In this document: positions 1-64,000 of the stretch, in pieces
Layout of the letters: each line of letters begins with the position of its first letter
Position numbering within the stretch: position 1 is the first letter of the stretch
The notes under the pieces: model-generated
The model's database searches: none
Told to the model about the DNA's origin: nothing
The model's input: only the letters and a program-made list of their open reading frames with translations
NCBI GenBank assembly: GCA_021413905.1
Contig: JAIOPO010000005.1
Span: 146,957 to 210,956 of the forward strand
From: Candidatus Nomurabacteria bacterium
GTDB lineage: Bacteria; Patescibacteriota; Minisyncoccia; Phycocordibacterales; UBA9973
Length of the DNA: 64,000 bases
Direction of reading: 5' to 3'
Translations under genes and position numbers: made by a program

Positions 1-3000
1 TTTGAAGAAGATAATATACTAAAAGGAGTCACGCTTAAAATATTACTTTGGTTGCCAGCTGAATCTGTAACTAACAATGTACAATTTGAATGAACACCAA
101 CGCTTAATGATTCAAAATTTAAAATATTTAAACCTGAAGTAGCGCTCAAAGTAACAGCACGACAATCTCCTGTACCATAACTAATAGATCCGGCTTCGGA
201 CGAAGTAAAGACGTAAGAAGGTGTTGAATTTATAGATGAAGATATAGCAGAATTTTCTGAAATTACTGGTGCTAAAGTATCAATATTAAAATTCAAAGAA
301 TCAGTAGGATCAAGTGGTTCATTTAAAACAGAATCAGTCCAACCAGTACCTACAGTAATTACATTAGAAGAATCTTCAATATCATCATCTGGAGTAAAAA
401 TAGCTGTATATATTTTACTATCTCCTGGGTCAACTACAACAGAAGACAATGTTCCATTTGATACAGAAATATCACCATCATCAAAACCAGAAGGTTCACT
501 TGAAAATGTAAATGTCACATTTGCCACATCTCCTATTTTTAAATCATAATCATTCAAAGAAACAACTAAAGTAGGTCTCACGGTATTATAAGTAACAATA
601 TTGTCTGTTGAAGAGGAAGACATATTCGGATTACCATTAGAATTATGAGCGACATCAGAAGAAATAGATACAATAACAGTTCCGTCGACAGCCATATCAG
701 ACACTGCAATATTGAAATTCATATGATCTCCCGAATCTGTTACGACGACAGTACCAGCATTAGCTGTTCCAGATAATGTGACATCTGTTTCATCGAAATC
801 TAAAACGGTCTGAGAAAATACAGCTGTGAAATTTATAGGAGAAATATCTGTTGGATCTCTTGGGTCAGTTTGCTCAACGGTCACAGTCAAACCAGAAGTA
901 TCAATATCAAAAGTATGACCTGAATCTGAATCCATAACATTACTAGATACATCTTCTGCTCCAGAAATAGTAATTGTTTTAGTTAAAGGACCGATAGAAT
1001 CTGGCACAGTAAAATCATAACAAAATGTTTTTGAATTATGTATCAAATCACAAGCGTACATAGCGGTAGTTGAAACATTACCAACATCAATTCCATTAAT
1101 TTCTATATCTGGAACATTAGAAATATCTTCATTAAAAACAACAAATATAGTATGAGGAGTAGTTGTTAATTTATTAAAAGTTTGACTATCAGAACTAACA
1201 GAAACTATATAAGGTTTTGAATTATCATAAATAAAAGACAAGATGTTAGACTGTGTATTCAAATTATTTGAAGCATCTTCTGCAACACCAGCTGGAACAA
1301 AAACATCTACAGCTCCATCACCAGGGGTAACATCAAAAGTATAAACAGAATCATTAACTGCTTGCAAATTTGAAACAACTCCGTTGGCAACAACAATATC
1401 GTTTAACAAATCATCGAAGCCAGTTACTCCCCCAAGAATAGCACTTGAGAATGTAGCAGTTATGTTAAAAGTACTATCGCTCGTAGGAACAGGCGAAAGC
1501 GAAGATGTGGAAGTTAATATAACAGTAGGATTTACTGAATTGTATGTAATATTAATTGTATTAGAAGTTGTACTATTTAAATTTAATGCTAAATCTTGAG
1601 CTGAATTAGTTTTTATAAAAACAGAAATTGCAGAAGTTGGATTTGATGGAGAAATTTCAAAAGTATAATTTTCATCACTACCAATCAAATTACCAGCCAC
1701 CCCACCTGTTACATCTATATCATTAAGATTAAAACCTGTAACATGTTCACTAAACAAAACACTTACAGAAATCGGAGATATATTAGTTGGATCTGAAAAC
1801 GTTGTATTTATTGAAACTGTAGGCAATGTTGTATCAGTATAAATATCAATAGAACCCACATTATCAGGCAATACATCTACCGAAGAATTACCGGCCAAAT
1901 CAGTACCAGTTATTGTTACATTTTCCGGAACCAAACCTTCAGCTAAAACATCTGAAATTATTGTTCTATTGTAAGTATACACATCACCAGAGAGATGAGT
2001 AGTTGTACCAGAAACAACATCGTTATTTGAACCTTCAGAATCTATAGAAATATAAGGCGCTGAATTAAGTGTTTCATCAGATGTAATTTTAATAATATAA
2101 CTACCTGCTTTTAAATATGAATTATTACTCAAAGGGAAAATCAATCCTGTATCTGATGAATCATAATATTCTATATTAAATTTTGGAAAAGAAGTATCTA
2201 TTGTATAAATTTGTCCTGTGGTAAATGGTAAATTAGAAAGACCACCGCCAGTTAAATCAAAAACAATTGCATTACTATCTGCTTGTAATTGAATAGTTCC
2301 TTCTCCAGAATAACTATCTACAGTAACAGTCCAAGTTGTACCAGAACCACTAACATTTGAAATTTGAGCGCCTGAAACTCCAGTATTATTTAAAACAAAA
2401 TCTGAAATATCGACACCTGTTACCGACTCAGAAAAAGTAACAGTAAAATCAACACTTGAGACATTTGTAGGAGATGTGTTAGCTCTAACAATAGAAGTTA
2501 CATAAGGTAATGATGTATCAAAAGTAACATTTGTTGAAGATACAGTAGCAACAATATTACCAGCAACATCAGTTCCATTAAAATCAAAATCATAAATTGC
2601 ACCATCTACTAAAGACTGAGCGACAGTACAACCATTTCCAGTACCAATACTAAAATGATTATGTGTACCACTATTTAATGCTGTATTTCTAAAAGTACAT
2701 AAATGAGGAGAAGCATTATCTACTGAACCACCTATTCTAGTGATAGCAATAGAACCACTCGCTAAAGATTCACTTAATGTATAAGAAATTGAAGAAGATA
2801 TTGTAACACTACTTATAAATCCATTACTAACTGGATTCACGGAAGAAAAAACAGGAGCGGTATTGTCCAAAGTAAAAGTATCTCCGGAAACAGGTGTTGA
2901 TGTTATCAAATTACCGGCCAAATCAGTACCAGTTGAAAAGGAAACTGTTTCAGTTCCATCACCAGAACCAACACTGTAAACATAATAATAGTGAGTACTA

Positions 3001-6000
3001 TCAACGCGCACCATATTTACAGCCGAAATATTATCAGGACCTGAAAGAACTATTTGCATTGCCGGAGAAGTAGCAATAGGTTTATTAAAAGTAGCTGTAA
3101 TGGTTAAAGAGTCCCCCATTTTAACAATTCTATCTGTGTCAGAATATGTTACAGATGCTGTTGGAGCAACATCATCTGTATTTAATTGCCCAACTAAAAG
3201 ATACGATGTATTACTTGAATGATCTGAAGCGGTAGCACATAAATAATCAGTATGAACTCCTGTTATATAAAAATCACTTCCACTAGTAAATAAATTTCCA
3301 TAAGTATCTGAAACATCACAAATATTATCAGAGCTAAAACCATATTGAACAGTTGCAGTATCTAAATCTGTATCCGAAGCTGTGATATTTATAGTATCAG
3401 AAGAAACCGGACCTGTGTCTGTACCAGAATTAATTGTTAACACTGGAGGTAATGGATCTGAAGGTATATTGTCTACAGTTAAACCACTAGAGTAATTACT
3501 ATTACTATCTACTGTAAATATTTTATAAAAATAATTTACTCCATTAGTTAAACCAGTATCAGTAAAATGATTCAAACTACCTGTATACAAAATATTACTT
3601 GAACCCAAAACTCCTGGAGCAGAATAAGAAGCACCTTCGGTAGGAGCATCAGAAATTGATGATGTTTTTCTTAACACAAGAACATTATTAAAATCAATAT
3701 CAGTTGGATTGGTCCAAGTCAAAGAAATTTGTTGACTCCCTGCTGAAGAATTCAAACTAGAAATATCATCAGTAGAAAGATTGTCGATTGTAATCGTAGC
3801 ACTATTATTACCAAAACCTGAAGGGGTATGACTAGACACAAAAGAACTTACAGTACTAGTTACAACATAATCAGCTCCAGGAATAGCCGGCATATTTAAA
3901 TGAGTTTTTGGCGTAATGCGAATTTTAAAAATGGTCGGAGTTGTAGTTACAGGAATAGGTGTTCCTCCTGAAAAATTTATAACATTAGACAAAGGATCAG
4001 TTGCAACATTAAAATAAGTTGTATTATTGTCATCACTAGTAACCCTGACTTCACTAATGCCGACATACACACCACTTGATAATGTTACAGTTAAAGATGT
4101 AACAGAATCAGTCCCAGTAGTTGTATAAAAAGTAAATTTATCTAAATCAACAACAGAAGAACCTGGTGCAACTGTAACGCTAGATGGATCAGTACTACTA
4201 CCTAATATAGTAGAAACTGAAAATACCCAATTTGGATTATTTCCGCCATCAAAATTAGTACTGTCAGAAGCATCTATATAATTAGTAGAAGAATTGGCAT
4301 TAGATCTGGAAACATTTACATAAGAAACACTTTGACTGCCAGAAACATCTAAATACCAATAAGAAGAATTTGTACTTCTAAAGTAGATTTTTGTTCCAGA
4401 ACCTTGTCCATTCCAATTTACATTATTAAATGTATAAGTTGAACCAGCATTATATTGTACACGCACCGAAGCTGTTGTAATGTTGTAATTATTTGTAGAT
4501 TGTAAATTACTTGAGAAAACAACTGATGGTAAAAAATTTGTTAATTCATTGTCTGTAGCATCAGCTCCTGAACTATTTGTAATTGTTAAATTATAAAAAG
4601 ATGAACTGGAAGCAGAAGTCATATTCCCTGACAATGTTTGTGTTGTATTACCATTCAAATTAACTGTGCCATTTTGTGCATTAAAAATACCATTGTTTAT
4701 ATAATCACCTGAAAGATTTAAAGTATAATTTTGCCCAGAAACAGTGTTCAATGTATTATTTGAATCAATAGTCAAAGTACCTAAAATATTTGTTACTCCA
4801 GATAAAGATTTAATTGGAGTACCAGTATTACGAGACAAACGCAACCCTCCATAAGATGGCAAAGAAGAAATAGTTTGATTTACTCCTGCATTATAAATGA
4901 CAGTTGATAATTTATGTAAGGTTGTATGAATATTTGTGAAATTTGTAGGAAATACAGTAGCAGTTGTATTTGAACCAAGTCTTAAAAAAGCACCAGTACT
5001 CATTATAAATTGTTCTCCACTATTTCCTGTAATTTGAAAACCTCCATCATACAAAGTACCATTCAATATTTTCAAATATCCATTCACAGTAATAGCACCT
5101 GTCATTGTAGCTGTTTGCCCACTATTATCAACAACAAAATGATAATAAGTTGTAGATTTTATATTTTGAGAAACAGAATTACTAGTATATTGAACGATGT
5201 TACCATTAGCTGTCGCTGTTAAAGTTGTGATCGTTGGGACTGTTCCAGTAAATGTCAAAATAGCATCGACTCCTTGAGTGATTGTGCCAATTGTCGGTTG
5301 TGAACCTGAAAAAATAAGCCCATTATTAACACCGGTATCATTATTGGCAATATTTGTAATTGTAAAAGATTGAGAACCTGAAACAGTTTGTTCGTTTGTG
5401 TCAAAAGTATAAAGACCTGTTCCAGCATTAAATGTACCGTTATTCGAAAGACCTCCCCTAAAAGTAAAAGCCGGATTAGCTACATTTGTAGTCCATGTAC
5501 CACCACTGTTAACAGTAACAAGTCCTATAAAAATATTTGTTCCTGTAACAGAATTATCATTAAATGTACCGGAAATAGAAGAAGTACTGTTCACAGTCAA
5601 GGAATTTGTAGCAATTTGCAATAAAGTTCCAGAAGAAATAACGAGATCGTTCAAAGAAATACTTTTTGCATTATTACCAAAAGTTGTAATACCAGAAGAA
5701 ACAGTAAAAGTACCAGTTGAGGTAATATTTGAATTTAAAGTAATTGTAGCAGTACCTAGTGTTGATATATTATTCCATGTTATTTTATTACCACCACCCC
5801 TGTCAGTATCTAGATTAGTAGATGCGCTAATATTTAACGTAGATAAACTAGCATCAACAACACCACCATTTGAATTATTATAAGTTAAAGTTTTAGTAGA
5901 TCCATCAAAATATACGTTTGGGTAAGAAACAGTTCCTATATTTATAGTACCTGTTGGTTTGATAGTTAAATTTTTCTGTAAAATACCAGTACCTGTGTTA

Positions 6001-7478
6001 GACCATGTTCCAGAACCATCCATTATAATATTCGCACTTCCTGTGATATTTCCATTTTGAGAATCTTGTTTTAAACTTCCACCAACAGTAATATCTCTAG
6101 GAGTATCTGTGCTAGGTAAAGTAAAACCTCTTATTATAGATCCTCTTTGTGTACTGTTTATACTTGTAGTTTGAAAAGTCAGATCATGATCTATATCTAA
6201 ATCAGCCAAAATAGACAGAGTGTTAGCATTTAAAATAGTAGTAACATCATACCAACTCATATTTGCAGAAGGTGTATTTAAAGTAGTACCTGAACCAGAC
6301 AAAATTAAATTTGAATTGCTAGTATTGATAGTTCCTGAAGTCCAAGACAAAGTACCTTGACCATAACCAATATCTCCACTTACAGTGATAATGCCACTAG
6401 TATTAAAATTTAAATTGGTTCTAAACAAAGAACCTGTTCCAGACAAAGTACCAGTACCGTCCATAATCAAAGTTTGGCTAGTAGCACCAGTTACAGTAAC
6501 ATCTGAATTAATAGTTAAATCTCCTCCAACATTTATATTGTAAGAACCACTCAAATTAAAAGCGCTCGAATTTGTGTAATTCAACCAAACAAGATTTCCA
6601 GACACAACTAAATTATTAGACAAAGTAAAATTACCACTAACAGTATTTGATATCACAGCATTTGCAACTGTAATATTATTCCAACTAATTCCACTAGTAT
6701 TAAAAGTGACTCCATTTCCAATATCAAGCATCAAAGTAGAACCTGTTGTCGTAACAACAGCACCACTAGTGGCTGAAATTGTTATAGAAGTTGGAGCATC
6801 ATAAACGACTGTTCCGGAAATTGTAGTATTTGCAGAAGAAGAAAAATTTATATTCATTCTAATTCCACAATCTTGTTGAACACTGGTTGAGAAGGTCGGC
6901 AAAGATGCATGTTGCCAAACACCCGTACCAGTAAAAATCAAAGTTCGACCTGTTCCTTTTATTTGAGCAGTACCATTCATTGTAATATTTGAAGTAGTAA
7001 GATCGTTTGTTGAAACAGTAAGAATTCTACCAGAAGAAACATCAATTCCGTAAAAAGTTTTCCCCGCAGAAATCAAAGTAGATGTTCCATTAAAAATCCA
7101 TTTATTTGAATTTGGAGTAAATGTCATTCCTGAAGCGAGAGTAACATTTCCGGTTGTTGTAATAGTAGAATTCAAAGTAAAAGTATTTGTGTAACCGGAA
7201 AAATTTACAACACTAGCAAAAGAAGGTGCATCGACTGTAATTTGACCTGAACCAGAATCTAAATTAACAGTATCACCCACTGTTGGATAAGTACCGGCAT
7301 TCGTAGAACTAGCAGATGAAACCGTTGACCAAGTAGAACTACTAGACCAGTTACCACCCACAGAACGAGCGTAATAAGTTGAAGCCTGAGCGATATTTCC
7401 AGAAAAAATAAAACACAAAAATGCAAAAATAAAAAATGCAAAAAATTTGTAATTTATTTTCCAAAAGCCAAGTCTCAT
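1..7478 (-). CDS. Giant secreted surface protein, partial (more than 2,490 aa; C-terminus lies beyond window start). It has a signal peptide, Thr/Ser/Asn/Gly-rich repeats, bacterial Ig-like domains and at least one fibronectin type III module.
   Basis: ATG at 7476-7478 (minus) gives MRLGFWKINYKFFAFFIFAFLCFIFSGNIAQA, a signal peptide. The frame then stays open all the way to position 1. The ORF track shows no complete minus-strand ORF in 1-7258, which is consistent with one long incomplete frame. An FN3-like motif LTWTNP...NYFYKIF is present, along with repeated 'TFDNTAPV / DTTLPTVS' BIg-like segments. Confidence 0.85.
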   Translation of the reverse strand, partial: MRLGFWKINYKFFAFFIFAFLCFIFSGNIAQASTYYARSVGGNWSSSSTWSTVSSASSTNAGTYPTVGDTVNLDSGSGQITVDAPSFASVVNFSGYTNTFTLNSTITTTGNVTLASGMTFTPNSNKWIFNGTSTLISAGKTFYGIDVSSGRILTVSTNDLTTSNITMNGTAQIKGTGRTLIFTGTGVWQHASLPTFSTSVQQDCGIRMNINFSSSANTTISGTVVYDAPTSITISATSGAVVTTTGSTLMLDIGNGVTFNTSGISWNNITVANAVISNTVSGNFTLSNNLVVSGNLVWLNYTNSSAFNLSGSYNINVGGDLTINSDVTVTGATSQTLIMDGTGTLSGTGSLFRTNLNFNTSGIITVSGDIGYGQGTLSWTSGTINTSNSNLILSGSGTTLNTPSANMSWYDVTTILNANTLSILADLDIDHDLTFQTTSINSTQRGSIIRGFTLPSTDTPRDITVGGSLKQDSQNGNITGSANIIMDGSGTWSNTGTGILQKNLTIKPTGTINIGTVSYPNVYFDGSTKTLTYNNSNGGVVDASLSTLNISASTNLDTDRGGGNKITWNNISTLGTATITLNSNITSTGTFTVSSGITTFGNNAKSISLNDLVISSGTLLQIATNSLTVNSTSSISGTFNDNSVTGTNIFIGLVTVNSGGTWTTNVANPAFTFRGGLSNNGTFNAGTGLYTFDTNEQTVSGSQSFTITNIANNDTGVNNGLIFSGSQPTIGTITQGVDAILTFTGTVPTITTLTATANGNIVQYTSNSVSQNIKSTTYYHFVVDNSGQTATMTGAITVNGYLKILNGTLYDGGFQITGNSGEQFIMSTGAFLRLGSNTTATVFPTNFTNIHTTLHKLSTVIYNAGVNQTISSLPSYGGLRLSRNTGTPIKSLSGVTNILGTLTIDSNNTLNTVSGQNYTLNLSGDYINNGIFNAQNGTVNLNGNTTQTLSGNMTSASSSSFYNLTITNSSGADATDNELTNFLPSVVFSSNLQSTNNYNITTASVRVQYNAGSTYTFNNVNWNGQGSGTKIYFRSTNSSYWYLDVSGSQSVSYVNVSRSNANSSTNYIDASDSTNFDGGNNPNWVFSVSTILGSSTDPSSVTVAPGSSVVDLDKFTFYTTTGTDSVTSLTVTLSSGVYVGISEVRVTSDDNNTTYFNVATDPLSNVINFSGGTPIPVTTTPTIFKIRITPKTHLNMPAIPGADYVVTSTVSSFVSSHTPSGFGNNSATITIDNLSTDDISSLNSSAGSQQISLTWTNPTDIDFNNVLVLRKTSSISDAPTEGASYSAPGVLGSSNILYTGSLNHFTDTGLTNGVNYFYKIFTVDSNSNYSSGLTVDNIPSDPLPPVLTINSGTDTGPVSSDTINITASDTDLDTATVQYGFSSDNICDVSDTYGNLFTSGSDFYITGVHTDYLCATASDHSSNTSYLLVGQLNTDDVAPTASVTYSDTDRIVKMGDSLTITATFNKPIATSPAMQIVLSGPDNISAVNMVRVDSTHYYYVYSVGSGDGTETVSFSTGTDLAGNLITSTPVSGDTFTLDNTAPVFSSVNPVSNGFISSVTISSSISYTLSESLASGSIAITRIGGSVDNASPHLCTFRNTALNSGTHNHFSIGTGNGCTVAQSLVDGAIYDFDFNGTDVAGNIVATVSSTNVTFDTSLPYVTSIVRANTSPTNVSSVDFTVTFSESVTGVDISDFVLNNTGVSGAQISNVSGSGTTWTVTVDSYSGEGTIQLQADSNAIVFDLTGGGLSNLPFTTGQIYTIDTSFPKFNIEYYDSSDTGLIFPLSNNSYLKAGSYIIKITSDETLNSAPYISIDSEGSNNDVVSGTTTHLSGDVYTYNRTIISDVLAEGLVPENVTITGTDLAGNSSVDVLPDNVGSIDIYTDTTLPTVSINTTFSDPTNISPISVSVLFSEHVTGFNLNDIDVTGGVAGNLIGSDENYTFEISPSNPTSAISVFIKTNSAQDLALNLNSTTSNTINITYNSVNPTVILTSTSSLSPVPTSDSTFNITATFSSAILGGVTGFDDLLNDIVVANGVVSNLQAVNDSVYTFDVTPGDGAVDVFVPAGVAEDASNNLNTQSNILSFIYDNSKPYIVSVSSDSQTFNKLTTTPHTIFVVFNEDISNVPDIEINGIDVGNVSTTAMYACDLIHNSKTFCYDFTVPDSIGPLTKTITISGAEDVSSNVMDSDSGHTFDIDTSGLTVTVEQTDPRDPTDISPINFTAVFSQTVLDFDETDVTLSGTANAGTVVVTDSGDHMNFNIAVSDMAVDGTVIVSISSDVAHNSNGNPNMSSSSTDNIVTYNTVRPTLVVSLNDYDLKIGDVANVTFTFSSEPSGFDDGDISVSNGTLSSVVVDPGDSKIYTAIFTPDDDIEDSSNVITVGTGWTDSVLNEPLDPTDSLNFNIDTLAPVISENSAISSSINSTPSYVFTSSEAGSISYGTGDCRAVTLSATSGLNILNFESLSVGVHSNCTLLVTDSAGNQSNILSVTPFSILSSS

Positions 7479-7859
7479 ATACATATAATAATAACATTTA
7501 GATAAAAAAATTGAATAAAAAAATACAAAAATTAATGTGTATAACTAAAAAAGTTTTTTTAAAAGAAAATTAATTGAATTAAAAAAAATTATAAACAAAA
7601 ATCCTGTAAAACAAAAAAAATGGCACACATCTCAAACAAAAGACAGAAAACAAAGGAAAACCACAAACAAACAATAAACCGAAGATTAAACAATACCACC
7701 TAATATTTTCTATTTTTTACCTTGCAGGTCTTCAAAGAATATAAATTAAAAAAATATTAAATAAAAAATCGCAAGGATAATAATTTAAAAACTTATATTT
7801 TAAAAGATTCGCAAGGACTGTCCTTGCGAATATACATGTTATATTGATATAATATAAGA

Positions 7860-8489
7860 ATGAAAAGAAGGGATAAATTTATCACAGGTAAATATTATTG
7901 GATCTATAATTCTGGATTAAACAAACAACCAATATTCAATACTGACTCAGACTATCACAGATTTATGATCTTATTGTATTTAGTAAACTCTAAAAACAAG
8001 TCTTTTCGACTTGATGATTTAATCAATAAACAAAAAAAGAGTACTGAAGAAATTTTTACAATAGACAAAGGAGATAAGCTTGTGTCAATAGGTGCTTGGT
8101 GTGTTATGCCAAATTATTTTAATCTATTTATTAAACAAGAAACAGATGGAGGGATATCAAAATTCATGAAAAAACTTTGCACAGGATATTCAATGTATTT
8201 TAATATAAAAGAAAAAAGAAAAGGTCCCCTCTTTGACGGACTATTTAAATCAAAAATGTTAGATGAAAAAAATGCAGAAGAGATGAAAAAATTATTTGCT
8301 TACATTCATTTAAATTTACTTGATATGAAATTTTCAGATTGGGAAAATGAAATAAAAAAATCATCGAATGAGATGGTGAAATTTATCGAGTCATATCCCT
8401 ACTCCAGTTATTTAGATTATGATGACAAAAATAGACCTGAGAAAAAAATCATATCACCAGAGAATTTTCCAAACTATTTAAACAATTAA
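7860..8489 (+). CDS. IS200/RAYT-like Y1 (HUH) transposase homolog with a degenerate HUH motif; possibly inactive or domesticated.
   Basis: WCVMPNYFNLFIKQ aligns to the family motif (A)YCLMPNHxHLL(I), but both His residues are replaced (H->Y and H->N). The C-terminal AYIHLN region retains a Tyr, where the family normally has YIHNNP. The overall order FxDxDY...MPN...GPLFDGxFKS fits PF01797-like proteins. Confidence 0.6.
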   Translation: MKRRDKFITGKYYWIYNSGLNKQPIFNTDSDYHRFMILLYLVNSKNKSFRLDDLINKQKKSTEEIFTIDKGDKLVSIGAWCVMPNYFNLFIKQETDGGISKFMKKLCTGYSMYFNIKEKRKGPLFDGLFKSKMLDEKNAEEMKKLFAYIHLNLLDMKFSDWENEIKKSSNEMVKFIESYPYSSYLDYDDKNRPEKKIISPENFPNYLNN

Positions 8490-8545
8490 AAAATTGTTTT
8501 TTAATAAAAAACAATTTATAATTAAAAAAAGAACATTGTAAAAAA

Positions 8546-9048
8546 ATGGAAAAGTTTAATGAATTCTTCTTGATTCCTGTCAGACCAGAGAATCTTGAAA
8601 AGGCTATACAAATAGCTCGAGAAATATTCCCCTACGAAAATTCTAATGACGGAGAATTTCTTCCGGAAAAAGAATACAAAATGTCTCTAAAGGATTTTAA
8701 AAAATTCTTTAATTTGTTTTTAGTTGAATATGAAAATCAGATTATTGGTATAACTGGTTTTTATCGCAACTACCGAAGACTGAGACAAACCAAAGAATTG
8801 TGGCTTTAGCTACTTTGGAATCAGAAGACAATTCAGAAACAAAGGTCTCGGTAAAAAGGTTCTGCTTATTACATTGGAAACAATTAAAAAATTGTACGGA
8901 AAAAAAATTTGTACAATTAAATTGTATACAACAAACAGAAAAGCGGAAACAAAATCCCACAGACTTTATCGGAGTGTCGGATTTAAAAAATACGCACACC
9001 GAAACACAAAACCTTTTCACACTTATTATTTTAAATTAAAAGTGTGAT
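8546..9048 (+). pseudogene. GNAT family N-acetyltransferase disrupted by a +1 frameshift near 8806.
   Basis: Frame 1 reads ...IIGITGFYRNYRRLRQTKELWL and then stops at 8807-8809. The next frame continues as SYFGIRRQFRNKGLGKKVLLITLE...SHRLYRSVGFKKYA up to the TGA at 9046-9048. That continuation carries the classic GNAT acetyl-CoA motif (R/Q)xxGxG. One extra T in 'cttt ag' breaks the frame. Confidence 0.6.
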
Positions 9049-9057
9049 CATAAAAAA

Positions 9058-9085
9058 AATCCGGACAAAATCCGGATTTTTATTT
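9058..9085. terminator. Bidirectional intrinsic terminator with hairpin tccgga-caaaa-tccgga, an A-run upstream and a T-run downstream.
   Basis: aaaaaaaaTCCGGAcaaaaTCCGGAttttTattt. It serves the plus-strand GNAT gene and the minus-strand tRNA cluster. Confidence 0.6.
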
Positions 9086-9161
9086 TGGGGTGCCCATCGG
9101 GAGTTGAACCCGAATTGAGAGTTCCACAAACTCTAGTGTTAACCATTACACCATGGGCACC
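9086..9161 (-). tRNA. tRNA-His (anticodon GTG) with an extra 5' G(-1) and an encoded CCA.
   Basis: The minus-strand read is gGTGCCCATGGTGTAATGGTtAACACTAGAGTTTGTGGAACTCTCAATTCGGGTTCAACTCCCGATGGGCACcCCA. It folds as a cloverleaf with anticodon loop TTGTGGA and a G-1 typical of tRNA-His. Confidence 0.85.
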
Positions 9162-9264
9162 ATGTGACCTTTCCTTAAAAGGTATTCTTATTTATAACAA
9201 TTTTTTATTCATTAGTCCAGTAAATTTTAAACACTAAAAATAATGAAATTATTGGTATTAATTG

Positions 9265-9348
9265 TGCGCAGGGGGAGATTTGAACTCCCACAAGATTACT
9301 CCTGCTACCACCTCAAGGTAGTGCGTCTACCAATTTCGCCACCTGCGC
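9265..9348 (-). tRNA. tRNA-Leu (anticodon GAG) with a long variable arm.
   Basis: The minus-strand read is GCGCAGGTGGCGAAATTGGTAGACGCACTACCTTGAGGTGGTAGCAGGAGTAATCTTGTGGGAGTTCAAATCTCCCCCTGCGCA. The anticodon loop is TTGAGGT, and the variable arm is of the Leu type. Confidence 0.85.
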
Positions 9349-9378
9349 ATTTACTGAGTCTAGCATATTTCCAAAAAA

Positions 9379-9410
9379 ATAAAACCCCGTTAGGGGTTTT
9401 ATTTTTTTTA
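9379..9410. terminator. Bidirectional intrinsic terminator with hairpin AAAACCCC-gtta-GGGGTTTT flanked by A and T runs; it terminates rplS.
   Basis: aaaaaaataAAACCCCgttaGGGGTTTTattttttttatt, immediately 3' of the rplS stop on the minus strand. Confidence 0.7.
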
Positions 9411-9857
9411 TTATTCAGATTTTGTTTCTTCTATTTCAGCTTCGACTTCTTCTTGAGAACGATTATTTGCTACTGAACGAAGTTTACGGCGAACGTCTTT
9501 GACTGCTTTAGTTCTGACGTAGTAGAGTTTTGATCTGCGAGCACGAGCCTTTTTTGTAACTTCTATCTTTTCAACCATTGGAGAAAACAGAGGGAAAATT
9601 CTTTCTACGCCCACACCACTTGCTACTCTGCGTACTGTAAATGTAGCCCCTATTTCTGTACCATGCTTACGAGCAAGTACTATACCTTCAAAAGCCTGAA
9701 GACGAAACTTTGGAGCTTCACCTTTTTTAGCGCCCTTTTTTTCTTCTAATATTTTAGTCCATACACGAACAGTATCACCTGCTCCGAAATCAAGCTTCTT
9801 GCGAGCTTCAATATCTACCGGACTGAATTTTATTGCACTAATATTACTTTTAACCAT
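9411..9857 (-). CDS. rplS: 50S ribosomal protein L19.
   Basis: The 148-aa product contains GDTVRVW...FEGIVLARKHG...TFTVRR..GVGVERIFPLFSP..IEV...RRSKLYY, which is the canonical L19 pattern. Confidence 0.9.
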   Translation of the reverse strand: MVKSNISAIKFSPVDIEARKKLDFGAGDTVRVWTKILEEKKGAKKGEAPKFRLQAFEGIVLARKHGTEIGATFTVRRVASGVGVERIFPLFSPMVEKIEVTKKARARRSKLYYVRTKAVKDVRRKLRSVANNRSQEEVEAEIEETKSE

Positions 9858-9902
9858 GATTTGAATACTTTATCATAAAAGGTTTTAAAAGGCAAATTGA
9901 AA

Positions 9903-10622
9903 TTATTTTAAAAACTTTTTAAATTCTTTAGGTAAAGTAGACTCTATTTTTAGAGTTTCACCCTTTGGATTTTTGATTTCTATAGAAAGAGAATGCAAAG
10001 CAAGACGATCAATATCTTTCGGGCAAATTCCTTTTGAATTGTATAATCCATCACAAACCACAGGATGACTTATTGATTTTAAATGAACTCTAATTTGATG
10101 TGTCCTACCTGTTTTTGGATGAACTTCCAAAAAAGTAAAATCTTTAAATCTTTTTAAGACTTTAAATTCAGTGATAGCTTCACGCAATTCCCCACGCGCA
10201 CCTCTACCAGCCAGACGTTTCCTGAAATCATTAGGACTGCGACCGATAGGTTTATCAATTATAAATTTATCTTTATTTATTTTTCCTTGAGCCAAAGCGT
10301 AATAAACTTTCTTCACTTCCCTGTTTTGAAATTGCTCTTTTATAAATTCATAAGATTTTTGATTTTTCGCCAAAATTAAAACTCCCGATGTGTCTTTATC
10401 CAATCTATGCACTATACCCGGTCTTTTTATTTCAACGCCATTATACATTGCCGGCTCACCGACATTTTTCATCTTGGGATAATTCTTTAAAACCCAATCA
10501 GTGACAAATTTTTCCTTTTTATTATCGGAATTTGTCCTGAGCATAGCCGAAGGATGCACAGAAATACCAGACGGCTTGTCTATCGCTAAAATATCTTTGT
10601 CTTCGTATAAAATCTTGATCAT
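9903..10622 (-). CDS. RluA-family 23S rRNA/tRNA pseudouridine synthase.
   Basis: The catalytic motif HRLDKDTSGVLILAK is present, the size is 239 aa, and the gene is co-oriented with rplS. Confidence 0.85.
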   Translation of the reverse strand: MIKILYEDKDILAIDKPSGISVHPSAMLRTNSDNKKEKFVTDWVLKNYPKMKNVGEPAMYNGVEIKRPGIVHRLDKDTSGVLILAKNQKSYEFIKEQFQNREVKKVYYALAQGKINKDKFIIDKPIGRSPNDFRKRLAGRGARGELREAITEFKVLKRFKDFTFLEVHPKTGRTHQIRVHLKSISHPVVCDGLYNSKGICPKDIDRLALHSLSIEIKNPKGETLKIESTLPKEFKKFLK

Positions 10623-10769
10623 ATTGAAATCTTATTCGAAATGTTATAGAATTACAAGTGCTTAATGTTTTATGAAATTTTTTAAATAAATAATGAGCAT
10701 TTAGCTGTTTTGGTAGGTATCAAAAAAACTAACCAAGTATATATTGAAAACATAATATAAAACACATTT

Positions 10770-10845
10770 GCGCGGTTAGCTCAGTTGGTAGAGCAACCCG
10801 TTTACACCGGGAAGGTCGCAGGTTCGAGTCCTGCACCGCGCACCA
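10770..10845 (+). tRNA. tRNA-Val (anticodon TAC), CCA encoded.
   Basis: GCGCGGTTAGCTCAGTTGGTAGAGCAACCCGTTTACACCGGGAAGGTCGCAGGTTCGAGTCCTGCACCGCGCACCA; the anticodon loop is TTTACAC. Confidence 0.85.
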
Positions 10846-10866
10846 CCCAGCCTAAAGCAGGGCCAT

Positions 10867-10941
10867 GCCTTCGTAGTTCAATGGATAGAACAGAGCTCTT
10901 CTAAGGCTTTGATGTAGGTTCGATTCCTACCGAAGGCACCA
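10867..10941 (+). tRNA. tRNA-Arg (anticodon TCT), CCA encoded.
   Basis: GCCTTCGTAGTTCAATGGATAGAACAGAGCTCTTCTAAGGCTTTGATGTAGGTTCGATTCCTACCGAAGGCACCA; the anticodon loop is CTTCTAA. Confidence 0.8.
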
Positions 10942-10977
10942 TCAGTTAGTGCAAATTGTCCAAAATGTAACACGGAA

Positions 10978-11256
10978 GTGACACAGAGAATAGAAACAGG
11001 ATATTCATGGAAATGTAATTGCGATGTTGAACTTACCGCAGATGTCCTTGATCATGCAGACAAAGACACCGAACTGTTTCTATTCTCTGGTGATGGCGAT
11101 TTTGAATTCTTGATTGAAAAAATAATTGCCAAAGGTGCAAAAGTGACTATTGTCTCAAGTGCAAAGTTGGTGCCAAAAGGACCAAGATATTCTACTTCTC
11201 GATTATCAACAAAGCTTCGTAAACTTACTCAAGCAAGTGGCAGTTTTTGGAAATAG
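10978..11256 (+). CDS. C-terminal fragment of a NYN/LabA-like domain protein preceded by a short zinc-ribbon; it lacks the N-terminal catalytic half and is a probable gene remnant.
   Basis: FLFSGDGDFEFLIEKIIAKGAKVTIVS matches the second half of the NYN fold. The frame is open upstream into tRNA-Arg (…CPKCNTEV…WKCNC) and has no ATG; the only start candidate is GTG at 10978. The N-terminal Asp-containing region is absent. Confidence 0.4.
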   Translation: MTQRIETGYSWKCNCDVELTADVLDHADKDTELFLFSGDGDFEFLIEKIIAKGAKVTIVSSAKLVPKGPRYSTSRLSTKLRKLTQASGSFWK

Positions 11257-11300
11257 ATAACCTCAAATTTCAAATCAAAAAAGAGGCCTAAAAAAGGAAA

Positions 11301-11324
11301 AAGCCGCGAAGCGCGACTTTTTCT
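11301..11324. terminator. Bidirectional intrinsic terminator (GC hairpin plus T-runs) between convergent genes.
   Basis: aaaaGCCGCGaaGCGCGACtttttc; the complement gives gtcgcgc-ttc-gcggc followed by tttt. Confidence 0.5.
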
Positions 11325-11372
11325 AAGGACAGTATTAGTATAGCAATATGATATTTTTTACTGTAAAAACTT

Positions 11373-12779
11373 CTACCTATGATTAATTGAAATTGAACGA
11401 TTCGTATTCTGAATTTCTTTTAACAACCTATCAAGCATATATTTTGTATTGTGTTCAAAATCTTTATCCGTACTTACAGGAATATCAATATTAATTTCTT
11501 TACCTTGGTTCAGATAGTTTACCTTTTTGTTTTTTAAATCAAAAGATACCACTACATCACTTATGCTTTCTTTACTAAGAGACGCATATGCTTTACTTAT
11601 ATTATCTTCCGTAAGAATTTCAGAAAATGCATTTAAATTCTCATCGGATTTCCTTCCTATAAATTTTTCATTCTTGAAAAAAATTGAAAACAGTATATTT
11701 TTATATTTATCACTATGTGATGAGCCGTAAAGTATCTCTATTTCATCTTTTGGAACACTTGGATTTGAAGTAACTTCCCTTACTTGCATAAGTGTCGGAT
11801 GAGAGTACGACATAGTCATTATAAAATCGGTAATGTCTTTCTTTGCAAGATTAATGTTTTCCTTTGTCTCTTCTTTGTTTAAAGTATGATTCTCAACTTT
11901 AGTTAAATCATCGTGTCCCATTAATTGATTTTCTAAAAATTGTTCTTCTAGTTTAATTTTTAATTTCGCAAGAACCTCTTTACTGATGTGCCTATTTTCA
12001 CCAAGTTCATTAACCCAATCAATACTTAAGTCACTGTCAAAAAAGCTATCAAGATATTTGAAGTCTATTTCTTCAATTGGTTTTGTTATCTCTTCTAATA
12101 ACTTATTTTCGGTAGAATTTTTATCCAGATATTCCTTATTTTCAACAAAATTCTGCATTCTATCATCAAGTTGTGTGTCTTCTTTGGATACTTCTTTTTT
12201 ACCAAGAGTAATTGCTTCTCTCCAAAATTTAGATCTCATTTTACCCAAAGTAAGAACATCTATATCTAAATCTATACTTTTCTCAAAATCATAATGATAT
12301 ATAGAGTTACCAGAATTTATTACGCTAGATACATCAACTCCCATGCTCTCCAGTATTGCCATTGCTTTTAAATTATTTAAGGTAACTTGGTAACTCCCAG
12401 TACGATAACTTTCATTTATTGGAACAAGTGATTCCAGATATTTCATATCTTTAAGAAGTCGAAATACGCAATCTTTCAATTCTTGCTTTTTACTTTCATT
12501 AAAATCAGTCGTTTCAATTCTATTTAAATAAATATTTGCTTCGTTATGTATAGTTTCAAGAGCTGAATTTAATTGACCTTCTTTTAAATTTTGCTCAAAA
12601 ATTGAATAGGCAGGATTTAAAAAATTTCGCTGTATAGCATGAGCTTCTTGATACTCCTTCGTTTCTTTTTCTATTTCTAAATTCTCGACTGCTCTCTGAG
12701 GGTTCTCTTTTCGAGTTTTCTTCAAATCTTTCGCAAGATTGTCACGATATTCCGATGAATTAAAATTTGGTTTTTCCAT
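11373..12779 (-). CDS. Hypothetical acidic protein, 468 aa, no recognisable domain.
   Basis: Long ORF with a Lys/Glu-rich low-complexity composition. It is preceded by a copy of the structured leader RNA (12812-12975). Confidence 0.55.
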   Translation of the reverse strand: MEKPNFNSSEYRDNLAKDLKKTRKENPQRAVENLEIEKETKEYQEAHAIQRNFLNPAYSIFEQNLKEGQLNSALETIHNEANIYLNRIETTDFNESKKQELKDCVFRLLKDMKYLESLVPINESYRTGSYQVTLNNLKAMAILESMGVDVSSVINSGNSIYHYDFEKSIDLDIDVLTLGKMRSKFWREAITLGKKEVSKEDTQLDDRMQNFVENKEYLDKNSTENKLLEEITKPIEEIDFKYLDSFFDSDLSIDWVNELGENRHISKEVLAKLKIKLEEQFLENQLMGHDDLTKVENHTLNKEETKENINLAKKDITDFIMTMSYSHPTLMQVREVTSNPSVPKDEIEILYGSSHSDKYKNILFSIFFKNEKFIGRKSDENLNAFSEILTEDNISKAYASLSKESISDVVVSFDLKNKKVNYLNQGKEINIDIPVSTDKDFEHNTKYMLDRLLKEIQNTNRSISINHR

Positions 12780-12811
12780 AAACTTTGTTGGGTTTTATTA
12801 TGGTGCTGGGA

Positions 12812-12975
12812 AGACAAAAAGCTCCTAGCCAGCGATAGTCCGAAGACTACCCGTAACCGTTTCCAGCTACGACCCAACAAAGGTGAACTCTGACTAGGAG
12901 TTCTTTACCTTTGTTGGGATTCATGTGACCATACCATTTTGACTATAAAAAACTACAGATAAAATGGGTTAGGTC
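12812..12975 (-). ncRNA. Copy 4, diverged, of a novel structured leader RNA motif (see findings); it ends in an intrinsic terminator immediately upstream of the 11373-12779 gene.
   Basis: The minus-strand read is GACCUAACCC...GGUAUGGUC...[cccaacaaaggt...AAAGAACUCCUAGUCAGAGUU...acctttgttggg] UCGUAGCUG-GAAA-CGGUUAC [tagtc-UUCG-gacta] ...GCUGGCUAGGAGCuuuuu. It is co-linear with copies at 27789, 39286 and 58546 and shows compensatory stem changes. Confidence 0.55.
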
Positions 12976-13140
12976 TTATTATTAAATTGACTCTTTAAGA
13001 GTAGCATTTTTGACTAAAAAATGCTATCAACTTTTTGTTTTAAATTTCTAGCTCGCCCCGCCAAAAAATCCGAAAGAGAGTCCGCATTTGCATTAGCGGT
13101 CCCCGCACTTTCCATTCTTGGAAAAGCTCTGTGCTTCGCA

Positions 13141-13172
13141 CAGAGGCGCTTCAGCGCGCGGGGAACGCTAGT
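13141..13172 (-). terminator. Intrinsic terminator of the minus-strand operon ending at 13226 (hairpin with GAAG loop plus T-run).
   Basis: The minus-strand read is CCTCTGTGC-gaag-CACAGAGcttttcc, located 55 nt downstream of the pilM-like stop. Confidence 0.5.
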
Positions 13173-13225
13173 GATTACGATTTTGAAAATAGGTTCTGAT
13201 ATGGTTTAATAAACACACCTTAAAT

Positions 13226-13852
13226 TTATTTACTCAATGCCAGACCGACGGCTTTGGCATAACCCAAAGAATCTATAAATGACATCTCGGGTATGTGTCC
13301 ATGTGGTAAATTAAAATTAGTCCAAATATTTGCAAGCTCTACCTTTTGACGAATACCGACAGATAAATATTCTGCAATATTAGGAACCTTCGCCCCATCT
13401 CCGCATAAAATTATTTTTTTAATTTTCGGTCTTTCTGTATTATCAGCATATTTATTTGTATGCCAATAAATAAATTGCCTCTGAACTTCATCTCTAAATT
13501 TAGAAAGCCATTCTATTCCTTGTACTATTTCAGATTCCCCAATATCTAAAGTAATACTCGATACAGATTTACCATTTACAACAAAATGCATATAGGTACG
13601 AACCTTATTAATTTCTATTATTAAATAATTTTCATCATCTACTTTATTTATTAAAACATTAGCCAAGACTTGACCTTCTTGATTTATTGAAACAGGATAA
13701 TTTCCTTTTTTCTTTATATTTTCCGGAAGCACTCCGCATCCGAAACGACCAATTTTTATTGATTTTCCATTTTTTAAAACTTCAACAAATTTAACAAGTT
13801 CACCTGAATCATCAATACCAAAAAAAGATTTAGAAAAAATATTCTTTAACAT
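13226..13852 (-). CDS. PilM-like actin-fold pilus assembly protein, short form of 208 aa.
   Basis: The N-terminus FGIDDSGELVKFVEVLKNGKSIKIGRFGCGVLPE and the C-terminus IILCGDGAKVPNIAEYLS...ANIW resemble the ends of PilM. The middle domains appear to be missing. Confidence 0.4.
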   Translation of the reverse strand: MLKNIFSKSFFGIDDSGELVKFVEVLKNGKSIKIGRFGCGVLPENIKKKGNYPVSINQEGQVLANVLINKVDDENYLIIEINKVRTYMHFVVNGKSVSSITLDIGESEIVQGIEWLSKFRDEVQRQFIYWHTNKYADNTERPKIKKIILCGDGAKVPNIAEYLSVGIRQKVELANIWTNFNLPHGHIPEMSFIDSLGYAKAVGLALSK

Positions 13853-13855
13853 TCT

Positions 13856-13912
13856 ATTATTATATCCTGTAGTGAAAATTTTACAAAGTTATGCTACGGG
13901 ATTATACATTAT
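13856..13912 (-). repeat. Intergenic imperfect inverted repeat, copy 1 of 2: a 9-bp stem, ATCCCGTAG ... CTACAGGAT, that contains the downstream gene's Shine-Dalgarno sequence.
   Basis: ttatatcctgtagtgaaaattttacaaagttatgctacgggattatac. A near-identical copy lies at 14836-14893. On the mRNA strand the 3' arm ...ACAGGAuauaauaa precedes the ATG. Confidence 0.5.
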
Positions 13913-14498
13913 TCTTTTTAAAGAATGCCAAAAATACTGGAACAAAAGAAAATAAAATGATAAAAAATACAATTGGTAAAATAAAATGATCTATATTCTT
14001 AATACGAGAACTTAAAAAATAACCTGTAAAAACCATCAACAATGTCCAGAGAAATCCTCCGACGATATTATAAAAAAAGAAATCTTTAAATTTCATTTTT
14101 CCTACTCCTGCCAAAATAGGTGTAAATGTACGAACAATTGGTATAAATCTTGCTAAACTAACTGCTTTCTTTCCGTATTTTTCATAAAATTCTGATGTCT
14201 TTTGAATATTTTTTTTATTAAAGAAAAAAGAATTAGGTTTTGAAAAAATCTTTGGACCTATGTAATATCCGAAATAATACCCTACATAATCCCCCGACAC
14301 AGCACATAAAAAAGCACCAATAAAAAGAATATAAATATTAAAATATCCCGCTCCCGCCAAAATACCTGCAGTAAAAAGCAAAGAATCCCCTGGTAAAAAG
14401 AAACCGAAAAACAATCCGGATTCAGCAAAAATAAAAAGAAAAATTCCTAAAATTCCTATAGTTTCTATTAAAGTTTTTATATCAAAAAAATGCATCAA
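13902..14498 (-). CDS. DedA/VTT-family membrane protein.
   Basis: FAESGLFFGFFLPGDSLLFTAGILAG motif, multi-pass membrane protein of 198 aa. Confidence 0.85.
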   Translation of the reverse strand: MMHFFDIKTLIETIGILGIFLFIFAESGLFFGFFLPGDSLLFTAGILAGAGYFNIYILFIGAFLCAVSGDYVGYYFGYYIGPKIFSKPNSFFFNKKNIQKTSEFYEKYGKKAVSLARFIPIVRTFTPILAGVGKMKFKDFFFYNIVGGFLWTLLMVFTGYFLSSRIKNIDHFILPIVFFIILFSFVPVFLAFFKKNNV

Positions 14499-14501
14499 AA
14501 A

Positions 14502-14831
14502 TTATTTTGCTTTAGTTCCCGCAGGAATATCATTATTAGGTAAAAGCAAAGAAAACTTACCATCTTCGGTAGACACTGCTAATATCATCCCATTACTTTC
14601 AAAACCTTTTATCATTCTCGGCTCTAAATTTGTAACAAACATACATTTCTTACCCACCAGCATAGCAAGATCTGGAAAATACATAGAAATACCAGAAACA
14701 ATTTGTCTTGGATTTTCTTCTCCTAAATTCACAGACAATTTTAACAATTTATCTGTATCAGGTATCTTTTCGGCAGACAAAATCTCCCCTACTGCCATCT
14801 CTACTTTTTTAAAATCTTCAAATGAAATCAT
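14502..14831 (-). CDS. csaA: tRNA-binding domain protein (CsaA / EMAP-like).
   Basis: A 109-aa product with ...GEILSAEK...LKLSVNLGEE..RQIVSG....GKK..FVTNLEPR...G.ESNGMIL, a tRNA_bind-fold pattern. Confidence 0.75.
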   Translation of the reverse strand: MISFEDFKKVEMAVGEILSAEKIPDTDKLLKLSVNLGEENPRQIVSGISMYFPDLAMLVGKKCMFVTNLEPRMIKGFESNGMILAVSTEDGKFSLLLPNNDIPAGTKAK

Positions 14832-14835
14832 ATTT

Positions 14836-14893
14836 TTATTATATCCTGTAGTGAAACTTTTATAAAGTTCTACTACGGGATTATATCATTACT
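14836..14893 (-). repeat. Intergenic imperfect inverted repeat, copy 2 of 2, between the ruvX stop and the csaA start.
   Basis: ttattatatcctgtagtgaaacttttataaagttctactacgggattatatc; about 85 percent identical to copy 1. Confidence 0.5.
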
Positions 14894-15341
14894 TTTTTAA
14901 ATTTCTCTTATCTAAATATCTCTGCAATATAAGTGCCGCGGCGGACGCATCTATGCGTCCAGACTTTATTTGTTTTACTTTACTATGTGATTGAGATTGA
15001 TTGAAATCTTTTTTCTGATCTTTTGAATTTCGTGCAGTAACAGATGTCAAAAATTCTTTTTGTTTATGTATTGGTAAATTAAATTTCTCTGTAAGTTCTA
15101 AAATAAAAACATCAATACGAGCAGACAAAGCATTTAATTTTCCGGAAAAATCCACCGACTCTCCGACCACAATTTCTGTAATATTTTCTTTTTTAATTAT
15201 CTCTCCTATTTTTTTATATGTATTTTGATCATTCAAAACTATCTCTTTCGGAAATGCTAAAGTGCCATTTTCATCAGAAATAGCCAAACCTATTCTTTTT
15301 GTCCCATAATCTATACCTAAAAATCGGCCTAATAAATTCAT
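14889..15341 (-). CDS. ruvX: Holliday junction resolvase-like protein RuvX/YqgF.
   Basis: The N-terminal LGIDYGTKRIGLAISD motif is diagnostic of YqgF. Confidence 0.9.
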   Translation of the reverse strand: MNLLGRFLGIDYGTKRIGLAISDENGTLAFPKEIVLNDQNTYKKIGEIIKKENITEIVVGESVDFSGKLNALSARIDVFILELTEKFNLPIHKQKEFLTSVTARNSKDQKKDFNQSQSHSKVKQIKSGRIDASAAALILQRYLDKRNLKK

Positions 15342-15386
15342 ACTGAAATACTAGCATAAAAATAACTTTTCTGATATTATCTAAAT

Positions 15387-15614
15387 ATGAGCTTTAAAAC
15401 AGGAACAAGTTTGATAATAATATTGCTTGCAATATGGAGTCTTTTATGGAAATGTTATTCAACATGGACAGCATCAAAAAAAGATGATAAAAGATGGTTT
15501 ATCATATTAATAATATTAAATACTTTTGGTATTTTAGATATGATTTATGTTTTTGGTGTAGCAAATAAAAAATGGTCTGATGTTAAAAATACATTCAAAA
15601 ATTTTTTGAAATAA
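15387..15614 (+). CDS. Small 2-TM membrane protein, possibly a PLD-nuclease N-terminal (PLDc_N)-like domain.
   Basis: 75 aa with two hydrophobic helices; W..ILIILNTFGILDMIYVFG resembles the PLDc_N motif. Confidence 0.35.
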   Translation: MSFKTGTSLIIILLAIWSLLWKCYSTWTASKKDDKRWFIILIILNTFGILDMIYVFGVANKKWSDVKNTFKNFLK

Positions 15615-15703
15615 AGCAATATAATTAAATCAAAAATATTTTTGGAGGCGTCGCATTGCGCCTCTACGGCGCATCTGCCGAGGAGGCAGAAGTGGATAAT
15701 AAT

Positions 15704-15964
15704 ATGTACTACTTTTATGTATTAAGATTTCATAAAAATAAAAAACTATATTATGGTTTTACAAATGATTTAAAGCGCAGAATAAAAGAACATAGAGCTG
15801 GAAATTCTGATTTTAGTTCTAAAAATGGAATATTTGACTTAATCTTCTATGAAGCTTATATTAGTAAAGAGGATGCTAGAGAAGCAGAAAAATATTTCAA
15901 AACAGGACATGGAAGAGAGGTTTTGAAAAATAAATTGAAAAATTATTTTGGAGGCGTCGCATAG
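15704..15964 (+). CDS. GIY-YIG nuclease superfamily protein (YhbQ/URI-like, about 86 aa); its 3' end overlaps the 5' end of tRNA-Ser.
   Basis: MYYFYVLRF...KLYYGFTNDLKRRIKEHRAG is a GIY-YIG core. The ATG at 15704 is preferred over the upstream TTG at 15656. The stop codon TAG lies inside GGAGGCGTCGCATAG, which is the start of the tRNA. Confidence 0.75.
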   Translation: MYYFYVLRFHKNKKLYYGFTNDLKRRIKEHRAGNSDFSSKNGIFDLIFYEAYISKEDAREAEKYFKTGHGREVLKNKLKNYFGGVA

Positions 15965-16036
15965 TGGTTTAGTGCACCTGTCTTGAAAACAGGAGTACCG
16001 CAAGGTACCGTGAGTTCGAATCTCACCGCCTCCGCC
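15950..16036 (+). tRNA. tRNA-Ser (anticodon TGA) with a long variable arm.
   Basis: GGAGGCGTCGCATAGTGGTTTAGTGCACCTGTCTTGAAAACAGGAGTACCGCAAGGTACCGTGAGTTCGAATCTCACCGCCTCCGCC; the anticodon loop is CTTGAAA. Confidence 0.85.
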
Positions 16037-16112
16037 TTGACAACCTGTTAGTTTCGTGTCCCGACTGCCTGAGGTGGCAGTGCGACCCGAGTGCTACCAT
16101 GGTTGTAACAAA

Positions 16113-16146
16113 AACGGAGCATAATGTGCTCCGTTTTTGTTTTTTC
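16113..16146 (+). terminator. Intrinsic terminator downstream of tRNA-Ser.
   Basis: aACGGAGCAtaatgTGCTCCGTtttttgttttttc. Confidence 0.65.
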
Positions 16147-16199
16147 TTCTATAATTTCTCCGAAAAAATTGAATTTGGTACGTATGCTAGAATTAGCAT

Positions 16200-19100
16200 G
16201 TGGATCAATATATACAGCCCATCACAAAGGTATTCACCTCTTTTGAAGAGGCTAAGAACGATGTCGACCAAAATGGTCACTCGTCTCTTTTCATTGATGA
16301 CCGCAAGATACTCAGCCTTACTGACCTCGCCCAAGGAAACCGTAATTTAATCGTTGGCGAGCCGGGCGTTGGAAAGACCGAGCTTCTGAAGAAATTTAAG
16401 GCGCACCATGACACCCTTGGCGACAAGACATGCTTGGTTAATCTTCGCATCGGAAGTCCGATTGAACAGATTGATTCCTTTTTAAAAGAAACGACAACAG
16501 CAAAAAAGGTTCTCATTCTCGACGCACTCGACGAGGTTCGCTCGTCTATTTTCCCGAATGTGCTTCAAAAAATAGAGACTGTATCAAAAGAGAATCCTGA
16601 TCTGATCATTTATCTGTCTTCTCGCTGGATATTCGTAAGCAAATACGCCAACAGCTTTCCGGACTTTCGATTCATCAGAATTCTGCCGTTCTCGACATGG
16701 CAGGTGAAAAAATATCTCATGCATGCCGGACACACTGAGGCTGATGTCGATGCGCTCCTTGCGCGGATCATGCATTTCAATCACGGAAAGCTTTTGGTTC
16801 AAATTCCTCGGTATCTATTTTTCCTAGTTGCCTTTATAAAAGACAAGACCATCGCAAACGTTTCTCAGATATCGAGAAACGAGCTGTTTGAATACTTCAT
16901 TTACTCCAAGCTCGACATTGAGGACAAAAATCTTAACACCGACACGAAGGCGGTCATCAAGCGCATACTGGAAAAACTCGCACTGACAATGGAAATATAT
17001 CAGGCGAACACCATTACGAAAGATGAGCTTATGACATTCTTCGACGATATCGAGTCAGATCTCAAACTGACCGTGCTTTCACATATTACGCTTGAAGTCT
17101 TTTATGCGAAGACTATTCTTCAGGAAAGTACACAGGATCTCAACAGTGTTGAATTTGAAAACGCCGAATTCCAAGAATATCTCGCGGCAAAGGAAATTAC
17201 ACGCTTCTCCGAACCGCACCGTGTCGCTTTCGACTTCGCCGTCGAGGAAAATATCGATGAGATACTTCCGTCATGGTTCAATACGCTCACGTTTCTCGTC
17301 GATATGATTCCCGACATACTCGAACAGCTCTTGGAATTCTCAGGTCTGAGAAGCGGAACATTCAAGATTGCCGATGAAGGATTTTTAAATTTTCTCGGCA
17401 GAGTGAATCCAACAAGCATCTCGTCTGAATTTCGAAGCCGTATATTCATGGACGTAATCAACTATCACGAAAAGACCTTGCAATGGATTCCGGGGCAACT
17501 GACCCATTCGCTTCCGGGCTTCTTCAGTATTGCTCTTGAGGCAGATCTCAAGCGTCTTGCGGAAAGTGCAGAAAAAGAAACTGGCACAAATTATTTCGTG
17601 AAGCTCGGGAATATTGCGTATACGGTTGCGTACTTGTTTGATGCAAAAGTCGCACTCGACAAACCGTACTGGCGCGAAAAACTAATCTCCTACACAAAAG
17701 ACAAAAATGAAAACGGTGTATTGCAACGCCATGCGCTTTTGGCTCTCGAAAAGCTTGGCGACCCAACCGTCATCGACGAGCTACCGAATCTATTACTCGG
17801 GAATGACGAGCTGGTCGCGCGCGAATTTGTATCTGCCTGCATCGCGCTCGATCCAGACCACCCGAAGAGTGTTATCTATGCGATGCAATTGATAAAAGAT
17901 GGTGAGCTGTCCGGTCGGTATGGACTGTTTGAAATGAAAAAGAAATCATCCATCGTTGCCTTTTTCAAGGAATACATAAAAGATGACAAGTTCAGAAAGG
18001 AATTCCTCGATGATGTCCCTATCCTAGGTGAGCAGGATGTCGCGCTCGTCAAAAACATTGAAGCGATTCTCGATGATGAAATTGCGGAACTGTGTAAGGA
18101 GGTTATTGCAAAATCAATCGAAAGCTACCTCCACCAGTCAATCGACCAGTCTGCGTTCGTGAACGGATTGTTTCAATTGCTCAAGAAAAGGGACTCGGGA
18201 TTCATATCAGAAATAGTCAGACGTTTACACAAGGACGATGAGAAAAAACATACCCTGTACTTCGCCCAAGAAACATTTGCGCGAATACTTGGAAAAGACG
18301 ACATCGTTCCATTCCTCGGTGTCATGATTGAGCTTGGTCAACAGAAGATGGCGATGGATACGATGGTTAGAATTAAATATTCCAAGCGCGATGCCTGCGA
18401 AGAAATGTTCGAGTTTGGAAGAAGCAAGTTGCCGACGGAATATGCTGAGTGGGAGGCGGCTATTCAGCGGGGCACACCTCCGGCGGATACTTCACGGACG
18501 GATAAAATGCTCAAGGAATTCAGATTGTACCTACAACCCAAAAAGGGAGAATTTACGATGGGTGTTTTTCATCATTATATCCACGCCGCTGACACACTCG
18601 ATCCGCTCCTAACGAAAAAGGATAAAGACCGACTGATCGAATTGATTACCGGCAGTGTCTTGAACCAAAATCCGACAGCGCATGGCTTCACTATTCAATC
18701 AGAACATCCAGATGGCGGCACTCAACGATACACTACGAGCCAAGTCGTCCAGATGTTTGGTGATGCTCTCCGCGCCGCTCAGCGACTTGGTGTCGATATC
18801 ACTCCGTACCGAAAAAATATCGCGCTCTATATTCCATTCGCATACAGCGAAGAACTTAAAACTATTTTCGAGCTGATTAAAGACTTCAAGCCGGACGAGC
18901 TTGATCCGGTCATTGCGATATATCAGGAGAAAAAAGATGACCTCTGGCGACACCAACCAGAAAGCTTTGCGAATCTCGCACAACAGTATCATCTAGTTGC
19001 GGCAGTTCCCGTACTCCGCGATTTTGTGAAAGAGTCTCGCTTCCGTATCTACAATAGATGCGAGATGTTGAGGATTATTGATTCTCTTGCACCCGATGCC

Positions 19101-20282
19101 GGTTTTCTCAAGGAGATATTCGATCTTTACATCAACAGCGAAAACGAAAAAGAGATTGCGTATATTGCAAACGGTCTTTTGATTACTTCCCACGCCAACG
19201 CCGACGCTATTAACTGGCGACTCGAGGAAATAAAGAAACGCCCATTTGCTTCAAGTCTTCGACCTTACGGAGTAGTCCATAATGTTGGAGTAGAAGAAAA
19301 CGAGTTGCGTCACGATAAGCCGTTTGCCAAGCCACTCTCCGAACTCAAATATTCGGGATTTGAAGAAAAATATCTCGAACTGCTTGATAGCGCGATTGAG
19401 GTCTGGTCTCGTGGGAAGCAGTTTCAGGAGTACGCACAATATATGTGGGAAATCGTGCATTCCTATTTTGAAAATCTCAAAGAGGATCGAGACTACAGAC
19501 CGCTCAGAATGCTCGAAGAAAAAATTGCTACGCTCAAAAATAAAGAAGGGGCAAACTGGCTCGCTTCAAGCATGGTTCGCTTGCGCCGTTCGTATTTGGC
19601 GTATCTTGGAAAGCCGAAGAATTTCTCTGAGGCAATTCGTAACTACAACAAGGCACGAACATTTGAGGAAAAGAAAATCCGCAATTCTGCCGATTTGTTC
19701 CATCACTTACAAGACGTAATCAGTACCGAAATAAAACAATGGGTTGTTGACGATGGAGCATACAATATCATCGTCTCGAAAAAGAAGTACGCAAAAGAAA
19801 ATAAGGAATATGAAAAGCTTGTGCAAATGACAATCGGATCTGAAATCAGTAACGCATGCAGAGGACGCGGTTTTAGAATTGATCTGGCTCGCGAACAGCA
19901 GAAGCTCGATGGGAAGAAAACAGATTTCATTGTCCGTTACGGCTTCGTGGGTCCTATCGTACTCGAAGTGAAGCTCGGCTCCAGTTCGGATTTAAAAATG
20001 AAAAATCCTGAGAATTCAAAATCCTACGAGAGTATGGGAAATTACATGAAGGGATACGGTGCTTCACACGGTATTTTCCTGATCATGGATGACACTGGCG
20101 CAAAGCACATTATGAGAGCAAAGGAAGTGTTCAACCGTATCCCGAGCGTATCAGCAATGGTTCTCGACTGCTTCACTCCGGCGACAAAAAACCAAGCTCG
20201 AAAAACATCGACAACCAAGAAAAAATTAACAAAGAAAAAGTCTGTTGAAAAAACCAAAAAGGCTACTGCGAAAAAATCATAA
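16200..20282 (+). CDS. STAND/NACHT-type P-loop NTPase of 1360 aa with a central HEAT-repeat region, a C-terminal PD-(D/E)xK nuclease-like domain and a Lys-rich tail. Candidate antiviral NLR-like defense protein.
   Basis: Walker A LIVGEPGVGKTELLKKF and Walker B KKVLILDALDEV are present, followed by LIIYLSSR. HEAT/PBS-lyase-like repeats are seen at LQRHALLALEKLGDPTVIDELPNLLLGNDELVAREFVSA. The C-terminus ...KKTDFIVRYGFVGPIVLEVKLGSS gives a D...ExK arrangement, and the tail is KKKLTKKKSVEKTKKATAKKS. The start is GTG at 16200, directly after an in-frame TAG. Confidence 0.75.
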   Translation: MDQYIQPITKVFTSFEEAKNDVDQNGHSSLFIDDRKILSLTDLAQGNRNLIVGEPGVGKTELLKKFKAHHDTLGDKTCLVNLRIGSPIEQIDSFLKETTTAKKVLILDALDEVRSSIFPNVLQKIETVSKENPDLIIYLSSRWIFVSKYANSFPDFRFIRILPFSTWQVKKYLMHAGHTEADVDALLARIMHFNHGKLLVQIPRYLFFLVAFIKDKTIANVSQISRNELFEYFIYSKLDIEDKNLNTDTKAVIKRILEKLALTMEIYQANTITKDELMTFFDDIESDLKLTVLSHITLEVFYAKTILQESTQDLNSVEFENAEFQEYLAAKEITRFSEPHRVAFDFAVEENIDEILPSWFNTLTFLVDMIPDILEQLLEFSGLRSGTFKIADEGFLNFLGRVNPTSISSEFRSRIFMDVINYHEKTLQWIPGQLTHSLPGFFSIALEADLKRLAESAEKETGTNYFVKLGNIAYTVAYLFDAKVALDKPYWREKLISYTKDKNENGVLQRHALLALEKLGDPTVIDELPNLLLGNDELVAREFVSACIALDPDHPKSVIYAMQLIKDGELSGRYGLFEMKKKSSIVAFFKEYIKDDKFRKEFLDDVPILGEQDVALVKNIEAILDDEIAELCKEVIAKSIESYLHQSIDQSAFVNGLFQLLKKRDSGFISEIVRRLHKDDEKKHTLYFAQETFARILGKDDIVPFLGVMIELGQQKMAMDTMVRIKYSKRDACEEMFEFGRSKLPTEYAEWEAAIQRGTPPADTSRTDKMLKEFRLYLQPKKGEFTMGVFHHYIHAADTLDPLLTKKDKDRLIELITGSVLNQNPTAHGFTIQSEHPDGGTQRYTTSQVVQMFGDALRAAQRLGVDITPYRKNIALYIPFAYSEELKTIFELIKDFKPDELDPVIAIYQEKKDDLWRHQPESFANLAQQYHLVAAVPVLRDFVKESRFRIYNRCEMLRIIDSLAPDAGFLKEIFDLYINSENEKEIAYIANGLLITSHANADAINWRLEEIKKRPFASSLRPYGVVHNVGVEENELRHDKPFAKPLSELKYSGFEEKYLELLDSAIEVWSRGKQFQEYAQYMWEIVHSYFENLKEDRDYRPLRMLEEKIATLKNKEGANWLASSMVRLRRSYLAYLGKPKNFSEAIRNYNKARTFEEKKIRNSADLFHHLQDVISTEIKQWVVDDGAYNIIVSKKKYAKENKEYEKLVQMTIGSEISNACRGRGFRIDLAREQQKLDGKKTDFIVRYGFVGPIVLEVKLGSSSDLKMKNPENSKSYESMGNYMKGYGASHGIFLIMDDTGAKHIMRAKEVFNRIPSVSAMVLDCFTPATKNQARKTSTTKKKLTKKKSVEKTKKATAKKS

Positions 20283-20648
20283 TTCGATTTCATTCTTGAA
20301 CGTGTCGAGCGCCATCTCGAACGCATCGAGTCGCGTGCCGGTGCATAGCCCTCCGCACAAGCTGTCTTCGCCATCTGCCATGGCTTTTTCGCTCTCATAT
20401 ATTTCGTACATATATCCCTCGTTCATCTCGCTCCACTCGATTGAAATATACAGTGGCTTTTCGGCCGTGCTGTGTTTTTTACACCACAGACTGTCATCCG
20501 TCGCTCGCTCGGGACAGATGCGACAAAACTCCCAGTCTTTCCGATCCTCCACGTTCACTTTCTCCCAACATCCGTCGCACAGTCCGTTCTCGAACGGCTC
20601 GCTCATCGAGTTCGACGGACATCCTTTCTGTTTGCAAAAATATGCCAT
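20277..20648 (-). CDS. Small Cys-rich, multi-CxxC zinc-binding protein of 123 aa.
   Basis: Five Cys pairs: FCKQKGC, LCDGCW, FCRICP, WCKKH and LCGGLC. It lies between the NACHT gene and the serine recombinase. Confidence 0.5.
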   Translation of the reverse strand: MAYFCKQKGCPSNSMSEPFENGLCDGCWEKVNVEDRKDWEFCRICPERATDDSLWCKKHSTAEKPLYISIEWSEMNEGYMYEIYESEKAMADGEDSLCGGLCTGTRLDAFEMALDTFKNEIEL

Positions 20649-20649
20649 G

Positions 20650-21993
20650 TTATTTTTCTTCGTTTTCTTTTAGTAAAGTAATTTTCTTGTTGTTCAGTAC
20701 CAATCTCGTCCGCAGGTGACCCATCAGCTCGCGCTTCTCAAGCGGCGTACCCTCGCGGAGGACGTACTTCGCGTACTCTCTTGTATTCACATCGTCCTCG
20801 TTGATTGAATACTTCGGTGTACCTTTGGTCGCCAGTCGTTGTAGCCGGTTGAATCGTTTGATTTCTTCCTCCAGTTTCATTCGCATTCCCAGTTCATTGA
20901 TGCTCACTTGATCAATTACCTTGAACAGTTCCTCGATCAATTCTTCCTCGCGGATGTATTTGTTCTTGCAGTTGCGATCTCTTGCCTTCGAGCAGGAGTA
21001 GTAGACATACTTGGCCGTCGTCGTGTCTTTTAGCTCCTTGTACTTCTCCTGCGCCGTGATACCCGAGCCACATAGTCCGCAGGTAAACAATTTCGTGAAT
21101 GCGAATTCTCGATTTTCTCGCACAATCTTGTCTCGTTTCAGTTGCTCTTGTGCTTTCTCGTACAGTTCTTTCGTTATGATCGGCTCATGCTTCCCGTCGT
21201 ACCAATTGCCGGAGTCTCGGGGATACTCGAATGGTCCGTAGTAAATCGGCATGTTGAATATTCGGTACACTCCGCTCAGTGTCAGCGGCCGATTTCCTCT
21301 GGTGTGGAAATTCAGATCGAATCTGAGCCAGTTGTACACCTTTCGTCCGCTCCACCCCTCGTATGCCACTTTCTCGAACATTTTCCGGACGATCGGGGCG
21401 CGGTCGGGGTCGATTGCGATCTGGCATTTCCGGTCGAGCAGTTTCTGGTTCAGATACCCAAGCGGTGCCATGCCCGGCCAGAGTCCCATCTCAACCCTCG
21501 TTCGCAGTCCGCGCTTCACGTTAATGCCTCGGTTGTCGTTTTCGAGCTTCGCTTGCGAGCCGAGAATCATGAGCAGGAATTTCTCGTTCGGGTTGTTTCC
21601 GAACGTCTGCCCGAAGGTGCGTATCTGGTGCAATTTTCCCGCGTCCATGAGGTCGACAATTTTCCCGAGGTCACCCGCGTTTCTACTAATTCGATCCGGT
21701 GCCCATGTCAGGATGCCGTTGAACTTTCCGGCTCGCAGTTCGTCGATGATCTCGTTGAACACTGGCCGCTGACCCGTCTCTTTCGCGCTGTGACTCTCAC
21801 GCTTCATGGTCACAATCTCCAACCCCTCGCGCTCGGCCAGTTGGAGCATCTCCTTGATCTGGCTGTCGATGCTGAGCACCTGCCTCTCTTCCGACTCTGT
21901 CGATTTTCTCGCGTAGAGGCAGTATTTCATCTTGATCGGGATGACTACTTTGGCCGTCGTCCCTAATGGCGCTTGCGTTTGTGTATGGTTCAT
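20650..21993 (-). CDS. Large serine recombinase, integrase type, copy R1.
   Basis: YARKSTESEERQVLSIDSQ is the resolvase catalytic-Ser region. A recombinase domain follows, then the CGLCGSG...CSKARDRNC zinc ribbon and a C-terminal coiled-coil. The probable start is the M of MNHTQ... at about 21993, although the ORF is open to 22080. It is paralogous to 37815-39134 and 53409-54737. Confidence 0.85.
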   Translation of the reverse strand: MNHTQTQAPLGTTAKVVIPIKMKYCLYARKSTESEERQVLSIDSQIKEMLQLAEREGLEIVTMKRESHSAKETGQRPVFNEIIDELRAGKFNGILTWAPDRISRNAGDLGKIVDLMDAGKLHQIRTFGQTFGNNPNEKFLLMILGSQAKLENDNRGINVKRGLRTRVEMGLWPGMAPLGYLNQKLLDRKCQIAIDPDRAPIVRKMFEKVAYEGWSGRKVYNWLRFDLNFHTRGNRPLTLSGVYRIFNMPIYYGPFEYPRDSGNWYDGKHEPIITKELYEKAQEQLKRDKIVRENREFAFTKLFTCGLCGSGITAQEKYKELKDTTTAKYVYYSCSKARDRNCKNKYIREEELIEELFKVIDQVSINELGMRMKLEEEIKRFNRLQRLATKGTPKYSINEDDVNTREYAKYVLREGTPLEKRELMGHLRTRLVLNNKKITLLKENEEK

Positions 21994-22049
21994 ACATCTA
22001 CAGGAATGACGCAATACCGCTATGGAGTCCAGAGCGTCCCGAGTGGTAG

Positions 22050-22060
22050 GTGTTGGTAAC
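22050..22060. promoter_or_regulatory. Recombinase-associated conserved core GTGTTGGTAAC; putative attachment-site core at the R1 site.
   Basis: The same 11-mer recurs at 27696, 39189, 54793 and as GCTGTTGGTAAC at 58454. The left arm ...GATGACGCAA..AGAGCGTCCC is shared with the R3 site. Confidence 0.45.
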
Positions 22061-22083
22061 TTTTTTCTTGATATACTCACTAT

Positions 22084-22497
22084 ATGTCATACAAAGAACG
22101 AGCGCAGAGTTGGTACAAGCGTGCGATAATGGAAACCGATGAGTTCCTAAAATTCGTCCTACTCTTCATTGCAGTAGAAGCATTGCTTGAAGGGCAAAAA
22201 ATATATGCACTGAAAACCAAACCTAGATTATTAGAGACAATCGACCCGAAAGACATATCGATTCTTCGAGAGGCCTTAGATGCAAGACCACACCAAAATA
22301 TGGACGCGGATGGAGACCAAACATGGAACGGTAGATTGGAAAGTGATACGGACTGGATTGGAATTATTCTATTCTTAGCCCGAGCGAGAAATAATCTTTT
22401 TCATGGCGATAAGGCGTACGACGAGGAACGCGATATCTTTATTGTTACATACGGGAATAAAATGATTGAACCGATCGTAAAAAATTTACTTTCATAA
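22084..22497 (+). CDS. HEPN-like domain protein; putative RNase toxin or Abi component.
   Basis: The C-terminal R-x4-6-H motif ARARNNLFHG sits on a predicted all-helical 137-aa protein. Confidence 0.4.
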   Translation: MSYKERAQSWYKRAIMETDEFLKFVLLFIAVEALLEGQKIYALKTKPRLLETIDPKDISILREALDARPHQNMDADGDQTWNGRLESDTDWIGIILFLARARNNLFHGDKAYDEERDIFIVTYGNKMIEPIVKNLLS

Positions 22498-22821
22498 AAT
22501 ATCAAAAGGATTAAACTCTCGAATTTCTTTTTCAAGTCGATCCATTTCTTTCAGCATCCGCATCATGATTTTAATCGACCGCTTTTTCTTCTGTTCACCA
22601 TGTAGCCCAAGCAAATACTCGGCATCTTCATCGGGGATGAATGACGCGAGCGATATATATGAGGCGCACAAAAGTTGAATGCGCTCCTTGATGGCGCGTT
22701 TCAAATTCCGTTTCGATTCCGGCAAATCCGAAATTTTGTTGAACGCGTATCTTGGCTCGGATTCGTTATTATCGTATTTAAAATGTTGGCTGGCCTTAAT
22801 GACCTCTTCGATGTCGTCCAC
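22492..22821 (-). CDS. Hypothetical protein of 109 aa.
   Basis: ORF only; it is adjacent to the HEPN gene and overlaps it. Confidence 0.35.
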   Translation of the reverse strand: MDDIEEVIKASQHFKYDNNESEPRYAFNKISDLPESKRNLKRAIKERIQLLCASYISLASFIPDEDAEYLLGLHGEQKKKRSIKIMMRMLKEMDRLEKEIREFNPFDIL

Positions 22822-22879
22822 ACCCCATTGGATGACACAGACGGCACAGAATACCTAAGCCTGTCGGAGTTAGTAACTA

Positions 22880-23473
22880 TTACTCGCAAATTCCAGAAGA
22901 TACTTGCAAAGTTCCGCTATCAGAAAAAATACACATCGGGAGTTTCGTCGTATGGTCGTAGACGGTGATACCGCTTGGCTGACCTGTTGATCCGACCGTC
23001 AATTGCCCCATGCTCGCAGTTCCAAATCCTGCGGTGCCGGAAACAGACAAATCGGTATTGATGGTTAGAGAATTTACCGTCCCCGTATCAGTCCTAAAAT
23101 CACTAGCGGAAAGACTGCTCGCGCTGAAGTAGGTTGACGACCCATCAGTCGCGGCTGGAATATAGATAGACTGCAATCCTTGCTTGTCTGGATCATACGT
23201 TAGATTGTTTGAAAATCTGAGAAGTGCGGAGAGTTTATCTTTCGAAATCGTTTGCTCGATCAGCTTATTAAAAACACCTGTGGCGAGATTTGAAATGGAA
23301 TCGTCGGTATAAACTTTCGGGGGAACAATCTTAACTGGAGTCACCTTGCTCTTTATCGGAGCGACCACCTGTTTTGTCGCACTGCCTGTGACGGCGAATG
23401 CCGTGTGTATTTCCGTTGCTGAAAATACAGTGATTAATAAAATGGTAATTGATAGTAATAAAGTTTTACGCAT
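22880..23473 (-). CDS. Secreted hypothetical protein with a signal peptide.
   Basis: MRKTLLLSITILLITVFSATEIHTAFA signal peptide, followed by a Ser/Thr-rich mature part. Confidence 0.55.
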   Translation of the reverse strand: MRKTLLLSITILLITVFSATEIHTAFAVTGSATKQVVAPIKSKVTPVKIVPPKVYTDDSISNLATGVFNKLIEQTISKDKLSALLRFSNNLTYDPDKQGLQSIYIPAATDGSSTYFSASSLSASDFRTDTGTVNSLTINTDLSVSGTAGFGTASMGQLTVGSTGQPSGITVYDHTTKLPMCIFSDSGTLQVSSGICE

Positions 23474-23631
23474 CGCTTAATTTAATTGCAAATAGTTTGC
23501 ATTAGTAATAATGATCCGAGTGTAATCCACAGATAATAGTAAGTCAAGTAGTTGCAAACAATTTGCATTTGTATTATTATAGCCTTGCTGTTGTCATTTC
23601 ACTTATAAGCTATTAATAACTAATAAAAGTC

Positions 23632-24558
23632 ATGAATAAAAAATATGCAATCGGGCTTGTTCTCGGAATAGCGTTCATTGGGATTCTTACTTTGGTAATA
23701 AAAGATGGAAAACATGCCCCATCGGCATCGGTCGGTAAAATACAGGTTTCCACGAGCTTCTATCCTCTCTACTACTTCGCAAGCCGTATTGGTGGCGATA
23801 AAGCAGTCGTGACAAACATCACGCCCGCCGGAGCAGAGCCGCACGACTATGAGCCGACCCCGGGTGCTATCGCGGGAATTGAGAATAGCAAACTTCTCGT
23901 ACTCCAAGGTACTGGTCTTGAGGCATGGGGTGCTGATGTAAAAAAGAATATCGACCCGAACAAAACAACCGTCATCACTGTCGGACAAGACTTGATGACT
24001 CAGAACGTGGTTGAAGATGGAAATACTGTCATTGATCCGCATACATGGCTCGCACCGACGCTTGCCGAGAAAATGGCTGACAAGATTCTTGCTGGATATG
24101 TTTCTGTCGATCCTGCGAATGAAGCGTACTACCAAGAGAATGAGGCACAACTCAAAGCCGAGCTTGCTAGTCTTGATTCTGAATACAAACAAGGACTTGC
24201 AAGCTGTGCATCGAAAGACATTGTTACCTCGCACGCCGCCTTCGGATATCTCGCTACCGTCTATGGTCTCAATCAAGTTCCAATTTCAGGTGTTTCGCCC
24301 GATGCCGAGCCATCACCCAAACAGCTCGCCGATGTTGCCGATTTTGTAAAAAAGAACGGCGTGAAGTATATTTTCTTCGAGAGCTTGGTTTCTCCAAAGC
24401 TGTCCGAGACAATCGCTCGCGAAACAGGTGCACAAACGATGGTGCTTGATCCCATTGAGGGCATCACCCCCGAAGACCTCGCGAAAGGTATAGACTATAT
24501 GAGCGTCATGCGAAGCAATCTGCATAATCTTGAAACAGTACTCGAATGCAAAGCGTAA
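23632..24558 (+). CDS. znuA: Metal (Zn/Mn) ABC transporter substrate-binding protein, ZnuA/TroA family.
   Basis: Signal or anchor sequence, FYPLYYFASRIGGDKAVVTNITPAGAEPHDYEPTP, and the TroA-like fold pattern. Confidence 0.8.
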   Translation: MNKKYAIGLVLGIAFIGILTLVIKDGKHAPSASVGKIQVSTSFYPLYYFASRIGGDKAVVTNITPAGAEPHDYEPTPGAIAGIENSKLLVLQGTGLEAWGADVKKNIDPNKTTVITVGQDLMTQNVVEDGNTVIDPHTWLAPTLAEKMADKILAGYVSVDPANEAYYQENEAQLKAELASLDSEYKQGLASCASKDIVTSHAAFGYLATVYGLNQVPISGVSPDAEPSPKQLADVADFVKKNGVKYIFFESLVSPKLSETIARETGAQTMVLDPIEGITPEDLAKGIDYMSVMRSNLHNLETVLECKA

Positions 24559-25319
24559 ACCATTCAAAAAACATAGTTGAAGTTAAAAACGTATCATTTT
24601 CATATGGGTCTGAACTCGTGCTTGAAAACATCAGCTTCGATGTCCACGAAGGTGATTATCTCGGTATAGTGGGTCCTAATGGTGCGGGCAAGACGACACT
24701 CTTGAAAATCATGCTTGGGCTTTTGAAACCCGCGAGCGGTTCAATCAGCTTGTTCGGTACGTCACTATCGGATTTCAAGGACTGGCGAAAGATCGGCTAT
24801 GTTCCGCAAAAAGCAACTAATTTTGATTCCGGTTTTCCGGTGAGTGTGTACGATGTCGTCCTGATGGGATGTTACAACTACAAAGGTCTGTGTTGTCGTA
24901 TCAATACGGGAGACTGTTCCATTGTGGAACGCGTACTAAAGCAGGTTGGCATGTGGGAGTATAGAGATCGTCTGATTGGCGATCTATCCGGTGGACAGCA
25001 ACAGCGCGTGTTCATTGCCCGCGCTCTTGCGACCGAACCGAAAATAATCTTTCTTGATGAACCAACTACCGGAGTAGACAAGAAAATGCACGACGAATTC
25101 TATGACTTGTTGCGTACACTCAACCGTGATGCGGGATTGACGCTTGTGCTTATCTCTCACGATATCGAAAAGATTACCGAAGAAGCCATGCACATCGCCT
25201 GCATTGATCGAACACTTGTCTGTCATACAAGCCCCGAAGAATTTTTGAAGGAAAGCGAATCAAAAAATATGTTTGGTGAAAAAGTTAAAATCGTTAGTCC
25301 GCATCATCACGCCCATTAA
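24546..25319 (+). CDS. znuC: Metal ABC transporter ATP-binding protein.
   Basis: Walker A GPNGAGKTT, the LSGGQQQR signature and Walker B IIFLDEPT. Confidence 0.85.
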   Translation: MQSVNHSKNIVEVKNVSFSYGSELVLENISFDVHEGDYLGIVGPNGAGKTTLLKIMLGLLKPASGSISLFGTSLSDFKDWRKIGYVPQKATNFDSGFPVSVYDVVLMGCYNYKGLCCRINTGDCSIVERVLKQVGMWEYRDRLIGDLSGGQQQRVFIARALATEPKIIFLDEPTTGVDKKMHDEFYDLLRTLNRDAGLTLVLISHDIEKITEEAMHIACIDRTLVCHTSPEEFLKESESKNMFGEKVKIVSPHHHAH

Positions 25320-25323
25320 ATAT

Positions 25324-26118
25324 ATGAATCTTTTTCAGTACACTTTTATTCTTCACGGACTCTCGGCGGGAATCATCGTTGCGGTCATCGCGCCGATGGT
25401 AGGTATTTTTCTTGTGCTTAAACGGTATTCGCTCATTGCCGACACGCTTGCACACGTTTCGCTCGCAGGAATTGCTATTGGTTTACTTGCAGGCATTAAT
25501 CCGGTCTTTACCGCGCTCGGTGCGACCGTGCTTGGTTCGCTCGGTGTAGAACGCCTCCGAATGTCGAAGAATGTCTACGGCGAATCAGCATTGGCGCTCT
25601 TTCTCTCAGGTTCGCTTGCGCTCGCAATTGTGTTGATCTCACTTGCTCGCGGATTCAATACCAACCTCTTCAATTATCTCTTCGGAAGTATTGTGACTGT
25701 CACAATCGGCGATGTGTACACAATCCTTTGCTTGGCGTTTGTCGTGATTGCAATCCTTGCGTTTTTTTACAGAGAAATAATATATGTCACTTTCGATGAG
25801 GATGCGGCGCAGGTTTCGGGTGTTAACACACGACGAATAAACACTATTCTCATTGTTCTCGCGGCACTTGTTGTGTCGCTCTCCATCCCAATTGTCGGAG
25901 TGCTTCTCATTGGAGCATTGATTGTCATCCCTGTCGTTTCCGCGCTTCAGCTCAGAAAGAACTTCATGAAAACAATTCTGTACGCGGAGATAATTTCCAT
26001 CTTCTCTGTCATTATCGGTATCATCGCCTCGTTCTATTTGAACATTTCCGCCGGAGGCGCGATTGTACTTCTCATGCTCGCAATTTTCTTTGGTATCTAT
26101 ATACTTAAAAAGAGATGA
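25324..26118 (+). CDS. znuB: Metal ABC transporter permease.
   Basis: Polytopic membrane protein immediately downstream. The ORF is open from 25273, but the MNLFQY start at 25324 avoids overlap with znuC. Confidence 0.8.
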   Translation: MNLFQYTFILHGLSAGIIVAVIAPMVGIFLVLKRYSLIADTLAHVSLAGIAIGLLAGINPVFTALGATVLGSLGVERLRMSKNVYGESALALFLSGSLALAIVLISLARGFNTNLFNYLFGSIVTVTIGDVYTILCLAFVVIAILAFFYREIIYVTFDEDAAQVSGVNTRRINTILIVLAALVVSLSIPIVGVLLIGALIVIPVVSALQLRKNFMKTILYAEIISIFSVIIGIIASFYLNISAGGAIVLLMLAIFFGIYILKKR

Positions 26119-26540
26119 AAGCAAAACAAGACTTCAACCAAATACTTCGTACTGCCGGACTAAAATGTACACCGCCTCGCTTGGCAGTGCTCGCTTTTCT
26201 CGCGAGTGGCGGACACTATATTAGTGCACAGGAAATTCATGAAAAATTGGGTAAGAAAAAAGGACTTGACCTTGTAACCGTCTACAGAACGCTCGCTTCA
26301 TTTGAGAAGGCGGGCATCATTAAGCGTGTCGATGTACGCAAGGATGCGATATACTATGAATACAATGAAGGACATCACCACCACATCATTTGCACGAAAT
26401 GCGACAAAGTCGCTGAATTCAGTAATACCGGCGACGAAGCACTTATTGAGAAAGCTCTCAAGCAAGTCAAAGGTTTCAGCTCTATCTCGCACCACTCATT
26501 CGACCTCTTCGGGCTTTGCGACACCTGTGCGAAGAAATAA
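26115..26540 (+). CDS. zur: Fur-family metalloregulator, probable Zur.
   Basis: Winged helix plus the HHHHIICTKCDKVAEF ... CDTC metal sites; its stop overlaps the znuB frame. Confidence 0.8.
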   Translation: MKAKQDFNQILRTAGLKCTPPRLAVLAFLASGGHYISAQEIHEKLGKKKGLDLVTVYRTLASFEKAGIIKRVDVRKDAIYYEYNEGHHHHIICTKCDKVAEFSNTGDEALIEKALKQVKGFSSISHHSFDLFGLCDTCAKK

Positions 26541-27696
26541 GTTAGCGGTTACTCTCGCAGTTTTTGGTCTGCTTGTTTTTTGCGCGAGCGCGATTCCTCA
26601 CAATGCTCACGCTCAGGAACTTATGCAAGATAAGATAACGGTAGTTAGAGCGCGTGTTGATTCCGTTGTTACAAAAGTTCCCGAGGATGTGAAAGGGCTT
26701 GATGTCGCATCTCCCGATCAAACGGTGACGGCTACAATACTTGAGGGCGATCAAGCAGGGCAACAAACCACTTTTGATAATGACTACGTCCAACTGAAAA
26801 GTGGCGATACGTTTTTCCTCAATATCACTGTTCGTGCCGAAGACCAGAGTGTTTATTACAATGTCGAAGATCCTGACAGACTGCCGATACTTGGAATCTT
26901 TGCACTAATTTTTGTTCTCCTTGTGATTCTCATTGGTGGCAAGCAAGGTGTGCGCGGACTTGTCACACTGCTCGGCAGTTTCGTCCTTATTCTCTATGTT
27001 CTCGTTCCGGGCATCCTTCACGGCTATTCTCCGATTCTGATCGCCATCGGAGTATCTTCACTCATTATTATCATCGGTTCATATGTTACGCATGGATTCA
27101 ACAAGACGACATCGTGTGCAGTAGCTGGTATGATTGCCACCGTCATCGTGACAGGAATTCTTGCATACATTGCTGTACACGCAGGACGATTCACTGGATA
27201 CGGCACGGAGGAAGCCACATATCTCAGTATGAATGCGCGCGGGCATATAGACATGCTCGGACTTTTACTCGGAGGAATCATGATCGGGCTTCTCGGCGTA
27301 CTCTATGATGTCGCTATCAGCCAAGCAATAACTGTCGAGGAACTGCATCATATTGCTCCGCATATTGGGAAAGGCGTTATTTTCAAACGCTCCATGCGTG
27401 TCGGGCGCGAACATATTGGTGCACTCGTGAACACTCTTGCAATCGCATATGTCGGTGCCTCACTTCCGCTCTTACTTTTGTTCGCTACACCGCCAGTCGA
27501 TGTCATGCTCACGGTGAATCGAGAAATCTTTGCCGCAGAAATTATCCGTATTCTCATCGGTAGTATTGGACTTGTGCTTGCTGTGCCAATCGTGACGGCT
27601 CTTGCCGTAATGGTTTTGGTTAAAGTAAAAAAAGTTGATGACTCGACAAAAAGGGAGGAGTATAAGGCACTTGAGCATTATTCGCATCATCACTAG
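26527..27696 (+). CDS. YibE/F-like polytopic membrane protein with an N-terminal signal peptide.
   Basis: GTG start giving RRNKLAVTLAVFGLLVFCASAIPHNAHA, followed by more than 8 TM helices. The longer ORF that begins at 26302 overlaps zur and was rejected. Confidence 0.6.
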   Translation: MRRNKLAVTLAVFGLLVFCASAIPHNAHAQELMQDKITVVRARVDSVVTKVPEDVKGLDVASPDQTVTATILEGDQAGQQTTFDNDYVQLKSGDTFFLNITVRAEDQSVYYNVEDPDRLPILGIFALIFVLLVILIGGKQGVRGLVTLLGSFVLILYVLVPGILHGYSPILIAIGVSSLIIIIGSYVTHGFNKTTSCAVAGMIATVIVTGILAYIAVHAGRFTGYGTEEATYLSMNARGHIDMLGLLLGGIMIGLLGVLYDVAISQAITVEELHHIAPHIGKGVIFKRSMRVGREHIGALVNTLAIAYVGASLPLLLLFATPPVDVMLTVNREIFAAEIIRILIGSIGLVLAVPIVTALAVMVLVKVKKVDDSTKREEYKALEHYSHHH

Positions 27697-27706
27697 TGTT
27701 GGTAAC
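27696..27706. promoter_or_regulatory. GTGTTGGTAAC core (putative att core) overlapping the TAG stop codon of the YibE/F gene; followed by the right arm CTCGCTACACAATAA.
   Basis: cactaGTGTTGGTAACctcgctacacaataatc; the right arm is similar to those at 39200 and 58466. Confidence 0.45.
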
Positions 27707-27762
27707 CTCGCTACACAATAATCCCGATCCGAGCTAAGATGGTCGAACCTCGAAAAATGAGG

Positions 27763-27768
27763 TATAAT
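27763..27768 (+). promoter_or_regulatory. -10 box TATAAT driving leader RNA copy 1.
   Basis: gaggTATAATttg lies 20 nt upstream of the GACC 5' motif. A -10 box is positioned equivalently before copies 2 and 3. Confidence 0.5.
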
Positions 27769-27788
27769 TTGTTCACAAATTAATAGGT

Positions 27789-27943
27789 GACCTAACCCCG
27801 AAAGGCCTTGTGGCTTCTCGGATATGGTCAAAAAACCGCTACAGTATAAAAGACTCCTCGTCAGAGTCACTGTAGCGGTCGTATCCGGAAACGGGTATGG
27901 GTTTAGCCGAAAGGCTGAATCGCGATGGCGAGGAGTCTTTTAT
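27789..27943 (+). ncRNA. Structured leader RNA copy 1 of the novel motif: promoter-proximal, covarying helices, GAAA tetraloop hairpins and a terminal intrinsic terminator.
   Basis: GACCUAACCCC[ccga..ucgg]GGAUAUGGUC AAAAAA [ccgctacagt AUAAAAGACUCCUCGUCAGAGUC actgtagcgg] UCGUAUCCG-GAAA-CGGGUAUGG [agcc-GAAA-ggct] ..GGCGAGGAGUCuuuu. The 3' segment CGAGGAGUC is complementary to GACUCCUCG in the apical loop. Confidence 0.6.
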
Positions 27944-27988
27944 CAACGAGACTCTTGGTTCATTCGTAAAACAAAACCGCTACAGTGT

Positions 27989-28459
27989 ATGAATGACCTC
28001 AACAAGTTTTTTGCCACCACAAGTGGCAAGTGTGCGTTCGCAATCATTTTTTTAATAATCGGTTTCTTCGGCGGTATGCAGTACAAGGCATACCAGATCA
28101 AGAGCGTCATCACTGATTCGCTCATGCCTGCGATTACGAGCAGTTTGGATGACGCGAGAACGAAAGCGAGCGACGCGAAAATCCGTGCAATCGTTTCGTC
28201 CGCTCGGGCACAAGGCGAACTGTATTACTCGTCTGGCGGCAACGATACAACCTACAAGGGAGTTTGTTCTGATTCTGAATTTACGCATTTGATTGATGGC
28301 GCGAATAGCACGCCGACCTGTAACGAAGCCAGAGACGGTTCCGCATGGGCAGTCGCCATTCCAATGAGCGACTCATCAACCTATGCTTGTTCTGATTCCA
28401 CTGGCGCATCCATCGTCATTAATTATCCGCTCGGTTCCGCTAGTTCTTGCACGAAGTAG
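27989..28459 (+). CDS. Pilin-like or pseudopilin-like small secreted protein with an atypical N-terminus.
   Basis: Hydrophobic N-terminal helix AFAIIFLIIGFFGG, then ...SSARAQGELYYSSGGN, which resembles the N-terminal helix of Gram-positive/CPR type IV pilins. The C-terminal Cys pairs fit, but the canonical G-FTLIE prepilin site is missing. The in-frame upstream extension from 27824 overlaps the RNA and was rejected. Confidence 0.4.
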   Translation: MNDLNKFFATTSGKCAFAIIFLIIGFFGGMQYKAYQIKSVITDSLMPAITSSLDDARTKASDAKIRAIVSSARAQGELYYSSGGNDTTYKGVCSDSEFTHLIDGANSTPTCNEARDGSAWAVAIPMSDSSTYACSDSTGASIVINYPLGSASSCTK

Positions 28460-28462
28460 TAT

Positions 28463-29167
28463 ATGAAAGACATCCAACAATTTCTTTCAACTATGACGGG
28501 TAAGGTTATTGCAATCGTTCTTGTCCTTGGAGTTGGTCTGTTCATCGGATCGCGCGGGGCGACGCACAAAAACGAGCCTGTCACGGAAACACAGACACAA
28601 GTTGCGGTCGCCGATTCGACCCCGACCGCTCCTGTCGCCGTAGCCGAGACCGCGCCGATTCAGAAAACGACTGCCACTCCGAAAAAATCCGCTCCAGTCG
28701 CGCCCACTCCCGCACCAGTCATCACTCAGCCTGATCCAAAACCGGCACCATCAAAATTGCCAACGCGCATCGACGGCCTCGCAAGCATCAACCCGCTCGC
28801 CGCGCTTCAAGAAAATTGGGATACAGATATCGAGAAGGACGGTCCTGTCATAGATATCTCGTACCTCGATAGCAACGGCGACATGATTTCAAACGATGCC
28901 ACCGCCAAGATGCCCATCTCGGCGGATGTGAAGCTCTACGCCGGAAGCGATCCGCTTTCCAAGAAAACAAAACTTGTTTACTCCGGTCATTTTGATTCCA
29001 ACCAGATCGTCTACAATTTTTCTCCGAAGATTCGCATTCCCGAAGAACAAATAAACATCGATCCGAATACCGATTATGATATCGGACTTGCCACTGTCAC
29101 CATCCACACTCCCGAGCAAGGCGACTTCTCGGCAACTGATTCATTCGTAGTTCTCTACGAGAAGTAA
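28463..29167 (+). CDS. Membrane-anchored secreted protein with a Pro/Thr/Ala-rich linker.
   Basis: N-terminal TM helix, then a low-complexity linker of TPTAPVAVAETAPIQKTTATPKKSAPVAPTPAPV. Confidence 0.5.
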   Translation: MKDIQQFLSTMTGKVIAIVLVLGVGLFIGSRGATHKNEPVTETQTQVAVADSTPTAPVAVAETAPIQKTTATPKKSAPVAPTPAPVITQPDPKPAPSKLPTRIDGLASINPLAALQENWDTDIEKDGPVIDISYLDSNGDMISNDATAKMPISADVKLYAGSDPLSKKTKLVYSGHFDSNQIVYNFSPKIRIPEEQINIDPNTDYDIGLATVTIHTPEQGDFSATDSFVVLYEK

Positions 29168-29170
29168 TAT

Positions 29171-29473
29171 ATGGTCTACGCAATTCTAATTTTCGCTCTC
29201 TACTTTCTTCCGTCCATAAACGCGTACTGGAAAAAGAAACGTAATAAAAGTGCAGTGCTGACGCTCAACTTCTTTCTCGGTTGGACTGTCATCGGGTGGA
29301 TCGTTGCGCTCATTTGGTCGTCCACCAATGACGCTCCGGCGACTGTTGTCATCGAAAAGAATACGCCAGTTAAAAGTACTTCAAACGAATTGGTCGAACT
29401 TCACGCGCTCAAAGAAAAAGGTGTCATTACGCACGAGGAGTTCGAGGCTGGTAAAAAGAAAATTCTAGGGTAA
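29171..29473 (+). CDS. SHOCT-domain membrane protein.
   Basis: N-terminal TM helices plus the C-terminal LKEKGVITHEEFEAGKKKILG SHOCT motif. Confidence 0.65.
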   Translation: MVYAILIFALYFLPSINAYWKKKRNKSAVLTLNFFLGWTVIGWIVALIWSSTNDAPATVVIEKNTPVKSTSNELVELHALKEKGVITHEEFEAGKKKILG

Positions 29474-29507
29474 TATCAAGAATATCTAAAGAAAAAGTAA
29501 AGAAAAT

Positions 29508-30191
29508 ATGAAGACCAAAATCGTAGCAATCTCAATACTCATACTGTCCATATTCGGAGCAACTCCTGCACTGGCTACTTTTGGTATTCAAACTAAGACG
29601 AGCCACTGTGTTGCTGGAGCGACTCCCGACACCGCTTGTTCACCGGGTGCGGTTCTCACTACCGATGCAAATATCGTTTGCGTTTCCGGCTACACAAAGA
29701 AAGTCAGAGACGTTACGACTGCAACCAAGAAAAAGGTGTTCAAGGAATACGGACTCGCATGGAGTACTCGCTCGAATTATGAAGTCGATCACATCATCTC
29801 GCTTGAACTCGGCGGTTCAAATGACATTTCAAATCTCTTTCCAGAGTCGTACACTATATCGAACGGCGCACGCGTGAAAGACACTCTCGAAAACTATCTC
29901 CATTCCCAAGTCTGCTCTGGTGCGATCTCACTCACCGGCGCTCAAAAAGCAATCTCCGGCGATTGGACTGTTGCATACCAAAATTGGAAGAACCCGAAGT
30001 CTGCCGCGAAAACAGTGCAGACAAAATCGACCCAGACGACTATGCCATCCACCGATCCTGCCGTAAAGAAAAGTACCTCCGGTATCTGTCATGCAAGAGG
30101 TACGCGCTACTATGCTTCAACGACTCACTTCACATCCTACACCACCGTCCAAGCTTGCCTAGACAGCAGAGGACGGCTACCATTGAACTAG
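29508..30191 (+). CDS. Secreted HNH endonuclease-domain protein.
   Basis: Signal peptide MKTKIVAISILILSIFGATPALA; the HNH motif is YEVDHIISLELGGSNDISNLFPE. Confidence 0.55.
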   Translation: MKTKIVAISILILSIFGATPALATFGIQTKTSHCVAGATPDTACSPGAVLTTDANIVCVSGYTKKVRDVTTATKKKVFKEYGLAWSTRSNYEVDHIISLELGGSNDISNLFPESYTISNGARVKDTLENYLHSQVCSGAISLTGAQKAISGDWTVAYQNWKNPKSAAKTVQTKSTQTTMPSTDPAVKKSTSGICHARGTRYYASTTHFTSYTTVQACLDSRGRLPLN

Positions 30192-30193
30192 AC

Positions 30194-30739
30194 ATGTCCA
30201 CTTTCACTATCCCATTTCCTGAATACGACATCGCAGAAATTCTACAAAAAGAATTCTCGAAGAAAGAGAATTTTTCCGTTGCCATTCCACTGTCCCGTCA
30301 GCAGAAATTCTACGATCTGCTTCTTGTAAACGGAGCGACAAAGAAATCCGTCACCATCCAAGTCAAAAGCTCACGCACCTACCTCGGCTCTCCAAAGAAC
30401 GAGTACCAGTATTACTCATGGCTCAATTATTTCGATATCAAAGACAATTACAGCGACTTCTACTTCGTCTACATGACGTATCCTCAGCTCGACAAGGACT
30501 TCACGCCCCGCGCGAAGTGGGAGCGCATGATCCTCGTATTCAACCAGAAAGAAATGGTTGAACTGCTCAGTAACGTAAAAACCAAAGCCGGAAAGCAGGA
30601 ACGCTTTTTCTCTTTCGGATTGAACGTGACCGACGGCAAGATTTATGGAGCACGCGGATTCGGACATCTCGACAAGAAGGAATTCTCAAAAAATCTGCTC
30701 GCGAACAAAATCGGAGAAATTCGAAAGAAGCTCAGCTAG
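30194..30739 (+). CDS. Hypothetical protein of 181 aa.
   Basis: ORF starting at the ATG right after the upstream stop. The longer ORF in the track, starting at 29963, overlaps the previous gene. Confidence 0.4.
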   Translation: MSTFTIPFPEYDIAEILQKEFSKKENFSVAIPLSRQQKFYDLLLVNGATKKSVTIQVKSSRTYLGSPKNEYQYYSWLNYFDIKDNYSDFYFVYMTYPQLDKDFTPRAKWERMILVFNQKEMVELLSNVKTKAGKQERFFSFGLNVTDGKIYGARGFGHLDKKEFSKNLLANKIGEIRKKLS

Positions 30740-32194
30740 TTAACCAAACAACAACCCCGGCTTCTTGCCGTATTTTTCAATAATCTGAATCATGGAGATG
30801 GAGAAAGCGTCCACGAGGTCGTCATGGTTCTCCTTGCCGAAGCCGACAAGTTCGTCAATGAGTTCACCGCAACCCTCATTGTAAAAGAAAACCTGCTTTT
30901 TCTTGATCGGCACCGCCGCGATTCGCAGACGCGACGCCTTGTCGGTGACACTCGGCACGCCAATGATGTCGTGGCTCTCCTGCATAAGCTGGACGATGGC
31001 TTCTTGCATGCCGTTGTTTTCCATGAATACTTTGACGGGTACTTTGTTTACCTGCTCCGCGGCAATGGAGTTTTTTAGATGTTCGAGAAGTTCCTTTACT
31101 CCGACTTTCGTATGGAACGGATATGGCTGAACGTACACGCGGAGGTTGTCGCCTCGGTTGTAAACATAGAGAACAACAAAGGCCGGAAAGTCAGCACTCT
31201 CTTTTTGCGAGATGGCGAGGTCTACGCCGATACAGATGCGATCCGGCTTTCCTTTTGGAAGCTCATCGTAGTACTGGATGTCATCAAGCGTTACAATCTG
31301 TTCCTCGCTCGCGACAATCTTCAGCATGTACTCACGCAACCATGCGATTTCATCCATCGTCTTTTCATGCTCGGCTTCAATCGACTCCGGCGTTGGATAT
31401 TTACTCGGCCATAACGGAACGCCTTTCGCATCGACGATTGGGTATTCGCGAAAAACAGGGTTCATACTTTTCAGTTCGCCCCGCTCAATTTTCTTTTCGA
31501 GCCGTCTGAGCACGGAGTCCTCGTGAAGCAAGTTACCGACGGCTATAATACGAGTCTTTTTCGTACCGGCAGGTATTACGTCTCCTGTCAGCCAGTTGAA
31601 CGTCTTGTTACGACCCTCTCTCGTTCGCACCGAATCCAAGTCCTCGATGTCGTCAAGGATGATGAGGTCGGGGCGGTGTTGGTTGTGCCTTGCACCGCGA
31701 ATACTTTGTTCGGTCGAACAGATCATGATCTTCACATTCAGTTTCTTTATGATTATCGCCGTCGCGTTGCCGAGACTGTTCCGCTCTTCCTCAAATGGTC
31801 CTAAGTCTTTTTTCAGAAGCTCGTTGTGCAAAAGTTGCTCCTTTATATTCGACAAGTGTTGTCGGGCTTTCTGCTCGGTCTGACCGCACAAGACAATGAA
31901 CTTTTTCTGCTGTACGCCGAGTATCGACCACAGAACATATGCCGTCGAGACGAGCGTGGATTTTGCCGAGCCACGGAACGCAACAATGACGGCAAGCTTG
32001 ATCTTGTCGTCTTCAAGAATACGGAACATCTCCTCGTGAAAAGGCGCAGTCTCATACTCCATGTATTGAGACATGTATATCGGGAAGAAGAACTCGAAGC
32101 TGTTGCGGACGACTTCCTTGCGGAAGCGTTGATCCTTGAGTATCTTGCCGAAGATGTCGTCCGAGCTATTCTCTTTTTTGCGTTTTTTTGACAT
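30740..32194 (-). CDS. Phage terminase large subunit-like protein (TerL), module A.
   Basis: Walker A AFRGSAKST and Walker B LIILDDIE. The C-terminal RNaseH-like nuclease Asp residues are present at ICIGVDLAISQ and HDDLVDAF. It is paralogous to 40449-42047. Confidence 0.65.
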   Translation of the reverse strand: MSKKRKKENSSDDIFGKILKDQRFRKEVVRNSFEFFFPIYMSQYMEYETAPFHEEMFRILEDDKIKLAVIVAFRGSAKSTLVSTAYVLWSILGVQQKKFIVLCGQTEQKARQHLSNIKEQLLHNELLKKDLGPFEEERNSLGNATAIIIKKLNVKIMICSTEQSIRGARHNQHRPDLIILDDIEDLDSVRTREGRNKTFNWLTGDVIPAGTKKTRIIAVGNLLHEDSVLRRLEKKIERGELKSMNPVFREYPIVDAKGVPLWPSKYPTPESIEAEHEKTMDEIAWLREYMLKIVASEEQIVTLDDIQYYDELPKGKPDRICIGVDLAISQKESADFPAFVVLYVYNRGDNLRVYVQPYPFHTKVGVKELLEHLKNSIAAEQVNKVPVKVFMENNGMQEAIVQLMQESHDIIGVPSVTDKASRLRIAAVPIKKKQVFFYNEGCGELIDELVGFGKENHDDLVDAFSISMIQIIEKYGKKPGLLFG

Positions 32195-32591
32195 GGTTTC
32201 TAATCGACGAGAGCTTCAACGCCGCCTTTATTTGCTTCCGTTCCTCCTTAGTGAGTGCTTCTTCCTCCGCAAGTCCTTTCACTTCGAGCGTGTCGCCGTA
32301 GCGATCGCTGTGCGTCTTCAGATACAAAGCAATAGCCTTAAACTCCTTGTCGCCGATGAGCGAGAAGAGCTGGGTTTCCGCGATGTCGCACATGAAATTG
32401 CGGCCTTCTTCAAGCGCGGCATCCATCGCTTTCTCGAAGGACTTCTTCTCCTTGACCCATCGGTAAATGGTCGCGCGGGAGAGCTTCACCTTTTGGCACG
32501 CCTGCTCTATCACCGGCGTGCGTTTCAGTTGCTCGATGAACGCCTCCTTGAGCGCATCCTGCCGAGCTTTAATTGAATCTTTCCTACTCAT
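32166..32591 (-). CDS. Small HTH protein, putative terminase small subunit, module A.
   Basis: HTH KLSRATIYRWVKE; it overlaps the TerL start and is paralogous to 42028-42423. Confidence 0.45.
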   Translation of the reverse strand: MSRKDSIKARQDALKEAFIEQLKRTPVIEQACQKVKLSRATIYRWVKEKKSFEKAMDAALEEGRNFMCDIAETQLFSLIGDKEFKAIALYLKTHSDRYGDTLEVKGLAEEEALTKEERKQIKAALKLSSIRNHVKKTQKRE

Positions 32592-33348
32592 ATATTTTTT
32601 CGACTTTTAGCTTGGTAAGTTTTTCCCATCGGTCGATGATGGTCTGGCAGTACTCGGTGTCCATCTCGACTCCGATACAGATGCGCTTCGTCTGCTCGCA
32701 GGCAAGGAGCGTCGTGCCACTTCCGAGGAAGCCATCGAACACGACATCGCCGATGCGCGTGCTGTTGAGTACGAGTTGGCGTATTAATCCAATTGGCTTC
32801 GTCGATGGATGCCAAGGACTGCGGTTCGGTCGCGGATGCACGATGACGCTCTTGTCTTTCGATTTGAGAAATTCGTGCGTGCCGTACCATCCGTAGGCGA
32901 TCAGTTCGTGTTGCGGTGCGTAGTCCATGCGACCGATGACGGCATGCGTTTTGACCCAGATGAGCAGTTGCGTGAACTTCATTCCGGCGGCAAGCATGCC
33001 GTTACGAAGCGCGAATATCATCTTGTCGCAGTTGAAGATGTAGAAGGCGTTCTTGCGTTCGAGATGCGGTCGAATTGCTTCGATCCAGTCACGAGAGAAT
33101 GCCTCATATTCGGCATCACTCTGCAAATGATCATTCGCGATTGTCTTGTCTTTGAGCAAAGGCTTGAGAGCTTTCTTACTTTCAGTCAGATTCACACCGT
33201 ATGGCGGATCTGTAATCACTGCCTTGATCTTCCTGTTAGCGACGAGTCTCGCGACCATGTCCTTGTTTCGGGAGTCCGCACAGAGAAGTAAGTGATTTCC
33301 GAGGCGAAAGGTATCGCCGTATTTAATTGAGTTTTGTGATTGGGTCAT
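32584..33348 (-). CDS. DNA methyltransferase (N6-adenine / N4-cytosine, beta class).
   Basis: Motif IV VITDPPYG precedes motif I DGFLGSGTT. It is paralogous to 62235-62984. Confidence 0.85.
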   Translation of the reverse strand: MTQSQNSIKYGDTFRLGNHLLLCADSRNKDMVARLVANRKIKAVITDPPYGVNLTESKKALKPLLKDKTIANDHLQSDAEYEAFSRDWIEAIRPHLERKNAFYIFNCDKMIFALRNGMLAAGMKFTQLLIWVKTHAVIGRMDYAPQHELIAYGWYGTHEFLKSKDKSVIVHPRPNRSPWHPSTKPIGLIRQLVLNSTRIGDVVFDGFLGSGTTLLACEQTKRICIGVEMDTEYCQTIIDRWEKLTKLKVEKIYE

Positions 33349-34648
33349 TGGATATTTTCTTAAATCTGTTAATGATTACTTGGCAGAACACGGGATCCCA
33401 CTCGCAGACGTACGCCGTGCGATTGAGCTGTTCGCATGCCGACAGCATGCTTCCCGAACCGGCCGTCATGTCGAGAACGATGTCGCCGGGCTTTGTACAC
33501 CTACGCAAAATTTTCTCGTGAATTGAGGGCGATTTTTGGGTCGGGTGTTCCATCTCACTTCCGGCCATACGCTTGACCATCCAGATATTGAGCAAGTCGA
33601 GGATGTCTTCGATGAGACGGTTGCCGGTACTGACTTCTTTGTTCTGAACCTCGTTGTAGTTCTTGACCTTGTCCGAGAGGTATGGACGACCCATCGTGCC
33701 GTAGACGACGAATTCTGTTACTTTGTTGAAAGCGTTTTTAGGCGTGGGCGAGGCGTTGTCCTTAATCCAAATACAGAGACGCTTCGAGTCAATCTTCAAT
33801 TCCTTGAACACTGTCTGAAAGAGCCAGACGTAGCGTTCGTCGCACCACCATGCCTGATGGCAGTCCGGCTTTGAGACGGCGAGCGCGTTCTGCATGATGA
33901 CCTGCACGAATGCGCGGTACGCATCGTCCGTCATATTGTCTTTGGTTTTGCCGCCATACCCACCGTTCTTTTTGCCGACACCTTTGTCGTAACTGAGATC
34001 AATGTTGTAAGGTAAATCCGTATCGACGAGGTCTGCTCTCGCGTCTCCCATTAATATCTTTGCCGTCTCGGGGAGCGTTGCATCCCCACAGATTAATTTG
34101 TGGCGACCGAGTTGGAATATATCGCCCATCTGTATCTCCGTCTCTTTCGCTTTCTCGACTTCATCCTCCTCGTTGAAGTTTTCGTTTGCTTCGACTTCGA
34201 GGTTGTCGTCGAAGATGTTACTCAAATCCATTGAGTCGAATCCGGCATTCAAGAGTTCGCCGAGATCGAAGTCTCGGGCGAGAGCCTCCCAGTCCCAAGA
34301 AGCCCCCGACCTATTTGACGTAAGTAGGTAGTCTTTGAACTCTGCCTCTGTTAATTTACGATTCGGTACGCGCACTTCAATTTCTTCCTCGCCTCTGCCA
34401 AGCAGGGAGAGCGCGAGGACGCGCTGATTACCGGCGACGAGCGTGCCGTCCGTGTTGATACATGGCAGTTCTGCGACGTTGAATTTTTTGAGACTGCGCT
34501 TGAGTCCTTCGAGTTGAACGGAGGAAAGCGTACGCGGATTTTTTGAATATGGTACGAGCGAATCCACTTTTCGCTTTTCTGTGTGCCATTCTAATTTTTG
34601 TTGAGACATAGGCTGTTTACTTTTGTTTCTTATTAATAAAGAAGACAA
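33323..34648 (-). CDS. ParB-like nuclease N-terminal domain fused to a DNA methyltransferase.
   Basis: ParB/Srx-like VPYSKNPRTLS...GNQRVLAL. The MTase motifs are TDLPYN and LDMTAGSGSM. It is paralogous to 42410-43690 and 62971-63999. Confidence 0.8.
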   Translation of the reverse strand: MSSLLIRNKSKQPMSQQKLEWHTEKRKVDSLVPYSKNPRTLSSVQLEGLKRSLKKFNVAELPCINTDGTLVAGNQRVLALSLLGRGEEEIEVRVPNRKLTEAEFKDYLLTSNRSGASWDWEALARDFDLGELLNAGFDSMDLSNIFDDNLEVEANENFNEEDEVEKAKETEIQMGDIFQLGRHKLICGDATLPETAKILMGDARADLVDTDLPYNIDLSYDKGVGKKNGGYGGKTKDNMTDDAYRAFVQVIMQNALAVSKPDCHQAWWCDERYVWLFQTVFKELKIDSKRLCIWIKDNASPTPKNAFNKVTEFVVYGTMGRPYLSDKVKNYNEVQNKEVSTGNRLIEDILDLLNIWMVKRMAGSEMEHPTQKSPSIHEKILRRCTKPGDIVLDMTAGSGSMLSACEQLNRTAYVCEWDPVFCQVIINRFKKISNDPITKLN

Positions 34649-34786
34649 AATAAAAGCCGCATTTCTCGATAGAAAGACTTAACGTACCAACTCTTAAGTT
34701 GACGCGCTTAGGCTTTTATTCGAGTTATGCGGTTTACGTTCTAGACGTACACGGCCTAACTGGTTGTCTTTGTGCCAATCAATTCT

Positions 34787-35248
34787 CTAGGAGAACTGAG
34801 CGGCTATGAATTCTTGCACAAGATTCGGATACTTTTCGAGAACTTCGGAGAATTCCATTTCTTGAATAGTCTTGCCGAATTTCTCGCGCTCCGCGTCGTC
34901 CAGTATTCCCGTGAGGGAAGGGACTTCGTCGAAGCTTACTTCTTTCGGAAGGAAATCCGGATTGTTCCTGACTTCGTTCCCAATATATTTTTCGACTTTG
35001 GCTTTGGCGACAAGGTCGCCGGTTTCTCCATCAAAAAATGGTTTCTCTAATTCAATGAACATTGCACTCTGCGGTTTGGACAGCGAGAACTTTTTCTCTG
35101 AGAGATTTACCATGGGGTGTCGACTGCACTCCGCAACACTACCTCTTTTAATTTGGAGAGAAACTTTTTTCGCATCCATATTCCAATTATATGCGGCTCC
35201 GTGACATACGCAATCCCCGGGTGATCGAAACGACACGGTTAGAAACAT
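34787..35248 (-). CDS. Hypothetical protein of 153 aa.
   Basis: ORF only. Confidence 0.35.
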   Translation of the reverse strand: MFLTVSFRSPGDCVCHGAAYNWNMDAKKVSLQIKRGSVAECSRHPMVNLSEKKFSLSKPQSAMFIELEKPFFDGETGDLVAKAKVEKYIGNEVRNNPDFLPKEVSFDEVPSLTGILDDAEREKFGKTIQEMEFSEVLEKYPNLVQEFIAAQFS

Positions 35249-35309
35249 TTGACAATACTTAGTGAAAAAGTAAAGTGTAAGATTTTTCCGACTCTAATTT
35301 TCAGAAAAA

Positions 35310-35990
35310 ATGCTAAAATATTTCTACATGCAATTCGACACAAGTCACTTACTCATCGGAATTTTGAAAGGAATGTGGGCGTTCAAAAAACTCTGGCTAC
35401 TCGCCGGAGGCGTTTTTCTCCTCGCGCTCGCGTTGCAAGTGGTGACCGATTTGCTCAACCGCAAAAGTAGAATTCGCTGGTTCTTCAGCAAGAAAAAGAT
35501 TTTAGATTTACAGCGACTCACTCCATCCGAGTTTGAATCGTACACAGCCGAGTTGTTTCGCTCCCTCGGTTACAAGACGCGAGTCGTCGGCGGTGTCGGT
35601 GACGGGGGCATAGATGTTGAAGCCGAGAAGGACGGAGTTGTCCACTACATCCAGTGCAAGAAGTTCATCACACGCCAAGTGCCGGTCGGTGCAGTACGAG
35701 ACTTCTACGGCGCAATTGCCGACAAGTTAAACGGAGGGAAGGGTTACTTCATTACCACAAACATCTTTACTCTGGATGCCGAGAAATTCGCCGAGGGTAA
35801 GCCGATTGAACTCGTCGACAGATTCAAGCTCATGGACTACCTGCGTCTCGCCAAGGTCGATGCGCCTGTCGGCACCACCAGTTCTGTCTGTCCGAAGTGC
35901 GGCGGACGGCTCGTTGAGCGATCCGGCAAATTCGGTCGTTTCCTTGGCTGTTGCAATTACCCGAAATGCTCTTATACTGTAAAGGCGTAG
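35310..35990 (+). CDS. Membrane-anchored Mrr-like restriction endonuclease catalytic domain with a C-terminal topoisomerase-type zinc ribbon.
   Basis: N-terminal TM LWLLAGGVFLLALALQVV. The Mrr_cat-like segment is GGVGDGGIDVEAEKDGVVHYIQCKKF. The C-terminal zinc ribbon is CPKCGGRLVERSGKFGRFLGCCNYPKC. Confidence 0.6.
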   Translation: MLKYFYMQFDTSHLLIGILKGMWAFKKLWLLAGGVFLLALALQVVTDLLNRKSRIRWFFSKKKILDLQRLTPSEFESYTAELFRSLGYKTRVVGGVGDGGIDVEAEKDGVVHYIQCKKFITRQVPVGAVRDFYGAIADKLNGGKGYFITTNIFTLDAEKFAEGKPIELVDRFKLMDYLRLAKVDAPVGTTSSVCPKCGGRLVERSGKFGRFLGCCNYPKCSYTVKA

Positions 35991-36277
35991 AGGGAGGGTT
36001 TGCATTTTAGAAAACACTTTTGAAATCCGTCAAGACCGTTTTCACCCTCTAAAATTTGTAAATGAGACAGTGCTGAAAACCGCGTTTTTGTGTCTCATCT
36101 GTAACATTCACAAATATGAGACCGCGACCCACAAAGCTAATTTTAACGGGTGCGAGTATCCGAAACAACCCTTGTGGGGGTTGGGAGTCTGGGTACCGTA
36201 CCCACGTACACCGCCATTGACAGGTAGCACGAGATGCACACAAAAAGCACCTACTAGGTGCTTTTTGTGTTTAATAA

Positions 36278-37381
36278 ATGTATGATGATTTCATGGCAAA
36301 ATGTATCTATTGTCTTAAAGATGAAACTAAAACTACTTTCCAATCACGAGAGCATGTTTTGCCTGAGTTTTTAGGACTATATGATCCTCAAACGCCAGTT
36401 TTGAGAGACTGTGTTTGCGATTTATGTAACTCAATTTTTTCTAAATTGGAAACAAAATTTAGAGAGGATACCTTTGAAGGTATCCTAGGTCAAAGGTTAA
36501 ATTTTCAAAACCAAAACAGTATTACCGTTAGGAATAAAAATTTCAAGATCACACCCTTAAGTAAATTCCGGAATCAACTTTTTATGAGAACTTTTTTCTT
36601 ATTAAAAATAGAAAATGAAAAACTTGTTCCCGACTTAAGAGGTCACGTAACTTTAAAAATGAAAAATGGTGGATATAGAGTTTTTCTCTTGGAATCACTA
36701 TCAACACTTAAAAAAGAGTCTTCAAAATTTAATAAAATCAAGAAAGACATCACAAAATTAAGTAAAGAAGATATTTGGATTTTTGTTTCTAAGAAAGAAG
36801 CGTCAATCGAGCAAGTAAAAGATATTCTAAAAAACTATGGTGTAACATATAATGAAAAAGAAAGAGGTTCAGGAGATGATATCTCTGAAACTGTTGAAAT
36901 TGCGGAAAATTATGATGGTACAGTGGATAAGGACATTGTACGAGTAATTGCAAAAATTTGCTTCAATTACCTTTGTTATTGTGCAAGAGAAGACAATCAA
37001 CCTAACATATTATTTCATGAAAACTTTGACTCAATTCGTAGATTTATTTATAAAGGAGAAGGAAGACCACAAAGTTTTTTCAGTATTGATGAGAATCGTA
37101 TTCTTGGAGAAGAAAGTGGTAGTAATAAAAATTACCTAGGACATAGTATCTGTTTTGGTGAGGAGAATGGAAAACTATATTTTCGGATAACATTGTTTGG
37201 TTTTCAGCCCTATAAATTATTTTTAGGTGATATTCCACCAGAACTCAAACATCAATTATTTGGTTGTGCTCATATATTTGATCCATTAGGAAAGAAGATT
37301 CACAACATTGCTCAAAACAGACAACCTATAGCGCTAGATGCTTTAATGCTTTCGTTTGGACTTTTAAAACGTTTTCGTTAG
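36278..37381 (+). CDS. Hypothetical protein of 367 aa with an N-terminal Cys-rich HNH-like segment.
   Basis: CIYCLKDETKTTFQSREHVLPEFLG...CDLCN. Confidence 0.4.
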   Translation: MYDDFMAKCIYCLKDETKTTFQSREHVLPEFLGLYDPQTPVLRDCVCDLCNSIFSKLETKFREDTFEGILGQRLNFQNQNSITVRNKNFKITPLSKFRNQLFMRTFFLLKIENEKLVPDLRGHVTLKMKNGGYRVFLLESLSTLKKESSKFNKIKKDITKLSKEDIWIFVSKKEASIEQVKDILKNYGVTYNEKERGSGDDISETVEIAENYDGTVDKDIVRVIAKICFNYLCYCAREDNQPNILFHENFDSIRRFIYKGEGRPQSFFSIDENRILGEESGSNKNYLGHSICFGEENGKLYFRITLFGFQPYKLFLGDIPPELKHQLFGCAHIFDPLGKKIHNIAQNRQPIALDALMLSFGLLKRFR

Positions 37382-37390
37382 AACTAAAAA

Positions 37391-37822
37391 ATGAATAAGA
37401 AAAACGTATACAAAGATAAGGACGGACGGGATATATTTCAAGTTAATACGATTTTTAATGTGCGTATTGAAAAAACATATTTACATCCCGAATATGATTT
37501 AACTGCTGACACAAATGAAATGACTGACACGGGACTTATGATTGTCTTCAAGCTTGAATCAAAAAACACCACTCTTCCATCATTTGTAGGACGATGGGAT
37601 CATAAACAAGGAGTACTCGATATAGATATATTCAAAGTTAGTAGAAAGATTGTAACCGACTTTCGTGCTGGTAAAAACAACTATGGTGGACATCACCCTT
37701 TACTAATTTCAGAAAGTCCTCGTTTGTTTGCAATAGATATAAATATACCTAAGGGGAAAATAATAGAAGGCGCAATGACTTTTAATATTGGTCACGGACA
37801 TGCTCCTATATTATTTAACTAG
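37391..37822 (+). CDS. Hypothetical protein of 143 aa.
   Basis: ORF only. Confidence 0.35.
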   Translation: MNKKNVYKDKDGRDIFQVNTIFNVRIEKTYLHPEYDLTADTNEMTDTGLMIVFKLESKNTTLPSFVGRWDHKQGVLDIDIFKVSRKIVTDFRAGKNNYGGHHPLLISESPRLFAIDINIPKGKIIEGAMTFNIGHGHAPILFN

Positions 37823-39134
37823 TAAGACTAAGCTTCTTATTCGCCAAACATATCTTACTCTTCAAGCAACCCAACAACTCTCTTTTTTCAATATCAGATC
37901 CTTCTTTTAAAATAAATTTTGCGTATCCTTGTATATCTACATTTGAAACATTAATTTTTTCTTTGGTTCCTAGTAGGAATCTTTGAAATTTAGTAAATCT
38001 TTCGATATCGTTTTTTATCTTTTCTTTGACTTCAAACTCATTGATCGAAATGTCTTCGAGCAGTAATTCAAATTGTTTGATTAACTCTTTCTCTTCAGTA
38101 TAGCCACATTTACAATGTTCGCCTTTGGCTTTAGTACATCCGTAATAAACATAACGATGCACATTTCCATTTTGTTGCTTTTTAAACTTTTCGTCAGCTG
38201 TAATTCCTGATCCGCAAAGCCCACAAGTCATCATTTTTGTAAAAGCGAATTCTTTGTTTTCAACTCTTAACACATTACTTTTTATTTGCTCTTGAACTAA
38301 ATCAAACAATTCTTTTGTAATTAACGGTTCATGTTTTCCTGTATACCAATTACCTGATTTTTTTGGATATTCAAAAACTCCGTAATAGAAAGGATTATCC
38401 AGTATCTTGTAGAGATTACCTAAACTTAAATGTTTTTTACCTACAGCTGTTCTGAAATTTAAATCAAATCTTAGCCAATTGTATATTTTTCTCCCACTAC
38501 ATTTTTCATATGCAACTTTTTCAAACATCTTTTTAATAGTTGACGCTCTTTCAGGATCAATTAACACCTCGCATTTTCTATCTGTCATTTTTTGATTTAA
38601 ATAACCAGTAGGAGCTACTCCAGGTCTTAGCCCCATTTCGGCTCTCGTTCGTAATCCTCTTTTTACATTTACACTTTTATTATCGTTTTCTAGTTTTGCT
38701 TGCGAACACAAAATCATTAAAAGAAATTTTTCATTTGGTGAATTCTTAAAATGTTGCCCATAAGTTCTAATTTCTAAAAGAAATTGCTGATCCATTAAAT
38801 CTACAATACTTCCTAAGTCACCAGCATTTCTACTTAATCTGTCGGGTGCCCAAGTTAGAATTCCATTAAACCTACCATGTCGCACATCTTCTAATATTTC
38901 TTTATATACAGGTCTTTGTCCTGACTCTTTGGCTGAATGTGATTCTCTTCTGATTTCAACAACATCGAGACCTTCTTTTTCAGCTAAACTAAGCATTTCT
39001 TTAACTTGCGAATCAATAGATAAAACTTGACGTTCTTCTGATTCAGTCGATTTTCTAGCATACAGTACGTATTTAATTTTTTGTATTGGTGCAAGAATTT
39101 CTTTTCCAATACGTGCTGACATATATGTTTCCAT
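37815..39134 (-). CDS. Large serine recombinase, integrase type, copy R2.
   Basis: IKYVLYARKSTESEERQVLSIDSQ, the CGLCGSG...C zinc ribbon, and roughly 65-70 percent identity by eye to R1 and R3. Confidence 0.85.
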   Translation of the reverse strand: METYMSARIGKEILAPIQKIKYVLYARKSTESEERQVLSIDSQVKEMLSLAEKEGLDVVEIRRESHSAKESGQRPVYKEILEDVRHGRFNGILTWAPDRLSRNAGDLGSIVDLMDQQFLLEIRTYGQHFKNSPNEKFLLMILCSQAKLENDNKSVNVKRGLRTRAEMGLRPGVAPTGYLNQKMTDRKCEVLIDPERASTIKKMFEKVAYEKCSGRKIYNWLRFDLNFRTAVGKKHLSLGNLYKILDNPFYYGVFEYPKKSGNWYTGKHEPLITKELFDLVQEQIKSNVLRVENKEFAFTKMMTCGLCGSGITADEKFKKQQNGNVHRYVYYGCTKAKGEHCKCGYTEEKELIKQFELLLEDISINEFEVKEKIKNDIERFTKFQRFLLGTKEKINVSNVDIQGYAKFILKEGSDIEKRELLGCLKSKICLANKKLSLTS

Positions 39135-39188
39135 ACATATATTAATGACAGAAAAAGAGCCTTTTGCTAAGGATTAATCATTGGCAAC

Positions 39189-39199
39189 GTGTTGGTAAC
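39189..39199. promoter_or_regulatory. GTGTTGGTAAC core 55 nt upstream of R2, flanked on the right by the arm TTCGCTTAACAAAAATA and leader RNA copy 2.
   Basis: ggcaacGTGTTGGTAACttcgcttaacaaaaatag. Confidence 0.45.
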
Positions 39200-39285
39200 T
39201 TCGCTTAACAAAAATAGTTATATGCGATAGGATTGATGGATTAATACAGACATATGCTGTATTATGTATATATAATTTAATAACC

Positions 39286-39432
39286 GACCTAACCCCTAAA
39301 AGCCTTTGGTTTATAGGATATGGTCAAAATCCTTCCCAGTAAAAAACTCCTCGTCAGAGTTACCTGGGAAGGTCGTATCTGGAAACAGATACGGATCACC
39401 GAAAGGTGGTCGCTGACGGGGAGCTTTTTGTT
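39286..39432 (+). ncRNA. Structured leader RNA copy 2 of the novel motif.
   Basis: GACCUAACCCC[ccua..uagg]GGAUAUGGUC AAAA [ccttcccagt AAAAAACUCCUCGUCAGAGUU acctgggaagg] UCGUAUCUG-GAAA-CAGAUACGG [cacc-GAAA-ggtg] GCUGACGGGGAGCuuuuu. A -10 box TATAAT is at 39271. Confidence 0.6.
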
Positions 39433-39461
39433 TCTCGTCAAATTAAAACCTTCCCAGTTTT

Positions 39462-40427
39462 ATGAAAAATAAAATATGTTTTCTCTCGTTTTTGTTTTTA
39501 GGATTATTAATGCTGTTTTCGACAGCAAGTGCTGATGTTTCATTTAATAAGAATTTATCTTATGGAATGAAGAACAATCCTGATGTTGCAAGATTACAAA
39601 CTTTTTTACAACAGCAAGGATATTATAATGGTCCTGTTTCAGGAAATTACTTTACTCTTACTCAACAAGCGGTAAGAAGTTTTCAGGTAAAAAATAATAT
39701 AAGTCCAGCAAGTGGATATTTTGGGACAATGACTAGAGGTGTAGTTAATTCTATTACTGCAAAAAGTGACTCGGTAAGTTCAATACTTCCTAGTGGATGC
39801 ACTTCAACTTCAATATATAGCATAACAACAGGAGAATCTTGTGTTTCCTTGAATTCGTTATCAGATGCTGCTAAAAAAGCTAAAGAGATTGTTGAAAAAA
39901 CACATCCTGTAGGCGAAACAACAGAACAAGCAAAAGCTAAACTTAACCAGATGTTCAATGATGCTAATAACCAAAGCACCACAGCTCCAATAGATTATGG
40001 TACTTTTTCAAGAGTACAGTTAAGTCAGTATGCTAATAATCCATCAGTATACAAAAGTCAGAAAATAGAAGTTGTTGGAAGTGTTGTATCGTTTCTCCCA
40101 AAGGGTGGTAGTGGTGGAACAACTAATTATATAAACCTTCTAGATCCCATATCTAATGTTCAAGTAATGGCTGAAGTTAAAAGTTCTATTGATTACACTA
40201 TATTGGTTAATAAAGTAAAATCGGGAGATACTTTCAGAGCATACGGAATTGGAACTGCAAGTGGCAACTTTACTAATAAGTATGGATCCACGGTGGTTAT
40301 TTCTGTGTTTCAACTTTTAGCTGCTGATAGTTGTGATTTTGGTTCTTCTGTAACTAATCTTACTTCTGATTCTAGTCCATATGGATGGACATGTAGTGGT
40401 ACAATGCAACATGTGATACCACAATAA
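39462..40427 (+). CDS. Secreted protein with an N-terminal peptidoglycan-binding (PG_binding_1-like) domain.
   Basis: Signal peptide, then VARLQTFLQQQGYYNGPVSGNYFTLTQQAVRSFQ. Confidence 0.65.
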   Translation: MKNKICFLSFLFLGLLMLFSTASADVSFNKNLSYGMKNNPDVARLQTFLQQQGYYNGPVSGNYFTLTQQAVRSFQVKNNISPASGYFGTMTRGVVNSITAKSDSVSSILPSGCTSTSIYSITTGESCVSLNSLSDAAKKAKEIVEKTHPVGETTEQAKAKLNQMFNDANNQSTTAPIDYGTFSRVQLSQYANNPSVYKSQKIEVVGSVVSFLPKGGSGGTTNYINLLDPISNVQVMAEVKSSIDYTILVNKVKSGDTFRAYGIGTASGNFTNKYGSTVVISVFQLLAADSCDFGSSVTNLTSDSSPYGWTCSGTMQHVIPQ

Positions 40428-40448
40428 AGCTATTAAGTAATAAATATG

Positions 40449-42047
40449 CTATCTTTTTCTCATCATCCTCATAAAATTCCGACGTTCATATTCACTTTCT
40501 AACATTAGAGCTACATCTACTTTCTTTTCTTCCTCTTTTCTCACTTCAGGATCCTGTATATCAGAAGCTTTAGGTATTGGTATGGAAGAAGGTATAACCA
40601 AACGATTCGGGTCTCTTTCTGCATCCATAACTGTATGCATTAGCATTGATAAAGCATCCAAGAGATCGTCATATTTTTCATAACCAAATCCATATATTTG
40701 GTTTTCTAATATAGGTATACCTTCTTTTGGAAATAATACTTTTCCTTCCAAAAAATAATTTGTAGTAGCCCTTAATCGTTCAGCCTTATCTTTTGAACCT
40801 GGATTATAAGGAATAACATCTATCCCTTTATCTTTGGCTTGTTGATGTATATAACCTTGCGCGCCAACTTTTTCAACAACCACCTTAGGTGTTAAATTAA
40901 CTGATTTGAAATAATTAACTTCATTTTCAATAAACTTAATTATCTGAGGAAATTCTATTCTTTTATTGAATATCTTAGGTCTGATATAGATTTTTATTTT
41001 ATCCTGATATCCAAAAACATCAGCATAAACTCCAGCAGTAAAATCATTTTTATTACTAGTACCCGTCGCAGGATCAATAGACATAATGGTAAAACGATAA
41101 TCGTTAGCATAATCTAGCGCCGGAATTTTGTCATATCTTTTAATTAATTCATTCCTAATAATCTGCGACTCCTCATTAATTGGATTCAACATAAACTCTC
41201 TTTGCCATGCATTTTCATCATTCATGACCTTAGTTCTTTTTTCCTGATCAATCAATTCTTGAGAATGAAACTTCTCTTTCCATAAAGGAATACCTTTATC
41301 ACCAAAGAAAGGAAATCTTACTGCTTTACCAAATATTTTATTATCCGCAATATCATTGCAAACCCTTATCAACACAGAATCTTGATGAAGTGGCGTACCA
41401 ACTAAAACCATTCTGGCATTTTGATCTCCTGCGGGCAAAACATCTCGCGTTAACCACCGATACATATTATCTCTTTTTTCTTGACTGTCGACTGTTTTAT
41501 CAGTTTCAATATCGTCTAAGATAAATAGTTGTGGTCGGTACTGATTGTATTTAGTACCGCGAATACTTTGTTCTGTTGATCCAATGCCAATTTTTGCTTC
41601 ATACTGAGGCAATATTAATGCTTCTGCGCCCCATTGTCCTTGTATTTCTTTAAAGGGTCCCATATCAGCTTTTAATCTAGAATTATTTTCAAGTTGAAAT
41701 TTAATATCCTGTAATTTTTCTCTAGCCTGTGAATTCGTTCCACCTAAAATCATTACATATTTTTTATTTTGACAACCTAAAATAGACCATATGACATAGC
41801 TCATAGTAATAATTGTTGTTTTTCCACTTCCACGGAATGCCATTATGACTAAATTAGTAAAATTGCTTTCGGTTAGATGAATTATTGATCTATGGAAATC
41901 AGCTGTCGGGTGTGATATGTATTCACTGAAGTAATAATGAAAAAACCAAAAATGACTTTTCTTTACTAATTCTAATCTAAATGCTCTATCATTGATCATT
42001 CTATCAATGATCTTTTTGTATTCCTTTTTAGTTATTTTCTTTTTCAT
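40449..42047 (-). CDS. Phage terminase large subunit-like protein (TerL), module B.
   Basis: Walker A AFRGSGKTT, Walker B LFILDDIE, and nuclease Asp residues at MSIDPATG and YDDLLDAL. Confidence 0.65.
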   Translation of the reverse strand: MKKKITKKEYKKIIDRMINDRAFRLELVKKSHFWFFHYYFSEYISHPTADFHRSIIHLTESNFTNLVIMAFRGSGKTTIITMSYVIWSILGCQNKKYVMILGGTNSQAREKLQDIKFQLENNSRLKADMGPFKEIQGQWGAEALILPQYEAKIGIGSTEQSIRGTKYNQYRPQLFILDDIETDKTVDSQEKRDNMYRWLTRDVLPAGDQNARMVLVGTPLHQDSVLIRVCNDIADNKIFGKAVRFPFFGDKGIPLWKEKFHSQELIDQEKRTKVMNDENAWQREFMLNPINEESQIIRNELIKRYDKIPALDYANDYRFTIMSIDPATGTSNKNDFTAGVYADVFGYQDKIKIYIRPKIFNKRIEFPQIIKFIENEVNYFKSVNLTPKVVVEKVGAQGYIHQQAKDKGIDVIPYNPGSKDKAERLRATTNYFLEGKVLFPKEGIPILENQIYGFGYEKYDDLLDALSMLMHTVMDAERDPNRLVIPSSIPIPKASDIQDPEVRKEEEKKVDVALMLESEYERRNFMRMMRKR

Positions 42048-42423
42048 TTTGAGGTAAAGCTAATAGTAATGCTTGTCGAACAAGTTTTTCTTGTTCGACA
42101 TTAAGTACAGGACTTTCATTTATTATTTTTCCGCTAACTTCGACACGTTCACGAAATTTAGGATTTCTATGTTTTAACCAAAATGAAATCGCTGACCAAT
42201 TCTTTTCACGAATAAGAACAAGTAATTGATTCTCACTCATGTCATTAACCAAGTCTTCACCTTCTTGCAAAGCTATTTCCATTTCCTTTCTAAAAACCTC
42301 ATCTTCTTTCCGCCAGCGATATACTGTATTTCTTGAAAGTCCGATCTGCTCACAAGAAACCTGAATTATTGGAATTTTTTTAAGTTTTTCCAAAAACTCG
42401 TCTTTCTTCCTAGTTTTTTTCAT
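42028..42423 (-). CDS. Small HTH protein, putative terminase small subunit, module B.
   Basis: HTH GLSRNTVYRWRKE. Confidence 0.45.
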   Translation of the reverse strand: MKKTRKKDEFLEKLKKIPIIQVSCEQIGLSRNTVYRWRKEDEVFRKEMEIALQEGEDLVNDMSENQLLVLIREKNWSAISFWLKHRNPKFRERVEVSGKIINESPVLNVEQEKLVRQALLLALPQNEKENN

Positions 42424-43690
42424 AGAATTTTTTTATTATCTTAGCTTTTCGACCAGTCAATTTTTCATATCTCCGTATTGCAAGGTCACAAAAAATTGGC
42501 TCAATTTCAAGTGAGTATACTTTGCGCCCCAATTGTTCGGCGCAGATCATCGTACTTGCAGATCCGGAGAAAGCATCAAAGATAATATCACCTGGCTTTG
42601 TGCAGCGCATAATAAACTTATGGTGCAATTCAGGATTCTTGCTCGTCGGGTGCTCCATTTGATTCGATGGAAGTCTTTTGGTCGCCCAAAGATTCGATAT
42701 GTCTTCAAGGAGTTGGTTGCCCGTGCCTAAATCTTTGTTTTGAATCTCATTTAGATTTTTCTGTAAGTCAGACAAATACGGTGAGCCTTTTGTGCCGTAA
42801 ACACAAAACTCTGTGCATTTATTAAATGCAACAGTAGGGGTCGGAGAAGAATTATTTTTTACCCAAACATTTAATCTTCTATTTTTAATCCCGAGTTCCA
42901 TATACAGAGTTTGGAAAACCCAAACCCATGCTTCGTCTGACCAAAATGCTACATGGATATCTTCGATTGAAACAGCGAGAGAAGACTGTAGTACTTTTCG
43001 GATAAACTCAACATATTCTTTAGGTGGTTGATTGTCGTCAAAAGAACCGCCGTAGTTGCTTTTATTGCCAACTCCTTTGTCATATGAAAGCCCGATATTA
43101 AAAGGTGGATCATTGTATATAGCTGTCGCCCTGTGTTCGCCGAATAATTTTTGCACAGCATGTATATCCGTAGAACTGGCGCAGAGCAATTTGTGATCTC
43201 CCATAACTATGAGATCACCCTTTTGCACGACAGGCTTCTTTATCTTTTTTAATTCTTTCGATACATCAAACTTGTCGTCTTTTGTATCCCTGTCTTCGTC
43301 CCAAGACTTTGCCAATTCTATTTGGTCAAATCCAATATCAGTCAGCAAATCTATTTCAAACGATTTTAACTTCTCAACTTGCCACTCCCCGTCATTTATA
43401 TTGGATTCTAAACCTATTTTTATTCTTTCTTCTTTTGTAAGTTTCCGATTTGGAACAAGTATATTAACTTCCTTAATACCAAGTTTCGTAAGAGCAGTTT
43501 TTCTTTGATTACCTGAAAGAATTGTATTGTCTGTGTCTATTACAATTGAAGCGTGAAATCCTCTTTGGTTAATTCTTTCCGTTAACTTTTCCAAGTCTTC
43601 CTTGCTAATTTTACGCGGATTTTCTTTCCACGTTAATAAATCTTTTACTTTTCTAACTTCTGCGCTCCAAAATAATTTGGATTTATTCAT
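42410..43690 (-). CDS. ParB-like domain fused to a DNA methyltransferase, module B.
   Basis: NDPPFN motif IV and FDAFSGSAST motif I; the N-terminus is ParB-like. Confidence 0.8.
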   Translation of the reverse strand: MNKSKLFWSAEVRKVKDLLTWKENPRKISKEDLEKLTERINQRGFHASIVIDTDNTILSGNQRKTALTKLGIKEVNILVPNRKLTKEERIKIGLESNINDGEWQVEKLKSFEIDLLTDIGFDQIELAKSWDEDRDTKDDKFDVSKELKKIKKPVVQKGDLIVMGDHKLLCASSTDIHAVQKLFGEHRATAIYNDPPFNIGLSYDKGVGNKSNYGGSFDDNQPPKEYVEFIRKVLQSSLAVSIEDIHVAFWSDEAWVWVFQTLYMELGIKNRRLNVWVKNNSSPTPTVAFNKCTEFCVYGTKGSPYLSDLQKNLNEIQNKDLGTGNQLLEDISNLWATKRLPSNQMEHPTSKNPELHHKFIMRCTKPGDIIFDAFSGSASTMICAEQLGRKVYSLEIEPIFCDLAIRRYEKLTGRKAKIIKKFYEKN

Positions 43691-44118
43691 AATGCTTAAA
43701 TAATTAAACTTTTAATACAAGAAAAACCAAGATTACTCTCAGCTCTAACTTTTAAAAGATAAACTTCAAAAAGCTAGAGCTCAACGGCTAAATAATTGTT
43801 GATCTCCACCTTTTTAGAGTTCATCCGATGTGAGCTTGTAGGGATTACTCCCTAGTCTCCAACACACACCAGCACTTACCTAAATAAATGGGGTATTAAA
43901 TTTTTCTTGAGGTTAAAAGAATTTCGACTAAAAAATTATTTTAACCCATATACATTATACTAGCTTTTTTATTTTTTTATCTTTTTTTGAATTAACAAAA
44001 AATCCTTTGTTTACAAGGGTTATATATTAGCAAAGTCCTTAAAAAATATTATGCAATATAATTTTACGTCTTGTAATGGGTAAATTGAGTTATTAACTTG
44101 CGCTAAACATATAATGCT

Positions 44119-44754
44119 GTGTATACTAGTTATACTATGATAAATAACCTGAGTGATAAAGACAAGAGAGCCTTTGCCCTTATCCGCAACAAGGTTATAC
44201 ATTATGGTAAAAGTCCTACCCTTCGTCAGATCAATGAAGTTACGGGTGGAAAGTCCCCACGCTCTGCAAGCCTTGTAATTGATAGACTTGTATTGTCTGG
44301 TCTTATAAAAAAGAATGGAAGAGATATGATGCTTGCAAATACTTACCAAGAAAGCTCTGTAAGTACAATAGATGTACCATTGGTTGGATCTGTTTCGTGT
44401 GGAGTACCAGTTTTTGCAGAAGAAAATATACAAACCTATATTCCTGTTTCAGTAAAACTTGCGAAAAAAGGTTCAGAGTATTTTTTTCTCCGAGCATTTG
44501 GTGATTCAATGAATGAGGCAGGAATAAATAGCGGTGATTTACTTCTTATAAGACAACAAGACACGGCAGAGAGTGGAGATAAGGTTGTTGCGCTCATTAA
44601 TGATGAAGCAACGGTAAAGATTTTTGAAAAGACTCGTGATGCTATTATTCTACGACCAAAATCAAATAATAAAATTCACAAGCCTATTATATTAACAACT
44701 AACTGCATGATCCAAGGAGTAGTCGTTGCGGTGCTTCCAGAGGATCTGTGCTAA
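44119..44754 (+). CDS. LexA/CI-like repressor (wHTH plus S24 peptidase). The preferred start is the ATG at 44137.
   Basis: DNA-binding N-terminus TLRQINEVTGGKSPRSASLVIDRLVLSGLI. The S24 Ser-Lys dyad appears at AFGDSMNEAGI and ATVKIF. A palindrome GTATACTAGTTATAC overlaps the start. Confidence 0.75.
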   Translation: MYTSYTMINNLSDKDKRAFALIRNKVIHYGKSPTLRQINEVTGGKSPRSASLVIDRLVLSGLIKKNGRDMMLANTYQESSVSTIDVPLVGSVSCGVPVFAEENIQTYIPVSVKLAKKGSEYFFLRAFGDSMNEAGINSGDLLLIRQQDTAESGDKVVALINDEATVKIFEKTRDAIILRPKSNNKIHKPIILTTNCMIQGVVVAVLPEDLC

Positions 44755-44969
44755 AAAATATGGCAAAATCAGTAGTAGTAACAAATGAATCAGAGTCTGG
44801 AAGAAATCAGAATTTTCATGACAACAAATCAGGAAAAGATATGACACGAGCTGGGTTCGTAAAAGAAATTGAACAAGGTAATTACGATGATTATCATGTA
44901 CGTATGGTCAACGGTGTAAAAACACCCGTGTCGAACCCTGACGGTAAAGAAGGTAACAATTTGGATTAA
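44748..44969 (+). CDS. Small hypothetical protein of about 70 aa.
   Basis: Short ORF whose start overlaps the repressor's stop; YHVRMVNGVKTPVSNPDGKEGNNLD. Confidence 0.3.
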   Translation: MLKNMAKSVVVTNESESGRNQNFHDNKSGKDMTRAGFVKEIEQGNYDDYHVRMVNGVKTPVSNPDGKEGNNLD

Positions 44970-44974
44970 ATTTT

Positions 44975-45793
44975 ATGGCAGATATTGATTCATACATAGA
45001 AGACCTTAAGAAAAAATCGGAAGAAAGATTTGAGCAATTTAAAATTGTAGACATCAGTAGCATTAAAGAAATATCGAACGATGCCTATCTAGAGAAACCA
45101 ACATGGCTTGGTGGTGATAAAAAGTTTGTATGTTTATTTATTGATCTTGATAAGTCATCCAAGATATCATTCAAAAAACATCCAAAGACGATGGCTAAAA
45201 TATATGATTATTTTACACAGAACATTGTTGATATATTAAATCACCCGACATTCGGAGCCGATTATATTGATATCAAAGGAGACGGAGCATTCGGTATTTT
45301 TGAAGGCGATAAGGCTTCTTACAAAGCACTATACTGTGCTATTACTTTTAAAACCCTATTCGAGCAATCGATTCGAGATAAGTTTAGCGACGAAGAAGAT
45401 CAATTGAGTTGTAAATTTGGAATACATAAAGACAAACTCCTTGTGAGAAAAATAGGAAAGCGAGGACATGGTAATTACAACGAAGTTTGGGCAGGTAGAT
45501 TAGTTAATAACGCTGCGAAGCTAGCAAACCAGGCAAAAGACATCCCTCAAGATATTGCTTATCCTCTCTCACTCCCTATTCTTATATCTGAACAAGTTCA
45601 TAGCGACTTTGAGAAAAATAAAGAGTTCGGATTTTATCACTGCTGTACTGGTAATGGTCAACCTCTGCCAAATCAAATAGAAATGTTCAAAGAGGTCAAT
45701 GATTTTTCTGATGAGACATTGGGTGATAAGTTTTATTACACAAGAGTGATTTGGTGTAAAAATTGCGCTGATAATTACATTAACCTTATCTAG
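44975..45793 (+). CDS. Class III nucleotidyl cyclase-like protein (adenylate/guanylate/pyrimidine cyclase fold), cyclase 1.
   Basis: The metal-binding Asp motifs FIDLDKSSKI and IKGDGAFGIF match the F.DI.GFT and KTIGDAYM patterns of class III cyclases. Confidence 0.55.
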   Translation: MADIDSYIEDLKKKSEERFEQFKIVDISSIKEISNDAYLEKPTWLGGDKKFVCLFIDLDKSSKISFKKHPKTMAKIYDYFTQNIVDILNHPTFGADYIDIKGDGAFGIFEGDKASYKALYCAITFKTLFEQSIRDKFSDEEDQLSCKFGIHKDKLLVRKIGKRGHGNYNEVWAGRLVNNAAKLANQAKDIPQDIAYPLSLPILISEQVHSDFEKNKEFGFYHCCTGNGQPLPNQIEMFKEVNDFSDETLGDKFYYTRVIWCKNCADNYINLI

Positions 45794-45795
45794 AT

Positions 45796-46269
45796 ATGGA
45801 AAACCTAAAATACACCTTCGGACAAGTAAATGATTGGATTAAAACGGCGGATCAAAAAGCCATGATCTTAGGGTCATTTAATATCGCTGGTTTTATATAT
45901 CAACTTGTGAATCTCGACAAATTGGTGTGTGGAAGTATTTATACACTAATATTGTCTATAGTATCAATCGCCGCCACGTTGGTTACTCTATATTTCTGGC
46001 TTAGGATTATCTATCCAAAACTTGATAATAAACACAAGAAGTCCAAAATTTACTTTCAACATATCGCAAACGCCTACGAAAATGATATCGCTTCAGGGAT
46101 AGATGATTTACAAAAGATAGATGATGAGGAATATAAAAAAGATTTGGCTAGCCAGATTGTAATAAATTCAATCATTGCAAAGAAGAAATATGCTTCTATT
46201 CAAAAATTTATTTGGGCTTTTGGAGTTCAGTTAGTCACTCTACTTTTACTGCTAATTAGCCTGATCTAA
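45796..46269 (+). CDS. Small 3-TM membrane protein, SLATT/PycTM-like putative pore-forming effector.
   Basis: 157 aa with two adjacent N-terminal TM helices and a C-terminal TM helix; no nucleotide-binding domain is evident. Confidence 0.45.
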   Translation: MENLKYTFGQVNDWIKTADQKAMILGSFNIAGFIYQLVNLDKLVCGSIYTLILSIVSIAATLVTLYFWLRIIYPKLDNKHKKSKIYFQHIANAYENDIASGIDDLQKIDDEEYKKDLASQIVINSIIAKKKYASIQKFIWAFGVQLVTLLLLLISLI

Positions 46270-46270
46270 G

Positions 46271-47062
46271 ATGTCTGAATTTAAAGACAGTCTTATAAGA
46301 GATACTGACTATTTTTTTGATGGCGATTATGAAATCGTACAAGGTAGAATGATTCCTAGTGTAGATGAAGTAGCCTTTGGTAGGTTTGGGAAGGAAGTTG
46401 AATTAGCCATGCTATTTATTGACGTCAAAGAATCCACAAAAATAGTAGACGCTTTTCGCCTGAAAACTGCGGCTCGTATGTATCAGTCATTTTTAAGAGG
46501 AGTAACTTTGATTGCCCTCAAAAATGGTGGTGAAGTAAGAAGCTTTAATGGTGATGGTGTATTAGTTACCTTTCATGGTGATTCAAAGTGCGACAATGCG
46601 GTTCGGTCTGCATTGCAAATGATGGATTTTGCCAATACAGTCTTGAAACCAAAATTAAGAAGTTATTTCGTTAATAACAAACAAGCACAAAACCTTATTT
46701 TTGATTGTGGTATTGGGATAGATATCGGTAATGTATTTGTAGTGAGAGGTGGTGCTAAGGGTGATGATAATAATGATCTAGTATGGGTCGGCAATCCAAC
46801 AAATTATGCAGTTAAACTTTCAGCGCAATCAAAAGTACAAACACTAGGCAGTCTTGCTACAGCTCCTGTTACAACAGTTTACAATATACATATCACAAAT
46901 CGAGTTTATGTAAACCTCAAACCTGAACTTAAAACAGTAAAAGGTTCTGGCGTTTTTGCTTTCAATATTTGGAACAGACAGCCATCAGCATTGGGAGGTC
47001 TCTTGCCTGGTTCTTTGGCTACAACGACAATTTATCGAACAAATAAAACTTTACCTTTTTAA
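46271..47062 (+). CDS. Class III nucleotidyl cyclase-like protein, cyclase 2.
   Basis: LFIDVKESTKI and FNGDGVLVTFHG motifs. Confidence 0.55.
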   Translation: MSEFKDSLIRDTDYFFDGDYEIVQGRMIPSVDEVAFGRFGKEVELAMLFIDVKESTKIVDAFRLKTAARMYQSFLRGVTLIALKNGGEVRSFNGDGVLVTFHGDSKCDNAVRSALQMMDFANTVLKPKLRSYFVNNKQAQNLIFDCGIGIDIGNVFVVRGGAKGDDNNDLVWVGNPTNYAVKLSAQSKVQTLGSLATAPVTTVYNIHITNRVYVNLKPELKTVKGSGVFAFNIWNRQPSALGGLLPGSLATTTIYRTNKTLPF

Positions 47063-47110
47063 AATTTTTATTTCCTGTGAAAATTAGTACACTTTTGATA
47101 CAATAAACAA

Positions 47111-47614
47111 ATGATCAATTTAATTATCCTTGTATTTTTGATAGCAGTTGTTTTTATCTTTCTTAAAAAATATTTTCCAGACATATTTAATGAAAAAGAT
47201 AAGCCAAGCAAATCTCCGTATAATTACAAGAAAAAAGATTTTTTAATGAGTCGAGCAGAACATGAGTTTTTTGATATTCTTGTTGATATAGTAGGTAATC
47301 AATATTATGTATTTCCACAAATACACCTATCAACTATTTTAGACAATAAGGTTGTAGGACAAAATTGGAGAGGTGCCTTTCGTCACATAGATGAAAAATC
47401 AGTTGATTTTGTTATTTGTGATAAAGCATATATCAAACCAATTCTTGCCATTGAATTAGATGACAAAACACACGAAAGAGAAGATAGAAAAGGACGAGAT
47501 GGAGAAGTAGAGCGTATTCTTAAGGAATCAGGACTATCTCTTTTAAGATTTGGGAATAATGGGAGTTTTAATAAGGAAGAAATAAAAAGATCTATTTCAG
47601 AAAAAATAAAGTAA
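47111..47614 (+). CDS. Membrane-anchored DUF2726-like PD-(D/E)xK nuclease-fold protein.
   Basis: N-terminal TM; ...YVFPQIHL...VDFVICDK...LAIELDDKTHE gives a D...E.D arrangement. Confidence 0.55.
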   Translation: MINLIILVFLIAVVFIFLKKYFPDIFNEKDKPSKSPYNYKKKDFLMSRAEHEFFDILVDIVGNQYYVFPQIHLSTILDNKVVGQNWRGAFRHIDEKSVDFVICDKAYIKPILAIELDDKTHEREDRKGRDGEVERILKESGLSLLRFGNNGSFNKEEIKRSISEKIK

Positions 47615-47629
47615 TAGAAATCTATAGCA

Positions 47630-48610
47630 ATGCCGGACATAAAGAAAAACTTAATGTTGCTAACTGGTGCAGGGTTCACACGAAATTTTGGTGGGTTTTT
47701 AGCACGTGAGATGTGGTCAAAAATATTTAATAATCCAATTGTACAAGCAAGCGCAGAAGCACGAGGATTACTTTTGAATGATTTTGACTTTGAGTCTGTC
47801 TACTCGGCTAAAATGAGCCATGGAGAAGAAACAATAAAGATTATAAGAGAGGCTGTCGAAATGGCATATAAGGATCTTGATGATACAGTAAAAAATTGGG
47901 TTTTTAATCATGGCAATCCAACGGCACTTAATACATACGGGTTAGGTGAGCTTCTTAGTTTTATATCAAGTAGAGGTTCAGATAAAGGATGGTTCTTTAC
48001 CCTCAATCAAGATTTATTTATGGAACGAAAACATAATTACAGATCACCAGGAGCAATGTTTAGTCAGCCTTTTATTGAAGGAGATAATGGTAAAATTGGA
48101 ATTATAACTTTACCCAATGAAAACGGTGTAGAAAAAGTTAAAAATACTTTAAATAATGCAAGTTATATAAAACTACATGGATCATATGGCTGGATTTCAT
48201 CACACGGTGGCAATCAGATGGTAATTGGTAAAAACAAAGTAAATGATATTGATCAAGAACCATTATTAAAATGGTATTTTGAGATTTTTCAAAATCTAAT
48301 TAAAGAAGGTAATAAAAAATTATTAATCATTGGCTATGGGTTTGCCGATAATCATATAAACGACATTCTGCTTAACGGAATACAGGAGCATGGTCTTAGT
48401 TTGTATATAATAAGCACAACTGATCCAGAAACATTTAAAAATAGACTTGAGGGAAAACCGTCACATTTAGGCAGTTGGGAGGTTTCTAAATATTCAAAAA
48501 TATGGGATGGTGTTAAAGGATATTTTCCTTATTCATTAAGAGATATATACCCTCCAGACCAAAGTATTACTACCATATCACTAGAAATTAAAAAGGCTTT
48601 GGAAAGTTAA
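47630..48610 (+). CDS. SIR2_2-family (SIR2-like) protein; putative NADase effector.
   Basis: LLTGAGFTRNFGG, FFTLNQDLFMER, KLHGSYGW and LLIIGYGFADNHI motifs. Confidence 0.55.
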   Translation: MPDIKKNLMLLTGAGFTRNFGGFLAREMWSKIFNNPIVQASAEARGLLLNDFDFESVYSAKMSHGEETIKIIREAVEMAYKDLDDTVKNWVFNHGNPTALNTYGLGELLSFISSRGSDKGWFFTLNQDLFMERKHNYRSPGAMFSQPFIEGDNGKIGIITLPNENGVEKVKNTLNNASYIKLHGSYGWISSHGGNQMVIGKNKVNDIDQEPLLKWYFEIFQNLIKEGNKKLLIIGYGFADNHINDILLNGIQEHGLSLYIISTTDPETFKNRLEGKPSHLGSWEVSKYSKIWDGVKGYFPYSLRDIYPPDQSITTISLEIKKALES

Positions 48611-48673
48611 GTTACAGCTAACTGTAACATTTAAAGTCCAACTTGTGTCACTTTTGTAACTTTTTGAGATGCT

Positions 48674-48763
48674 CGAGACGCGTCGTTATGGTATGATAAA
48701 AAAAGTCTCAAAAGCCTTACAGGTCTTGTTTGCGAAAGGTTCTAACACGAGACCGCCCGCATT
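48674..48763 (+). pseudogene. Degenerate tRNA-Ser-like sequence (pseudo-tRNA) followed by a copy of the tRNA-Ser trailer block.
   Basis: It aligns end to end with tRNA-Ser 15950-16036 (GACGCGTCG.., ..GTCTCAAAAG.., ..ACAGG.., ..GGTTCTAACAC.., ..CCGCCCGCA), but the acceptor ends do not pair. Confidence 0.4.
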
Positions 48764-48832
48764 GACAACCTGTTAGTTTTGATGACCCATTTAGTTATGT
48801 ACTAAGTGCGACCCACAAACCTACATGTTGCA

Positions 48833-48866
48833 GAAAAAAGAACGACAATTGCCGTTCTTTTTTCTT
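48833..48866. terminator. Bidirectional intrinsic terminator.
   Basis: aaaaaAGAACGacaattgCCGTTCTtttttc. Confidence 0.55.
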
Positions 48867-49254
48867 AACTGAAATCTATTTCAAAATTATACATTCCCAT
48901 ACCACAAGTTCCCCTGAGTGGCTCACCAGCTTTAGGTATGCCGATATCAATTATTTCTTCTGCTGATTGAGAGAGAATTTTTTGATAATTAATTGATTTA
49001 ATAACCAAAGAAGCTGAACAGTCGTATGTACCGCTTGTTTTTACAATTAATTTTGTAGGAATACCTGCTTTAGCATTACTTAGTTGTGGAGAATACCCAC
49101 CCTTAGCATCAATTGTTATGTATTGTATCCCGTCTTTTATCTCGGTATTTTGAATTATTTTACTAGAGTCTTTTGTTGTTGATCCACCTGTTAAAACAAT
49201 ACCTATGGCAACAATAAGACCTAGTGTAATGATTATTGAAACTGTTTTGTTCAT
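48865..49254 (-). CDS. Membrane-anchored cupredoxin-like small protein.
   Basis: N-terminal TM and a C-terminal ...TCGMGMYNFEIDF cupredoxin-like end. Confidence 0.4.
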   Translation of the reverse strand: MNKTVSIIITLGLIVAIGIVLTGGSTTKDSSKIIQNTEIKDGIQYITIDAKGGYSPQLSNAKAGIPTKLIVKTSGTYDCSASLVIKSINYQKILSQSAEEIIDIGIPKAGEPLRGTCGMGMYNFEIDFS

Positions 49255-49272
49255 AAAGTAATTATATCAAAA

Positions 49273-50280
49273 TTAAATATTAAATAATGGATTTATAACA
49301 CCAAGACCTGCCAGCCCTGCGAGTAAAGCAAATATACCAAGACCTACAACAACAACTCCCGCAGATTTAAAGAATAAGGGTGCATGTTTACCATGCGCAA
49401 AAGATGCCGATCCAAAAGATAGAATTGAAAGCACTGGTAATGTTCCAAGAGCAAATGTAAACATAATCAATAATCCAGACATAAAAGATCCACTTGAAAT
49501 AGCTGCTACTTGCATAGCCTGTGTAAATCCACATGGTAAGAAGAATGTGGCAAATCCTATAATAAGAGGAGTTAAAGTTTTATGTTCAACCTTTCTAAAG
49601 AAATTAAAAACACCTGAAGGTAAGGTAACATTACTCTTTTTAAAAACTCCTACTAAATTTAAGCCAAGTAGTAGCATAACGATTGAAGCCACAATACCTA
49701 GTATTGCTGAGAATGTGAAACTTATACCAATAGCATTACCTATAAGTCCTAAAACTCCACCCAAAAGAGCAAAGCTGACTAATCTACCAGTATGAAAAAG
49801 TATGAAAGTTTTAGTATCGCTTATATTATCTTCAGAGATTTTCGCAGAAAGAGATAATACTAGACCACCGACAATCGCAAGACAACTTGAAACAGATGCA
49901 ATAAGACCAACGATAAAACTTGTCATTGGAGTAGTCTTACCTCCAATACCTAAATTGAGAATTCCTGATTTTTGTAATATGAAAAATAAGACAAGAAAAA
50001 CTAAACCAATAGGTATAGCTTTCCAAATAACATCATCTTCTTTATTTTTATTAAGTTTTTTTTCAACCGACAAAGAGTATCCATTGGGTTTAATTTTATC
50101 TGCAAGAATGGTTGCGATTTCGTCTATGTTCTGTTCAGTATTCATTTCAACATCTACGGTCTCATTTTTTAGATTTACATTTGATTTAACAACAAAAGAC
50201 TGCTCATTCAAAATATCTTCTATCAAGATTTTACATGATGCGCAGTGTGTTCCAGTTACATAAAATTTGTAATTTTTCAT
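49273..50280 (-). CDS. Heavy-metal-associated (HMA) domain fused to a DsbD/CcdA-like polytopic membrane region.
   Basis: N-terminal GTHCASCKILIE HMA motif; the remainder has 6-8 TM helices. Confidence 0.55.
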   Translation of the reverse strand: MKNYKFYVTGTHCASCKILIEDILNEQSFVVKSNVNLKNETVDVEMNTEQNIDEIATILADKIKPNGYSLSVEKKLNKNKEDDVIWKAIPIGLVFLVLFFILQKSGILNLGIGGKTTPMTSFIVGLIASVSSCLAIVGGLVLSLSAKISEDNISDTKTFILFHTGRLVSFALLGGVLGLIGNAIGISFTFSAILGIVASIVMLLLGLNLVGVFKKSNVTLPSGVFNFFRKVEHKTLTPLIIGFATFFLPCGFTQAMQVAAISSGSFMSGLLIMFTFALGTLPVLSILSFGSASFAHGKHAPLFFKSAGVVVVGLGIFALLAGLAGLGVINPLFNI

Positions 50281-50303
50281 TGTTTTATAAGTTAATATTT
50301 ATT

Positions 50304-50774
50304 TTAATCATAATTGAGCACTATCTTGTCTCCATCTTTCATATAATAATTCCCAAAATCCAATTTATCTACACCATTTACTGTCATCCTTATATTTGAA
50401 CCGAAAGAGTTTATATCCTTATTCCAAATTTTGAAAAACTCACTGAGTTTAGTATCTCTACCTCGAACTACTGATGAAAACTCCAAATGGATAACTCCTA
50501 ACTGTGAATCTTCGTCGTGAGTGTGAATTGGATTATGAACCGCACCAAGTCCAATATTTGCGGGGATTTCTACTTTTTCTCCTTTTATATATATAGAAAG
50601 CTCAGGATGCCAGTGAATTCCGTTTCGAGAAATTATTTCTGATTCATAAGGATTTTCCACACTACTAGATGAGGGTTTGTCTGAATATACGAAATAAACA
50701 AAAACCCCAATGACTAAAATGGCTAGTATCCATATCCAGATATTTTTATTATTTTTCTTGTGCTTATTTTTCAT
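50304..50774 (-). CDS. Membrane-anchored His-rich hypothetical protein.
   Basis: TM anchor, then HWHPE...HNPIHTHDED, which are possible metal ligands. Confidence 0.4.
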   Translation of the reverse strand: MKNKHKKNNKNIWIWILAILVIGVFVYFVYSDKPSSSSVENPYESEIISRNGIHWHPELSIYIKGEKVEIPANIGLGAVHNPIHTHDEDSQLGVIHLEFSSVVRGRDTKLSEFFKIWNKDINSFGSNIRMTVNGVDKLDFGNYYMKDGDKIVLNYD

Positions 50775-50776
50775 AA

Positions 50777-53095
50777 TTATAATCTCTTACTTTTAATTCT
50801 CAGTGAGTTCGACACAACTGACACTGATGACATCGCCATCGCAAATCCTGCAAATACTGGATTAAGCAACCAGCCAAAAATTGGGTAAAAAACTCCAGCC
50901 GCAAGAGGGATTCCTACAATATTGTAAATGAATGCCCAAAAAAGGTTTTGTTTAATTCCTCGCATTGTTATTTTTGATAACCTTATTGCTTTTACAATTT
51001 TTGAAATATCTCCACCCAGGAGTGTAATTCCTGCTGACTCAATGGCAACATCAGTACCTGTACCCATGGCGATACCGACATCGGCTTGAGCTAGTGCAGG
51101 AGCGTCATTTACTCCATCACCCGCCATAGCAACAACATGTCCTTGGGATTGAAGTTCTTGTATTTTTAATAACTTATCTTGAGGTAAAACATGAGCAACA
51201 ACTTCATCGACTCCAACAAGAGATGCGATGTGTTTCGCCGCTTTTTCATCATCGCCTGTAAGCATCACTACTTTAATTCCAAGTTTATGAAGAGCATTAA
51301 TAGCTTCTTTTGATTCAGGTTTTATTTCATCTGCAACCATTACAAAACCAAGAACTTTTTCTTTTGTAGATATAATGACAGGAGTTTTTCCTTGGGATGT
51401 AAACTCTTCTAGCAATGTTTGATCAAAAGAAAGATTTAAATCTTTAATAAGCTTTATATTACCAACAAAATATTCAACCTGCTTAACAGACCCTTTTAGA
51501 CCTTTTCCTTGAATTCCTTCAAAGTTTGAAACTTCTTGTATGGGGATATTCTTCTCTTTTGCATAGTTCACAATTGCGTGTGCGATTGGATGTTCAGATT
51601 TTTTCTCTAGTGTTGCAAGTATTCCTATCAAATCTTCATTACTCATATCTGAGCTATTTTGGATATCAACAAGTGTCGGTTTCCCAATTGTTATCGTTCC
51701 TGTTTTATCCATCATGACAGTATCAACTTTGTGTAATTTCTCTAGCGTAGCCGCATCTTTAATCAGTATTCCTTCCTTTGCTCCTTTACCAACCCCTACA
51801 ATGATTGCAGTCGGGGTAGCAAGTCCAAGTGCACATGGGCATGCAATAACTAATATCCCGACAAAGGATACAAGTCCAAATGAAAGAGCTTGTGAAAATC
51901 CAAGTGAGCCAGTTCCAAACGCCAACCATACCCCCAAAGTCACAAAAGCTAAGATAAGAACTATCGGTACAAAAACGCTTGAAATCTTATCAGCTAATGC
52001 CTGAATAGGGGCTTTACTCCCTTGGGCTTCTTCAACCATGTGTATAATTTGAGCCAGCAATGTTTCTGATCCAACTTTTGTGGCTTTAAAAACAAACGAT
52101 CCACTTGTATTAATTGTTCCTGCGACCACACTATCTCCAATCTTTTTCTGTACTGGCATTGGCTCTCCTGTTACCATTGATTCATCAACAAAAGATGATC
52201 CCTCAGTAATGACTCCGTCTACTGGAATCTTTGTTCCTGGTTTAACAATAATTAAGTCTCCATGCTTAACCTCATTTATAGAAATCTCTACTTCCTTACC
52301 TTCACGCACAACCAAGGCTGTTTTTGCTTGAAGATTTAAAAGTTTTTCTATCGCATCTCCTGTTTTAATTTTTGAACGAGCTTCTAAATATTTACCAAGA
52401 GCGATAAAAGTAATCACTACAATGGTCACATCGTAGTAAGTATGATCTACATTTATAAAAGGTCTGAGTACTTCTTCAAATGCACTGACAGCAAAACTAT
52501 ATAAAAAAGCGGCAACAGTACCGATACCGATAAGTGTATCCATATTAGCTTTGCCATATCTTAAGAAACGATAAAACCCCAGAAGATATGGTTTCCCTAC
52601 AACAAATAGAGTATAGGTCGCAAAAATAGGTAATAGATGGTGAAAAAATTCTTTGAGTGTATAGCTCATCATAGGGACAATACTGTACTGAGCAAGAATA
52701 TCCCAAGTCATGACGAAAACACTAAAGATGGCTAGTGGAATAGCTGACATGACTTTAGATTTCATATCCTTTATCTCTTCAATCTTTTCCTTTTTTGACT
52801 GATTTAATCCTAAATGTTCAGCATGTTCGTTTTCACTCATACCCATAGAACTCGCAGGCATGCTTTCCGTACTATGATCCATAGGTGCTATCAAAGAATA
52901 CCCAAGCGGTTCCAATTTCTTATTAAAAGATTCAGCGTTAGTTTTTGAACTATCAAAAACAATCTTTGCGTTCTCGGTACCATTGTTTACTGAAATATCT
53001 TCCACTCCATCGATTTTTTTTACTGTTCTTTCAATAATACTTGCACACGAAGCACAATGCATACCTTTAATTTTGTATATCTTTGGAGTATTCAT
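50777..53095 (-). CDS. copA: Copper-translocating P1B-type ATPase.
   Basis: HMA motif [12 protein letters not shown]; transmembrane CPC motif; DKTGTIT phosphorylation site; [10 protein letters not shown]. Confidence 0.9.
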
Positions 53096-53098
53096 AAA

Positions 53099-53362
53099 TT
53101 ATTTTCGCTTAAGCTGATAAACTTTTAAAATTTCCTTAGTAGCAACATCGACTTTGCCACTTTTAATTTGACCAACAACACAATGACCAAGGTGGCTCTC
53201 AAGGAGAATATCCTCAATACTTGAAAGACCTTGTTTTACAGCAGAGGTCTGGGTAATGACATCGATACAGTACTTTTCCTCTTCAATCATTTTTTGGATA
53301 CCTCGAACTTGTCCTTCTATTTTTTTGAGCCTTGTTATGAGTTTTTGTTTATCTTTATGCAT
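53099..53362 (-). CDS. csoR: CsoR/RcnR-family copper-sensing repressor. Revised start at MHKDKQ.
   Basis: ...RLKKIEGQVRGIQKMIEEEKYCIDVITQTSAV...HLGHC. The track ORF extends to 53404 but would include the operator palindrome. Confidence 0.8.
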   Translation of the reverse strand: MHKDKQKLITRLKKIEGQVRGIQKMIEEEKYCIDVITQTSAVKQGLSSIEDILLESHLGHCVVGQIKSGKVDVATKEILKVYQLKRK

Positions 53363-53400
53363 AATGCTATTATACCCCCTAGGGGGTATAATAGCAAGTT
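53363..53400 (-). promoter_or_regulatory. csoR-copA promoter with the perfect 20-bp palindrome TATACCCCCTAGGGGGTATA, a CsoR-type operator, lying between a -35 TTGCTA and a -10 TATAAT.
   Basis: The minus-strand read is TTGCTAttaTACCCCCTAGGGGGTATAATagcattATG. The spacer is 17 nt, and the operator matches the ATACCC...GGGTAT CsoR-box style. Confidence 0.55.
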
Positions 53401-53408
53401 TCAAAATG

Positions 53409-54737
53409 TCAGTCTACTAGAGTAATCTTCTTCTCTTTCAGTATCAATCTACTCCTCAAATGTCCCATTAATTCACGCTTCTCAAGTGGTGTACCTTCTC
53501 TCAGCACATACTTGGCATACTCTCTTGTGTTCACATCATCTTCATTGATGTTGTATTTCGGAGTGCCTTTAGTTGCCAACCTCTGCAGTCTGTTAAATCG
53601 CTTGATCTCTTCTTCAAGTTTGATTCGCATACCCAGTTCGTTGATGCTTACCTTATCGATTACTTTGAACAGCTCCTCGATCAATTCTTCTTCTCGTATA
53701 TATTTATTTTTACAATTCCTATCTCTCGCCTTGGAACATGAGTAGTACACATACTTGGCAGTCGTGCCATCTTTGAGTTCCTTATACTTCTCCTGTGCCG
53801 TTATTCCTGACTCGCACATTCCGCAGGTAAATAATTTGGTAAATGCAAACTCTCGATTTTCTCTCACAATCCTATCTCGCTTCAGTTGCTCCTGTGCTTT
53901 TTCAAATAGCTCTTGAGTAATGATCGGCGTATGGCTTCCTTGGTACCAGTTATCGCTATTTCGTGGATACTCGAATGGTCCATAGTAGATCGGCATATTG
54001 AAGATACGATAAACCCCTGAGAGTGTCAGGGGCTTATTTCCTCGGGTATAGAAATTTAGATCAAATCTGAGCCAGTTGTATACTTTTCTTCCACTCCATT
54101 TTTCGTATACCACTTTCTCAAACATTTTCTTGATAATCGGCGCTCGTTCTGGATCAATCACTATTTGGCACTTTCTGTCCATTAGTTTTTGATTCAGGTA
54201 TCCAAGCGGTGCCATTCCAGGCCATAACCCCATCTCCACTCTCGTTCGCAATCCTCGCTTCACATTGATACCTCGATTGTCATTTTCAAGTTTTGCTTGG
54301 CTTCCTAATATCATCAGGAGGAACTTCTCATTTGGATTATTTCCGAATGTCTGCCCAAAAGTTCGTATCATATGCAGTTTTCCTGAATCCATCAGGTCTA
54401 CGATTTTTCCCAAGTCTCCTGCGTTTCTTGAAATTCTATCTGGTGCCCAAGTCAGTATTGCATTGAACTTCTCTTGTTTGAGTTCCTCGATAATTTCATT
54501 GAAGACTGGTCGTTGTCCTGTCTCCTTTGCACTATGGCTCTCACGCTTCATGGTGACCACTTCAAGCCCCTCGCGGTCTGCCAGTTGGAGCATCTCGCTG
54601 ATTTGGCTATCTATGGAAAGCACTTGTCGTTCCTCAGATTCTGTTGATTTTCTTGCGTATAAGCAGTATTTAATCTTCTTTGGTTCAACCTCTGGTTTCT
54701 TTACGCCTTGCTCTTGGTTTGGGTTTTCTATCTTCAC
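53409..54737 (-). CDS. Large serine recombinase, integrase type, copy R3; its stop is 4 nt from the csoR ORF.
   Basis: KYCLYARKSTESEERQVLSIDSQISEMLQLADREGLEVV. It is near-identical to R1 over long stretches and has a zinc ribbon CGMCESG...C. Confidence 0.85.
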   Translation of the reverse strand: MKIENPNQEQGVKKPEVEPKKIKYCLYARKSTESEERQVLSIDSQISEMLQLADREGLEVVTMKRESHSAKETGQRPVFNEIIEELKQEKFNAILTWAPDRISRNAGDLGKIVDLMDSGKLHMIRTFGQTFGNNPNEKFLLMILGSQAKLENDNRGINVKRGLRTRVEMGLWPGMAPLGYLNQKLMDRKCQIVIDPERAPIIKKMFEKVVYEKWSGRKVYNWLRFDLNFYTRGNKPLTLSGVYRIFNMPIYYGPFEYPRNSDNWYQGSHTPIITQELFEKAQEQLKRDRIVRENREFAFTKLFTCGMCESGITAQEKYKELKDGTTAKYVYYSCSKARDRNCKNKYIREEELIEELFKVIDKVSINELGMRIKLEEEIKRFNRLQRLATKGTPKYNINEDDVNTREYAKYVLREGTPLEKRELMGHLRSRLILKEKKITLVD

Positions 54738-54792
54738 AACTACATTGATGACGCAAATCGTCCTAGGAGTCTAGAGCGTCCCACCGCCATAG

Positions 54793-54803
54793 TGTTGGTA
54801 ACT
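54793..54803. promoter_or_regulatory. GTGTTGGTAAC core upstream of R3; the left arm is shared with the R1 site.
   Basis: tgaTGACGCAAatcgtcctaggagtctAGAGCGTCCCaccgccataGTGTTGGTAACtaaaacgcc. Confidence 0.45.
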
Positions 54804-54880
54804 AAAACGCCTTTATTTAAAGGTCGATTTTTGGTAAAATGCATTTACTGGCATAAGAAACTTATGCCCAATATTAAAGT

Positions 54881-57400
54881 ATGAAAATTTTTATTCGCAA
54901 TAATCTATATCGCTCAAAAAAATTTTGGCTCACAAAAAAATGGTTTGAAGAAAAACCAATTTTTAGCTTTTGGGCAAAAATCTTTAAACTCGACTTTAAT
55001 ATAAATAAGGGTAAATATTCGGCACGCTTATTGTGGCCTTCAATTTTTCCCTTCATTCGGACCCTTATCTATTCTGTTTTTATAATCGCAATTTTTGAAA
55101 CGTACAGTTACTTTTTTCCAGTAGACCAAAAGATATTTAGCGATCAAGTTACCGATACACTACTTTCGGCAATTGCCAGTGTTTCCGGTGTATTCCTTGG
55201 TCTTTATTTTACAGCTGTTTCCGGTATTGCTAGTAATTTTTTATTGCGTGCCACTCAAAACATAAGGCGTTACTTCCTCTCAACTCCAATTGGAGAACAA
55301 TACGTTAAAACCGTAGCCCTTACAGGCATCATAAGTATTTTTTACCTCTTGGCAAAATCGTTTGGACACCCAATACATCCAGTTGGCTTAGTATTTCTTT
55401 GTATTGGTGGAGCCTATATCATAATCAGATTTTGGAGTGTTGGATCAAATGTTTTCTATTCATTGGAACCAACTGTTGCCCTGCCTTCAATCGGTAAAAA
55501 CATTGCAGACCTATTGAGGGGGGTTACGCCACCGGGTTTTAAATGGGATAAACCAGCAATACAAAATCATCAAAGACGCCTAGTGTCAGATAATTTAGAG
55601 CTTGCTAAAGACCTTATTAATTTTGGAATTAAAGAGATAAAGCTTTCAAATGAACAATTGCATATTGCTCTTCGTTATTTAGGTGGTTTGCTTTTTTTGT
55701 ATCCTCAATACAAGAAGAAGATACCGACTAATAGCTTTTGGTTCAAAACAAAAAATCAGTACGATAGTTGGACCTTGGCGGATTCAACACAAATCGCTCT
55801 TGCCTTAAACACTGGCACAAGTTTGCAACCCAAGACAATCAAAGATTTTACTTGGTTTGAAGAAGAAACTTTGGATATGAGTGTAAATATTTTTGAGTTT
55901 TACGCCAAAGAGAAAAATGTTGCCTCTGTATTCCAAGGACTAGAACTTTTTGTAGAAATCGCTGAAGTTTATGCGAATGATTTTGATGAGGAAGGACTAA
56001 AGCTTCTTTTACAGAAAACAGAAAAGGTTGCAGGATTGATTGACCTAGAAAAAGTAGCAGATCCAAAAAATGTTCGGTATAAAGAACAAATGGCTTTTAT
56101 TGATACTCAAGGTCGGTTAGCGATAGGAGCGGTGCTTGGATTGGCTAGGTATCTTGATACTGCTTCTGCGGAAAGCTTATCCACGACTATTTCAAATATT
56201 AAATGGTATTCAAATAGAGACATTTATCTTACTGGGTTACCTTTGTCGGTTCTATCGCGTCTGGAATCCACTGCAAGTGATTTAAAGGCTGAAATGCTAA
56301 TTGAGGGTAAGCAACTTTCCCCTGAGTGGTATATACGCACTCTTTGCGTTCAGAAATACTTATTCGCACTCTTAGGTTATTTCAAATATCTAAAGACTCT
56401 TCATTCAACTTACTTTGAACCAAAGCTTGGGAAATTACTTGCCGAGGATCAATTAGGTCTTGCTGTTCAATTGGTGCAACGCTGGATCGAGTTTACTCAC
56501 AAATATAATCGGCTCGTTGGATTGATTGCAAAACATATTGAAGATTGCGTACCTTATCACCAAGTCAAAGATCTTTCTTGGATAGAGTTTAGTGCGGACG
56601 AAGAGTATAAAACCGCAAGGGACCGCGAAAAAGAAGTAACTGATAAAATGATTAGATTATTGCCTCGATTAATGACAATGCCTACCGAAAGCGATATGCC
56701 AGACTACTTTGGGCAAGCTCTTACGCAAGGCGTTCAGGCCTGTTATGAGGCGTGTGAGGAGAACGACCCAGTTAGATTGAAAGCAATATTCCCGGTTGTT
56801 TTTATAGCTTCACTTTCGGCTTTTGATATGACCCGAGTGAGAGTTCAAAACTGGTCCGAAGAACAAAGCAAAATAATCTATTCAACAGAACCTCTTATAA
56901 ATCTCTACGAACTAAGTGGATTTGCTAAATTGTATTCAGAGCTCTACCAAAACACGGAGCTTTGGAATGTTGTGCAAACACCGTGGGACACTTATTTGGG
57001 TGGTATCGATGCAGTACAAGAAATTACACGCATAGCGGCCATTACTAACTATCGATGTGGACTTTTCATGATCATGCCACAAGCAACCTTACGAACAAAC
57101 TGGCAAATGCGATTTAGTAATAAAATGAGAGAACAAGGTTTAGCTGTTTTCCCCGACAGTAGAAGTTATGACTATGTAAATGGCCGAGAAGATCCTGCGC
57201 ATGCGAGCGCGGTTATTCGTGTAGTTACTCGATCAGGTGGTTTGAGTTTATCTACAGGTCAGACTGTATTTTTCGTAACATATTTATCCCAACACCCGGG
57301 GGCAACAGGAATTGATCTACCAGACCAACGCGACATGAGAGAACAAATACAACGAGAAGAAGAAAGATCTAATGAGGAAGAAAACAACGACTATGAATAA
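54881..57400 (+). CDS. Large polytopic-membrane-anchored protein of 839 aa, unknown function.
   Basis: About 6 N-terminal TM helices, then a cytoplasmic region of roughly 600 aa with no recognisable motif and an acidic C-terminal tail. Confidence 0.55.
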   Translation: MKIFIRNNLYRSKKFWLTKKWFEEKPIFSFWAKIFKLDFNINKGKYSARLLWPSIFPFIRTLIYSVFIIAIFETYSYFFPVDQKIFSDQVTDTLLSAIASVSGVFLGLYFTAVSGIASNFLLRATQNIRRYFLSTPIGEQYVKTVALTGIISIFYLLAKSFGHPIHPVGLVFLCIGGAYIIIRFWSVGSNVFYSLEPTVALPSIGKNIADLLRGVTPPGFKWDKPAIQNHQRRLVSDNLELAKDLINFGIKEIKLSNEQLHIALRYLGGLLFLYPQYKKKIPTNSFWFKTKNQYDSWTLADSTQIALALNTGTSLQPKTIKDFTWFEEETLDMSVNIFEFYAKEKNVASVFQGLELFVEIAEVYANDFDEEGLKLLLQKTEKVAGLIDLEKVADPKNVRYKEQMAFIDTQGRLAIGAVLGLARYLDTASAESLSTTISNIKWYSNRDIYLTGLPLSVLSRLESTASDLKAEMLIEGKQLSPEWYIRTLCVQKYLFALLGYFKYLKTLHSTYFEPKLGKLLAEDQLGLAVQLVQRWIEFTHKYNRLVGLIAKHIEDCVPYHQVKDLSWIEFSADEEYKTARDREKEVTDKMIRLLPRLMTMPTESDMPDYFGQALTQGVQACYEACEENDPVRLKAIFPVVFIASLSAFDMTRVRVQNWSEEQSKIIYSTEPLINLYELSGFAKLYSELYQNTELWNVVQTPWDTYLGGIDAVQEITRIAAITNYRCGLFMIMPQATLRTNWQMRFSNKMREQGLAVFPDSRSYDYVNGREDPAHASAVIRVVTRSGGLSLSTGQTVFFVTYLSQHPGATGIDLPDQRDMREQIQREEERSNEEENNDYE

Positions 57401-58439
57401 ATACTTTAAAAAAATTAAAGAGGCAGTGTTGGTCTACTTAAAAGATCCTCTTTTATTGCGAAAGTGGGATCAACCAGATTATTACCGATATAGAGGACGT
57501 GGTGATGATAATAATCAGTTGTCATTCAGGAGTTCACGAAACAGACGTCATGGGTATCATTATCACGGTACGTCTTCAATGTTTATTGAAGATATGTTTA
57601 GCGGAATAATGCCGTTTATGATTTATAGCGGCGTTAGAGAAAAGTATCCTGCAAAAATTGAACCAGCCGCACCCGACAAAGAAGCAATAATTGCTCAAGG
57701 TCTTTCTGGTCGCAGACATCGAACAGCATTAGGTGAAGGTCTTTGTGATTTTATTCGTGATACAGCACATGTGCTTTTTCAAGACGGCGTAGCAATATAC
57801 GAAATTATTTATAAAAAGAACGAAGCTGGAGAAACCGAAAGCTATAGCTTTGAATTAATGGACCATTATGGTCTATATAGATTTTTTGGCAATTACTATC
57901 AATTTGTTTCTTGGGCTGATGCAAAGGCTTCACATACCAAAGTTCAAATAATCAAAATACCGAAAGAAAAAGTATTACGCATCGAGTTCCCAAAAGAACT
58001 CGGTGGGCAAAAACGTATCAATAAAATATTAAAACGATCATGGGAACTCGGACAAGAGATTATTCCTAAATTTCAAATGGACGCAATGGAAAAACAAGAA
58101 AACATTGGCTTTGATTCAAAGATATATACGGAAGCAAAGTATTTAGAAATTGCGACTCTTACAAAAGACTTGGGATGGAACCAGCGTCAGTTATCAACCA
58201 ACCATATTACGGAATATTATGCCCTTCTACGTCTTCTTAGGCAAAAGAAAGTAGAAGCTACTGTTCGAGAAATGATTTTTACCAAACTTAATGAAGCCTT
58301 AAATGGATCAGTTTTAAACTTTGGTGCTCAAGTTTCAATGGATAATCTTTTTACCGCTTCTGATATTGATGTACGTGTCAAAAAACTTAAAGAAGGTAAC
58401 ACAACTTTTATTGATTTGTTCACCGATACAAGTTTTTAA
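57393..58439 (+). CDS. Hypothetical protein of about 348 aa, translationally coupled to the upstream gene.
   Basis: The ATG sits inside the TATGAATAA overlap with the stop of the 54881 gene. The product is Arg/His-rich near its N-terminus. Confidence 0.5.
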   Translation: MNKYFKKIKEAVLVYLKDPLLLRKWDQPDYYRYRGRGDDNNQLSFRSSRNRRHGYHYHGTSSMFIEDMFSGIMPFMIYSGVREKYPAKIEPAAPDKEAIIAQGLSGRRHRTALGEGLCDFIRDTAHVLFQDGVAIYEIIYKKNEAGETESYSFELMDHYGLYRFFGNYYQFVSWADAKASHTKVQIIKIPKEKVLRIEFPKELGGQKRINKILKRSWELGQEIIPKFQMDAMEKQENIGFDSKIYTEAKYLEIATLTKDLGWNQRQLSTNHITEYYALLRLLRQKKVEATVREMIFTKLNEALNGSVLNFGAQVSMDNLFTASDIDVRVKKLKEGNTTFIDLFTDTSF

Positions 58440-58453
58440 GATTTGAAATCTAG

Positions 58454-58465
58454 CTGTTGGTAACT
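58454..58465. promoter_or_regulatory. GCTGTTGGTAAC core variant with right arm TCTACTACACAATAAAC, upstream of leader RNA copy 3; no recombinase is adjacent.
   Basis: atctaGCTGTTGGTAACtctactacacaataaactcg; the right arm is homologous to those at 27707 and 39200. Confidence 0.4.
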
Positions 58466-58545
58466 CTACTACACAATAAACTCGATATAAGCTAAAGTAC
58501 AAAAATACCTGTGAAAATGGTATAATTCGTTTACAACTGAATAAG

Positions 58546-58688
58546 AGACCTAACCCCTCAGGGATTTTCTTGAGGATATGGTCGAAAGCCCTATCAAGCA
58601 TAAAGAACCCGTCATGGGGTCGCTTGATAGGCCGTATTGGGAAACTGGTACGAGAGGTTTCGACCTCTACCCGTGGCGGGCTTTTTGT
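58546..58688 (+). ncRNA. Structured leader RNA copy 3 of the novel motif.
   Basis: GACCUAACCCC[ccuca..ugagg]GGAUAUGGUC GAAA [gccctatcaagc AUAAAGAACCCGUCAUGGGGUC gcttgatagggc] CGUAUUGG-GAAA-CUGGUACGA [gaggt-UUCG-acctc] uACCCGUGGCGGGcuuuuu. An extended -10 box TGgTATAAT is at 58517-58525. Confidence 0.6.
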
Positions 58689-58732
58689 GTAAAAGCTCGA
58701 TACGGAATTATTAACTAAGTCCTATCAAGCAA

Positions 58733-59350
58733 ATGAATAATGAAAATACAGAGCCTGTTAAATCAGTCTCAGGTAGCTTAATAATCCTTTGGCTTCTAGG
58801 TGTATCCGTAGCTATTATGGGTATCGCTGGAGGATCTATCACGGTTATATTAGCTGGGATAATTTTATTACCAATCACTAATACTCTCATCAAGAAGTAT
58901 CTCAAGATAAATCTATCGAGTATGGCTCGGGTCGTAATCGCCGTACTGCTCATTGTCGTAGGTTCTATCGCTTCAAGTTCTCTAGATGAAGCACGCGAGA
59001 AAGTTAGTGAAAATTCTTCAATTGACACAGTTTCTCAAGAAGAAGTTTACAGTGAGATTGCCTCATTTAGTGGCAAGGGCAACCAAGATACAGGATCGTT
59101 TTCTGTTACAGGTAAAAAAGTAAGAATAACAGCAACTACATGTTGTGGTAGCAGTTCATCGGGTACTTATTCAGGAGTGAGCCTCAAAAAAGAAAATGAC
59201 GGTTACACTGGCCCAGGTTTGTCTATTTCTACAGAGGGGTCTGAGAAGGGTCAAGGACAAACGACTTACCGCAATCTTACACCTGGTCAGTATTACATCC
59301 AGGTCATTACTGGAGTTAACTGGGAGGTTAAGGTTGAGCAAGTAAACTAG
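58733..59350 (+). CDS. Membrane protein with 3-4 TM helices and a Ser/Gly/Thr-rich extracellular C-terminal domain.
   Basis: ILWLLGVSVAIMGIAGGSITVILAGIILLPI..., then ...TTCCGSSSSGTYSG. Confidence 0.5.
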   Translation: MNNENTEPVKSVSGSLIILWLLGVSVAIMGIAGGSITVILAGIILLPITNTLIKKYLKINLSSMARVVIAVLLIVVGSIASSSLDEAREKVSENSSIDTVSQEEVYSEIASFSGKGNQDTGSFSVTGKKVRITATTCCGSSSSGTYSGVSLKKENDGYTGPGLSISTEGSEKGQGQTTYRNLTPGQYYIQVITGVNWEVKVEQVN

Positions 59351-59352
59351 CT

Positions 59353-60150
59353 ATGAAACTTCAATTACCAAGTTTCGTCAGTAGGTATTTCAATAGAAAG
59401 GATGGTCTCAAGAAATATCAGGAATCGATCAGTTCGTTCCTCTCTGATAGTGAATTATCTGTTGAAGAAAATGACAAATTAGTCGAGATCCAAAAAGAGT
59501 TTGGTTTATCAGTAGATGATGTGGGTAGTATTCATAAAAAATCAGTCGCTTCCGTATTTACCAGTATTGGTTCCGACAAGCGAATTACCGATGACGAAAA
59601 GAATGCCCTCGAGAAGTTACTTAACCATTTCAATCTAACGAAGAGTGATATCTCTTTCAATCAAGACAGTTTTAACAAGTACTATACGCTCGCACTTGTG
59701 GATAAGGGCGTATTGCCGACGATAGACAATGCTCAAGCTGAAGTAAATATTGTCTTCAAAGAGGGAGAGACTCTCCATTGGGCGGTCGCGGCAAGTATGA
59801 TGAAGCGTAAACGAGTAACTACTCGCGTCAATTATGGAGGATTTACTGGTTCAATAAAAATTATGAAAGGTGTGCGTTATCGTGTTGGTTCAATTGGGGT
59901 ACAGAGTGTATCAAAGGAGATATTAGACAATGAAGATTCTGGTATATTTTATGTGACCAATCAAAGAATTGGATATATAGGTTATCGTAAACAATTTTCA
60001 TTCCCATTTAAGAAGATTGGTTCACTCGAATTACGTTCTGATGGCCTCCACATCTTTAAGGATGGGAAAGAAGCACCGTACATTCTTGAACTGCGTGATT
60101 ACGAAGTGGCGCTAGCAATGATTTCTTCGATTCTTAACAAAGTTGAGTAG
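59353..60150 (+). CDS. Hypothetical protein of 265 aa.
   Basis: ORF; translationally close to the upstream gene. Confidence 0.45.
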   Translation: MKLQLPSFVSRYFNRKDGLKKYQESISSFLSDSELSVEENDKLVEIQKEFGLSVDDVGSIHKKSVASVFTSIGSDKRITDDEKNALEKLLNHFNLTKSDISFNQDSFNKYYTLALVDKGVLPTIDNAQAEVNIVFKEGETLHWAVAASMMKRKRVTTRVNYGGFTGSIKIMKGVRYRVGSIGVQSVSKEILDNEDSGIFYVTNQRIGYIGYRKQFSFPFKKIGSLELRSDGLHIFKDGKEAPYILELRDYEVALAMISSILNKVE

Positions 60151-60156
60151 TGGAGT

Positions 60157-61656
60157 TTATATTCCTAACTTTTTAAACTCATCAGAATACTTTTGTGCAA
60201 TATCAGCTATTTTTTCTACTTTGATTGTATTCAGATCGAAAACAAAGCATTCGTCATTGATATCAAGGATATACTTCAATGATTCTTCAGTGTAAAGATG
60301 TTCTGTCGCCACATCTATGAGTCTTGCAAGGCTCAGGTTCATCAAATCGACTTCTTCTTCGTACAGGTTAACAAATTCTGTATACCTCTCGCTCATGTCT
60401 ACGTCGAACAATGTCGAGGTGTTTTGGGTTAGTTTTTTAAACTGACAAAGTGTCTGATGATTCATAATCGGTGTTGCATTTTTTTCAATAAAAAGAAACA
60501 TGCTTGATATCGGGAATAGAATCTCGATCTGCTTTTTGTATTCCGATATGAAGTCAGTATCTTCACTGCAAGTATATAAACTTTCTCCAGTTACCACTTC
60601 AATTTTTCTAGTCATTTCTAAAAAGTCTTTTTCAACTGTTTTCTTATTCAACTTTTTTGAATCAAAAAGTTCCTCAAAATACTGTTTTGACTTTTGTAGT
60701 TCTTCATACCAAGCCATGAATAATTCCTTATGGTTCTTTTTCGTATTTCCGTTCCATGTATCAAAACGCTCACTCACATAAATTGGTGAGTAGTCATTAA
60801 TAAACAACCCGTCACCTAGCCACTCAAATAGTGTATCCTTAACAAGTTTTTCAATGGATATGTGTCTGCTTTTTGCATATTCTTCAACGAGAGTCAGAAT
60901 GCCATCTTCGGTATCAATATCCTTTTTACAAGACGCAACGCATCTGTCAGTCACTATTTTTCTGAACAAGTCCTTGATTGGAAGTTCTGCGAAGAATGCA
61001 TGAGGAAGAAAGCCGTCCTTTTCAGCCGTACTCTTTTTGATTTTCTTGGCACCCTCGTAATACATTCGGGAATATATGCGATCAACAATCAGGTTCTTAT
61101 CATCACTACTCAATGACCCATCTTTATATCGTTCATACAGGAAGACCTGATCATTCATATACTTTTCACAACCAGTAATTTCTGCATCCAAGAGAAGAAA
61201 GTCATCGCGTATTTCCTTTGAGAGGTTATAAAAAGTGAAAAGGTGCAATAAGTTCTCATATCGCAAGTATGTATTTCGTATGAGAAAGCGTATGCTTTCA
61301 TCGGTAGTAATATCTTTTGTGAACACCCGCTCGGATATATGCTTGAGTCTTTTTGCATAAGAAAGAAAATGATCAAGCATTCTCTGGTTTCGAAGGAGTG
61401 ACAGTTCAGAGCGATACAGGAACATCTGCGTATCCATCTTCATCGTATCTTCAAGCTGAACAATATTTATGTACTTGTTGTATTCACTTGCTTCTGGTCT
61501 GTTCGGATTCCATCCTTTAGTTAGAGCATATATATCAGACTCGGACAGACCATCTTTTCCTGTTTTTTCTCGGTGAATATCATTATGAACAAGTGCTTTC
61601 ACTCGTTCAAATGGAGTTATGTTTGATCTTCTTAAAATATTGGTGAGACTTTTCAT
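60157..61656 (-). CDS. Hypothetical protein of 499 aa with no P-loop; it occupies the position held by TerL in modules A and B.
   Basis: Long ORF; no Walker motifs seen. Confidence 0.5.
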   Translation of the reverse strand: MKSLTNILRRSNITPFERVKALVHNDIHREKTGKDGLSESDIYALTKGWNPNRPEASEYNKYINIVQLEDTMKMDTQMFLYRSELSLLRNQRMLDHFLSYAKRLKHISERVFTKDITTDESIRFLIRNTYLRYENLLHLFTFYNLSKEIRDDFLLLDAEITGCEKYMNDQVFLYERYKDGSLSSDDKNLIVDRIYSRMYYEGAKKIKKSTAEKDGFLPHAFFAELPIKDLFRKIVTDRCVASCKKDIDTEDGILTLVEEYAKSRHISIEKLVKDTLFEWLGDGLFINDYSPIYVSERFDTWNGNTKKNHKELFMAWYEELQKSKQYFEELFDSKKLNKKTVEKDFLEMTRKIEVVTGESLYTCSEDTDFISEYKKQIEILFPISSMFLFIEKNATPIMNHQTLCQFKKLTQNTSTLFDVDMSERYTEFVNLYEEEVDLMNLSLARLIDVATEHLYTEESLKYILDINDECFVFDLNTIKVEKIADIAQKYSDEFKKLGI

Positions 61657-61657
61657 A

Positions 61658-61855
61658 TTATTTTCTCCTTCTTAGTGATTCTTCTAAAAACTCAACACGC
61701 TCCTTCAATTCCGTGTTGACGATGTTTTTGGAAAGTGTAGAGGCAAGCTTGGCGATCATAGATGCTTGCTTGAGTGACATTTCTTTATTTAGTACCTTTC
61801 GTATGGTATCTGAAAGAATGTTATTTATTTCTTCTAGATTAATTGGTTTAGTCAT
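61658..61855 (-). CDS. Small hypothetical protein of 65 aa.
   Basis: Short helical ORF packed between neighbouring genes. Confidence 0.3.
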   Translation of the reverse strand: MTKPINLEEINNILSDTIRKVLNKEMSLKQASMIAKLASTLSKNIVNTELKERVEFLEESLRRRK

Positions 61856-61856
61856 A

Positions 61857-62231
61857 CTAGTTATTTTCTACGATTTCAAACCAAGCTCTCACTTCATGAG
61901 CCTTTCCACTTTTAATAATGTTTTTGTAGAGTGCAAAGATAACATTTGGGGTTAACTTTCTTGCCCAAGAATTTATATCCTGAACTAATCCATCTTTCTC
62001 GAGTCTTTTGTTCCAGTCAGTCAATGTACCAGTATTGACTCCATACTTTTTTGAAAAATCTATCTGTGTTTTTATAGCAAGTAGCTCGAATGCTGATTCT
62101 TCTTCAATACCAAACTTCTCAAGTGCTACCCTCGGTTGTCCTTTTAGGAATGAAGGAAGAGACTTCCAAAGAGCATACCTTTCGTATGTTTGTTTCTTGT
62201 ATGGATCTTTAGAAAAGTCTTCTTCTTGCAT
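61857..62231 (-). CDS. Small HTH protein, possible terminase small subunit analog, module C.
   Basis: Possible HTH KKYGVNTGTLTDWNKRL; it sits immediately downstream of the methyltransferase pair, as TerS does in modules A and B. Confidence 0.35.
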   Translation of the reverse strand: MQEEDFSKDPYKKQTYERYALWKSLPSFLKGQPRVALEKFGIEEESAFELLAIKTQIDFSKKYGVNTGTLTDWNKRLEKDGLVQDINSWARKLTPNVIFALYKNIIKSGKAHEVRAWFEIVENN

Positions 62232-62234
62232 AAG

Positions 62235-62984
62235 TTAAACTTTTACCGCTTTCATTCCCGTGAGTTTTTCGAGTCTTGCGACAGATATCTTTACATACGA
62301 TTCATCAAGCTCGATACCTATACACTTTCGACCTAGGTGCTGGCATGCAATCGCTGTTGATCCGCTACCAAGAAATGGATCGTAAATAATATCTCCGATC
62401 TTAGTTGAGTCAGGAATGATTCTTCTCAGTAACCCAATAGGTTTTTGAGTAGGGTGAAGTTTTGACTTACTTGGTCTAGGATAATAAATTACATTCTTTG
62501 ATTTAGATCTTTCTGTTTTATGTTTTCCAAACCAGCCATAGGCAATCAATTCGTATTGAGATAGGTAGTCCTTGCGACTCATGACGGGCTGATTTTTGAG
62601 CCAAATAATCATTTGGCTGTAATAGAAACCTGCTTGTTTCATTCCAGAACGTAGACTTGGGAACATAGGGTCTGCGTTGAAGATATAGACCACATTGTGC
62701 TCTTCAAGATACGGAATAGTAATACCGAGATATTTCTTGGTAAAGTTTTCATATTCTTCTTCGCTTTGCAGATGATCGCCTGCAATTATTTTTTCATCTT
62801 TAACTCCAAGTTTTGCAAATCCTTTTTTATTCTCGACATACGCGACTCCATAAGGTGGGTCGCAGAGAATTGCTCGTATCTTGTTTTTACCAATCACTTT
62901 CTTAACAAATTCTCTGTCAGTAGAGTCACCGCATCCAATGAAATGATTTCCAACCTGAAAAATATCTCCTTTATTTACTTTCAT
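62235..62984 (-). CDS. DNA methyltransferase (N6A/N4C, beta class), module C.
   Basis: Motif IV ILCDPPYG followed by motif I DPFLGSGST. Confidence 0.85.
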   Translation of the reverse strand: MKVNKGDIFQVGNHFIGCGDSTDREFVKKVIGKNKIRAILCDPPYGVAYVENKKGFAKLGVKDEKIIAGDHLQSEEEYENFTKKYLGITIPYLEEHNVVYIFNADPMFPSLRSGMKQAGFYYSQMIIWLKNQPVMSRKDYLSQYELIAYGWFGKHKTERSKSKNVIYYPRPSKSKLHPTQKPIGLLRRIIPDSTKIGDIIYDPFLGSGSTAIACQHLGRKCIGIELDESYVKISVARLEKLTGMKAVKV

Positions 62985-63999
62985 ATATTTTCTTCGCCTT
63001 AAGGTTTGTAAATTTTTCCCATCGGTCGATCACGATAGTTGCAAAAATTGGATCTTTCTCAACCCCTCGCCAGACACGATTTAATTCTTCACATGCAATC
63101 AAATCAGATCCACTCCCAGCAAACCCACTGAAGACAATATGGAGAGGTGCACTGCAACGCTTGAATGGCTTCTCATTTAAAGCCACAGGCTTCTGCGTAG
63201 GGTGAAGATAGCTTTGCGTGTTATCTCTTTTGACTAACCAAAGATCAATCATGTCTTGTAGTTCATCTAGCACTTGATTTCCAGTGGTTACTTCTTGATT
63301 GAGAATCTCGTTGGCATTTCTGAAATTTGGATTGAGATATGGCTTTCCAACTGTGCCATAGGTACATGGTTCATATAATCTGTTCCAGGCAATTTTAGGA
63401 GTGCAGTTCTGATTGGATTTTATCCAGAGACACACTCTTCTTTTCTTGATTCCGTGCTTGTCATAGAGAGACTGCGTCAATCCTATGCTGTTTGGGTCTG
63501 ACCAATAAAAGAAATGTGAATCTGGCTTGGAGAACTTTTTAGCTGTTTCAACGCTCTTGTCGAGAAATTCATAGTATTCTTTTTCACTTTTATTATCCTT
63601 ATATTCTCCGCCATACTTTCCGCCATATTCCCATGAAATATTAAACGGTGGATCGCAGAAAATGATGTCCGCCAGTTCATCTTTCATCAGCTCTTTTACT
63701 TGGTTTTCATCAGTAGAATCTCCAACCAAAAGCCGATGCTTTCCGAGTTCGTAAATCTCCCCAAGCTTCACTTTTGCAACAGGTGTGTCTTTGATGGCTT
63801 TACCAAGATCAAAGTCATCTTCTGTCATATCAACGTCGTCAAATAAGTTCTGAAGTTCTTCATCCCCAAATCCGACATCAAGAAGTAATCTCATATCAAA
63901 ATCTTTCAAGAGTTCTTCATTCCACGACCCAGTATTCTTGTTAAGTCTCAAGTTGAGTTCCTTCTCTTCTTCGAGTGTTAGTTCTCGTGAAGGAACCAT
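62971..63999 (-). CDS. DNA methyltransferase with a ParB-like N-terminal region, module C; probably 5'-partial, with the ParB part beyond the window end.
   Basis: DPPFN motif IV and FSGFAGSGSD motif I. The N-terminus aligns with residues around 95 onward of the 33323-34648 protein, and the frame reaches the window edge. Confidence 0.75.
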   Translation of the reverse strand: MVPSRELTLEEEKELNLRLNKNTGSWNEELLKDFDMRLLLDVGFGDEELQNLFDDVDMTEDDFDLGKAIKDTPVAKVKLGEIYELGKHRLLVGDSTDENQVKELMKDELADIIFCDPPFNISWEYGGKYGGEYKDNKSEKEYYEFLDKSVETAKKFSKPDSHFFYWSDPNSIGLTQSLYDKHGIKKRRVCLWIKSNQNCTPKIAWNRLYEPCTYGTVGKPYLNPNFRNANEILNQEVTTGNQVLDELQDMIDLWLVKRDNTQSYLHPTQKPVALNEKPFKRCSAPLHIVFSGFAGSGSDLIACEELNRVWRGVEKDPIFATIVIDRWEKFTNLKAKKIYESK

Positions 64000-64000
64000 G

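Follow-up and report, generated by a model that had tools for sequence, protein, structure and literature searches.

A predicted NACHT-nuclease immune receptor gene on a phage-derived island of Candidatus Nomurabacteria

Avs proteins, as described, carry an N-terminal effector and a TPR-like sensor, and their NTPases fall mostly outside the NACHT clade. Avs1-5 were reportedly described by Gao and colleagues in 2020 and 2022. Avs7-21 were described by Lee et al. 2026 (PMC13581612). Bacterial NACHT (bNACHT) antiphage proteins were studied by Kibby et al. (bioRxiv 10.1101/2022.07.19.500537; later Cell 2023) in a set of ~20,000 sequences, and the D[GAS]hDE form of Walker B sets NACHT apart from other STAND NTPases in that work. 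REase-type effectors are known among bNACHT proteins, such as the Mrr-like domain of bNACHT25. Two NCBIfam models, EruA (NF058535, 1318 positions) and HyoA (NF058534, 1430 positions), have the title "NACHT domain-containing antiphage protein". No primary literature behind these two names was found in a literature search.

The window, a stretch of 64,000 nucleotides from a Candidatus Nomurabacteria contig, contains a gene for a 1360-aa protein with the following features. The gene is predicted to be, most likely, an anti-phage system made up of one gene, with an architecture of a type described before. With a probability of about 0.62, it encodes a stand-alone bNACHT/Avs-like immune receptor and is cargo of a phage-derived integrative island, placed at the att-proximal end.

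16200..20282, forward strand: complete gene, encoding a NACHT-STAND NTPase with a helical sensor region, a PD-(D/E)xK-like nuclease domain and a basic tail
16335..16694, forward strand: NACHT nucleotide-binding domain, residues ~46-165 (invariant residues, Pfam, model, Foldseek)
16356-16379, forward strand: Walker A, G53-T60
16509-16535, forward strand: Walker B, V104-E112 (DALDE, matching D[GAS]hDE)
16623-16625, forward strand: sensor-1 R142
16695..17609, forward strand: helical domain 1, winged-helix domain (WHD) and helical domain 2, residues ~166-470
17154-17189, forward strand: WHD motif F319-ENAEFQEYLAA-330
17682..18005, forward strand: ~3 PBS-type HEAT repeats, residues ~495-602 (Pfam HEAT_2, profile against PDB)
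18006..19667, forward strand: conserved indel-poor region, residues 603-1156, presumed rest of the sensor
19668..20174, forward strand: predicted PD-(D/E)xK (restriction-endonuclease-like) domain, residues ~1157-1325
19812-19814, forward strand: E1205
19923-19925, forward strand: D1242
19965-19967, forward strand: E1256
19971-19973, forward strand: K1258
20175..20279, forward strand: lysine-rich, acid-poor tail of 35 aa

The open reading frame proposed by the first-pass annotation is real. A stop-free run of 1360 codons at 45% GC has a chance probability of ~5e-34 by arithmetic, full-length homologues number >200, and the same 1360 aa are deposited in GenBank as MCE9585594.1, a "hypothetical protein". 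The proposed GTG start also holds: the GTG at 16200 is the sole in-frame ATG, GTG or TTG ahead of Walker A, and homologue N-termini lie within a few residues of the conserved Y4-I5-x-P7, as in this protein. Its placement directly after a stop was nearly exact, as the in-frame TAG (16194-16196) is one codon upstream. All the motifs named earlier are present: G53EPGVGKT60, V104LILDALDE112, L135IIYLSSR142, and T1241DFIV with IVLE1256VK1258. Across 40 diverse homologues, G53, E54, G58, K59, D108, D111, E112, and R142 are invariant, and so are E1205, D1242, E1256, and K1258.

The reading of the N-terminus as a NACHT-type STAND module is borne out. The P-loop pattern GxxxxGK[ST] is satisfied, Walker B position 109 is A or G among the homologue sequences inspected, and the WHD motif EFQEYLAA is invariant in the family. 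The stretch of residues ~166-470 also contains QIPRY (P203). Among Pfam families, NACHT is the one that most members match (33 of 36 at E<=0.01, best 1.3e-6). For this protein, the score against Pfam NACHT (PF05729) is 16.8 bits, below the gathering cut-off of 26.7; the family is divergent, and detection is at sub-threshold level. A KAP or housekeeping AAA+ N-terminus is ruled out by the Pfam counts (KAP in 2/36 members versus 33/36 for NACHT) and by the NLR structural matches.

The AlphaFold model of the NACHT module (pLDDT 83, pTM 0.83) shows strand/helix alternation in the nucleotide-binding domain, with pLDDT ~90. In a structural comparison against PDB, this model was most similar to NLRs: all of the top 50 Foldseek matches are NLRs (E 2e-11 to 2e-7), among them NLRP14, NLRC4, NLRP3, NOD2, and NAIP5, and the alignments span 460-530 columns. 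TM-scores to these NLRs are only 0.31-0.51 because the domain orientations differ. In NLRs, a WHD histidine in the motif FxHxSFQEFLAA contacts ADP (H443 in NLRC4). This conserved histidine is apparently absent here, and its position, aligned by eye from the known motifs, is presumably that of N321, an invariant Asn.

The NACHT module is followed by ~690 conserved residues, which start with ~3 HEAT repeats. Pfam HEAT_2 matches this protein at E=0.004 (17.9 bits, under the threshold of 27.7) and 15 of 36 members, with the best at 4e-5. The profile of this stretch matches alphaRep proteins in PDB at E=2e-7. The HEAT signal is confined to ~110 residues (~495-602), not the ~800 aa claimed before. 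A HEAT-type sensor would not be new either: HEAT is already listed among bacterial NACHT sensors (Kibby et al., 10.1101/2022.07.19.500537). Residues 603-1156 gave no sequence match in Pfam or PDB, and no repeat or enzymatic motif was found in them; residues 1090-1156 are modelled as helices. Mean column identity is 0.56 for residues 603-1090 and 0.68 for 1091-1156, compared with 0.61-0.66 for the ATPase, and residues 603-1156 have zero insertions of 5 or more columns. Such conservation of the presumed sensor, near the ATPase level, would fit a conserved target and a conserved non-immune role equally.

The C-terminal D...ExK motif, assigned earlier to a PD-(D/E)xK fold, does fall on beta2 and beta3 of such a fold in the model. 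The alpha-beta-beta-beta-alpha-beta core is present; D1242 lies just before beta2, E1256 and K1258 lie in beta3, and E1205 lies in the preceding helix. This is a divergent PD-(D/E)xK nuclease-like domain with its E...D...ExK set intact, a predicted nuclease. The domain was found in 352 cluster representatives among 1.84 billion, and nearly all of them are 1310-1435 aa or fragments. It is almost confined to one architecture, unlike a promiscuous effector module that moves from one system to another. The K-rich tail noted earlier contains 14 K/R and 1 acidic residue in 35 residues, and a basic tail is a conserved trait of the family. Most of the 40 aligned homologues have a similar tail, 9-92 aa in length, K/R-rich and D/E-poor, with no conserved sequence. 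The exceptions are P0001, which is truncated, P0021, in which a HAD-like extension of 126 aa takes the place of the tail, and P0048, whose 9 aa include one K/R.

The genome, called CPR-like at the first pass, is that of a CPR bacterium, Candidatus Nomurabacteria, but the gene is not native to CPR. It is cargo on a phage-derived mobile island of higher GC, whose features are as follows.

15950..16036, forward strand: tRNA-Ser(UGA), whose 3' end is the left island boundary and integration site (ARAGORN, Rfam tRNA)
16037..36221, no strand: phage-derived mobile island of ~20.2 kb carrying the gene (composition, Logan contigs, gene content)
16107..16141, forward strand: terminator-like hairpin lying after the tRNA/att site and ahead of the gene, a 16-pair stem and then a T-run
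20650..22080, reverse strand: large serine recombinase, presumed island integrase, as context (Pfam Resolvase, Recombinase, Zn_ribbon_recom)
30740..35990, no strand: far-end island cargo, as context
30740-32194, reverse strand: terminase large subunit, TerL (phrog_38, E=1e-80)
32166-32591, reverse strand: small ORF after the terminase large subunit
32584-34648, reverse strand: two N6/N4 DNA methylases
34787-35248, reverse strand: ORF beside the methylases
35310-35990, forward strand: Mrr-type endonuclease with Zn ribbon

GC rises from ~0.27 to ~0.47 at the tRNA-Ser(UGA) boundary, and is 0.43-0.50 within the island; set against the genome, the contrast is 45-50% versus 32%. CCGCC(A)TTGACA, at 16032-16043 and 36210-36221, is a possible att core. 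By offset, the 20,234-nt Logan contig SRR15633504_95446 covers window positions 16007-36240, and the 14,276 nt compared from its start match the window exactly. It begins at 16007, 30 nt inside the tRNA, and the Logan contig of the right flank begins at 36211, overlapping the island contig by 30 nt. The island also encodes a superinfection-immunity-like gene.

The family is distributed patchily, in CPR, Nitrospirae, Gammaproteobacteria, Dormibacteraeota, Bacteroidota, and Nitrosopumilus, with 42-55% identity. Such patchy distribution across phyla fits horizontal transfer, typical of defence genes. One homologue (P0010, locus L001) adjoins a serine recombinase with a primase, and the island recombinase is 35% identical to that recombinase. 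Another (P0014, L017) adjoins the same kind of TerL-methylase cassette, and the block of TerL, small ORF, and two methylases is syntenic between the two loci (41-62% identity). A third (L016) adjoins an RHS toxin with Imm26, and a fourth (L019) lies on an IMG/VR viral contig. Some homologues (L002, L018) are located among housekeeping genes. In some members an extra HTH or excisionase-type domain precedes the rest of the protein at the N-terminus. The neighbourhood comparison found no conserved partner gene beside the homologues, which agrees with the earlier view of a single-gene system.

The immune reading is supported by the NACHT identity (DALDE, R142, EFQEYLAA, the Pfam count of 33/36, and the NLR Foldseek matches). 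It is also supported by the defence context of the integrase, terminase, superinfection-immunity-like gene, methylases, and Mrr nuclease, by the homologues beside the recombinase, the TerL-methylase cassette, and RHS/Imm26 or on the viral contig, by the patchy distribution of the family, and by similarity of both protein ends to the EruA and HyoA models, weak but reproducible. Against it weigh the lack of a matching PADLOC-DB 2.0 model, the EruA and HyoA scores far under the cut-offs, the presumed sensor that is almost as conserved as the ATPase and nearly without indels, and the housekeeping neighbours of some homologues. The mechanism can be modelled by analogy on Avs3/Avs4 and bNACHT25. At rest, the NACHT module would hold ADP and the protein would be an autoinhibited monomer. 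A phage-derived protein or another infection cue would be bound by the helical/HEAT region, and nucleotide exchange would then open the NACHT module and allow oligomerisation. Oligomerisation would bring the C-terminal nuclease domains together as active dimers or tetramers, with the basic tails helping to hold DNA. Degradation of phage and/or host DNA would end the infection, with the cell probably lost in the process (abortive infection), and the island and its Candidatus Nomurabacteria host would benefit.

The NACHT switch may instead serve a non-immune role, such as a DNA-bound regulator or a mobile-element maintenance/segregation factor, with the REase-like domain and the tail mainly binding DNA, as in NACHT-associated "inactive REase" domains. 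Conservation is uniformly high and indels are absent from one end of the protein to the other, also in the presumed sensor, which is consistent with this, as are the added N-terminal domains in some members and the housekeeping neighbours of several homologues. Pfam has such an inactive REase family, NA-iREase1, which the island Mrr protein matches weakly, and defence and non-defence STAND clades are interspersed (Lee et al., PMC13581612). A non-immune role is nevertheless unlikely, as inactive REase domains typically lose the four residues that are invariant here in 40 sequences, and the gene is sporadic, transferred across phyla and the divide between bacteria and archaea, and often found on mobile elements or in conflict loci. 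In another possibility, the protein is a defence protein but the C-terminal domain is a sensor or anchor that recognises DNA ends, modified DNA, or a structure, and killing proceeds through residues 603-1156, NTP depletion, or a trans-encoded partner. Restriction of the domain almost to one architecture, the lack of Pfam and PDB matches in 603-1156, and the basic tail, which suggests constitutive nucleic-acid contact, would all suit an anchor. However, a nuclease fold whose catalytic set is intact makes the simplest effector, neither an enzymatic motif or family match in 603-1156 nor a conserved neighbouring partner was found, and C-terminal effectors after the repeats are predicted to take up the spatial position of N-terminal effectors (Kibby et al., 10.1101/2022.07.19.500537). 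A sensor or anchor role is quite improbable.

The island context could also be an assembly artefact, a 20 kb high-GC segment of another organism joined through shared k-mers at the tRNA, which would leave the gene itself real. Both island ends show sharp GC steps, the Logan assembly of the same run has the segment as a separate contig ending exactly at both boundaries, and the host flanks are fragmented in that assembly. On the other hand, the 214 kb GenBank contig bridges both junctions, and the accession numbers of RluA (MCE9585585.1) and of the NACHT protein (MCE9585594.1) on it differ by nine; the overlap of exactly 30 nt between the island and right-flank Logan contigs lies in non-conserved intergenic sequence. 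The boundary coincides with the tRNA 3' end, each end of the island has the CCGCC(A)TTGACA repeat, and an integrase is encoded on the island itself. Its LOOT RNA and TerL-methylase cassette resemble two others in the low-GC flanks. An artefact is very unlikely.

If the antiviral role is confirmed, a compact lineage of ~350 clusters joins the catalogue of bacterial NLR-like receptors, defined by the C-terminal nuclease and the polybasic tail, and CPR/Patescibacteria are shown to be able to gain immunity of the NLR type from donors of higher GC through phage-derived islands. Because the sensor is so evenly conserved, a single conserved ligand is expected, and the family is well suited to a search for its trigger. 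The accepted view of STAND immune mechanisms stays as it is. As a tentative and rather doubtful extension, the DUF8371-type proteins may form a NACHT immune-receptor lineage of their own, widely transferred among CPR, other bacteria, and archaea, in which an unusually conserved indel-free sensor recognises one universal infection feature or a host-independent cue and the output is a family-specific C-terminal nuclease that the polybasic tail tethers to DNA. In Candidatus Nomurabacteria, a terminase-bearing satellite-like integrative element would be the carrier, giving a reduced-genome CPR cell NLR-type immunity from outside its lineage. Pfam PF28130 (DUF8371) has precomputed weak or faint matches on most members, including this protein, and adds no functional information because it is a domain of unknown function.

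The architecture was suggested at the first pass to be undescribed, but the EruA and HyoA models are weakly matched at both the NACHT and the C-terminal domain. These proteins are like this 1360-aa protein in size and domain order. The N-terminal NACHT of the family matches model positions ~15-220 of EruA and HyoA, and the C-terminal domain matches ~1140-1240 of EruA and ~1245-1388 of HyoA; the middle regions do not align, and only the ends match. This protein scores 30.7 bits (EruA) and 28.6 bits (HyoA), and scores among the members tested range over 24-52 bits, where the cut-offs are 1000 and 1200, so the family belongs to neither. The matches at both ends indicate that the domain layout already exists among proteins named antiphage. 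With HEAT sensors and the C-terminal-domain layout both described, the claimed novelty is overstated.

No PADLOC-DB 2.0 model, Avs included, matches this protein, and 1 of 36 members matches Avs2 (1e-4). Like this protein, Avs proteins are single polypeptides in which a STAND NTPase is joined to a large helical sensor and to a nuclease effector, which is of the Cap4- or Mrr-type PD-(D/E)xK in several Avs. The logic of trigger binding, oligomerisation, and nuclease activation is likely shared, and both Avs and this family are frequently prophage-borne. In contrast to the Avs1-5 architecture, the effector is C-terminal here. The bNACHT proteins and this protein have in common the D[GAS]hDE NACHT module, the winged-helix extension, the single gene, and, as predicted here, a repeat-type sensor, HEAT being one of the types named for bNACHT. 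This protein is set apart from bNACHT by its C-terminal nuclease, its polybasic tail, and a NACHT domain that begins ~45 residues from the N-terminus, and from NLRs by the invariant N321 at what we take to be the WHD histidine position.

The 1360-aa open reading frame described in the first-pass annotation is present at positions 16200-20282 on the forward strand of the window. Ahead of the P-loop the frame has a single ATG, GTG or TTG codon, the GTG at 16200; one codon upstream of it is an in-frame TAG (16194-16196), in agreement with the GTG start after a stop that had been noted. GenBank holds the identical product as MCE9585594.1, [quoted passage not shown]. By our own arithmetic, the probability of an open frame of such length arising by chance at 45% GC is near 5e-34. 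At least 210 homologues of this NACHT protein were found. The best 120 of them are nearly all full length (1210-1451 aa), with 42-77% identity and 89-100% coverage. Among the sources named for the homologues are Nitrosopumilus, Patescibacteria, Pacebacteria, Dormibacteraeota, Saccharibacteria, Nitrospirae and Gammaproteobacteria. Bacteroidota, Chitinophaga arvensicola DSM 3695 among them, have full-length relatives at 24-31% identity. All of the motifs listed by the first-pass annotation are present, and G53, E54, G58, K59, D108, D111, E112, R142, E1205, D1242, E1256 and K1258 are invariant across an alignment of 40 sequences. In some homologues (P0105, P0179, P0210, P0244 and P0267), an additional HTH or excisionase-type domain is present at the N-terminus.

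With the single sequence, all Pfam matches of the N-terminal region were sub-threshold (NACHT at 16.8 bits, and also AAA_22, NPHP3_N and nSTAND3). Over 36 homologous members, NACHT was the commonest match (33 of 36, best 1.3e-6), and NPHP3_N was matched in 27. The Walker B of the NACHT protein, LILD108-A-L-D111-E112, has the D[GAS]hDE signature, the feature setting NACHT apart from other STANDs (Kibby et al., 10.1101/2022.07.19.500537). Sensor-1 is R142, within IYLSSR. The sequence F319-ENAEFQEYLAA-330 is invariant and resembles, on comparison by eye, the NLR winged-helix motif FxHxSFQEFLAA. Its invariant Asn presumably occupies the position of the ADP-contacting His in NLRs. The AlphaFold2 model of residues 1-470, built with 24 aligned sequences, has a pLDDT of 83 and a pTM of 0.83. 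The 50 best Foldseek matches of this model in the PDB were all animal NLRs (NLRP14, NLRC4, NLRP3, NOD2, NAIP5, NLRP7 and NLRP9), with E-values of 2e-11 to 2e-7 over 460-530 columns. The highest TM-scores, 0.48-0.51, were to activated NLRC4 and NLRP3 assemblies. A KAP or generic AAA+ identity of the N-terminus is rejected, as KAP was matched in only 2 of the 36 members and the fold matches were all NLRs. The N-terminus is thus not that of an unrelated AAA+ or KAP family, and therefore its assignment to NACHT stands.

The C-terminal region was modelled from 30 sequences over residues 1090-1325, with a pLDDT of 77 overall and 84-94 over the core. The modelled order is a helix with E1205, beta1, beta2 with D1242 immediately before it, beta3 with E1256 and K1258, a helix and a strand. 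In the model, the domain is a canonical PD-(D/E)xK core with catalytic-type residues in the canonical places, and the D1242 and E1256/K1258 positions bear out the earlier PD-(D/E)xK assignment. A profile of the domain, run with the full sensitivity of HMMER on 1.84 billion cluster representatives, found only 352 proteins, 308 of them with E<=1e-10. Almost all of these either are 1310-1435 aa long and have the domain C-terminally, or are fragments; therefore the domain is confined to this architecture and is no cassette shuffled between proteins.

The lysine-rich tail pointed out previously proved to be a family trait. A K/R-rich, acid-poor tail is seen in most of the 40 aligned homologues, with a length of 9-92 residues, typically 35-60% K/R, 0-2 acidic residues and no sequence conservation. 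The exceptions are P0001, which is truncated, and P0048, whose tail has only 9 aa and one K/R. In P0021, from Patescibacteria, a 126-aa HAD-phosphatase-like extension replaces the tail. Selection acts on tail composition and not on tail sequence. The basic tail is consistent with non-specific nucleic-acid binding.

The middle region, the presumed sensor, is recognisable only at residues ~495-602. Pfam HEAT_2 matches the NACHT protein at E=0.004 and 15 of the 36 members. A profile of residues 470-1100, built from 15 sequences including the distant Bacteroidota relatives, matched designed alphaRep proteins, of PBS-type HEAT, at E=2e-7, at profile positions 26-133 only. Residues 603-1156 matched no family or structure in Pfam and PDB profile searches. 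The single protein had no match in a PDB sequence search, and with the full-length profile the only matches there, of HEAT and P-loop type, were weak. The first-pass description of about 800 aa of HEAT repeats is an overstatement, because the signal is confined to ~495-602 and the rest matches nothing. In the 40 sequences, the mean column identity of the middle region is 0.56 versus 0.61-0.66 for the ATPase, and there are no insertions of 5 or more columns.

The GC content is ~32% across the window, except for 43-50% from 15950 to about 36280. The left edge of the island, the high-GC segment carrying the NACHT gene, is the 3' end of tRNA-Ser(UGA) at 15950-16036. The island contains the following features.

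16200-20282, + strand, NACHT gene
20277-20648, - strand, Cys-rich 123-aa ORF, with a 6-nt overlap at the NACHT stop codon and the same orientation as the serine recombinase
20650-22080, - strand, large serine recombinase
30740-32194, - strand, terminase large subunit (phrog_38, E=1e-80), part of the 30740-34648(-) cassette
within the island, ZnuABC, Fur and YibE/F
within the island, superinfection-immunity-like gene
within the island, two N6/N4 methylases
within the island, Mrr-type endonuclease

The exact NACHT protein is also encoded on a 20,234-nt Logan contig of run SRR15633504. This contig is identical to the window over its first 14,276 nt, and by offset it spans 16007-36240, the island plus a 30-nt flank on each side. 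A right-flank contig of the same run starts at 36211 and overlaps the island contig by 30 nt. By our own reading, CCGCC(A)TTGACA is present at both island ends (16032-16043 and 36210-36221). In our interpretation, the island is an element of phage origin that has integrated here, and the NACHT gene is beside attL. It is unlikely that the island was joined to its flanks by a chimeric assembly, because a 214 kb GenBank contig bridges both junctions. The empty attB site had no match in JGI metagenomes, a collection that also lacks the host flank, and a look-up of the host proteins on either side (36278-37378 and 14889-15338) returned no record. The host belongs to the CPR. RluA at 9903-10622 matches MCE9585585.1 of Candidatus Nomurabacteria with 100% identity; its next-best named matches are from Patescibacteria, Paceibacterota and Parcubacteria.

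Immediately to the right of the island, 36278-39134 is a second mobile-element-like stretch with host-like low GC; tandem elements seem to occupy the tRNA-Ser locus.

36278-37381, HNH_5 protein
37815-39134, - strand, large serine recombinase

The MTase-(MTase)-small ORF-terminase large subunit-like cassette is present in three diverged copies (30740-34648, 40449-43690 and 60157-63999, all on the - strand), and no portal or capsid genes follow their terminase genes. These may be degraded prophages or satellite-like elements, and the cassette could also function as a unit by itself. The 64 kb contain four LOOT RNAs (Rfam RF03000), at 12834-12975(-), 27789-27921(+), 39286-39411(+) and 58547-58668(+), with scores of 75-82 bits (gathering score, 46). 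Each is followed after ~50-70 nt by an ORF of the same orientation (11373-12779, 27989-28459, 39462-40427 with PG_binding_1, and 58733-59350), and three of the four are 1-3 kb from a TerL-MTase cassette. This motif is not known to have a function or an assigned host; the matches place it in a Candidatus Nomurabacteria genome and connect it with phage-like modules. In the low-GC region, 44975-45793(+) has a weak adenylate/guanylate-cyclase-like match (E=2e-4) and 47630-48610(+) encodes a SIR2_2-domain protein (E=1.5e-8). Their products may be further defence proteins, Pycsar-like or SIR2-type. A giant ORF at 3-7544(-) has 2514 codons or more and continues beyond the left end of the window; no further ORF reaching 100 aa is listed for positions 1-7860.

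Neighbourhoods of the homologues were drawn from at least 11 loci in genome contigs and at least one in viral contigs. P0010 (53% identity) adjoins Prim-Pol, Toprim and a serine recombinase 35% identical to that of the island. P0014 (51% identity) directly adjoins a TerL-small ORF-MTase-MTase cassette, 41-62% identical to that of the island. P0007 adjoins an RHS/SpvB toxin and Imm26, an IMG/VR viral contig carries a 28%-identical relative, and P0021 and P0039 have housekeeping neighbours. No partner gene is common to the family among the loci examined. The 20277-20648 ORF, which may encode a recombination directionality factor or zinc-ribbon protein, matches nothing in Pfam or PHROG and lacks a homologue at those loci. 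As no neighbour gene is conserved across the family, the NACHT protein is considered to act alone. P0014 and the TerL-MTase cassette copy adjoining it are at locus L017 (GCA_964615415.1). The copper-ATPase, HMA-DsbD and cupredoxin block at 48865-53095(-) of the window is syntenic (55-73% identity) with L017 1-2124, and in GCA_964615415.1 the cassette and the 51%-identical NACHT homologue are also within 10 kb of the copper-ATPase block.

The order of the domains is read directly from the protein, as is the intact state of its NTPase and nuclease motifs; the subsequent steps are proposed by analogy with Avs3/Avs4 and bNACHT proteins. The resting protein would be an ADP-bound, autoinhibited monomer. 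Binding of a trigger by the HEAT or helical region would be followed by nucleotide exchange and NACHT-driven oligomerisation. The C-terminal nuclease domains would then be juxtaposed, with the basic tails assisting on DNA, and the outcome would be DNA degradation and abortive infection. C-terminal effectors after repeats are predicted to end up in space where N-terminal ones do (Kibby et al., 10.1101/2022.07.19.500537).

PADLOC-DB 2.0 has no model for the NACHT family, and on scores the family does not belong to Avs, EruA, HyoA or any of the PADLOC families. EruA (NF058535, 1318 positions) and HyoA (NF058534, 1430 positions) are NCBIfam models named "NACHT domain-containing antiphage protein". 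The family matches both at the N-terminal NACHT and at the C-terminal domain, but is a member of neither. As both ends match, this layout already exists among proteins named antiphage. A literature search for EruA and HyoA gave nothing relevant. The suggestion of an undescribed bNACHT/Avs-like variant is weakened, since sensors of HEAT type, effectors of REase type and effectors placed C-terminally are already listed for bacterial NACHT proteins by Kibby et al. (10.1101/2022.07.19.500537). The catalogue of Lee et al. 2026 (PMC13581612) comprises 589 STAND clades, of which 198 are defence-associated. The only annotations of the family are Pfam DUF8371 and, in GenBank, "hypothetical protein". 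We rate it as an uncharacterised family of an already known architectural kind, made noteworthy by its CPR host, delivery on an island interpreted as phage-derived, polybasic tail and unusually conserved sensor.

Follow-up and report, generated by a model that had tools for sequence, protein, structure and literature searches.

Why does the same 11-bp motif recur at module boundaries around three large serine recombinase (LSR) genes in a stretch of 64,000 nucleotides (hereafter the window) from an uncultured Candidatus Nomurabacteria bacterium, and could it be the place where these enzymes act? A preliminary description, made from the letters alone, had read the motif as the core of att sites left by LSR elements integrated in tandem. 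The features that bear on this question are collected in table 1.

Table 1. Positions in the window of the recombinases, cores, arms, RNAs, junctions and modules discussed in the text.
Feature	Positions	Strand	Basis and remarks
tRNA-Ser(TGA)	15950-16036	+	ARAGORN, Rfam; 3' end is the chromosome/island junction J0
Island end: ~80-nt element (TTGACAACCTGTTAGTTT...GCGACCC...), hairpin and T-run	16037-16146	+	conserved in relatives
R1, LSR, 447 aa	20650-21993	-	Pfam; gene call from L128; equals P0005 (Candidatus Nomurabacteria)
P arm of site A (5' region of R1)	21994-22049		alignments; 73% identical to the site D arm
Core A	22050-22060	+	P arm-core-cargo
Cargo 1	22061-27695		three small ORFs, ZnuA/ABC/ABC-3, Fur-family regulator, YibE/F; Pfam, L128 gene calls
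Fur-family regulator	26181-26540		in cargo 1
YibE/F	26527-27696		in cargo 1
Core B	27696-27706	+	cargo-core-P' arm; overlaps the YibE/F TAG stop
Element M1	27696-39199		between cores B and C; Pfam, PHROGs, paralogy with other modules
P' arm, promoter, LOOT RNA 1 (27789-27921)	27707-27921	+	Rfam
R2, LSR, 439 aa	37815-39134	-	Pfam
Core C	39189-39199	+	R2 P arm-core-P' arm; "empty" configuration
P' arm, promoter, LOOT RNA 2 (39286-39411)	39200-39411	+	Rfam
LexA-like protein	44119-44754
J1, second tRNA-Ser-type junction	48735-48862	+	own ~80-nt element and hairpin/T-run
Copper module downstream of R3	48865-53404	-	cupredoxin, DsbD/HMA, Cu P-type ATPase, CsoR-like repressor; Pfam
R3, LSR, 442 aa	53409-54737	-	Pfam
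P arm of site D (5' region of R3)	54738-54791		alignments
Core D	54792-54802	+	P arm-core-promoter-like arm
Cargo 2	54803-58453		promoter-like arm, then 839-aa and 355-aa proteins
Core E (CTGTTGGTAAC)	58454-58464	+	cargo-core-P' arm
P' arm, promoter, LOOT RNA 3 (58547-58668)	58465-58668	+	Rfam
LOOT3 module	58733-64000		extends past the window end
MarR-like protein	61857-62231

Three recombinases and a recurrent 11-bp core

Judged by domain content and catalytic motif, R1, R2, and R3 are true LSRs: each combines Resolvase (PF00239), Recombinase (PF07508), and Zn_ribbon_recom (PF13408) domains, the YxRxS...RQ motif (Y-A-R-K-S...E-R-Q) is invariant in all three as well as in P0034, P0038, and P0108 (the serine of Y-A-R-K-S being, as we assume from what is known of the family, the nucleophile), and the closest solved structure is that of the SPbeta integrase SprA/YokA (E = 1e-10, residues 27-354). 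R1 and R3 are 89% identical to each other, and R2 is 60-61% identical to either. The relatives of R3 form 120 clusters at 75% identity or more, and Uhrbacteria, Nomurabacteria, Kaiserbacteria, Niyogibacteria, and Paceibacterota are among the names of their sources; several CPR lineages share this one recombinase family. No other recombinase with a Pfam match was found in the 16-64 kb part of the window, and a literature search on CPR serine recombinases and serine-recombinase cassette systems returned nothing directly relevant.

The recurrence of the motif is genuine. GTGTTGGTAAC occurs four times exactly, the last copy starting at 54792 and not, as first reported, at 54793, and a fifth time with 10 of 11 positions matching, where it is preceded by a G at 58453. 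With up to one mismatch allowed, the window holds five matches to the 11-mer against 0.76 expected, a count of at least five being reached in none of 100 shuffles, and the 9-mer GTTGGTAAC has no further copy on either strand of the 64 kb. All five cores share one orientation and each sits on a module boundary, where it forms the start or stop point of homology between paralogous modules; junctions A, B, D, and E were recovered at 100% identity in independent Logan contigs (run SRR15633504). A further, degenerate candidate at 30735-30750, between the convergent operon and TerL, is unconvincing.

The arms on either side of the cores had been described as shared or hybrid. The left (P) arms at R1 and R3 are 73% identical over 60 nt (background 53 +/- 5%), with the consensus (A/G)ATGACGCAA..GGAGTC(C/T)AGAGCGTCCC-N9-core, also written GACGCAA..AGTC.AGAGCGTC, and the right arms of the same two sites are indeed unrelated (47%). 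The right (P') arms at 27696, 39189, and 58454 have in common core-(C/T)(T/C)(C/T)(G/A)CT(A/T)(A/C)ACAA(T/A)AA, an AGCTAAG-like box and a TATAAT-like -10 element; the conservation claimed for all three holds for these common blocks, whereas by the crude 60-nt measure the 27696/58454 pair alone stands out (68%). Each of the three leads, as had been stated, through a promoter into a leader RNA, which is a LOOT RNA (Rfam RF03000): the four copies in the window score 75.2-82.1 bits against a gathering score of 46.4, and their matches span model positions 1-121. The fourth copy (12834-12975) has no recombinase context. In the window and its relatives, LOOT is the first transcribed element of the island operon beside the recombinase site; it is listed in Rfam as an sRNA, whereas here it is the leader of that operon, and a literature search on it found nothing directly relevant. 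The hybrid proposed at 39189 does join a recombinase-type left arm to a P' arm, but that left arm is R2's own 5' region and is distinct from the R1/R3 arm. The overlap of core B with the YibE/F stop codon is exact, the core beginning on the G of TAG.

A short identity is thus common to all partner sites and the arms are exchanged there, as is the case for LSR att sites. Classical LSR attB and attP sites also need recognisable half-sites of about 40-50 bp. Core C is preceded by a second half-motif, TTGGCAAC-GT-, and in the complete site (TTGGCAAC-GT-GTTGGTAA) the arms match by eye at 6 of 8 positions as inverted repeats. The motif contains the half-palindrome GTTnnnAAC, of which site C, L129, L010, and L056 have two copies at an 11-bp period, and half-site symmetry around a central dinucleotide could be seen by eye in site C and L056 and in none of sites A, B, D, and E. 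The non-P arms have no common motif, and the spacer of 9-11 nt that separates the core from the conserved P arm is almost wholly different between R1 and R3, for all their 89% identity.

A composite island at a tRNA-Ser gene

The cores do not mark the joint with the chromosome. Tandem elements separated by host DNA had been envisaged; the chromosome joint lies instead at the 3' end of tRNA-Ser (16036/16037), and a second copy of this junction starts at 48757. In relatives, the same island end is found on five different tRNA-Ser genes, with the breakpoint directly after ...CTCCGC(A/C), and the ~80-nt element follows immediately 3' of tRNA-Ser in L089, L118, and L129. RNAalifold predicts covarying helices in this element, which has no credible match in Rfam. 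Positions 48757-48779 match 16032-16054 at 22 of 23 sites and contig L134 begins exactly at J1; since an internally repeated tRNA joint usually points to a tandem of two islands, we infer that J1 is the joint between two such islands. Everything to the right of 16037 is a composite island on the tRNA-Ser 3' end, and at least 48 kb of the window is island DNA. The right end of either island lies outside the window. A degenerate pattern of the tRNA-Ser island end had no match in viral contigs, and neither of the two complete elements matched any of 50,697 phage records by megablast. The tRNA-Ser joint resembles the core only loosely (TTGACAAC), so that one enzyme acting at both would need two classes of site.

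The island encodes methyltransferases and functions in zinc uptake, copper resistance, and defence of the Pycsar/SIR2 type; in and around it, genes for HNH and GIY-YIG nucleases are frequent. Cargo 1 is flanked by identical cores, neither cargo 1 nor cargo 2 has a recombinase, and the cargo segments hold no transposase with a Pfam match. The two proteins of cargo 2 belong to no Pfam family, and an exact-protein search with the 839-aa one found matches only in the source sample. Element M1 comprises LOOT1, a superinfection-immunity protein, HNH, TerL (30740-32194), two methyltransferases, Mrr, a further HNH, and R2. The copper module is 91-93% identical to L134 at the nucleotide level. In the LOOT3 module, genes for 205 aa and 265 aa are followed on the minus strand by 499 aa, 65 aa, 124 aa, a methyltransferase, and a ParB-methyltransferase, an order also found in the P0034 and P0038 islands; the 499-aa ORF in the TerL position has no Pfam match and is unlike the two TerL paralogs at 1e-5.

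Several parts of the earlier picture of integrated elements have to be revised on this basis. The Znu/Fur/YibE-F segment and the segment with the 839-aa and 355-aa genes, taken for host DNA, behave as island cargo, since their equivalent between the cores of the P0034 island does not change across five tRNA-Ser contexts. To the left of R1 there is no partner site of the LOOT type. The attL/attR picture survives for the element from LOOT to R2 (27696-39199), which has a hybrid site at each end, and for no other. Finally, an empty attB had been expected in related genomes: among 73 YibE/F loci (43 from genome contigs and 30 from metagenome contigs, the closest relatives being only 63-73% identical), none has a core in the window orientation downstream of YibE/F, and the one core-like double motif at this place, that of L056, is inverted.

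Proposed docking sites in related islands and readings of the core

Related islands share a common platform: tRNA-Ser, the ~80-nt element, and a few cargo genes are followed by an LSR gene that points back to the tRNA, then by a P arm, one core, and a P' arm with its promoter, and then by the LOOT RNA with its operon and, in most relatives, a convergent terminase/methyltransferase module. The putative docking site of this platform is found both empty and filled. The P0038 and P0034 LSRs differ at only 3 residues; the 16 contigs with P0038 have a single core (P arm-GTTGGCAAC-P' arm-LOOT), and the 24 contigs with P0034 have a 3,036-bp insert with a cation-ATPase and LMWPc. When L089 is compared with L099, the two insert-junction homologies overlap exactly on the GTTG of the core (L099rc 7393-7396). 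Two cores also enclose inserts in L129 (one 218-aa gene, cores GTGTTGGTAAC and CTGTTGGTAAC), L118 (cores GTTGGCAAC and GTTGGTAAC), and L131 (a 917-aa gene, cores GTG.. and CTG..), and single-core, "empty" sites are found in L099, in L002, and at site C of the window. The junction overlap and the two-core inserts suggest that the core is probably the crossover site. L129 is moreover a fully bounded island of 8.5 kb, where no recombinase other than the LSR has a Pfam match. A rearranged ParB-methyltransferase segment that distinguishes L104 from L105, both from one sample, was set aside as a possible assembly artefact; L105 terminates in an inverted 70-nt piece.

The motif also varies with the enzyme. 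L004 and L005 have the same "empty" layout with a different core, and the R2-like LSRs of L004, L005, and L007 have CGTC(A/G)CATACT(C/T)G at the equivalent position, directly after which L007 diverges; the motif thus tracks the recombinase or P-arm type, not the LOOT promoter. Among LSRs diverged by 10% or more, right arms are unrelated directly after the core and P arms are still conserved. The closest relatives of R3 behave otherwise. L131, whose recombinase is 97% identical to R3, has an unrelated 917-aa AAA_21 protein in the slot of cargo 2, and in the alignment of window site D with L131 and L134, homology runs 44 nt past core D, to about 54846, through the promoter-like arm, and restarts 8 nt short of core E, with unrelated genes in the interval. 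In this trio, as aligned, the swap points are away from the cores, which opens the way to a regulatory role of the motif. In the right arm of site D, a hairpin and T-run had been considered as a displaced YibE/F terminator, an idea dropped because a terminator scan was negative and L131 and L134 show this arm to be a promoter-like block under conservation.

The reading towards which we lean, with somewhat better than even confidence, is that the neighbouring LSRs use recombination sites of which the 11-bp motif is the common core. A DNA circle with a matching core would recombine into the single docking site, with the crossover inside GTTG, and insertion would leave a core on each side (P arm-core-insert-core-P' arm). 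The window would then contain a tandem of two such islands at the tRNA-Ser gene: island I (16037-48756), made of an R1 platform and two inserts, namely the integrase-less Zn-uptake cargo 1 and the complete R2-type element M1, whose cores B and C would be attL-like and attR-like, respectively; and island II (48757 to beyond 64000), made of an R3 platform and the integrase-less cargo 2. The att sites of the preliminary description would thus keep their enzymes, which are true LSRs, and their cores, within which the breakpoints of relatives fall, and lose their layout as tandem prophages. Against such cores, a clear imperfect dyad around a central dinucleotide appears to be absent, and the variability of the spacer seems odd for a protein-bound half-site. 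In a search of 11 whole contigs, no terminal overlap indicative of circularity was detected, and neither an empty chromosomal site nor a circular form was found in the contigs examined.

All five cores are also upstream of, and co-oriented with, rightward transcription units, which fits a regulatory motif too. Accordingly, the motif might be a cis-regulatory element that lies, for example as an operator or activator site, at the 5' edge of every rightward unit, and the slot between recombinase and LOOT a cargo hot spot whose contents are swapped by homologous recombination in the conserved flanks. We deem this rather unlikely, although it deserves serious weight: the cores stand about 30-60 nt upstream of a -10-like box, the trio keeps P arm, core, and 44-nt promoter-like arm whatever genes come next, a variable spacer between P arm and core fits two abutting functional units, and a half-palindrome doubled at an 11-bp period is like many operators. 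Such a role would, however, leave unexplained why there is one motif when the site is empty and two when it is filled, and why the L089/L099 breakpoints coincide on GTTG. The motif is missing from the other island promoters and from the LOOT copy at 12834-12975, it varies with the recombinase/P-arm type while the LOOT promoter arms stay homologous, and identity at 11 of 11 positions in four sites is tighter than usual for operators.

An improbable alternative is that three or four independent LSR prophages lie in tandem in chromosomal attB sites, 22061-27695 and 54803-58453 being host DNA and the cores classical attL, attR, and attP-like joints. In its favour, every core does have hybrid arms; YibE/F, uninterrupted as far as its stop codon at core B, belongs to the chromosome in other CPR genomes; and no recombinase is near the double motif of L056, which lies just downstream of YibE/F. 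Yet the R1 module, devoid of a LOOT-type left end, ends at the tRNA-Ser joint, three attB with the same 11-bp core would be required within about 9 kb of "chromosome", the inter-core segment of the P0034 island stays constant while its host context varies, and the 73 YibE/F loci include no empty site. Furthermore, P arm, core, and P' arm remain contiguous in integrated relatives, and this is therefore not the site split by chromosomal integration. It is very improbable that the motif is a target-site duplication or microhomology scar of transposition or illegitimate insertion at a fragile intergenic spot, with the recombinases uninvolved: short direct repeats do flank the inserts and nuclease genes are at hand, but the cargo segments lack a transposase Pfam match, the same motif recurs across different islands at no fewer than six independent inserts, the flanking copies of L089 and of L118 differ mutually, unlike a fresh duplication, and nuclease-driven homing does not duplicate its target.

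Returning to recombination at the cores, the islands appear to grow by insertion of modules at one defined site. A broader proposal, which we put forward tentatively and hold to be possible at most, is that of a widespread CPR gene-capture platform run by an LSR, with one conserved docking site between the LSR gene and the LOOT promoter, into which integrase-less cassettes and entire recombinase-bearing elements would be inserted in series, the same enzyme family anchoring the platform at tRNA-Ser 3' ends via a second, different site. The cassettes in such a reading hold metal transport, defence, and resistance-like genes. CPR/Patescibacteria genomes are tiny, and we know of no well-described mobile elements or established genetic tools for these bacteria. 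If the recombinases act on the core sites, this would explain the exchange of adaptive genes among such small genomes and provide defined integrase/att pairs for engineering CPR bacteria; the gene-capture platform, if true, would be a functional analogue of integrons and SCC built on a serine recombinase, and would offer an integrase/att pair ready for use in organisms for which genetic tools are few. The orphan LOOT RNA is, for its part, placed in a concrete genetic context.

Comparison with known systems

With tRNA-anchored islands that grow by tandem accretion, the locus shares a joint at a tRNA 3' end that is repeated internally (16032-16054 and 48757-48779). Tyrosine integrases are the norm in such islands, whereas the only recombinases with a Pfam match here are LSRs. 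Integrons offer a parallel in a recombinase gene divergent from a single docking site where cassettes accumulate in series, in a promoter-like arm beside the site that reads into the first cassette (R3-type platform), and in the run of small resistance-like genes of L134 (MBL-fold, nucleotidyltransferase, GNAT, glyoxalase). Unlike IntI, a tyrosine recombinase, the enzymes here are of the serine type; inspection by eye revealed no attC-type hairpin where the cargo ends, and the inserts, of 0.7-11.5 kb, can be whole elements, the cassettes having their own promoters.

The phage LSRs (SPbeta SprA, phiC31, Bxb1, TP901-1, A118) share with R1, R2, and R3 their domain architecture and catalytic motif, a site beside the integrase gene, hybrid arms after insertion, and a short identity among partner sites, and the element 27696-39199 resembles attL...attR. 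Quasi-symmetric half-sites are, in contrast, not evident here, the target lies inside another mobile element, the same sites flank integrase-less cargo, and integrated islands keep P arm, core, and P' arm contiguous.

The closest analogue is the composite island of the SCCmec/Enterococcus cassette chromosome type (CcrAB), in which composite and pseudo-SCC arrays are known. Both systems combine LSRs, insertion at the 3' end of a conserved housekeeping gene, serial modules with or without a recombinase of their own, a short conserved direct repeat at each boundary, and highly variable cargo that includes metal resistance and defence genes. Here, the anchor is tRNA-Ser and not rlmH, each module has one recombinase instead of a CcrA/CcrB pair or a ccrC set, the core, instead of being the chromosome joint, would serve for docking inside the island, between LSR gene and LOOT promoter, and the host is a CPR bacterium. 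The att sites of the Enterococcus cassette chromosome have a conserved central motif and variable content (PMC6222049). The LSRs of the window match the SPbeta integrase only at E = 1e-10, and they are likened to Ccr by arrangement.

A core motif beside three large serine recombinases

The preliminary description had claimed five copies of an 11-bp core as putative att sites of serine integrases inserted in tandem. The copies are there, all on the + strand: four of GTGTTGGTAAC (sites A to D) and one of CTGTTGGTAAC (site E), except that the copy placed at 54793 starts one nucleotide earlier. Allowing at most one mismatch, the window holds five matches against 0.76 expected, a count reached in 0 of 100 shuffles, and a search of both its strands returned no further copy of the 9-mer GTTGGTAAC. 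Because two independent Logan contigs (run SRR15633504) match window 16007-31993 and 53367-64000 at 100%, junctions A, B, D, and E are not artefacts of a single assembly.

Core copies, recombinases, and cargo in the window
Feature	Position	Strand	Description
Site A	22050	+	GTGTTGGTAAC
Site B	27696	+	GTGTTGGTAAC
Site C	39189	+	GTGTTGGTAAC
Site D	54792	+	GTGTTGGTAAC
Site E	58454	+	CTGTTGGTAAC
R1	20650-21993	-	large serine recombinase, left of A
R2	37815-39134	-	large serine recombinase, left of C
R3	53409-54737	-	large serine recombinase, left of D
Cargo 1	22061-27695		Zn uptake: ZnuA, ABC, ABC-3, Fur, YibE/F
Element M1	27696-39199		carries R2
Defence-type run, island I	44119-48610		LexA-like S24 repressor; Pycsar-like cyclase-like protein, then PycTM effector; DUF2726; SIR2-like
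Copper module	48865-53404		cupredoxin, DsbD/HMA, HMA P-type ATPase, CsoR-like; between recombinase gene and tRNA-type joint
Cargo 2	54803-58453

The genes beside A, C, and D are indeed serine recombinases: each product carries Resolvase, Recombinase, and Zn_ribbon_recom domains (Pfam) and an invariant YARKS...ERQ motif, the nearest solved structure being the SPbeta integrase SprA (E = 1e-10). R1 and R3 are 89% identical, and R2 is ~60% identical to either. R1 is identical to an NCBI protein named Candidatus Nomurabacteria bacterium, while R3 has homologues in at least 120 database clusters (75-97% identity), whose source bins carry the names Uhrbacteria, Nomurabacteria, Kaiserbacteria, Niyogibacteria, and Paceibacterota. 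Such conservation is unusual and points to the platform having spread recently among CPR lineages. No Pfam match to a tyrosine recombinase or transposase was found in 16-64 kb of the window.

The left arms of A and D are conserved as described (73% identity over 60 nt, against 53 ± 5% for random 60-mers from the window), and their right arms are unrelated. The common right arm claimed for B, C, and E holds in part: the three have blocks in common and lead into a promoter and RNA, but by 60-nt identity, a crude measure, only the B/E pair stands out (68%). The "leader RNA" to their right is the Rfam LOOT RNA (RF03000; 75-82 bits, gathering score 46). Since a fourth copy (12834-12975, - strand, 76.7 bits) stands outside the island, where it has a promoter to itself and lacks an upstream core, LOOT is not tied to the recombinase site; this copy leads into a 468-aa ORF (11373-12779, - strand) without Pfam or PHROG family. 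After each LOOT come a short operon and a convergent methyltransferase/ParB-methyltransferase module. LOOT modules 1 and 2 each include a terminase large-subunit gene, and the ORF at that position in the third (60157-61656) lacks a Pfam match and does not detectably resemble either of them. In three IMG/VR relatives (L006, L003, and L010), the core lies 3 nt past the terminase stop in the order methyltransferase, 147 aa, TerL, core, recombinase. LOOT is absent there, so that LOOT and its two-gene unit are optional at this position.

Empty and filled sites in relatives

All R1/R3-type relatives examined have the same P arm, AATGACGCAA...AGTC(C/T)AGAGCGTCCC, upstream of the recombinase start codon; next come a spacer of variable length (11 or 13 nt) and GTTG(G/A)(T/C)AA(C/A/T), past which sequences are unrelated between relatives once their recombinases differ by ~10% or more. 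A separate R2-like set has a different motif at the same position, CGTC(A/G)CATACT(C/T)G, followed by a LOOT-type arm homologous to the window's in L004 and L005 and by immediate divergence in L007; the motif therefore differs by recombinase/P-arm type and does not track the LOOT promoter.

Two relatives' recombinases with three residue differences, P0038 and P0034, offer a direct comparison. Contigs with P0038 (n = 16) show the P arm, a single motif GTTGGCAAC, then directly the P' arm (the right arm before LOOT) and LOOT; those with P0034 (n = 24) show the P arm, GTTGATAAA, a cation ATPase, an LMWPc phosphatase, CTGTTGGTAAT, the P' arm, and LOOT. When their loci (L089 for P0034, L099 for P0038) are aligned by BLASTN, two collinear blocks overlap on four bases of the empty site, GTTG (L099rc 7393-7396), and are separated in L089 by an insert of 3,036 bp. 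Other relatives' inserts comprise a single 218-aa gene between GTGTTGGTAAC and CTGTTGGTAAC (L129), four genes between GTTGGCAAC and GTTGGTAAC (L118), and a 917-aa gene between GTG.. and CTG.. motifs as at D and E (L131, whose recombinase shares 97% identity with R3). Where flanking copies differ, their common part is GTTG(G), within which a crossover, if there is one, would fall. A single docking site between recombinase gene and LOOT would thus receive DNA, and the received insert would end up flanked by the motif on both sides. Two contigs from one JGI sample with the same recombinase (L104 and L105) are distinguished by the inversion of a ParB-methyltransferase segment and by 282 nt of novel sequence, and L105 ends in an inverted 70-nt copy of a downstream gene; the differences could reflect either true rearrangement or an assembly artefact.

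Could the core instead be a regulatory motif heading each transcription unit? All five copies face a rightward transcription unit, and homology between the window, L131, and L134 runs 44 nt beyond core D (54803-54846), through a promoter-like arm, TTTATTTAA(A/G)G...TAAAAT, to resume 8 nt before core E. In L131 and L134, the ATG of the first cargo gene follows the TAAAAT box within ~7-8 nt, which suggests that its transcripts are leaderless. The arms of the cores show no convincing dyad symmetry, the non-P arms have no common motif, and the 9-nt spacer beside the core differs between A and D at almost every position; with the homology past core D and the shared orientation of the cores, these facts speak against a pure att reading. 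However, a regulatory role leaves unexplained the single motif of empty and the paired motifs of filled sites, the GTTG overlap, and the variation of the motif between recombinase/P-arm types, and we consider it a serious, if rather unlikely, rival. The genes between D-type and E-type cores are unrelated between the window and L131/L134 (E = 2.1). In this trio, either the cassettes bring along a conserved head made of core and promoter, or cargo has been swapped by recombination in conserved flanks. On balance, we lean towards the cores being sites at which the neighbouring serine recombinases recombine DNA.

Probable inserts within tRNA-Ser islands

The P0034 island is constant over ~15 kb (ParB-methyltransferase module, LOOT, cargo, recombinase, SNF2 helicase, and 159-aa gene), and its context switches at the 3' end of tRNA-Ser, in five different tRNA-Ser genes, between ...CTCCGCA and CTAAGAACCTGG. 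The window is arranged alike: its tRNA-Ser(TGA) occupies 15950-16036, and next come TTGACAACCTGTTAG... and a conserved ~80-nt element. L118, L109/L110, and L129 share this arrangement. The L129 island is bounded on both sides, its 8.5 kb lying between tRNA-Ser(GGA) and an adh_short gene of the host. Among its proteins, the serine recombinase alone gave a Pfam match as a recombinase, which suggests that this enzyme may also form the joint at the tRNA. A second joint copy (48757-48779) matches 16032-16054 at 22/23 positions and comes with a separate ~80-nt element and hairpin/T-run, and a relative at 93% identity (L134) has a contig that begins exactly there. From these joints, we read the window as two putative islands in tandem, I (16037-48756, R1 platform) and II (48757 to 64000 and beyond, R3 platform).

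The ~80-nt element (16037-16120 and 48762-48840; also in L089, L118, and L129) follows the pattern ...GTTAGTTT(T/C)GTG(A/T)CCC-hairpin-G(G/T)GCGACCC..., then a hairpin and T-run, with compensatory substitutions in its inner hairpin and outer TTTTGTG/CACAAA helix. It has no credible Rfam match; it may represent either the arm of the recombinase or an as yet unannotated small RNA transcribed together with the tRNA. Just upstream of tRNA-Ser lies a small GIY-YIG nuclease gene (15704-15961; Pfam E = 3.7e-14), between 34-nt direct repeats (15623-15656 and 15929-15962) that take in the first 13 tRNA bases; region 15623-15964 looks like a homing-type insertion.

On this basis, the sites probably mark inserts within a composite tRNA-Ser island and not prophage-chromosome junctions, the part of the att-site interpretation that we do not retain. 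We read A and B as flanking cargo 1 within island I, B and C as flanking M1, which would have brought R2 into the docking site of island I, C as a junction between the R2 P arm and the P' arm of the island's own LOOT2 module, and D and E as flanking cargo 2 within island II. The attL/attR picture fits M1 alone. Host DNA between prophages finds no support, the P0034 block being constant across its tRNA-Ser genes and the window's chromosome joint being the tRNA-Ser 3' end; nor do an R1 element with a LOOT-type left end and three chromosomal attB sites sharing the core within 9 kb, both of which that model needs.

A related CPR genome (L056) carries GTTACCAAC-AT-GTTGCCAAC (7155-7180) between the YibE/F stop and a tRNA-Arg, with no recombinase in 13 kb. 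This double motif resembles the reverse complement of site C (TTGGCAAC-GT-GTTGGTAAC) and, speculatively, may be a chromosomal target or former capture site of such cargo. The window has the tRNA pair that precedes the double motif and YibE/F in L056; directly past its tRNA-Arg(TCT), a truncated NYN-domain ORF (10942-11256), which covers just profile positions 71-126 of 145, may mark the boundary of an old rearrangement. Further left, a very long ORF (1-7800, - strand), probably a giant surface protein, runs off the window end (a neighbour at a similar position in L056 has 1603 aa) and adjoins a 209-aa ORF (7860-8489, + strand) with a weak, sub-threshold match to IS200-type Y1 transposases (E = 1.2e-4).

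Relatives of the YibE/F protein all come from Patescibacteria/CPR genome bins, and no near-identical sequence was found in the phage, genome, and metagenome collections. The copper module is 91-93% identical in nucleotides to L134 6075-10995, from an unrelated run. The L134 docking site holds small resistance-like genes (MBL-fold, nucleotidyltransferase, GNAT, glyoxalase, and InPase).

Comparison with known systems

We found no literature on this island family, the LOOT context, or CPR serine-recombinase elements. The closest analogue is the staphylococcal/enterococcal cassette chromosome, of which composite and recombinase-less units exist (SCC). Like the window, cassette chromosomes combine large serine recombinases, an anchor at a gene 3' end (there of a housekeeping gene), short conserved repeats where modules meet, and cargo that varies widely (PMC6222049). 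In contrast, the window is anchored at tRNA-Ser and has one recombinase per unit, and its core is an internal docking site beside the recombinase gene and LOOT promoter rather than the chromosome joint. With one platform and serial inserts, the system is also somewhat reminiscent of integrons, from which it differs in lacking their defining tyrosine recombinase, IntI.

Follow-up and report, generated by a model that had tools for sequence, protein, structure and literature searches.

A 64,000-nt stretch (the window) of a 214-kb contig from Candidatus Nomurabacteria, a tiny-celled member of the CPR/Patescibacteria, contains phage-type terminase genes, DNA methyltransferases and large serine recombinases, which raises the questions of where the mobile units in this region begin and end, and how a packaging enzyme would serve elements without shell genes. 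The original prediction described tandem, related, satellite-like elements combining terminase, methylases and a serine recombinase; this general idea was upheld, but their anatomy (boundaries, pairing of recombinases with modules, and the third module) required revision. The region consists of three related islands (E1, E2 and E3), arranged head to tail and sharing the 3′ end of tRNA-Ser(TGA) as their site (Table 1). These islands are members of a large, widespread family of CPR elements, and we found no published description of a terminase-methylase-recombinase island family.

Boundaries of the three islands

The element boundaries are the tRNA-type junctions at 16036/16037 (J1), 36217/36218 (J2) and 48761/48762 (J3), and not the TGTTGGTAAC cores, a placement supported by several lines of evidence. 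The GC content changes from 0.32 to 0.47 and then to 0.34, with steps located exactly at 16.04 and 36.2 kb (0.469 in E1 versus 0.319 in the flank), and independent Logan contigs from the same sample break at 36211-36240. E1 starts directly past the last base of tRNA-Ser(TGA), a degenerate tRNA-Ser 3′ end is present at both J2 and J3, and a CCGCC direct repeat is present at 16032-36 and 36211-15. In other samples the Cu operon and an R3-type recombinase adjoin tRNA-Ser directly, without the module B/LexA/Pycsar block, and in 79 related loci the recombinase is found downstream of TerL on the same strand, with a gap of ≤150 nt in 36. Together with the GC content of the modules (R1 53% and module A about 50%; R2 32% and module B 33-36%), this order pairs each recombinase with the module on its right, so that the units are R1+A, R2+B and R3+C, rather than R2 with A and R3 with B as first proposed.

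Table 1. Features of the three-island array (window coordinates; contents of islands listed left to right)
Feature	Position	Strand	Remarks
tRNA-Ser(TGA)	15950..16036	+	Integration target of whole array; ARAGORN, Rfam
E1	16037..36217		20.2 kb, GC 0.47; left-end motif, 1360-aa NTPase, R1, cargo slot, LOOT2, small membrane/secreted proteins, module A, Mrr-ZnF nuclease, tRNA-like right end
E1 conserved left end	16037..16141	+	TTGACAACCTGTTAGTTT..hairpin..GCGACCC..terminator
R1, large serine recombinase	20650..22080	-	PF00239+PF07508+PF13408; true start probably near 21981
Core decamer TGTTGGTAAC, recombinase-proximal	22051..22060	+
E1 cargo between both cores	22061..27696		Three unknown ORFs, ZnuA/ZnuC/ZnuB, Zur/Fur, YibE/F (Pfam)
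Core decamer, LOOT-proximal	27697..27706	+	Followed by right arm and LOOT promoter
LOOT RNA copy 2	27789..27921	+	RF03000, 75.2 bits
TerL_A, terminase large subunit	30740..32194	-	phrog_38, E 1.3e-80
TerS_A, HTH protein at TerS position	32166..32591	-	TerS PHROGs 8e-7; Pfam Sf6_terminase 5.6e-4
N6/N4 DNA methyltransferase A	32584..33348	-	PF01555, 1.4e-29
ParB-N + N6/N4 methyltransferase fusion A	33323..34648	-	PF01555 1.2e-23; ParB PHROGs 2e-21
E1 right end	36120..36217	+	tRNA-like pseudo 3′ end GGGTACCGTACCCACGTACACCGCCA, preceded by GCGACCCACAAAGCTA box
E2	36218..48761		12.5 kb, GC 0.34; HNH_5, 143-aa ORF, R2, uninterrupted core, LOOT3, PG-binding secreted protein, module B, S24 LexA-like repressor, 2 PycC + PycTM, DUF2726, SIR2 (Pfam, PADLOC)
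R2, large serine recombinase	37815..39134	-
Twin core units TTGGCAACG-TGTTGGTAAC	39181..39199	+	56 nt upstream of R2 start; uninterrupted state
LOOT RNA copy 3	39286..39411	+	75.8 bits
TerL_B	40449..42047	-	phrog_38 2e-77; Terminase_6N above its cut-off
TerS_B (HTH, TerS-like)	42028..42423	-	phrog_4044, 1.2e-12
ParB-N + methyltransferase fusion B	42410..43690	-	PF01555 1e-25; ParB_N 3.7e-4
S24 (LexA/CI-like) repressor	44119..44754	+	PF00717 1.4e-27; divergent from module B operon
E3	48762..64000		Continues outside window to about 65.74 kb; left-end motif, Cu operon, R3, cargo slot, LOOT4, two small ORFs, 499-aa and 124-aa non-terminase ORFs, MTase C, ParB-MTase C
R3, large serine recombinase	53409..54737	-
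Core decamer, recombinase-proximal	54793..54802	+
E3 variable cargo slot	54803..58454	+	839-aa and 355-aa unknown proteins
Core decamer, LOOT-proximal	58455..58464	+
LOOT RNA copy 4	58547..58668	+	82.1 bits
499-aa protein at TerL position of module C	60157..61656	-	Not a terminase
124-aa ORF at TerS position of module C	61857-62231		Not detectably terminase
N6/N4 methyltransferase C	62235..62984	-	48% identical to A
ParB-MTase C	62971..64000	-	Cut by window end; 423 aa in locus L168

The left-end sequence type of E1 recurs at 48762-48865 as the left end of E3, and the right ends of both islands are homologous over about 100 nt (window-equivalent 65640-65738 for E3, where the end was located in L168, 99% identical over the overlap); another, fourth recombinase lies just past E3. 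An identical E3 end adjoins three different tRNA-Ser genes (loci L171, L173 and L174), and the E1/E3 end 18-mer TTGACAACCTGTTAGTTT was found directly after 33 different intact tRNA-Ser genes in metagenomes, with R1/R3-like recombinases 0.7-10 kb inside these ends in contigs with enough flank. The left end of E2, TTGACAGGTAGCACGAGATG, is similar to the sequence TTGACAGATAGCACGAGACG found after tRNA-Gln in locus L006, and on the right E2 finishes in a degenerate tRNA 3′ end. Among related loci with enough flank, 22/44 have a tRNA past the recombinase (Ser ×11, Gln ×9, Asn, Glu), always with its 3′ end facing the recombinase (22/22), and in L006, L056, L061 and L068 elements of 13-17 kb are bounded by direct repeats of the tRNA end. 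Ser-targeting and Gln-targeting elements are not separated in the recombinase tree, so recombinase and target are linked by correlation only.

The GC content of E1, compared with 0.32-0.37 in its surroundings, could also mean that this island stems from a different organism in the sample, one of higher GC content, and was misjoined to the contig via short shared tRNA and junction sequences. The ends of the Logan contigs imply that the tRNA-Ser gene forms a separate node of 88 nt and 36211-36240 a shared node of 30 nt, and since both are such short assembly-graph nodes and the GC content is far from that of the host, the placement of E1 needs read-level confirmation. We nevertheless consider misplacement improbable: Logan contig SRR15633504_95446 (20,234 bp), of which the retrieved part is 100% identical to window positions 20740-36240, extends 24 nt into the left end of E2 and has a size implying a span of 16007-36240, starting 30 nt inside the tRNA, and a recently acquired island keeps the GC content of its donor.

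Recombinases, internal core sites and cargo

Three large serine recombinases were confirmed, with Resolvase, Recombinase and Zn_ribbon_recom domains in each (Pfam); R1 and R3 share 89% amino acid identity, against 61% between R2 and either of them. The core TGTTGGTAAC is likewise real, with exactly five copies in the window (22051, 27697, 39190, 54793 and 58455) and no matches of the longer core-plus-arm pattern in shuffled sequences, but it is an internal site beside the recombinase where variable cargo sits, and not an element boundary. The proposal that cores bound the elements (27.7-39.2 and 39.2-54.8 kb) is favoured by five exact copies in direct orientation and by R-P-core-X ... Y-core-P′-LOOT patterns that resemble attP × attB products. 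It is already contradicted and scarcely credible: the GC change and the Logan breaks at 36.2 kb fall within its first element and not at 39.2 kb, it separates recombinases from the TerL genes that they closely follow in relatives, in L171 and L174 tRNA-Ser lies directly beside the R3-type recombinase and Cu operon, with no module B, and it requires "chromosomal" segments with a GC content of 0.43-0.47 and 0.37-0.40, versus 0.32 in the true flank.

Cargo was observed at three variable positions, one of which is the recombinase-adjacent slot marked by GTTACCAACA repeats, which also holds a LOOT RNA and a gene for a small protein, in most cases a secreted or membrane one. In E1 this slot is delimited by exact decamers, the uninterrupted twin GTTRCCAACA repeats of E2 also occur upstream of recombinases in related loci, and in other samples a near-identical E3-type recombinase and Cu operon are followed past the decamer by different DNA (SMC-like, DUF4011 helicase, AAA_21 system). 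The predicted leader RNA is the LOOT RNA (Rfam RF03000), with four copies in the window that score 75-82 bits (gathering score 46.4). The cargo itself had been mostly well recognised, as Pycsar cyclases (accompanied by PycTM), SIR2, the S24 LexA-like protein, the Cu operon and the Mrr-ZnF nuclease were all recovered.

A terminase-methylase operon without virion genes

Modules A (30740-34648) and B (40449-43690) are TerL/TerS-like/ParB-methyltransferase operons, as predicted, with an extra methyltransferase in A only and a 29-nt overlap between TerS_A and TerL_A. Their proteins are 38-44% identical (TerL 38%), and pairwise comparison showed no nucleotide similarity, which excludes an assembly duplication. 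Solved chains of terminase large subunits (8dgc "Terminase, large subunit" and 4bij "DNA maturase B") are among the matches of the TerL profile, and the Walker A K76, the Walker B/catalytic D178, D179 and E181, and the nuclease acidic residues D325, D460, D461 and D464 are invariant in the family alignment. Module C shares just the two methylases with A and B. The proteins at its TerL and TerS positions, predicted to be terminase subunits, gave no significant Pfam or PHROG match (only weak unannotated families at E>0.002) and no BLAST similarity to those of A and B, and the 499-aa protein had an hhalign probability of 0.1% against the TerL profile and no PADLOC or PDB match; the terminase of E3 is lost or replaced.

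The family backbone operon (ParB-methyltransferase, an optional second methyltransferase, TerS-like HTH protein, TerL and large serine recombinase) was found in about 120 loci, the majority of them in CPR genomes. The module was present in all 80 GTDB loci returned from 574 candidates and in 42 IMG/VR loci, with contiguous ParB-MTase, TerS and TerL genes in 73 and 37 of these, respectively, and a downstream recombinase on the same strand in 51/63 GTDB and 28/37 IMG/VR loci with room for it. No other family occurred in more than 19 of the 80 loci; the S24 repressor family was found at the matching position in 18. Consistent with the original prediction, profile searches of the ORFs of the region detected no capsid, portal or tail family. 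In a set of 139 flanking ORFs (57 loci), each PHROG family had at most three matches, and the 25 commonest families did not include a portal, capsid or protease. As a positive control, in locus L135 the genes for portal, protease, major head, adaptor and tail proteins come after a TerL with 31% identity. This is the highest identity between the module TerL clade and true phages, with the nearest GenBank phage TerL at ≤28%. The family also has no recognisable replication module, whereas PICI, P4 and PLE each have one.

Possible routes of island transfer

We interpret the array as a tRNA-Ser(TGA)-associated stack of helper-dependent, satellite-like islands, a reading that we consider about evenly balanced between right and wrong, with packaging itself inferred. 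In such a scheme the serine recombinase would insert the island at the 3′ end of the tRNA gene and excise it again, and the S24 LexA/CI-like repressor (present in E2 and about a quarter of its relatives) would silence the operon until DNA damage or phage infection. On induction, the island TerS and TerL would recognise the island's DNA, cleave it and fill procapsids of a co-resident helper phage by a headful mechanism, which would require the island TerL to dock on a foreign portal, and the methylases may protect this DNA, by modifying it, from restriction in the next host.

A possible, though rather less probable, explanation is that the operon does not serve capsid transfer at all, but is a defence or addiction module or processes DNA for natural transformation or vesicles, with the recombinase alone mobilising the island. 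In the defence version the methylases would protect self DNA, and the TerL nuclease/ATPase and HTH protein would attack unmodified or invading DNA. The coupling of one or two methylases to a nuclease-ATPase follows a restriction-modification-like logic, defence genes are abundant in the islands, and E3 has no terminase while E3-type ends are found beside several different tRNA-Ser genes. Neither a helper phage nor a packaged form was seen: no candidate helper was identified, a scan found no excised junction of the predicted kind, and a search for the circular forms suggested earlier yielded no circular or terminally redundant contig. However, the ParB-MTase, TerS, TerL order is that of the packaging module of real phages (L135), both TerL domains retain every catalytic residue of a packaging motor, and to our knowledge no defence system employs TerS and TerL. 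An S24 repressor facing the operon is also an arrangement typical of inducible phage-like elements.

That the islands are small autonomous viruses with capsid proteins too divergent to recognise is very unlikely; there are unannotated ORFs in E3 (839, 355, 499, 265 and 205 aa) and small ones in E1, but nearly all genes of E2 have assigned non-structural functions, no unannotated family is common to the loci of the family, and PHROGs readily detects portal and capsid genes beside the nearest true-phage TerL. Decaying prophage remnants, as first suggested and in keeping with the phage origin of TerL, TerS-like and ParB-MTase proteins, deserve hardly any credence and are already contradicted by synteny and conservation, as the four- to five-gene operon, in which the recombinase takes the place of the portal gene, keeps its integrity and gene order in about 120 loci from many CPR lineages, TerL is broken in just two loci (L117 and L128), and the variable flanks hold no residual structural genes.

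Several points count against the satellite-like reading too: the negative searches for a helper and for circular or excised forms, the distance of the module TerL clade from true phages and the missing replication module. In addition, E3 has no terminase in this genome, yet E3-type ends (recombinase plus Cu operon) are present in several genomic backgrounds, so the terminase may be dispensable for spread. With a phage packaging enzyme but no shell genes, the family probably borrows the capsids of other phages, and its cargo (Pycsar, SIR2 and RM-like systems, nucleases, and genes for the homeostasis of Cu and Zn) would pay the islands' way.

Island junctions and insertion at tRNA genes

The predicted tandem array of related islands was borne out: three units, E1, E2 and E3, are stacked head to tail behind a tRNA-Ser(TGA) gene and meet at tRNA-Ser-type junctions. 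The junctions (J1, J2 and J3) have one common design, in which TTGACA... follows the 3′ end of a tRNA-Ser gene, intact or decayed (Table). The window falls into three GC domains, of 0.32 (1–16 kb, with five tRNAs and one ORF of >2500 aa), 0.47 (16.04–36.2 kb) and 0.34–0.37 (remainder), with the GC steps at J1 and J2. TerL of E2 is identical to a protein encoded on a 214-kb contig of a Candidatus Nomurabacteria MAG. Metagenome assembly (Logan) contigs of run SRR15633504 were 100% identical to the window; one of these stops at 36240 and another starts at 36211, and their 30 nt (k-1) overlap begins exactly at the CCGCC common to the tRNA end. We infer that this break at 36211–36240 reflects a co-existing allele lacking E1 (tRNA-Ser...CCGCC-A-TTGACAGG), as this is the pattern expected from it. 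The contig ends predict an E1-empty site of the form tRNA-Ser...CTCCGCC-A-TTGACAGG. A circular E1 junction, with the right end joined to the left end, would be of the form ...GTACACCGCC-TTGACAACCTG. A look-up of the empty site via the flank protein RuvX returned only a short contig of the same sample. Another Logan break, at 53394, was rejected as an island boundary, since it is explained by a coinciding perfect 32-nt palindrome, presumably the CsoR operator, that lies shortly before the start of the CsoR gene.

The leftmost gene of E3 encodes a cupredoxin, and the identical protein is found in at least 22 contigs. The identical E3 end adjoins three different genuine tRNA-Ser genes (L171, L173 and L174), followed in L171 and L174 by genes for RuvX and a tRNA-binding protein that match the left flank of the window, and hence in these samples an E3-type element occupies tRNA-Ser with neither E1 nor E2 present. 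The right end of E3 was located at ~65.74 kb in L168, which is closely related to the source genome (99% identity over the overlap), and is homologous to the E1 right end over ~100 nt. Directly beyond it lies another large serine recombinase, the fourth (516 aa, ~35% identity to R1–R3, the recombinases of E1–E3). Genes for an HTH and a PsbP-like protein come next, with housekeeping genes (patatin, TruB) resuming a few kb on; this may represent a fourth, small element that lacks the terminase operon. Taken together, the junctions, GC steps, tRNA-Ser contexts and L168 right end define the units as E1 (R1 and methylase/terminase module A), E2 (R2 and module B) and E3 (Cu operon, R3 and module C). 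The original prediction had placed the element boundaries at a short "core" repeat, which was rejected, as the ends are at tRNA-type junctions and the cores are internal.

Two further observations were made in the left flank. A minus-strand ORF of >2514 aa with internal repeats (families D7, D10 and D14) runs off the left edge of the window and probably encodes a giant surface protein. A 73-nt repeat, with 81% identity ungapped and ~90% across 67 nt in a BLAST alignment, precedes each of two neighbouring minus-strand genes, which encode a 198-aa VTT-domain protein and RuvX, and looks like a shared promoter or leader.

Features of the islands and their flanks (window coordinates)
Feature	Position (strand)	Sequence, score or remark
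ORF >2514 aa	1–7560 (-)	
LOOT RNA	12834–12975 (-)	Rfam RF03000
73-nt repeat, two copies	13850–13922, 14829–14901	
J1	16036/16037	CACCGCCTCCGCC|TTGACAACCTGTTAGTTT
Left end, E1	16037–16141	
GCGACCCACAAAGCTA-like boxes	16080–16096, 36124–36140, 48806–48822	L168: window-equivalent 65645
Exact core copies, E1	22051, 27697	5.6 kb apart
LOOT RNA	27789–27921	Rfam RF03000
J2	36217/36218	GGTACCGT..CACCGCCA|TTGACAGGTAGCACGAG
Twin core units, E2	39181–39199	adjacent
LOOT RNA	39286–39411	Rfam RF03000
PG-binding protein	39462–40427	
PycC	44975–45793	E 9.8e-66
PycTM	45796–46269	E 1.2e-25
PycC, second	46271–47062	E 6.4e-56
J3	48761/48762	GGTTCTAACACGAGACCGCCCGCA|TTGACAACCTGTTAGTTT
Left end, E3	48762–48865	
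Perfect 32-nt palindrome	53365–53396	core TATACCCCCTAGGGGGTATA
Exact core copies, E3	54793, 58455	3.65 kb apart
LOOT RNA	58547–58668	Rfam RF03000
Fourth large serine recombinase	65692–67242	in L168, window-equivalent

Insertion in the island family is tRNA-specific. A tRNA gene was present beyond the recombinase in 22/44 loci with at least 3 kb of flank on that side, in all 22 with its 3′ end towards the recombinase (Ser in 11, Gln in nine, and one each Asn and Glu), and far-side direct repeats of the tRNA end bound elements of 13–17 kb. The 18-mer that opens E1 and E3 had 47 exact matches in metagenome contigs, 33 of them directly after intact tRNA-Ser genes with five different anticodons, four after decayed tRNA ends, which represent tandem junctions, and ~10 by chance; R1/R3-like recombinases were located 0.7–10 kb inside these ends in contigs with enough flank. 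End sequences track recombinase relatedness, with R1 and R3 having both ends in common and R2 a different left end, as in L006, while the recombinase tree did not sort cleanly by tRNA target type. By correlation, R1–R3 would be the enzymes that recombine attP and attB at the observed island ends. No circular or terminally redundant contigs were found among ~160 loci, and the excised junction that would be expected, GTACACCGCM-N0-3-TGACAACCTGTTAG, had 0 matches when metagenomes were scanned for it. Neither a packaged form nor a helper phage came to light.

The left end of E1/E3-type islands contains ~75 nt conserved directly after tRNA-Ser (also in L182–L227), with two GACCC boxes around a hairpin of variable sequence and a 5′ TTGACAACCTGT segment able to pair with ACAGGTTGTAA, followed by a terminator. 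Changes in the hairpin are compensatory (ATTTAGT/ACTAAGT, GCTCG/CGAGC, ACTGCC/GGCAGT), a pattern read by eye only, as the variable hairpins sit in different registers and RNAalifold therefore returned a trivial hairpin for the 75-nt motif. The motif had no match in Rfam, and may represent either a structured att arm or a small RNA that is co-transcribed. A GCGACCCACAAAGCTA-like box is present in direct orientation in both the left and right ends of these islands, and resembles arm-type accessory sites, which would be unusual for serine recombinases.

The terminase-methylase operon and the absence of virion genes

Each of the three islands encodes a large serine recombinase, with the resolvase (PF00239), recombinase (PF07508) and zinc beta-ribbon (PF13408) domains all above cut-offs; R1 and R3 are 89% identical in amino acid sequence, and R2 is 61% identical to each. 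The prediction of three TerL-TerS-MTase-ParB-MTase modules held for modules A and B only, with module C retaining two methylases. TerL_A and TerL_B match phrog_38 over nearly their full length (E 1e-80 and 2e-77) and have the features of a terminase large subunit, a Walker A/B ATPase and a C-terminal RNase H-like nuclease with acidic residues; the ATPase residues K76, D178, D179 and E181 and the nuclease residues D325, D460, D461 and D464 are invariant, and the TerL profile matches solved terminase large-subunit chains in the PDB. The gene immediately upstream, overlapping terL, encodes a small HTH protein, of the position and size of a TerS, which matches TerS PHROGs (E 8e-7 in A, 1e-12 in B); its Pfam matches were below cut-off, with generic HTH families scoring alike, and it might also be an excisionase. 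Both modules encode a fusion of ParB-N to an N6_N4 methylase, with an additional methylase only in A, and their genes overlap by 8–29 nt in an operon-like arrangement. Pairwise alignment of the two modules, with proteins of 38–44% identity and no nucleotide similarity, rules out duplication during assembly.

Module C has only its two methylases in common with A and B (39–48% identity). Its 499-aa ORF had no significant Pfam or PHROG match (only weak ones to unannotated families), no PDB match and no visible P-loop, and hhalign gave a probability of 0.1% against the TerL profile, while its counterpart of the TerS-like protein (124 aa) did not match TerS. Neither ORF is detectably TerL or TerS, and module C was rejected as a divergent terminase.

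The islands lack capsid genes, as predicted: no ORF of the region matched a capsid, portal, protease or tail family in Pfam or PHROG, and a PG-binding protein in E2 had only weak matches to endolysin domains. There was no virion structural or lysis module in the islands or among recurrent neighbours, nor any Pfam or PHROG family of a replication module (primase/helicase, or Rep with ori) in E1–E3 or recurrent neighbours. As positive control we used IMG/VR locus L135, which has the nearest true-phage TerL (31% identity) followed by portal, protease, major head, adaptor and tail genes; TerLs of GenBank phages were at most 28% identical to the island TerL. Unlike in this control, there are no head, tail and lysis modules beside the island terminase, and the islands were thus rejected as prophages. 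They were likewise rejected as capsid-forming PICIs, as they lack their own portal, major capsid protein, protease and connectors.

Cargo slots and LOOT RNAs

The core TGTTGGTAAC occurs exactly five times in the window, and twin tandem 10–11-mers of the form GTTRCCAACA precede many recombinase genes. The E2 units are adjacent, while the two exact copies in E1 enclose Znu/Zur/YibE-F and unknown ORFs, and those in E3 enclose ORFs of 839 and 355 aa. In other samples with a near-identical R3 and Cu operon (L171, L174–L176), different genes follow directly past the decamer, encoding an SMC-like protein, a DUF4011 helicase, or an AAA_21 system with trypsin-like proteins; other loci have RM-like genes in the gap between TerL and recombinase. 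The predicted core is thus real, and marks an internal cargo slot rather than an island boundary. Cargo may be exchanged site-specifically at the GTTACCAACA-type twin decamers, with a putative role for the recombinase. E2 encodes a Pycsar system, with pyrimidine cyclase and adjacent effector: two different cyclases flank one PycTM, followed by a DUF2726 nuclease-like protein and SIR2, and together these form a compact multi-system defence block.

The "leader RNA" of the original prediction is the LOOT RNA (RF03000), of which the window contains four copies scoring 75.2–82.1 bits (gathering score 46.4) over model positions 1–121. One of these, on the minus strand, lies outside the array before the gene of a 468-aa non-secreted protein, and L003, L004 and L006 also match the family. 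A covariance model built from six copies and run over 88 related loci detected 42 LOOT RNAs, 26 of them between TerL and recombinase, on the opposite strand and before a small gene; four more LOOT RNAs were directly after the recombinase. LOOT is usually divergent from the recombinase, and the small gene behind it, often encoding a secreted or membrane protein, includes two recurrent families with DUF4352 or tRNA_anti-like domains. Rfam files LOOT as sRNA, and we know of no function assigned to it.

A family of islands and its relation to phage satellites

A TerL profile search of GTDB, with one genome per species, gave 574 candidate loci, of which the best 80 were examined (all at least 38% identical to TerL_B) together with 42 IMG/VR loci. 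Most GTDB record titles were of Patescibacteria (CPR) lineages, including several complete chromosomes. ParB-MTase, (MTase), TerS and TerL were contiguous in 73/80 GTDB and 37/42 IMG/VR loci, respectively. Where the sequence extended far enough, a large serine recombinase came next on that strand, in 51/63 GTDB and 28/37 IMG/VR loci, at ≤150 nt from TerL in 36 loci, 0.15–3 kb in 29 and farther in 14. TerL was broken in only two loci, and in six IMG/VR loci (L112, L118–L120, L122, L132) a tandem pair of TerL paralogues separates TerS from the recombinase. Clustering of 1464 neighbouring ORFs gave no other family in more than 19/80 loci; a PHROG scan of 139 flanking ORFs found no family that matched more than three of them, and portal, capsid and protease were not among the 25 most frequent. 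We found no description of these islands in the literature on LOOT, on terminase with recombinase in CPR, or on satellites with TerL and serine recombinase, and are highly confident of the family as described here by its operon, conservation and islands.

Two observations concern individual loci. The ParB-MTase/TerS/TerL block of L183 (JACCDG011548363.1) is opposite in orientation to an R3-type recombinase, which points to an inversion or to the head-to-head insertion of a second element. The CPR-type operon was also found in MAGs labelled Gammaproteobacteria, Bdellovibrionales or Omnitrophota (L020, L021, L023, L030–L033 and others), which may be mislabelled bins or indicate a wider host range.

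PICIs (among them the SaPIs) and minimal satellites like PICMIs are site-specific, repressor-controlled islands of 10–20 kb without virion genes. A small terminase subunit of their own redirects packaging, their cargo includes defence genes, and they are found at hot spots or as tandem copies. The islands resemble them in size, site-specific integration, lack of virion genes, putative repressor control, a candidate TerS, defence cargo and tandem occurrence, but have their own TerL, a large serine recombinase where those use a tyrosine integrase, no primase/replication module, no capsid-size remodelling genes, always ParB-methylase fusions, CPR hosts and a putative helper dependence. The cf-PICIs, satellites that package no DNA other than their own, likewise combine TerL with a TerS (in the islands a TerS-like protein), but in addition have the portal, major capsid, protease and head-tail connectors that the islands lack. 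PLEs of Vibrio cholerae are ~18-kb satellites that use a large serine recombinase, as the islands do, parasitise helper-phage capsids and have a replication initiator, no terminase and no tRNA targeting, whereas the islands have a terminase and tRNA targets, no replication initiator, and no sequence relation to PLEs. The order ParB(-MTase), TerS, TerL is shared with tailed-phage packaging modules such as that of L135, with TerL in the same PHROG; however, island TerL is at most 31% identical to that of true phages, and is followed by the serine recombinase directly, or by LOOT and a small gene and then the recombinase, rather than by portal, protease and major capsid genes. Finally, tRNA-integrated genomic islands and tycheposon-like elements likewise insert at the 3′ ends of tRNA genes, build up tandem stacks and have a variable cargo, with defence and metal genes in it, but lack the terminase-methylase-serine recombinase operon that defines the islands.

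In the mechanism we propose, the recombinase would mediate integration and excision, an S24 repressor, found in E2 and 18/80 relatives, would exert control, the methylases would protect by methylation, and the island's own terminase would package it into helper capsids. Such satellite-type packaging is a tentative proposal, to which we give somewhat less than an even chance. Its main rival is a role of the terminase-methylase operon other than transfer, which is kept plausible by E3 being without terminase. More doubtful again is the joint reading of the islands as a new class of "terminase-only" phage satellites that dominates the mobilome of CPR bacteria. Under this reading, nothing but integration, methylation and a complete terminase of their own would be conserved among them, and each island would package itself, perhaps with stack neighbours by headful run-on, into the capsids of helper phages unrelated to it. 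The orphan LOOT RNA would belong to the regulatory parts of the islands, and the GTTACCAACA repeats beside the recombinase would act as a recombinase-serviced cargo slot. In a more radical version, the terminase motor would be used without any capsid.

CPR bacteria represent a big part of bacterial diversity, and their gene movement is poorly understood. A single recognisable operon (ParB-methylase, TerS-like, TerL, serine recombinase) identifies 120 loci or more, besides hundreds of further candidates, often beside tRNA-Ser or tRNA-Gln, and would be a handle on the main vehicle of CPR for defence and metal resistance. LOOT gains a genomic context, and the family is a source of many natural serine recombinase/att pairs with tRNA targets, of the type used in genome engineering. 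The satellite concept would extend to elements with a whole terminase and no capsid parts.
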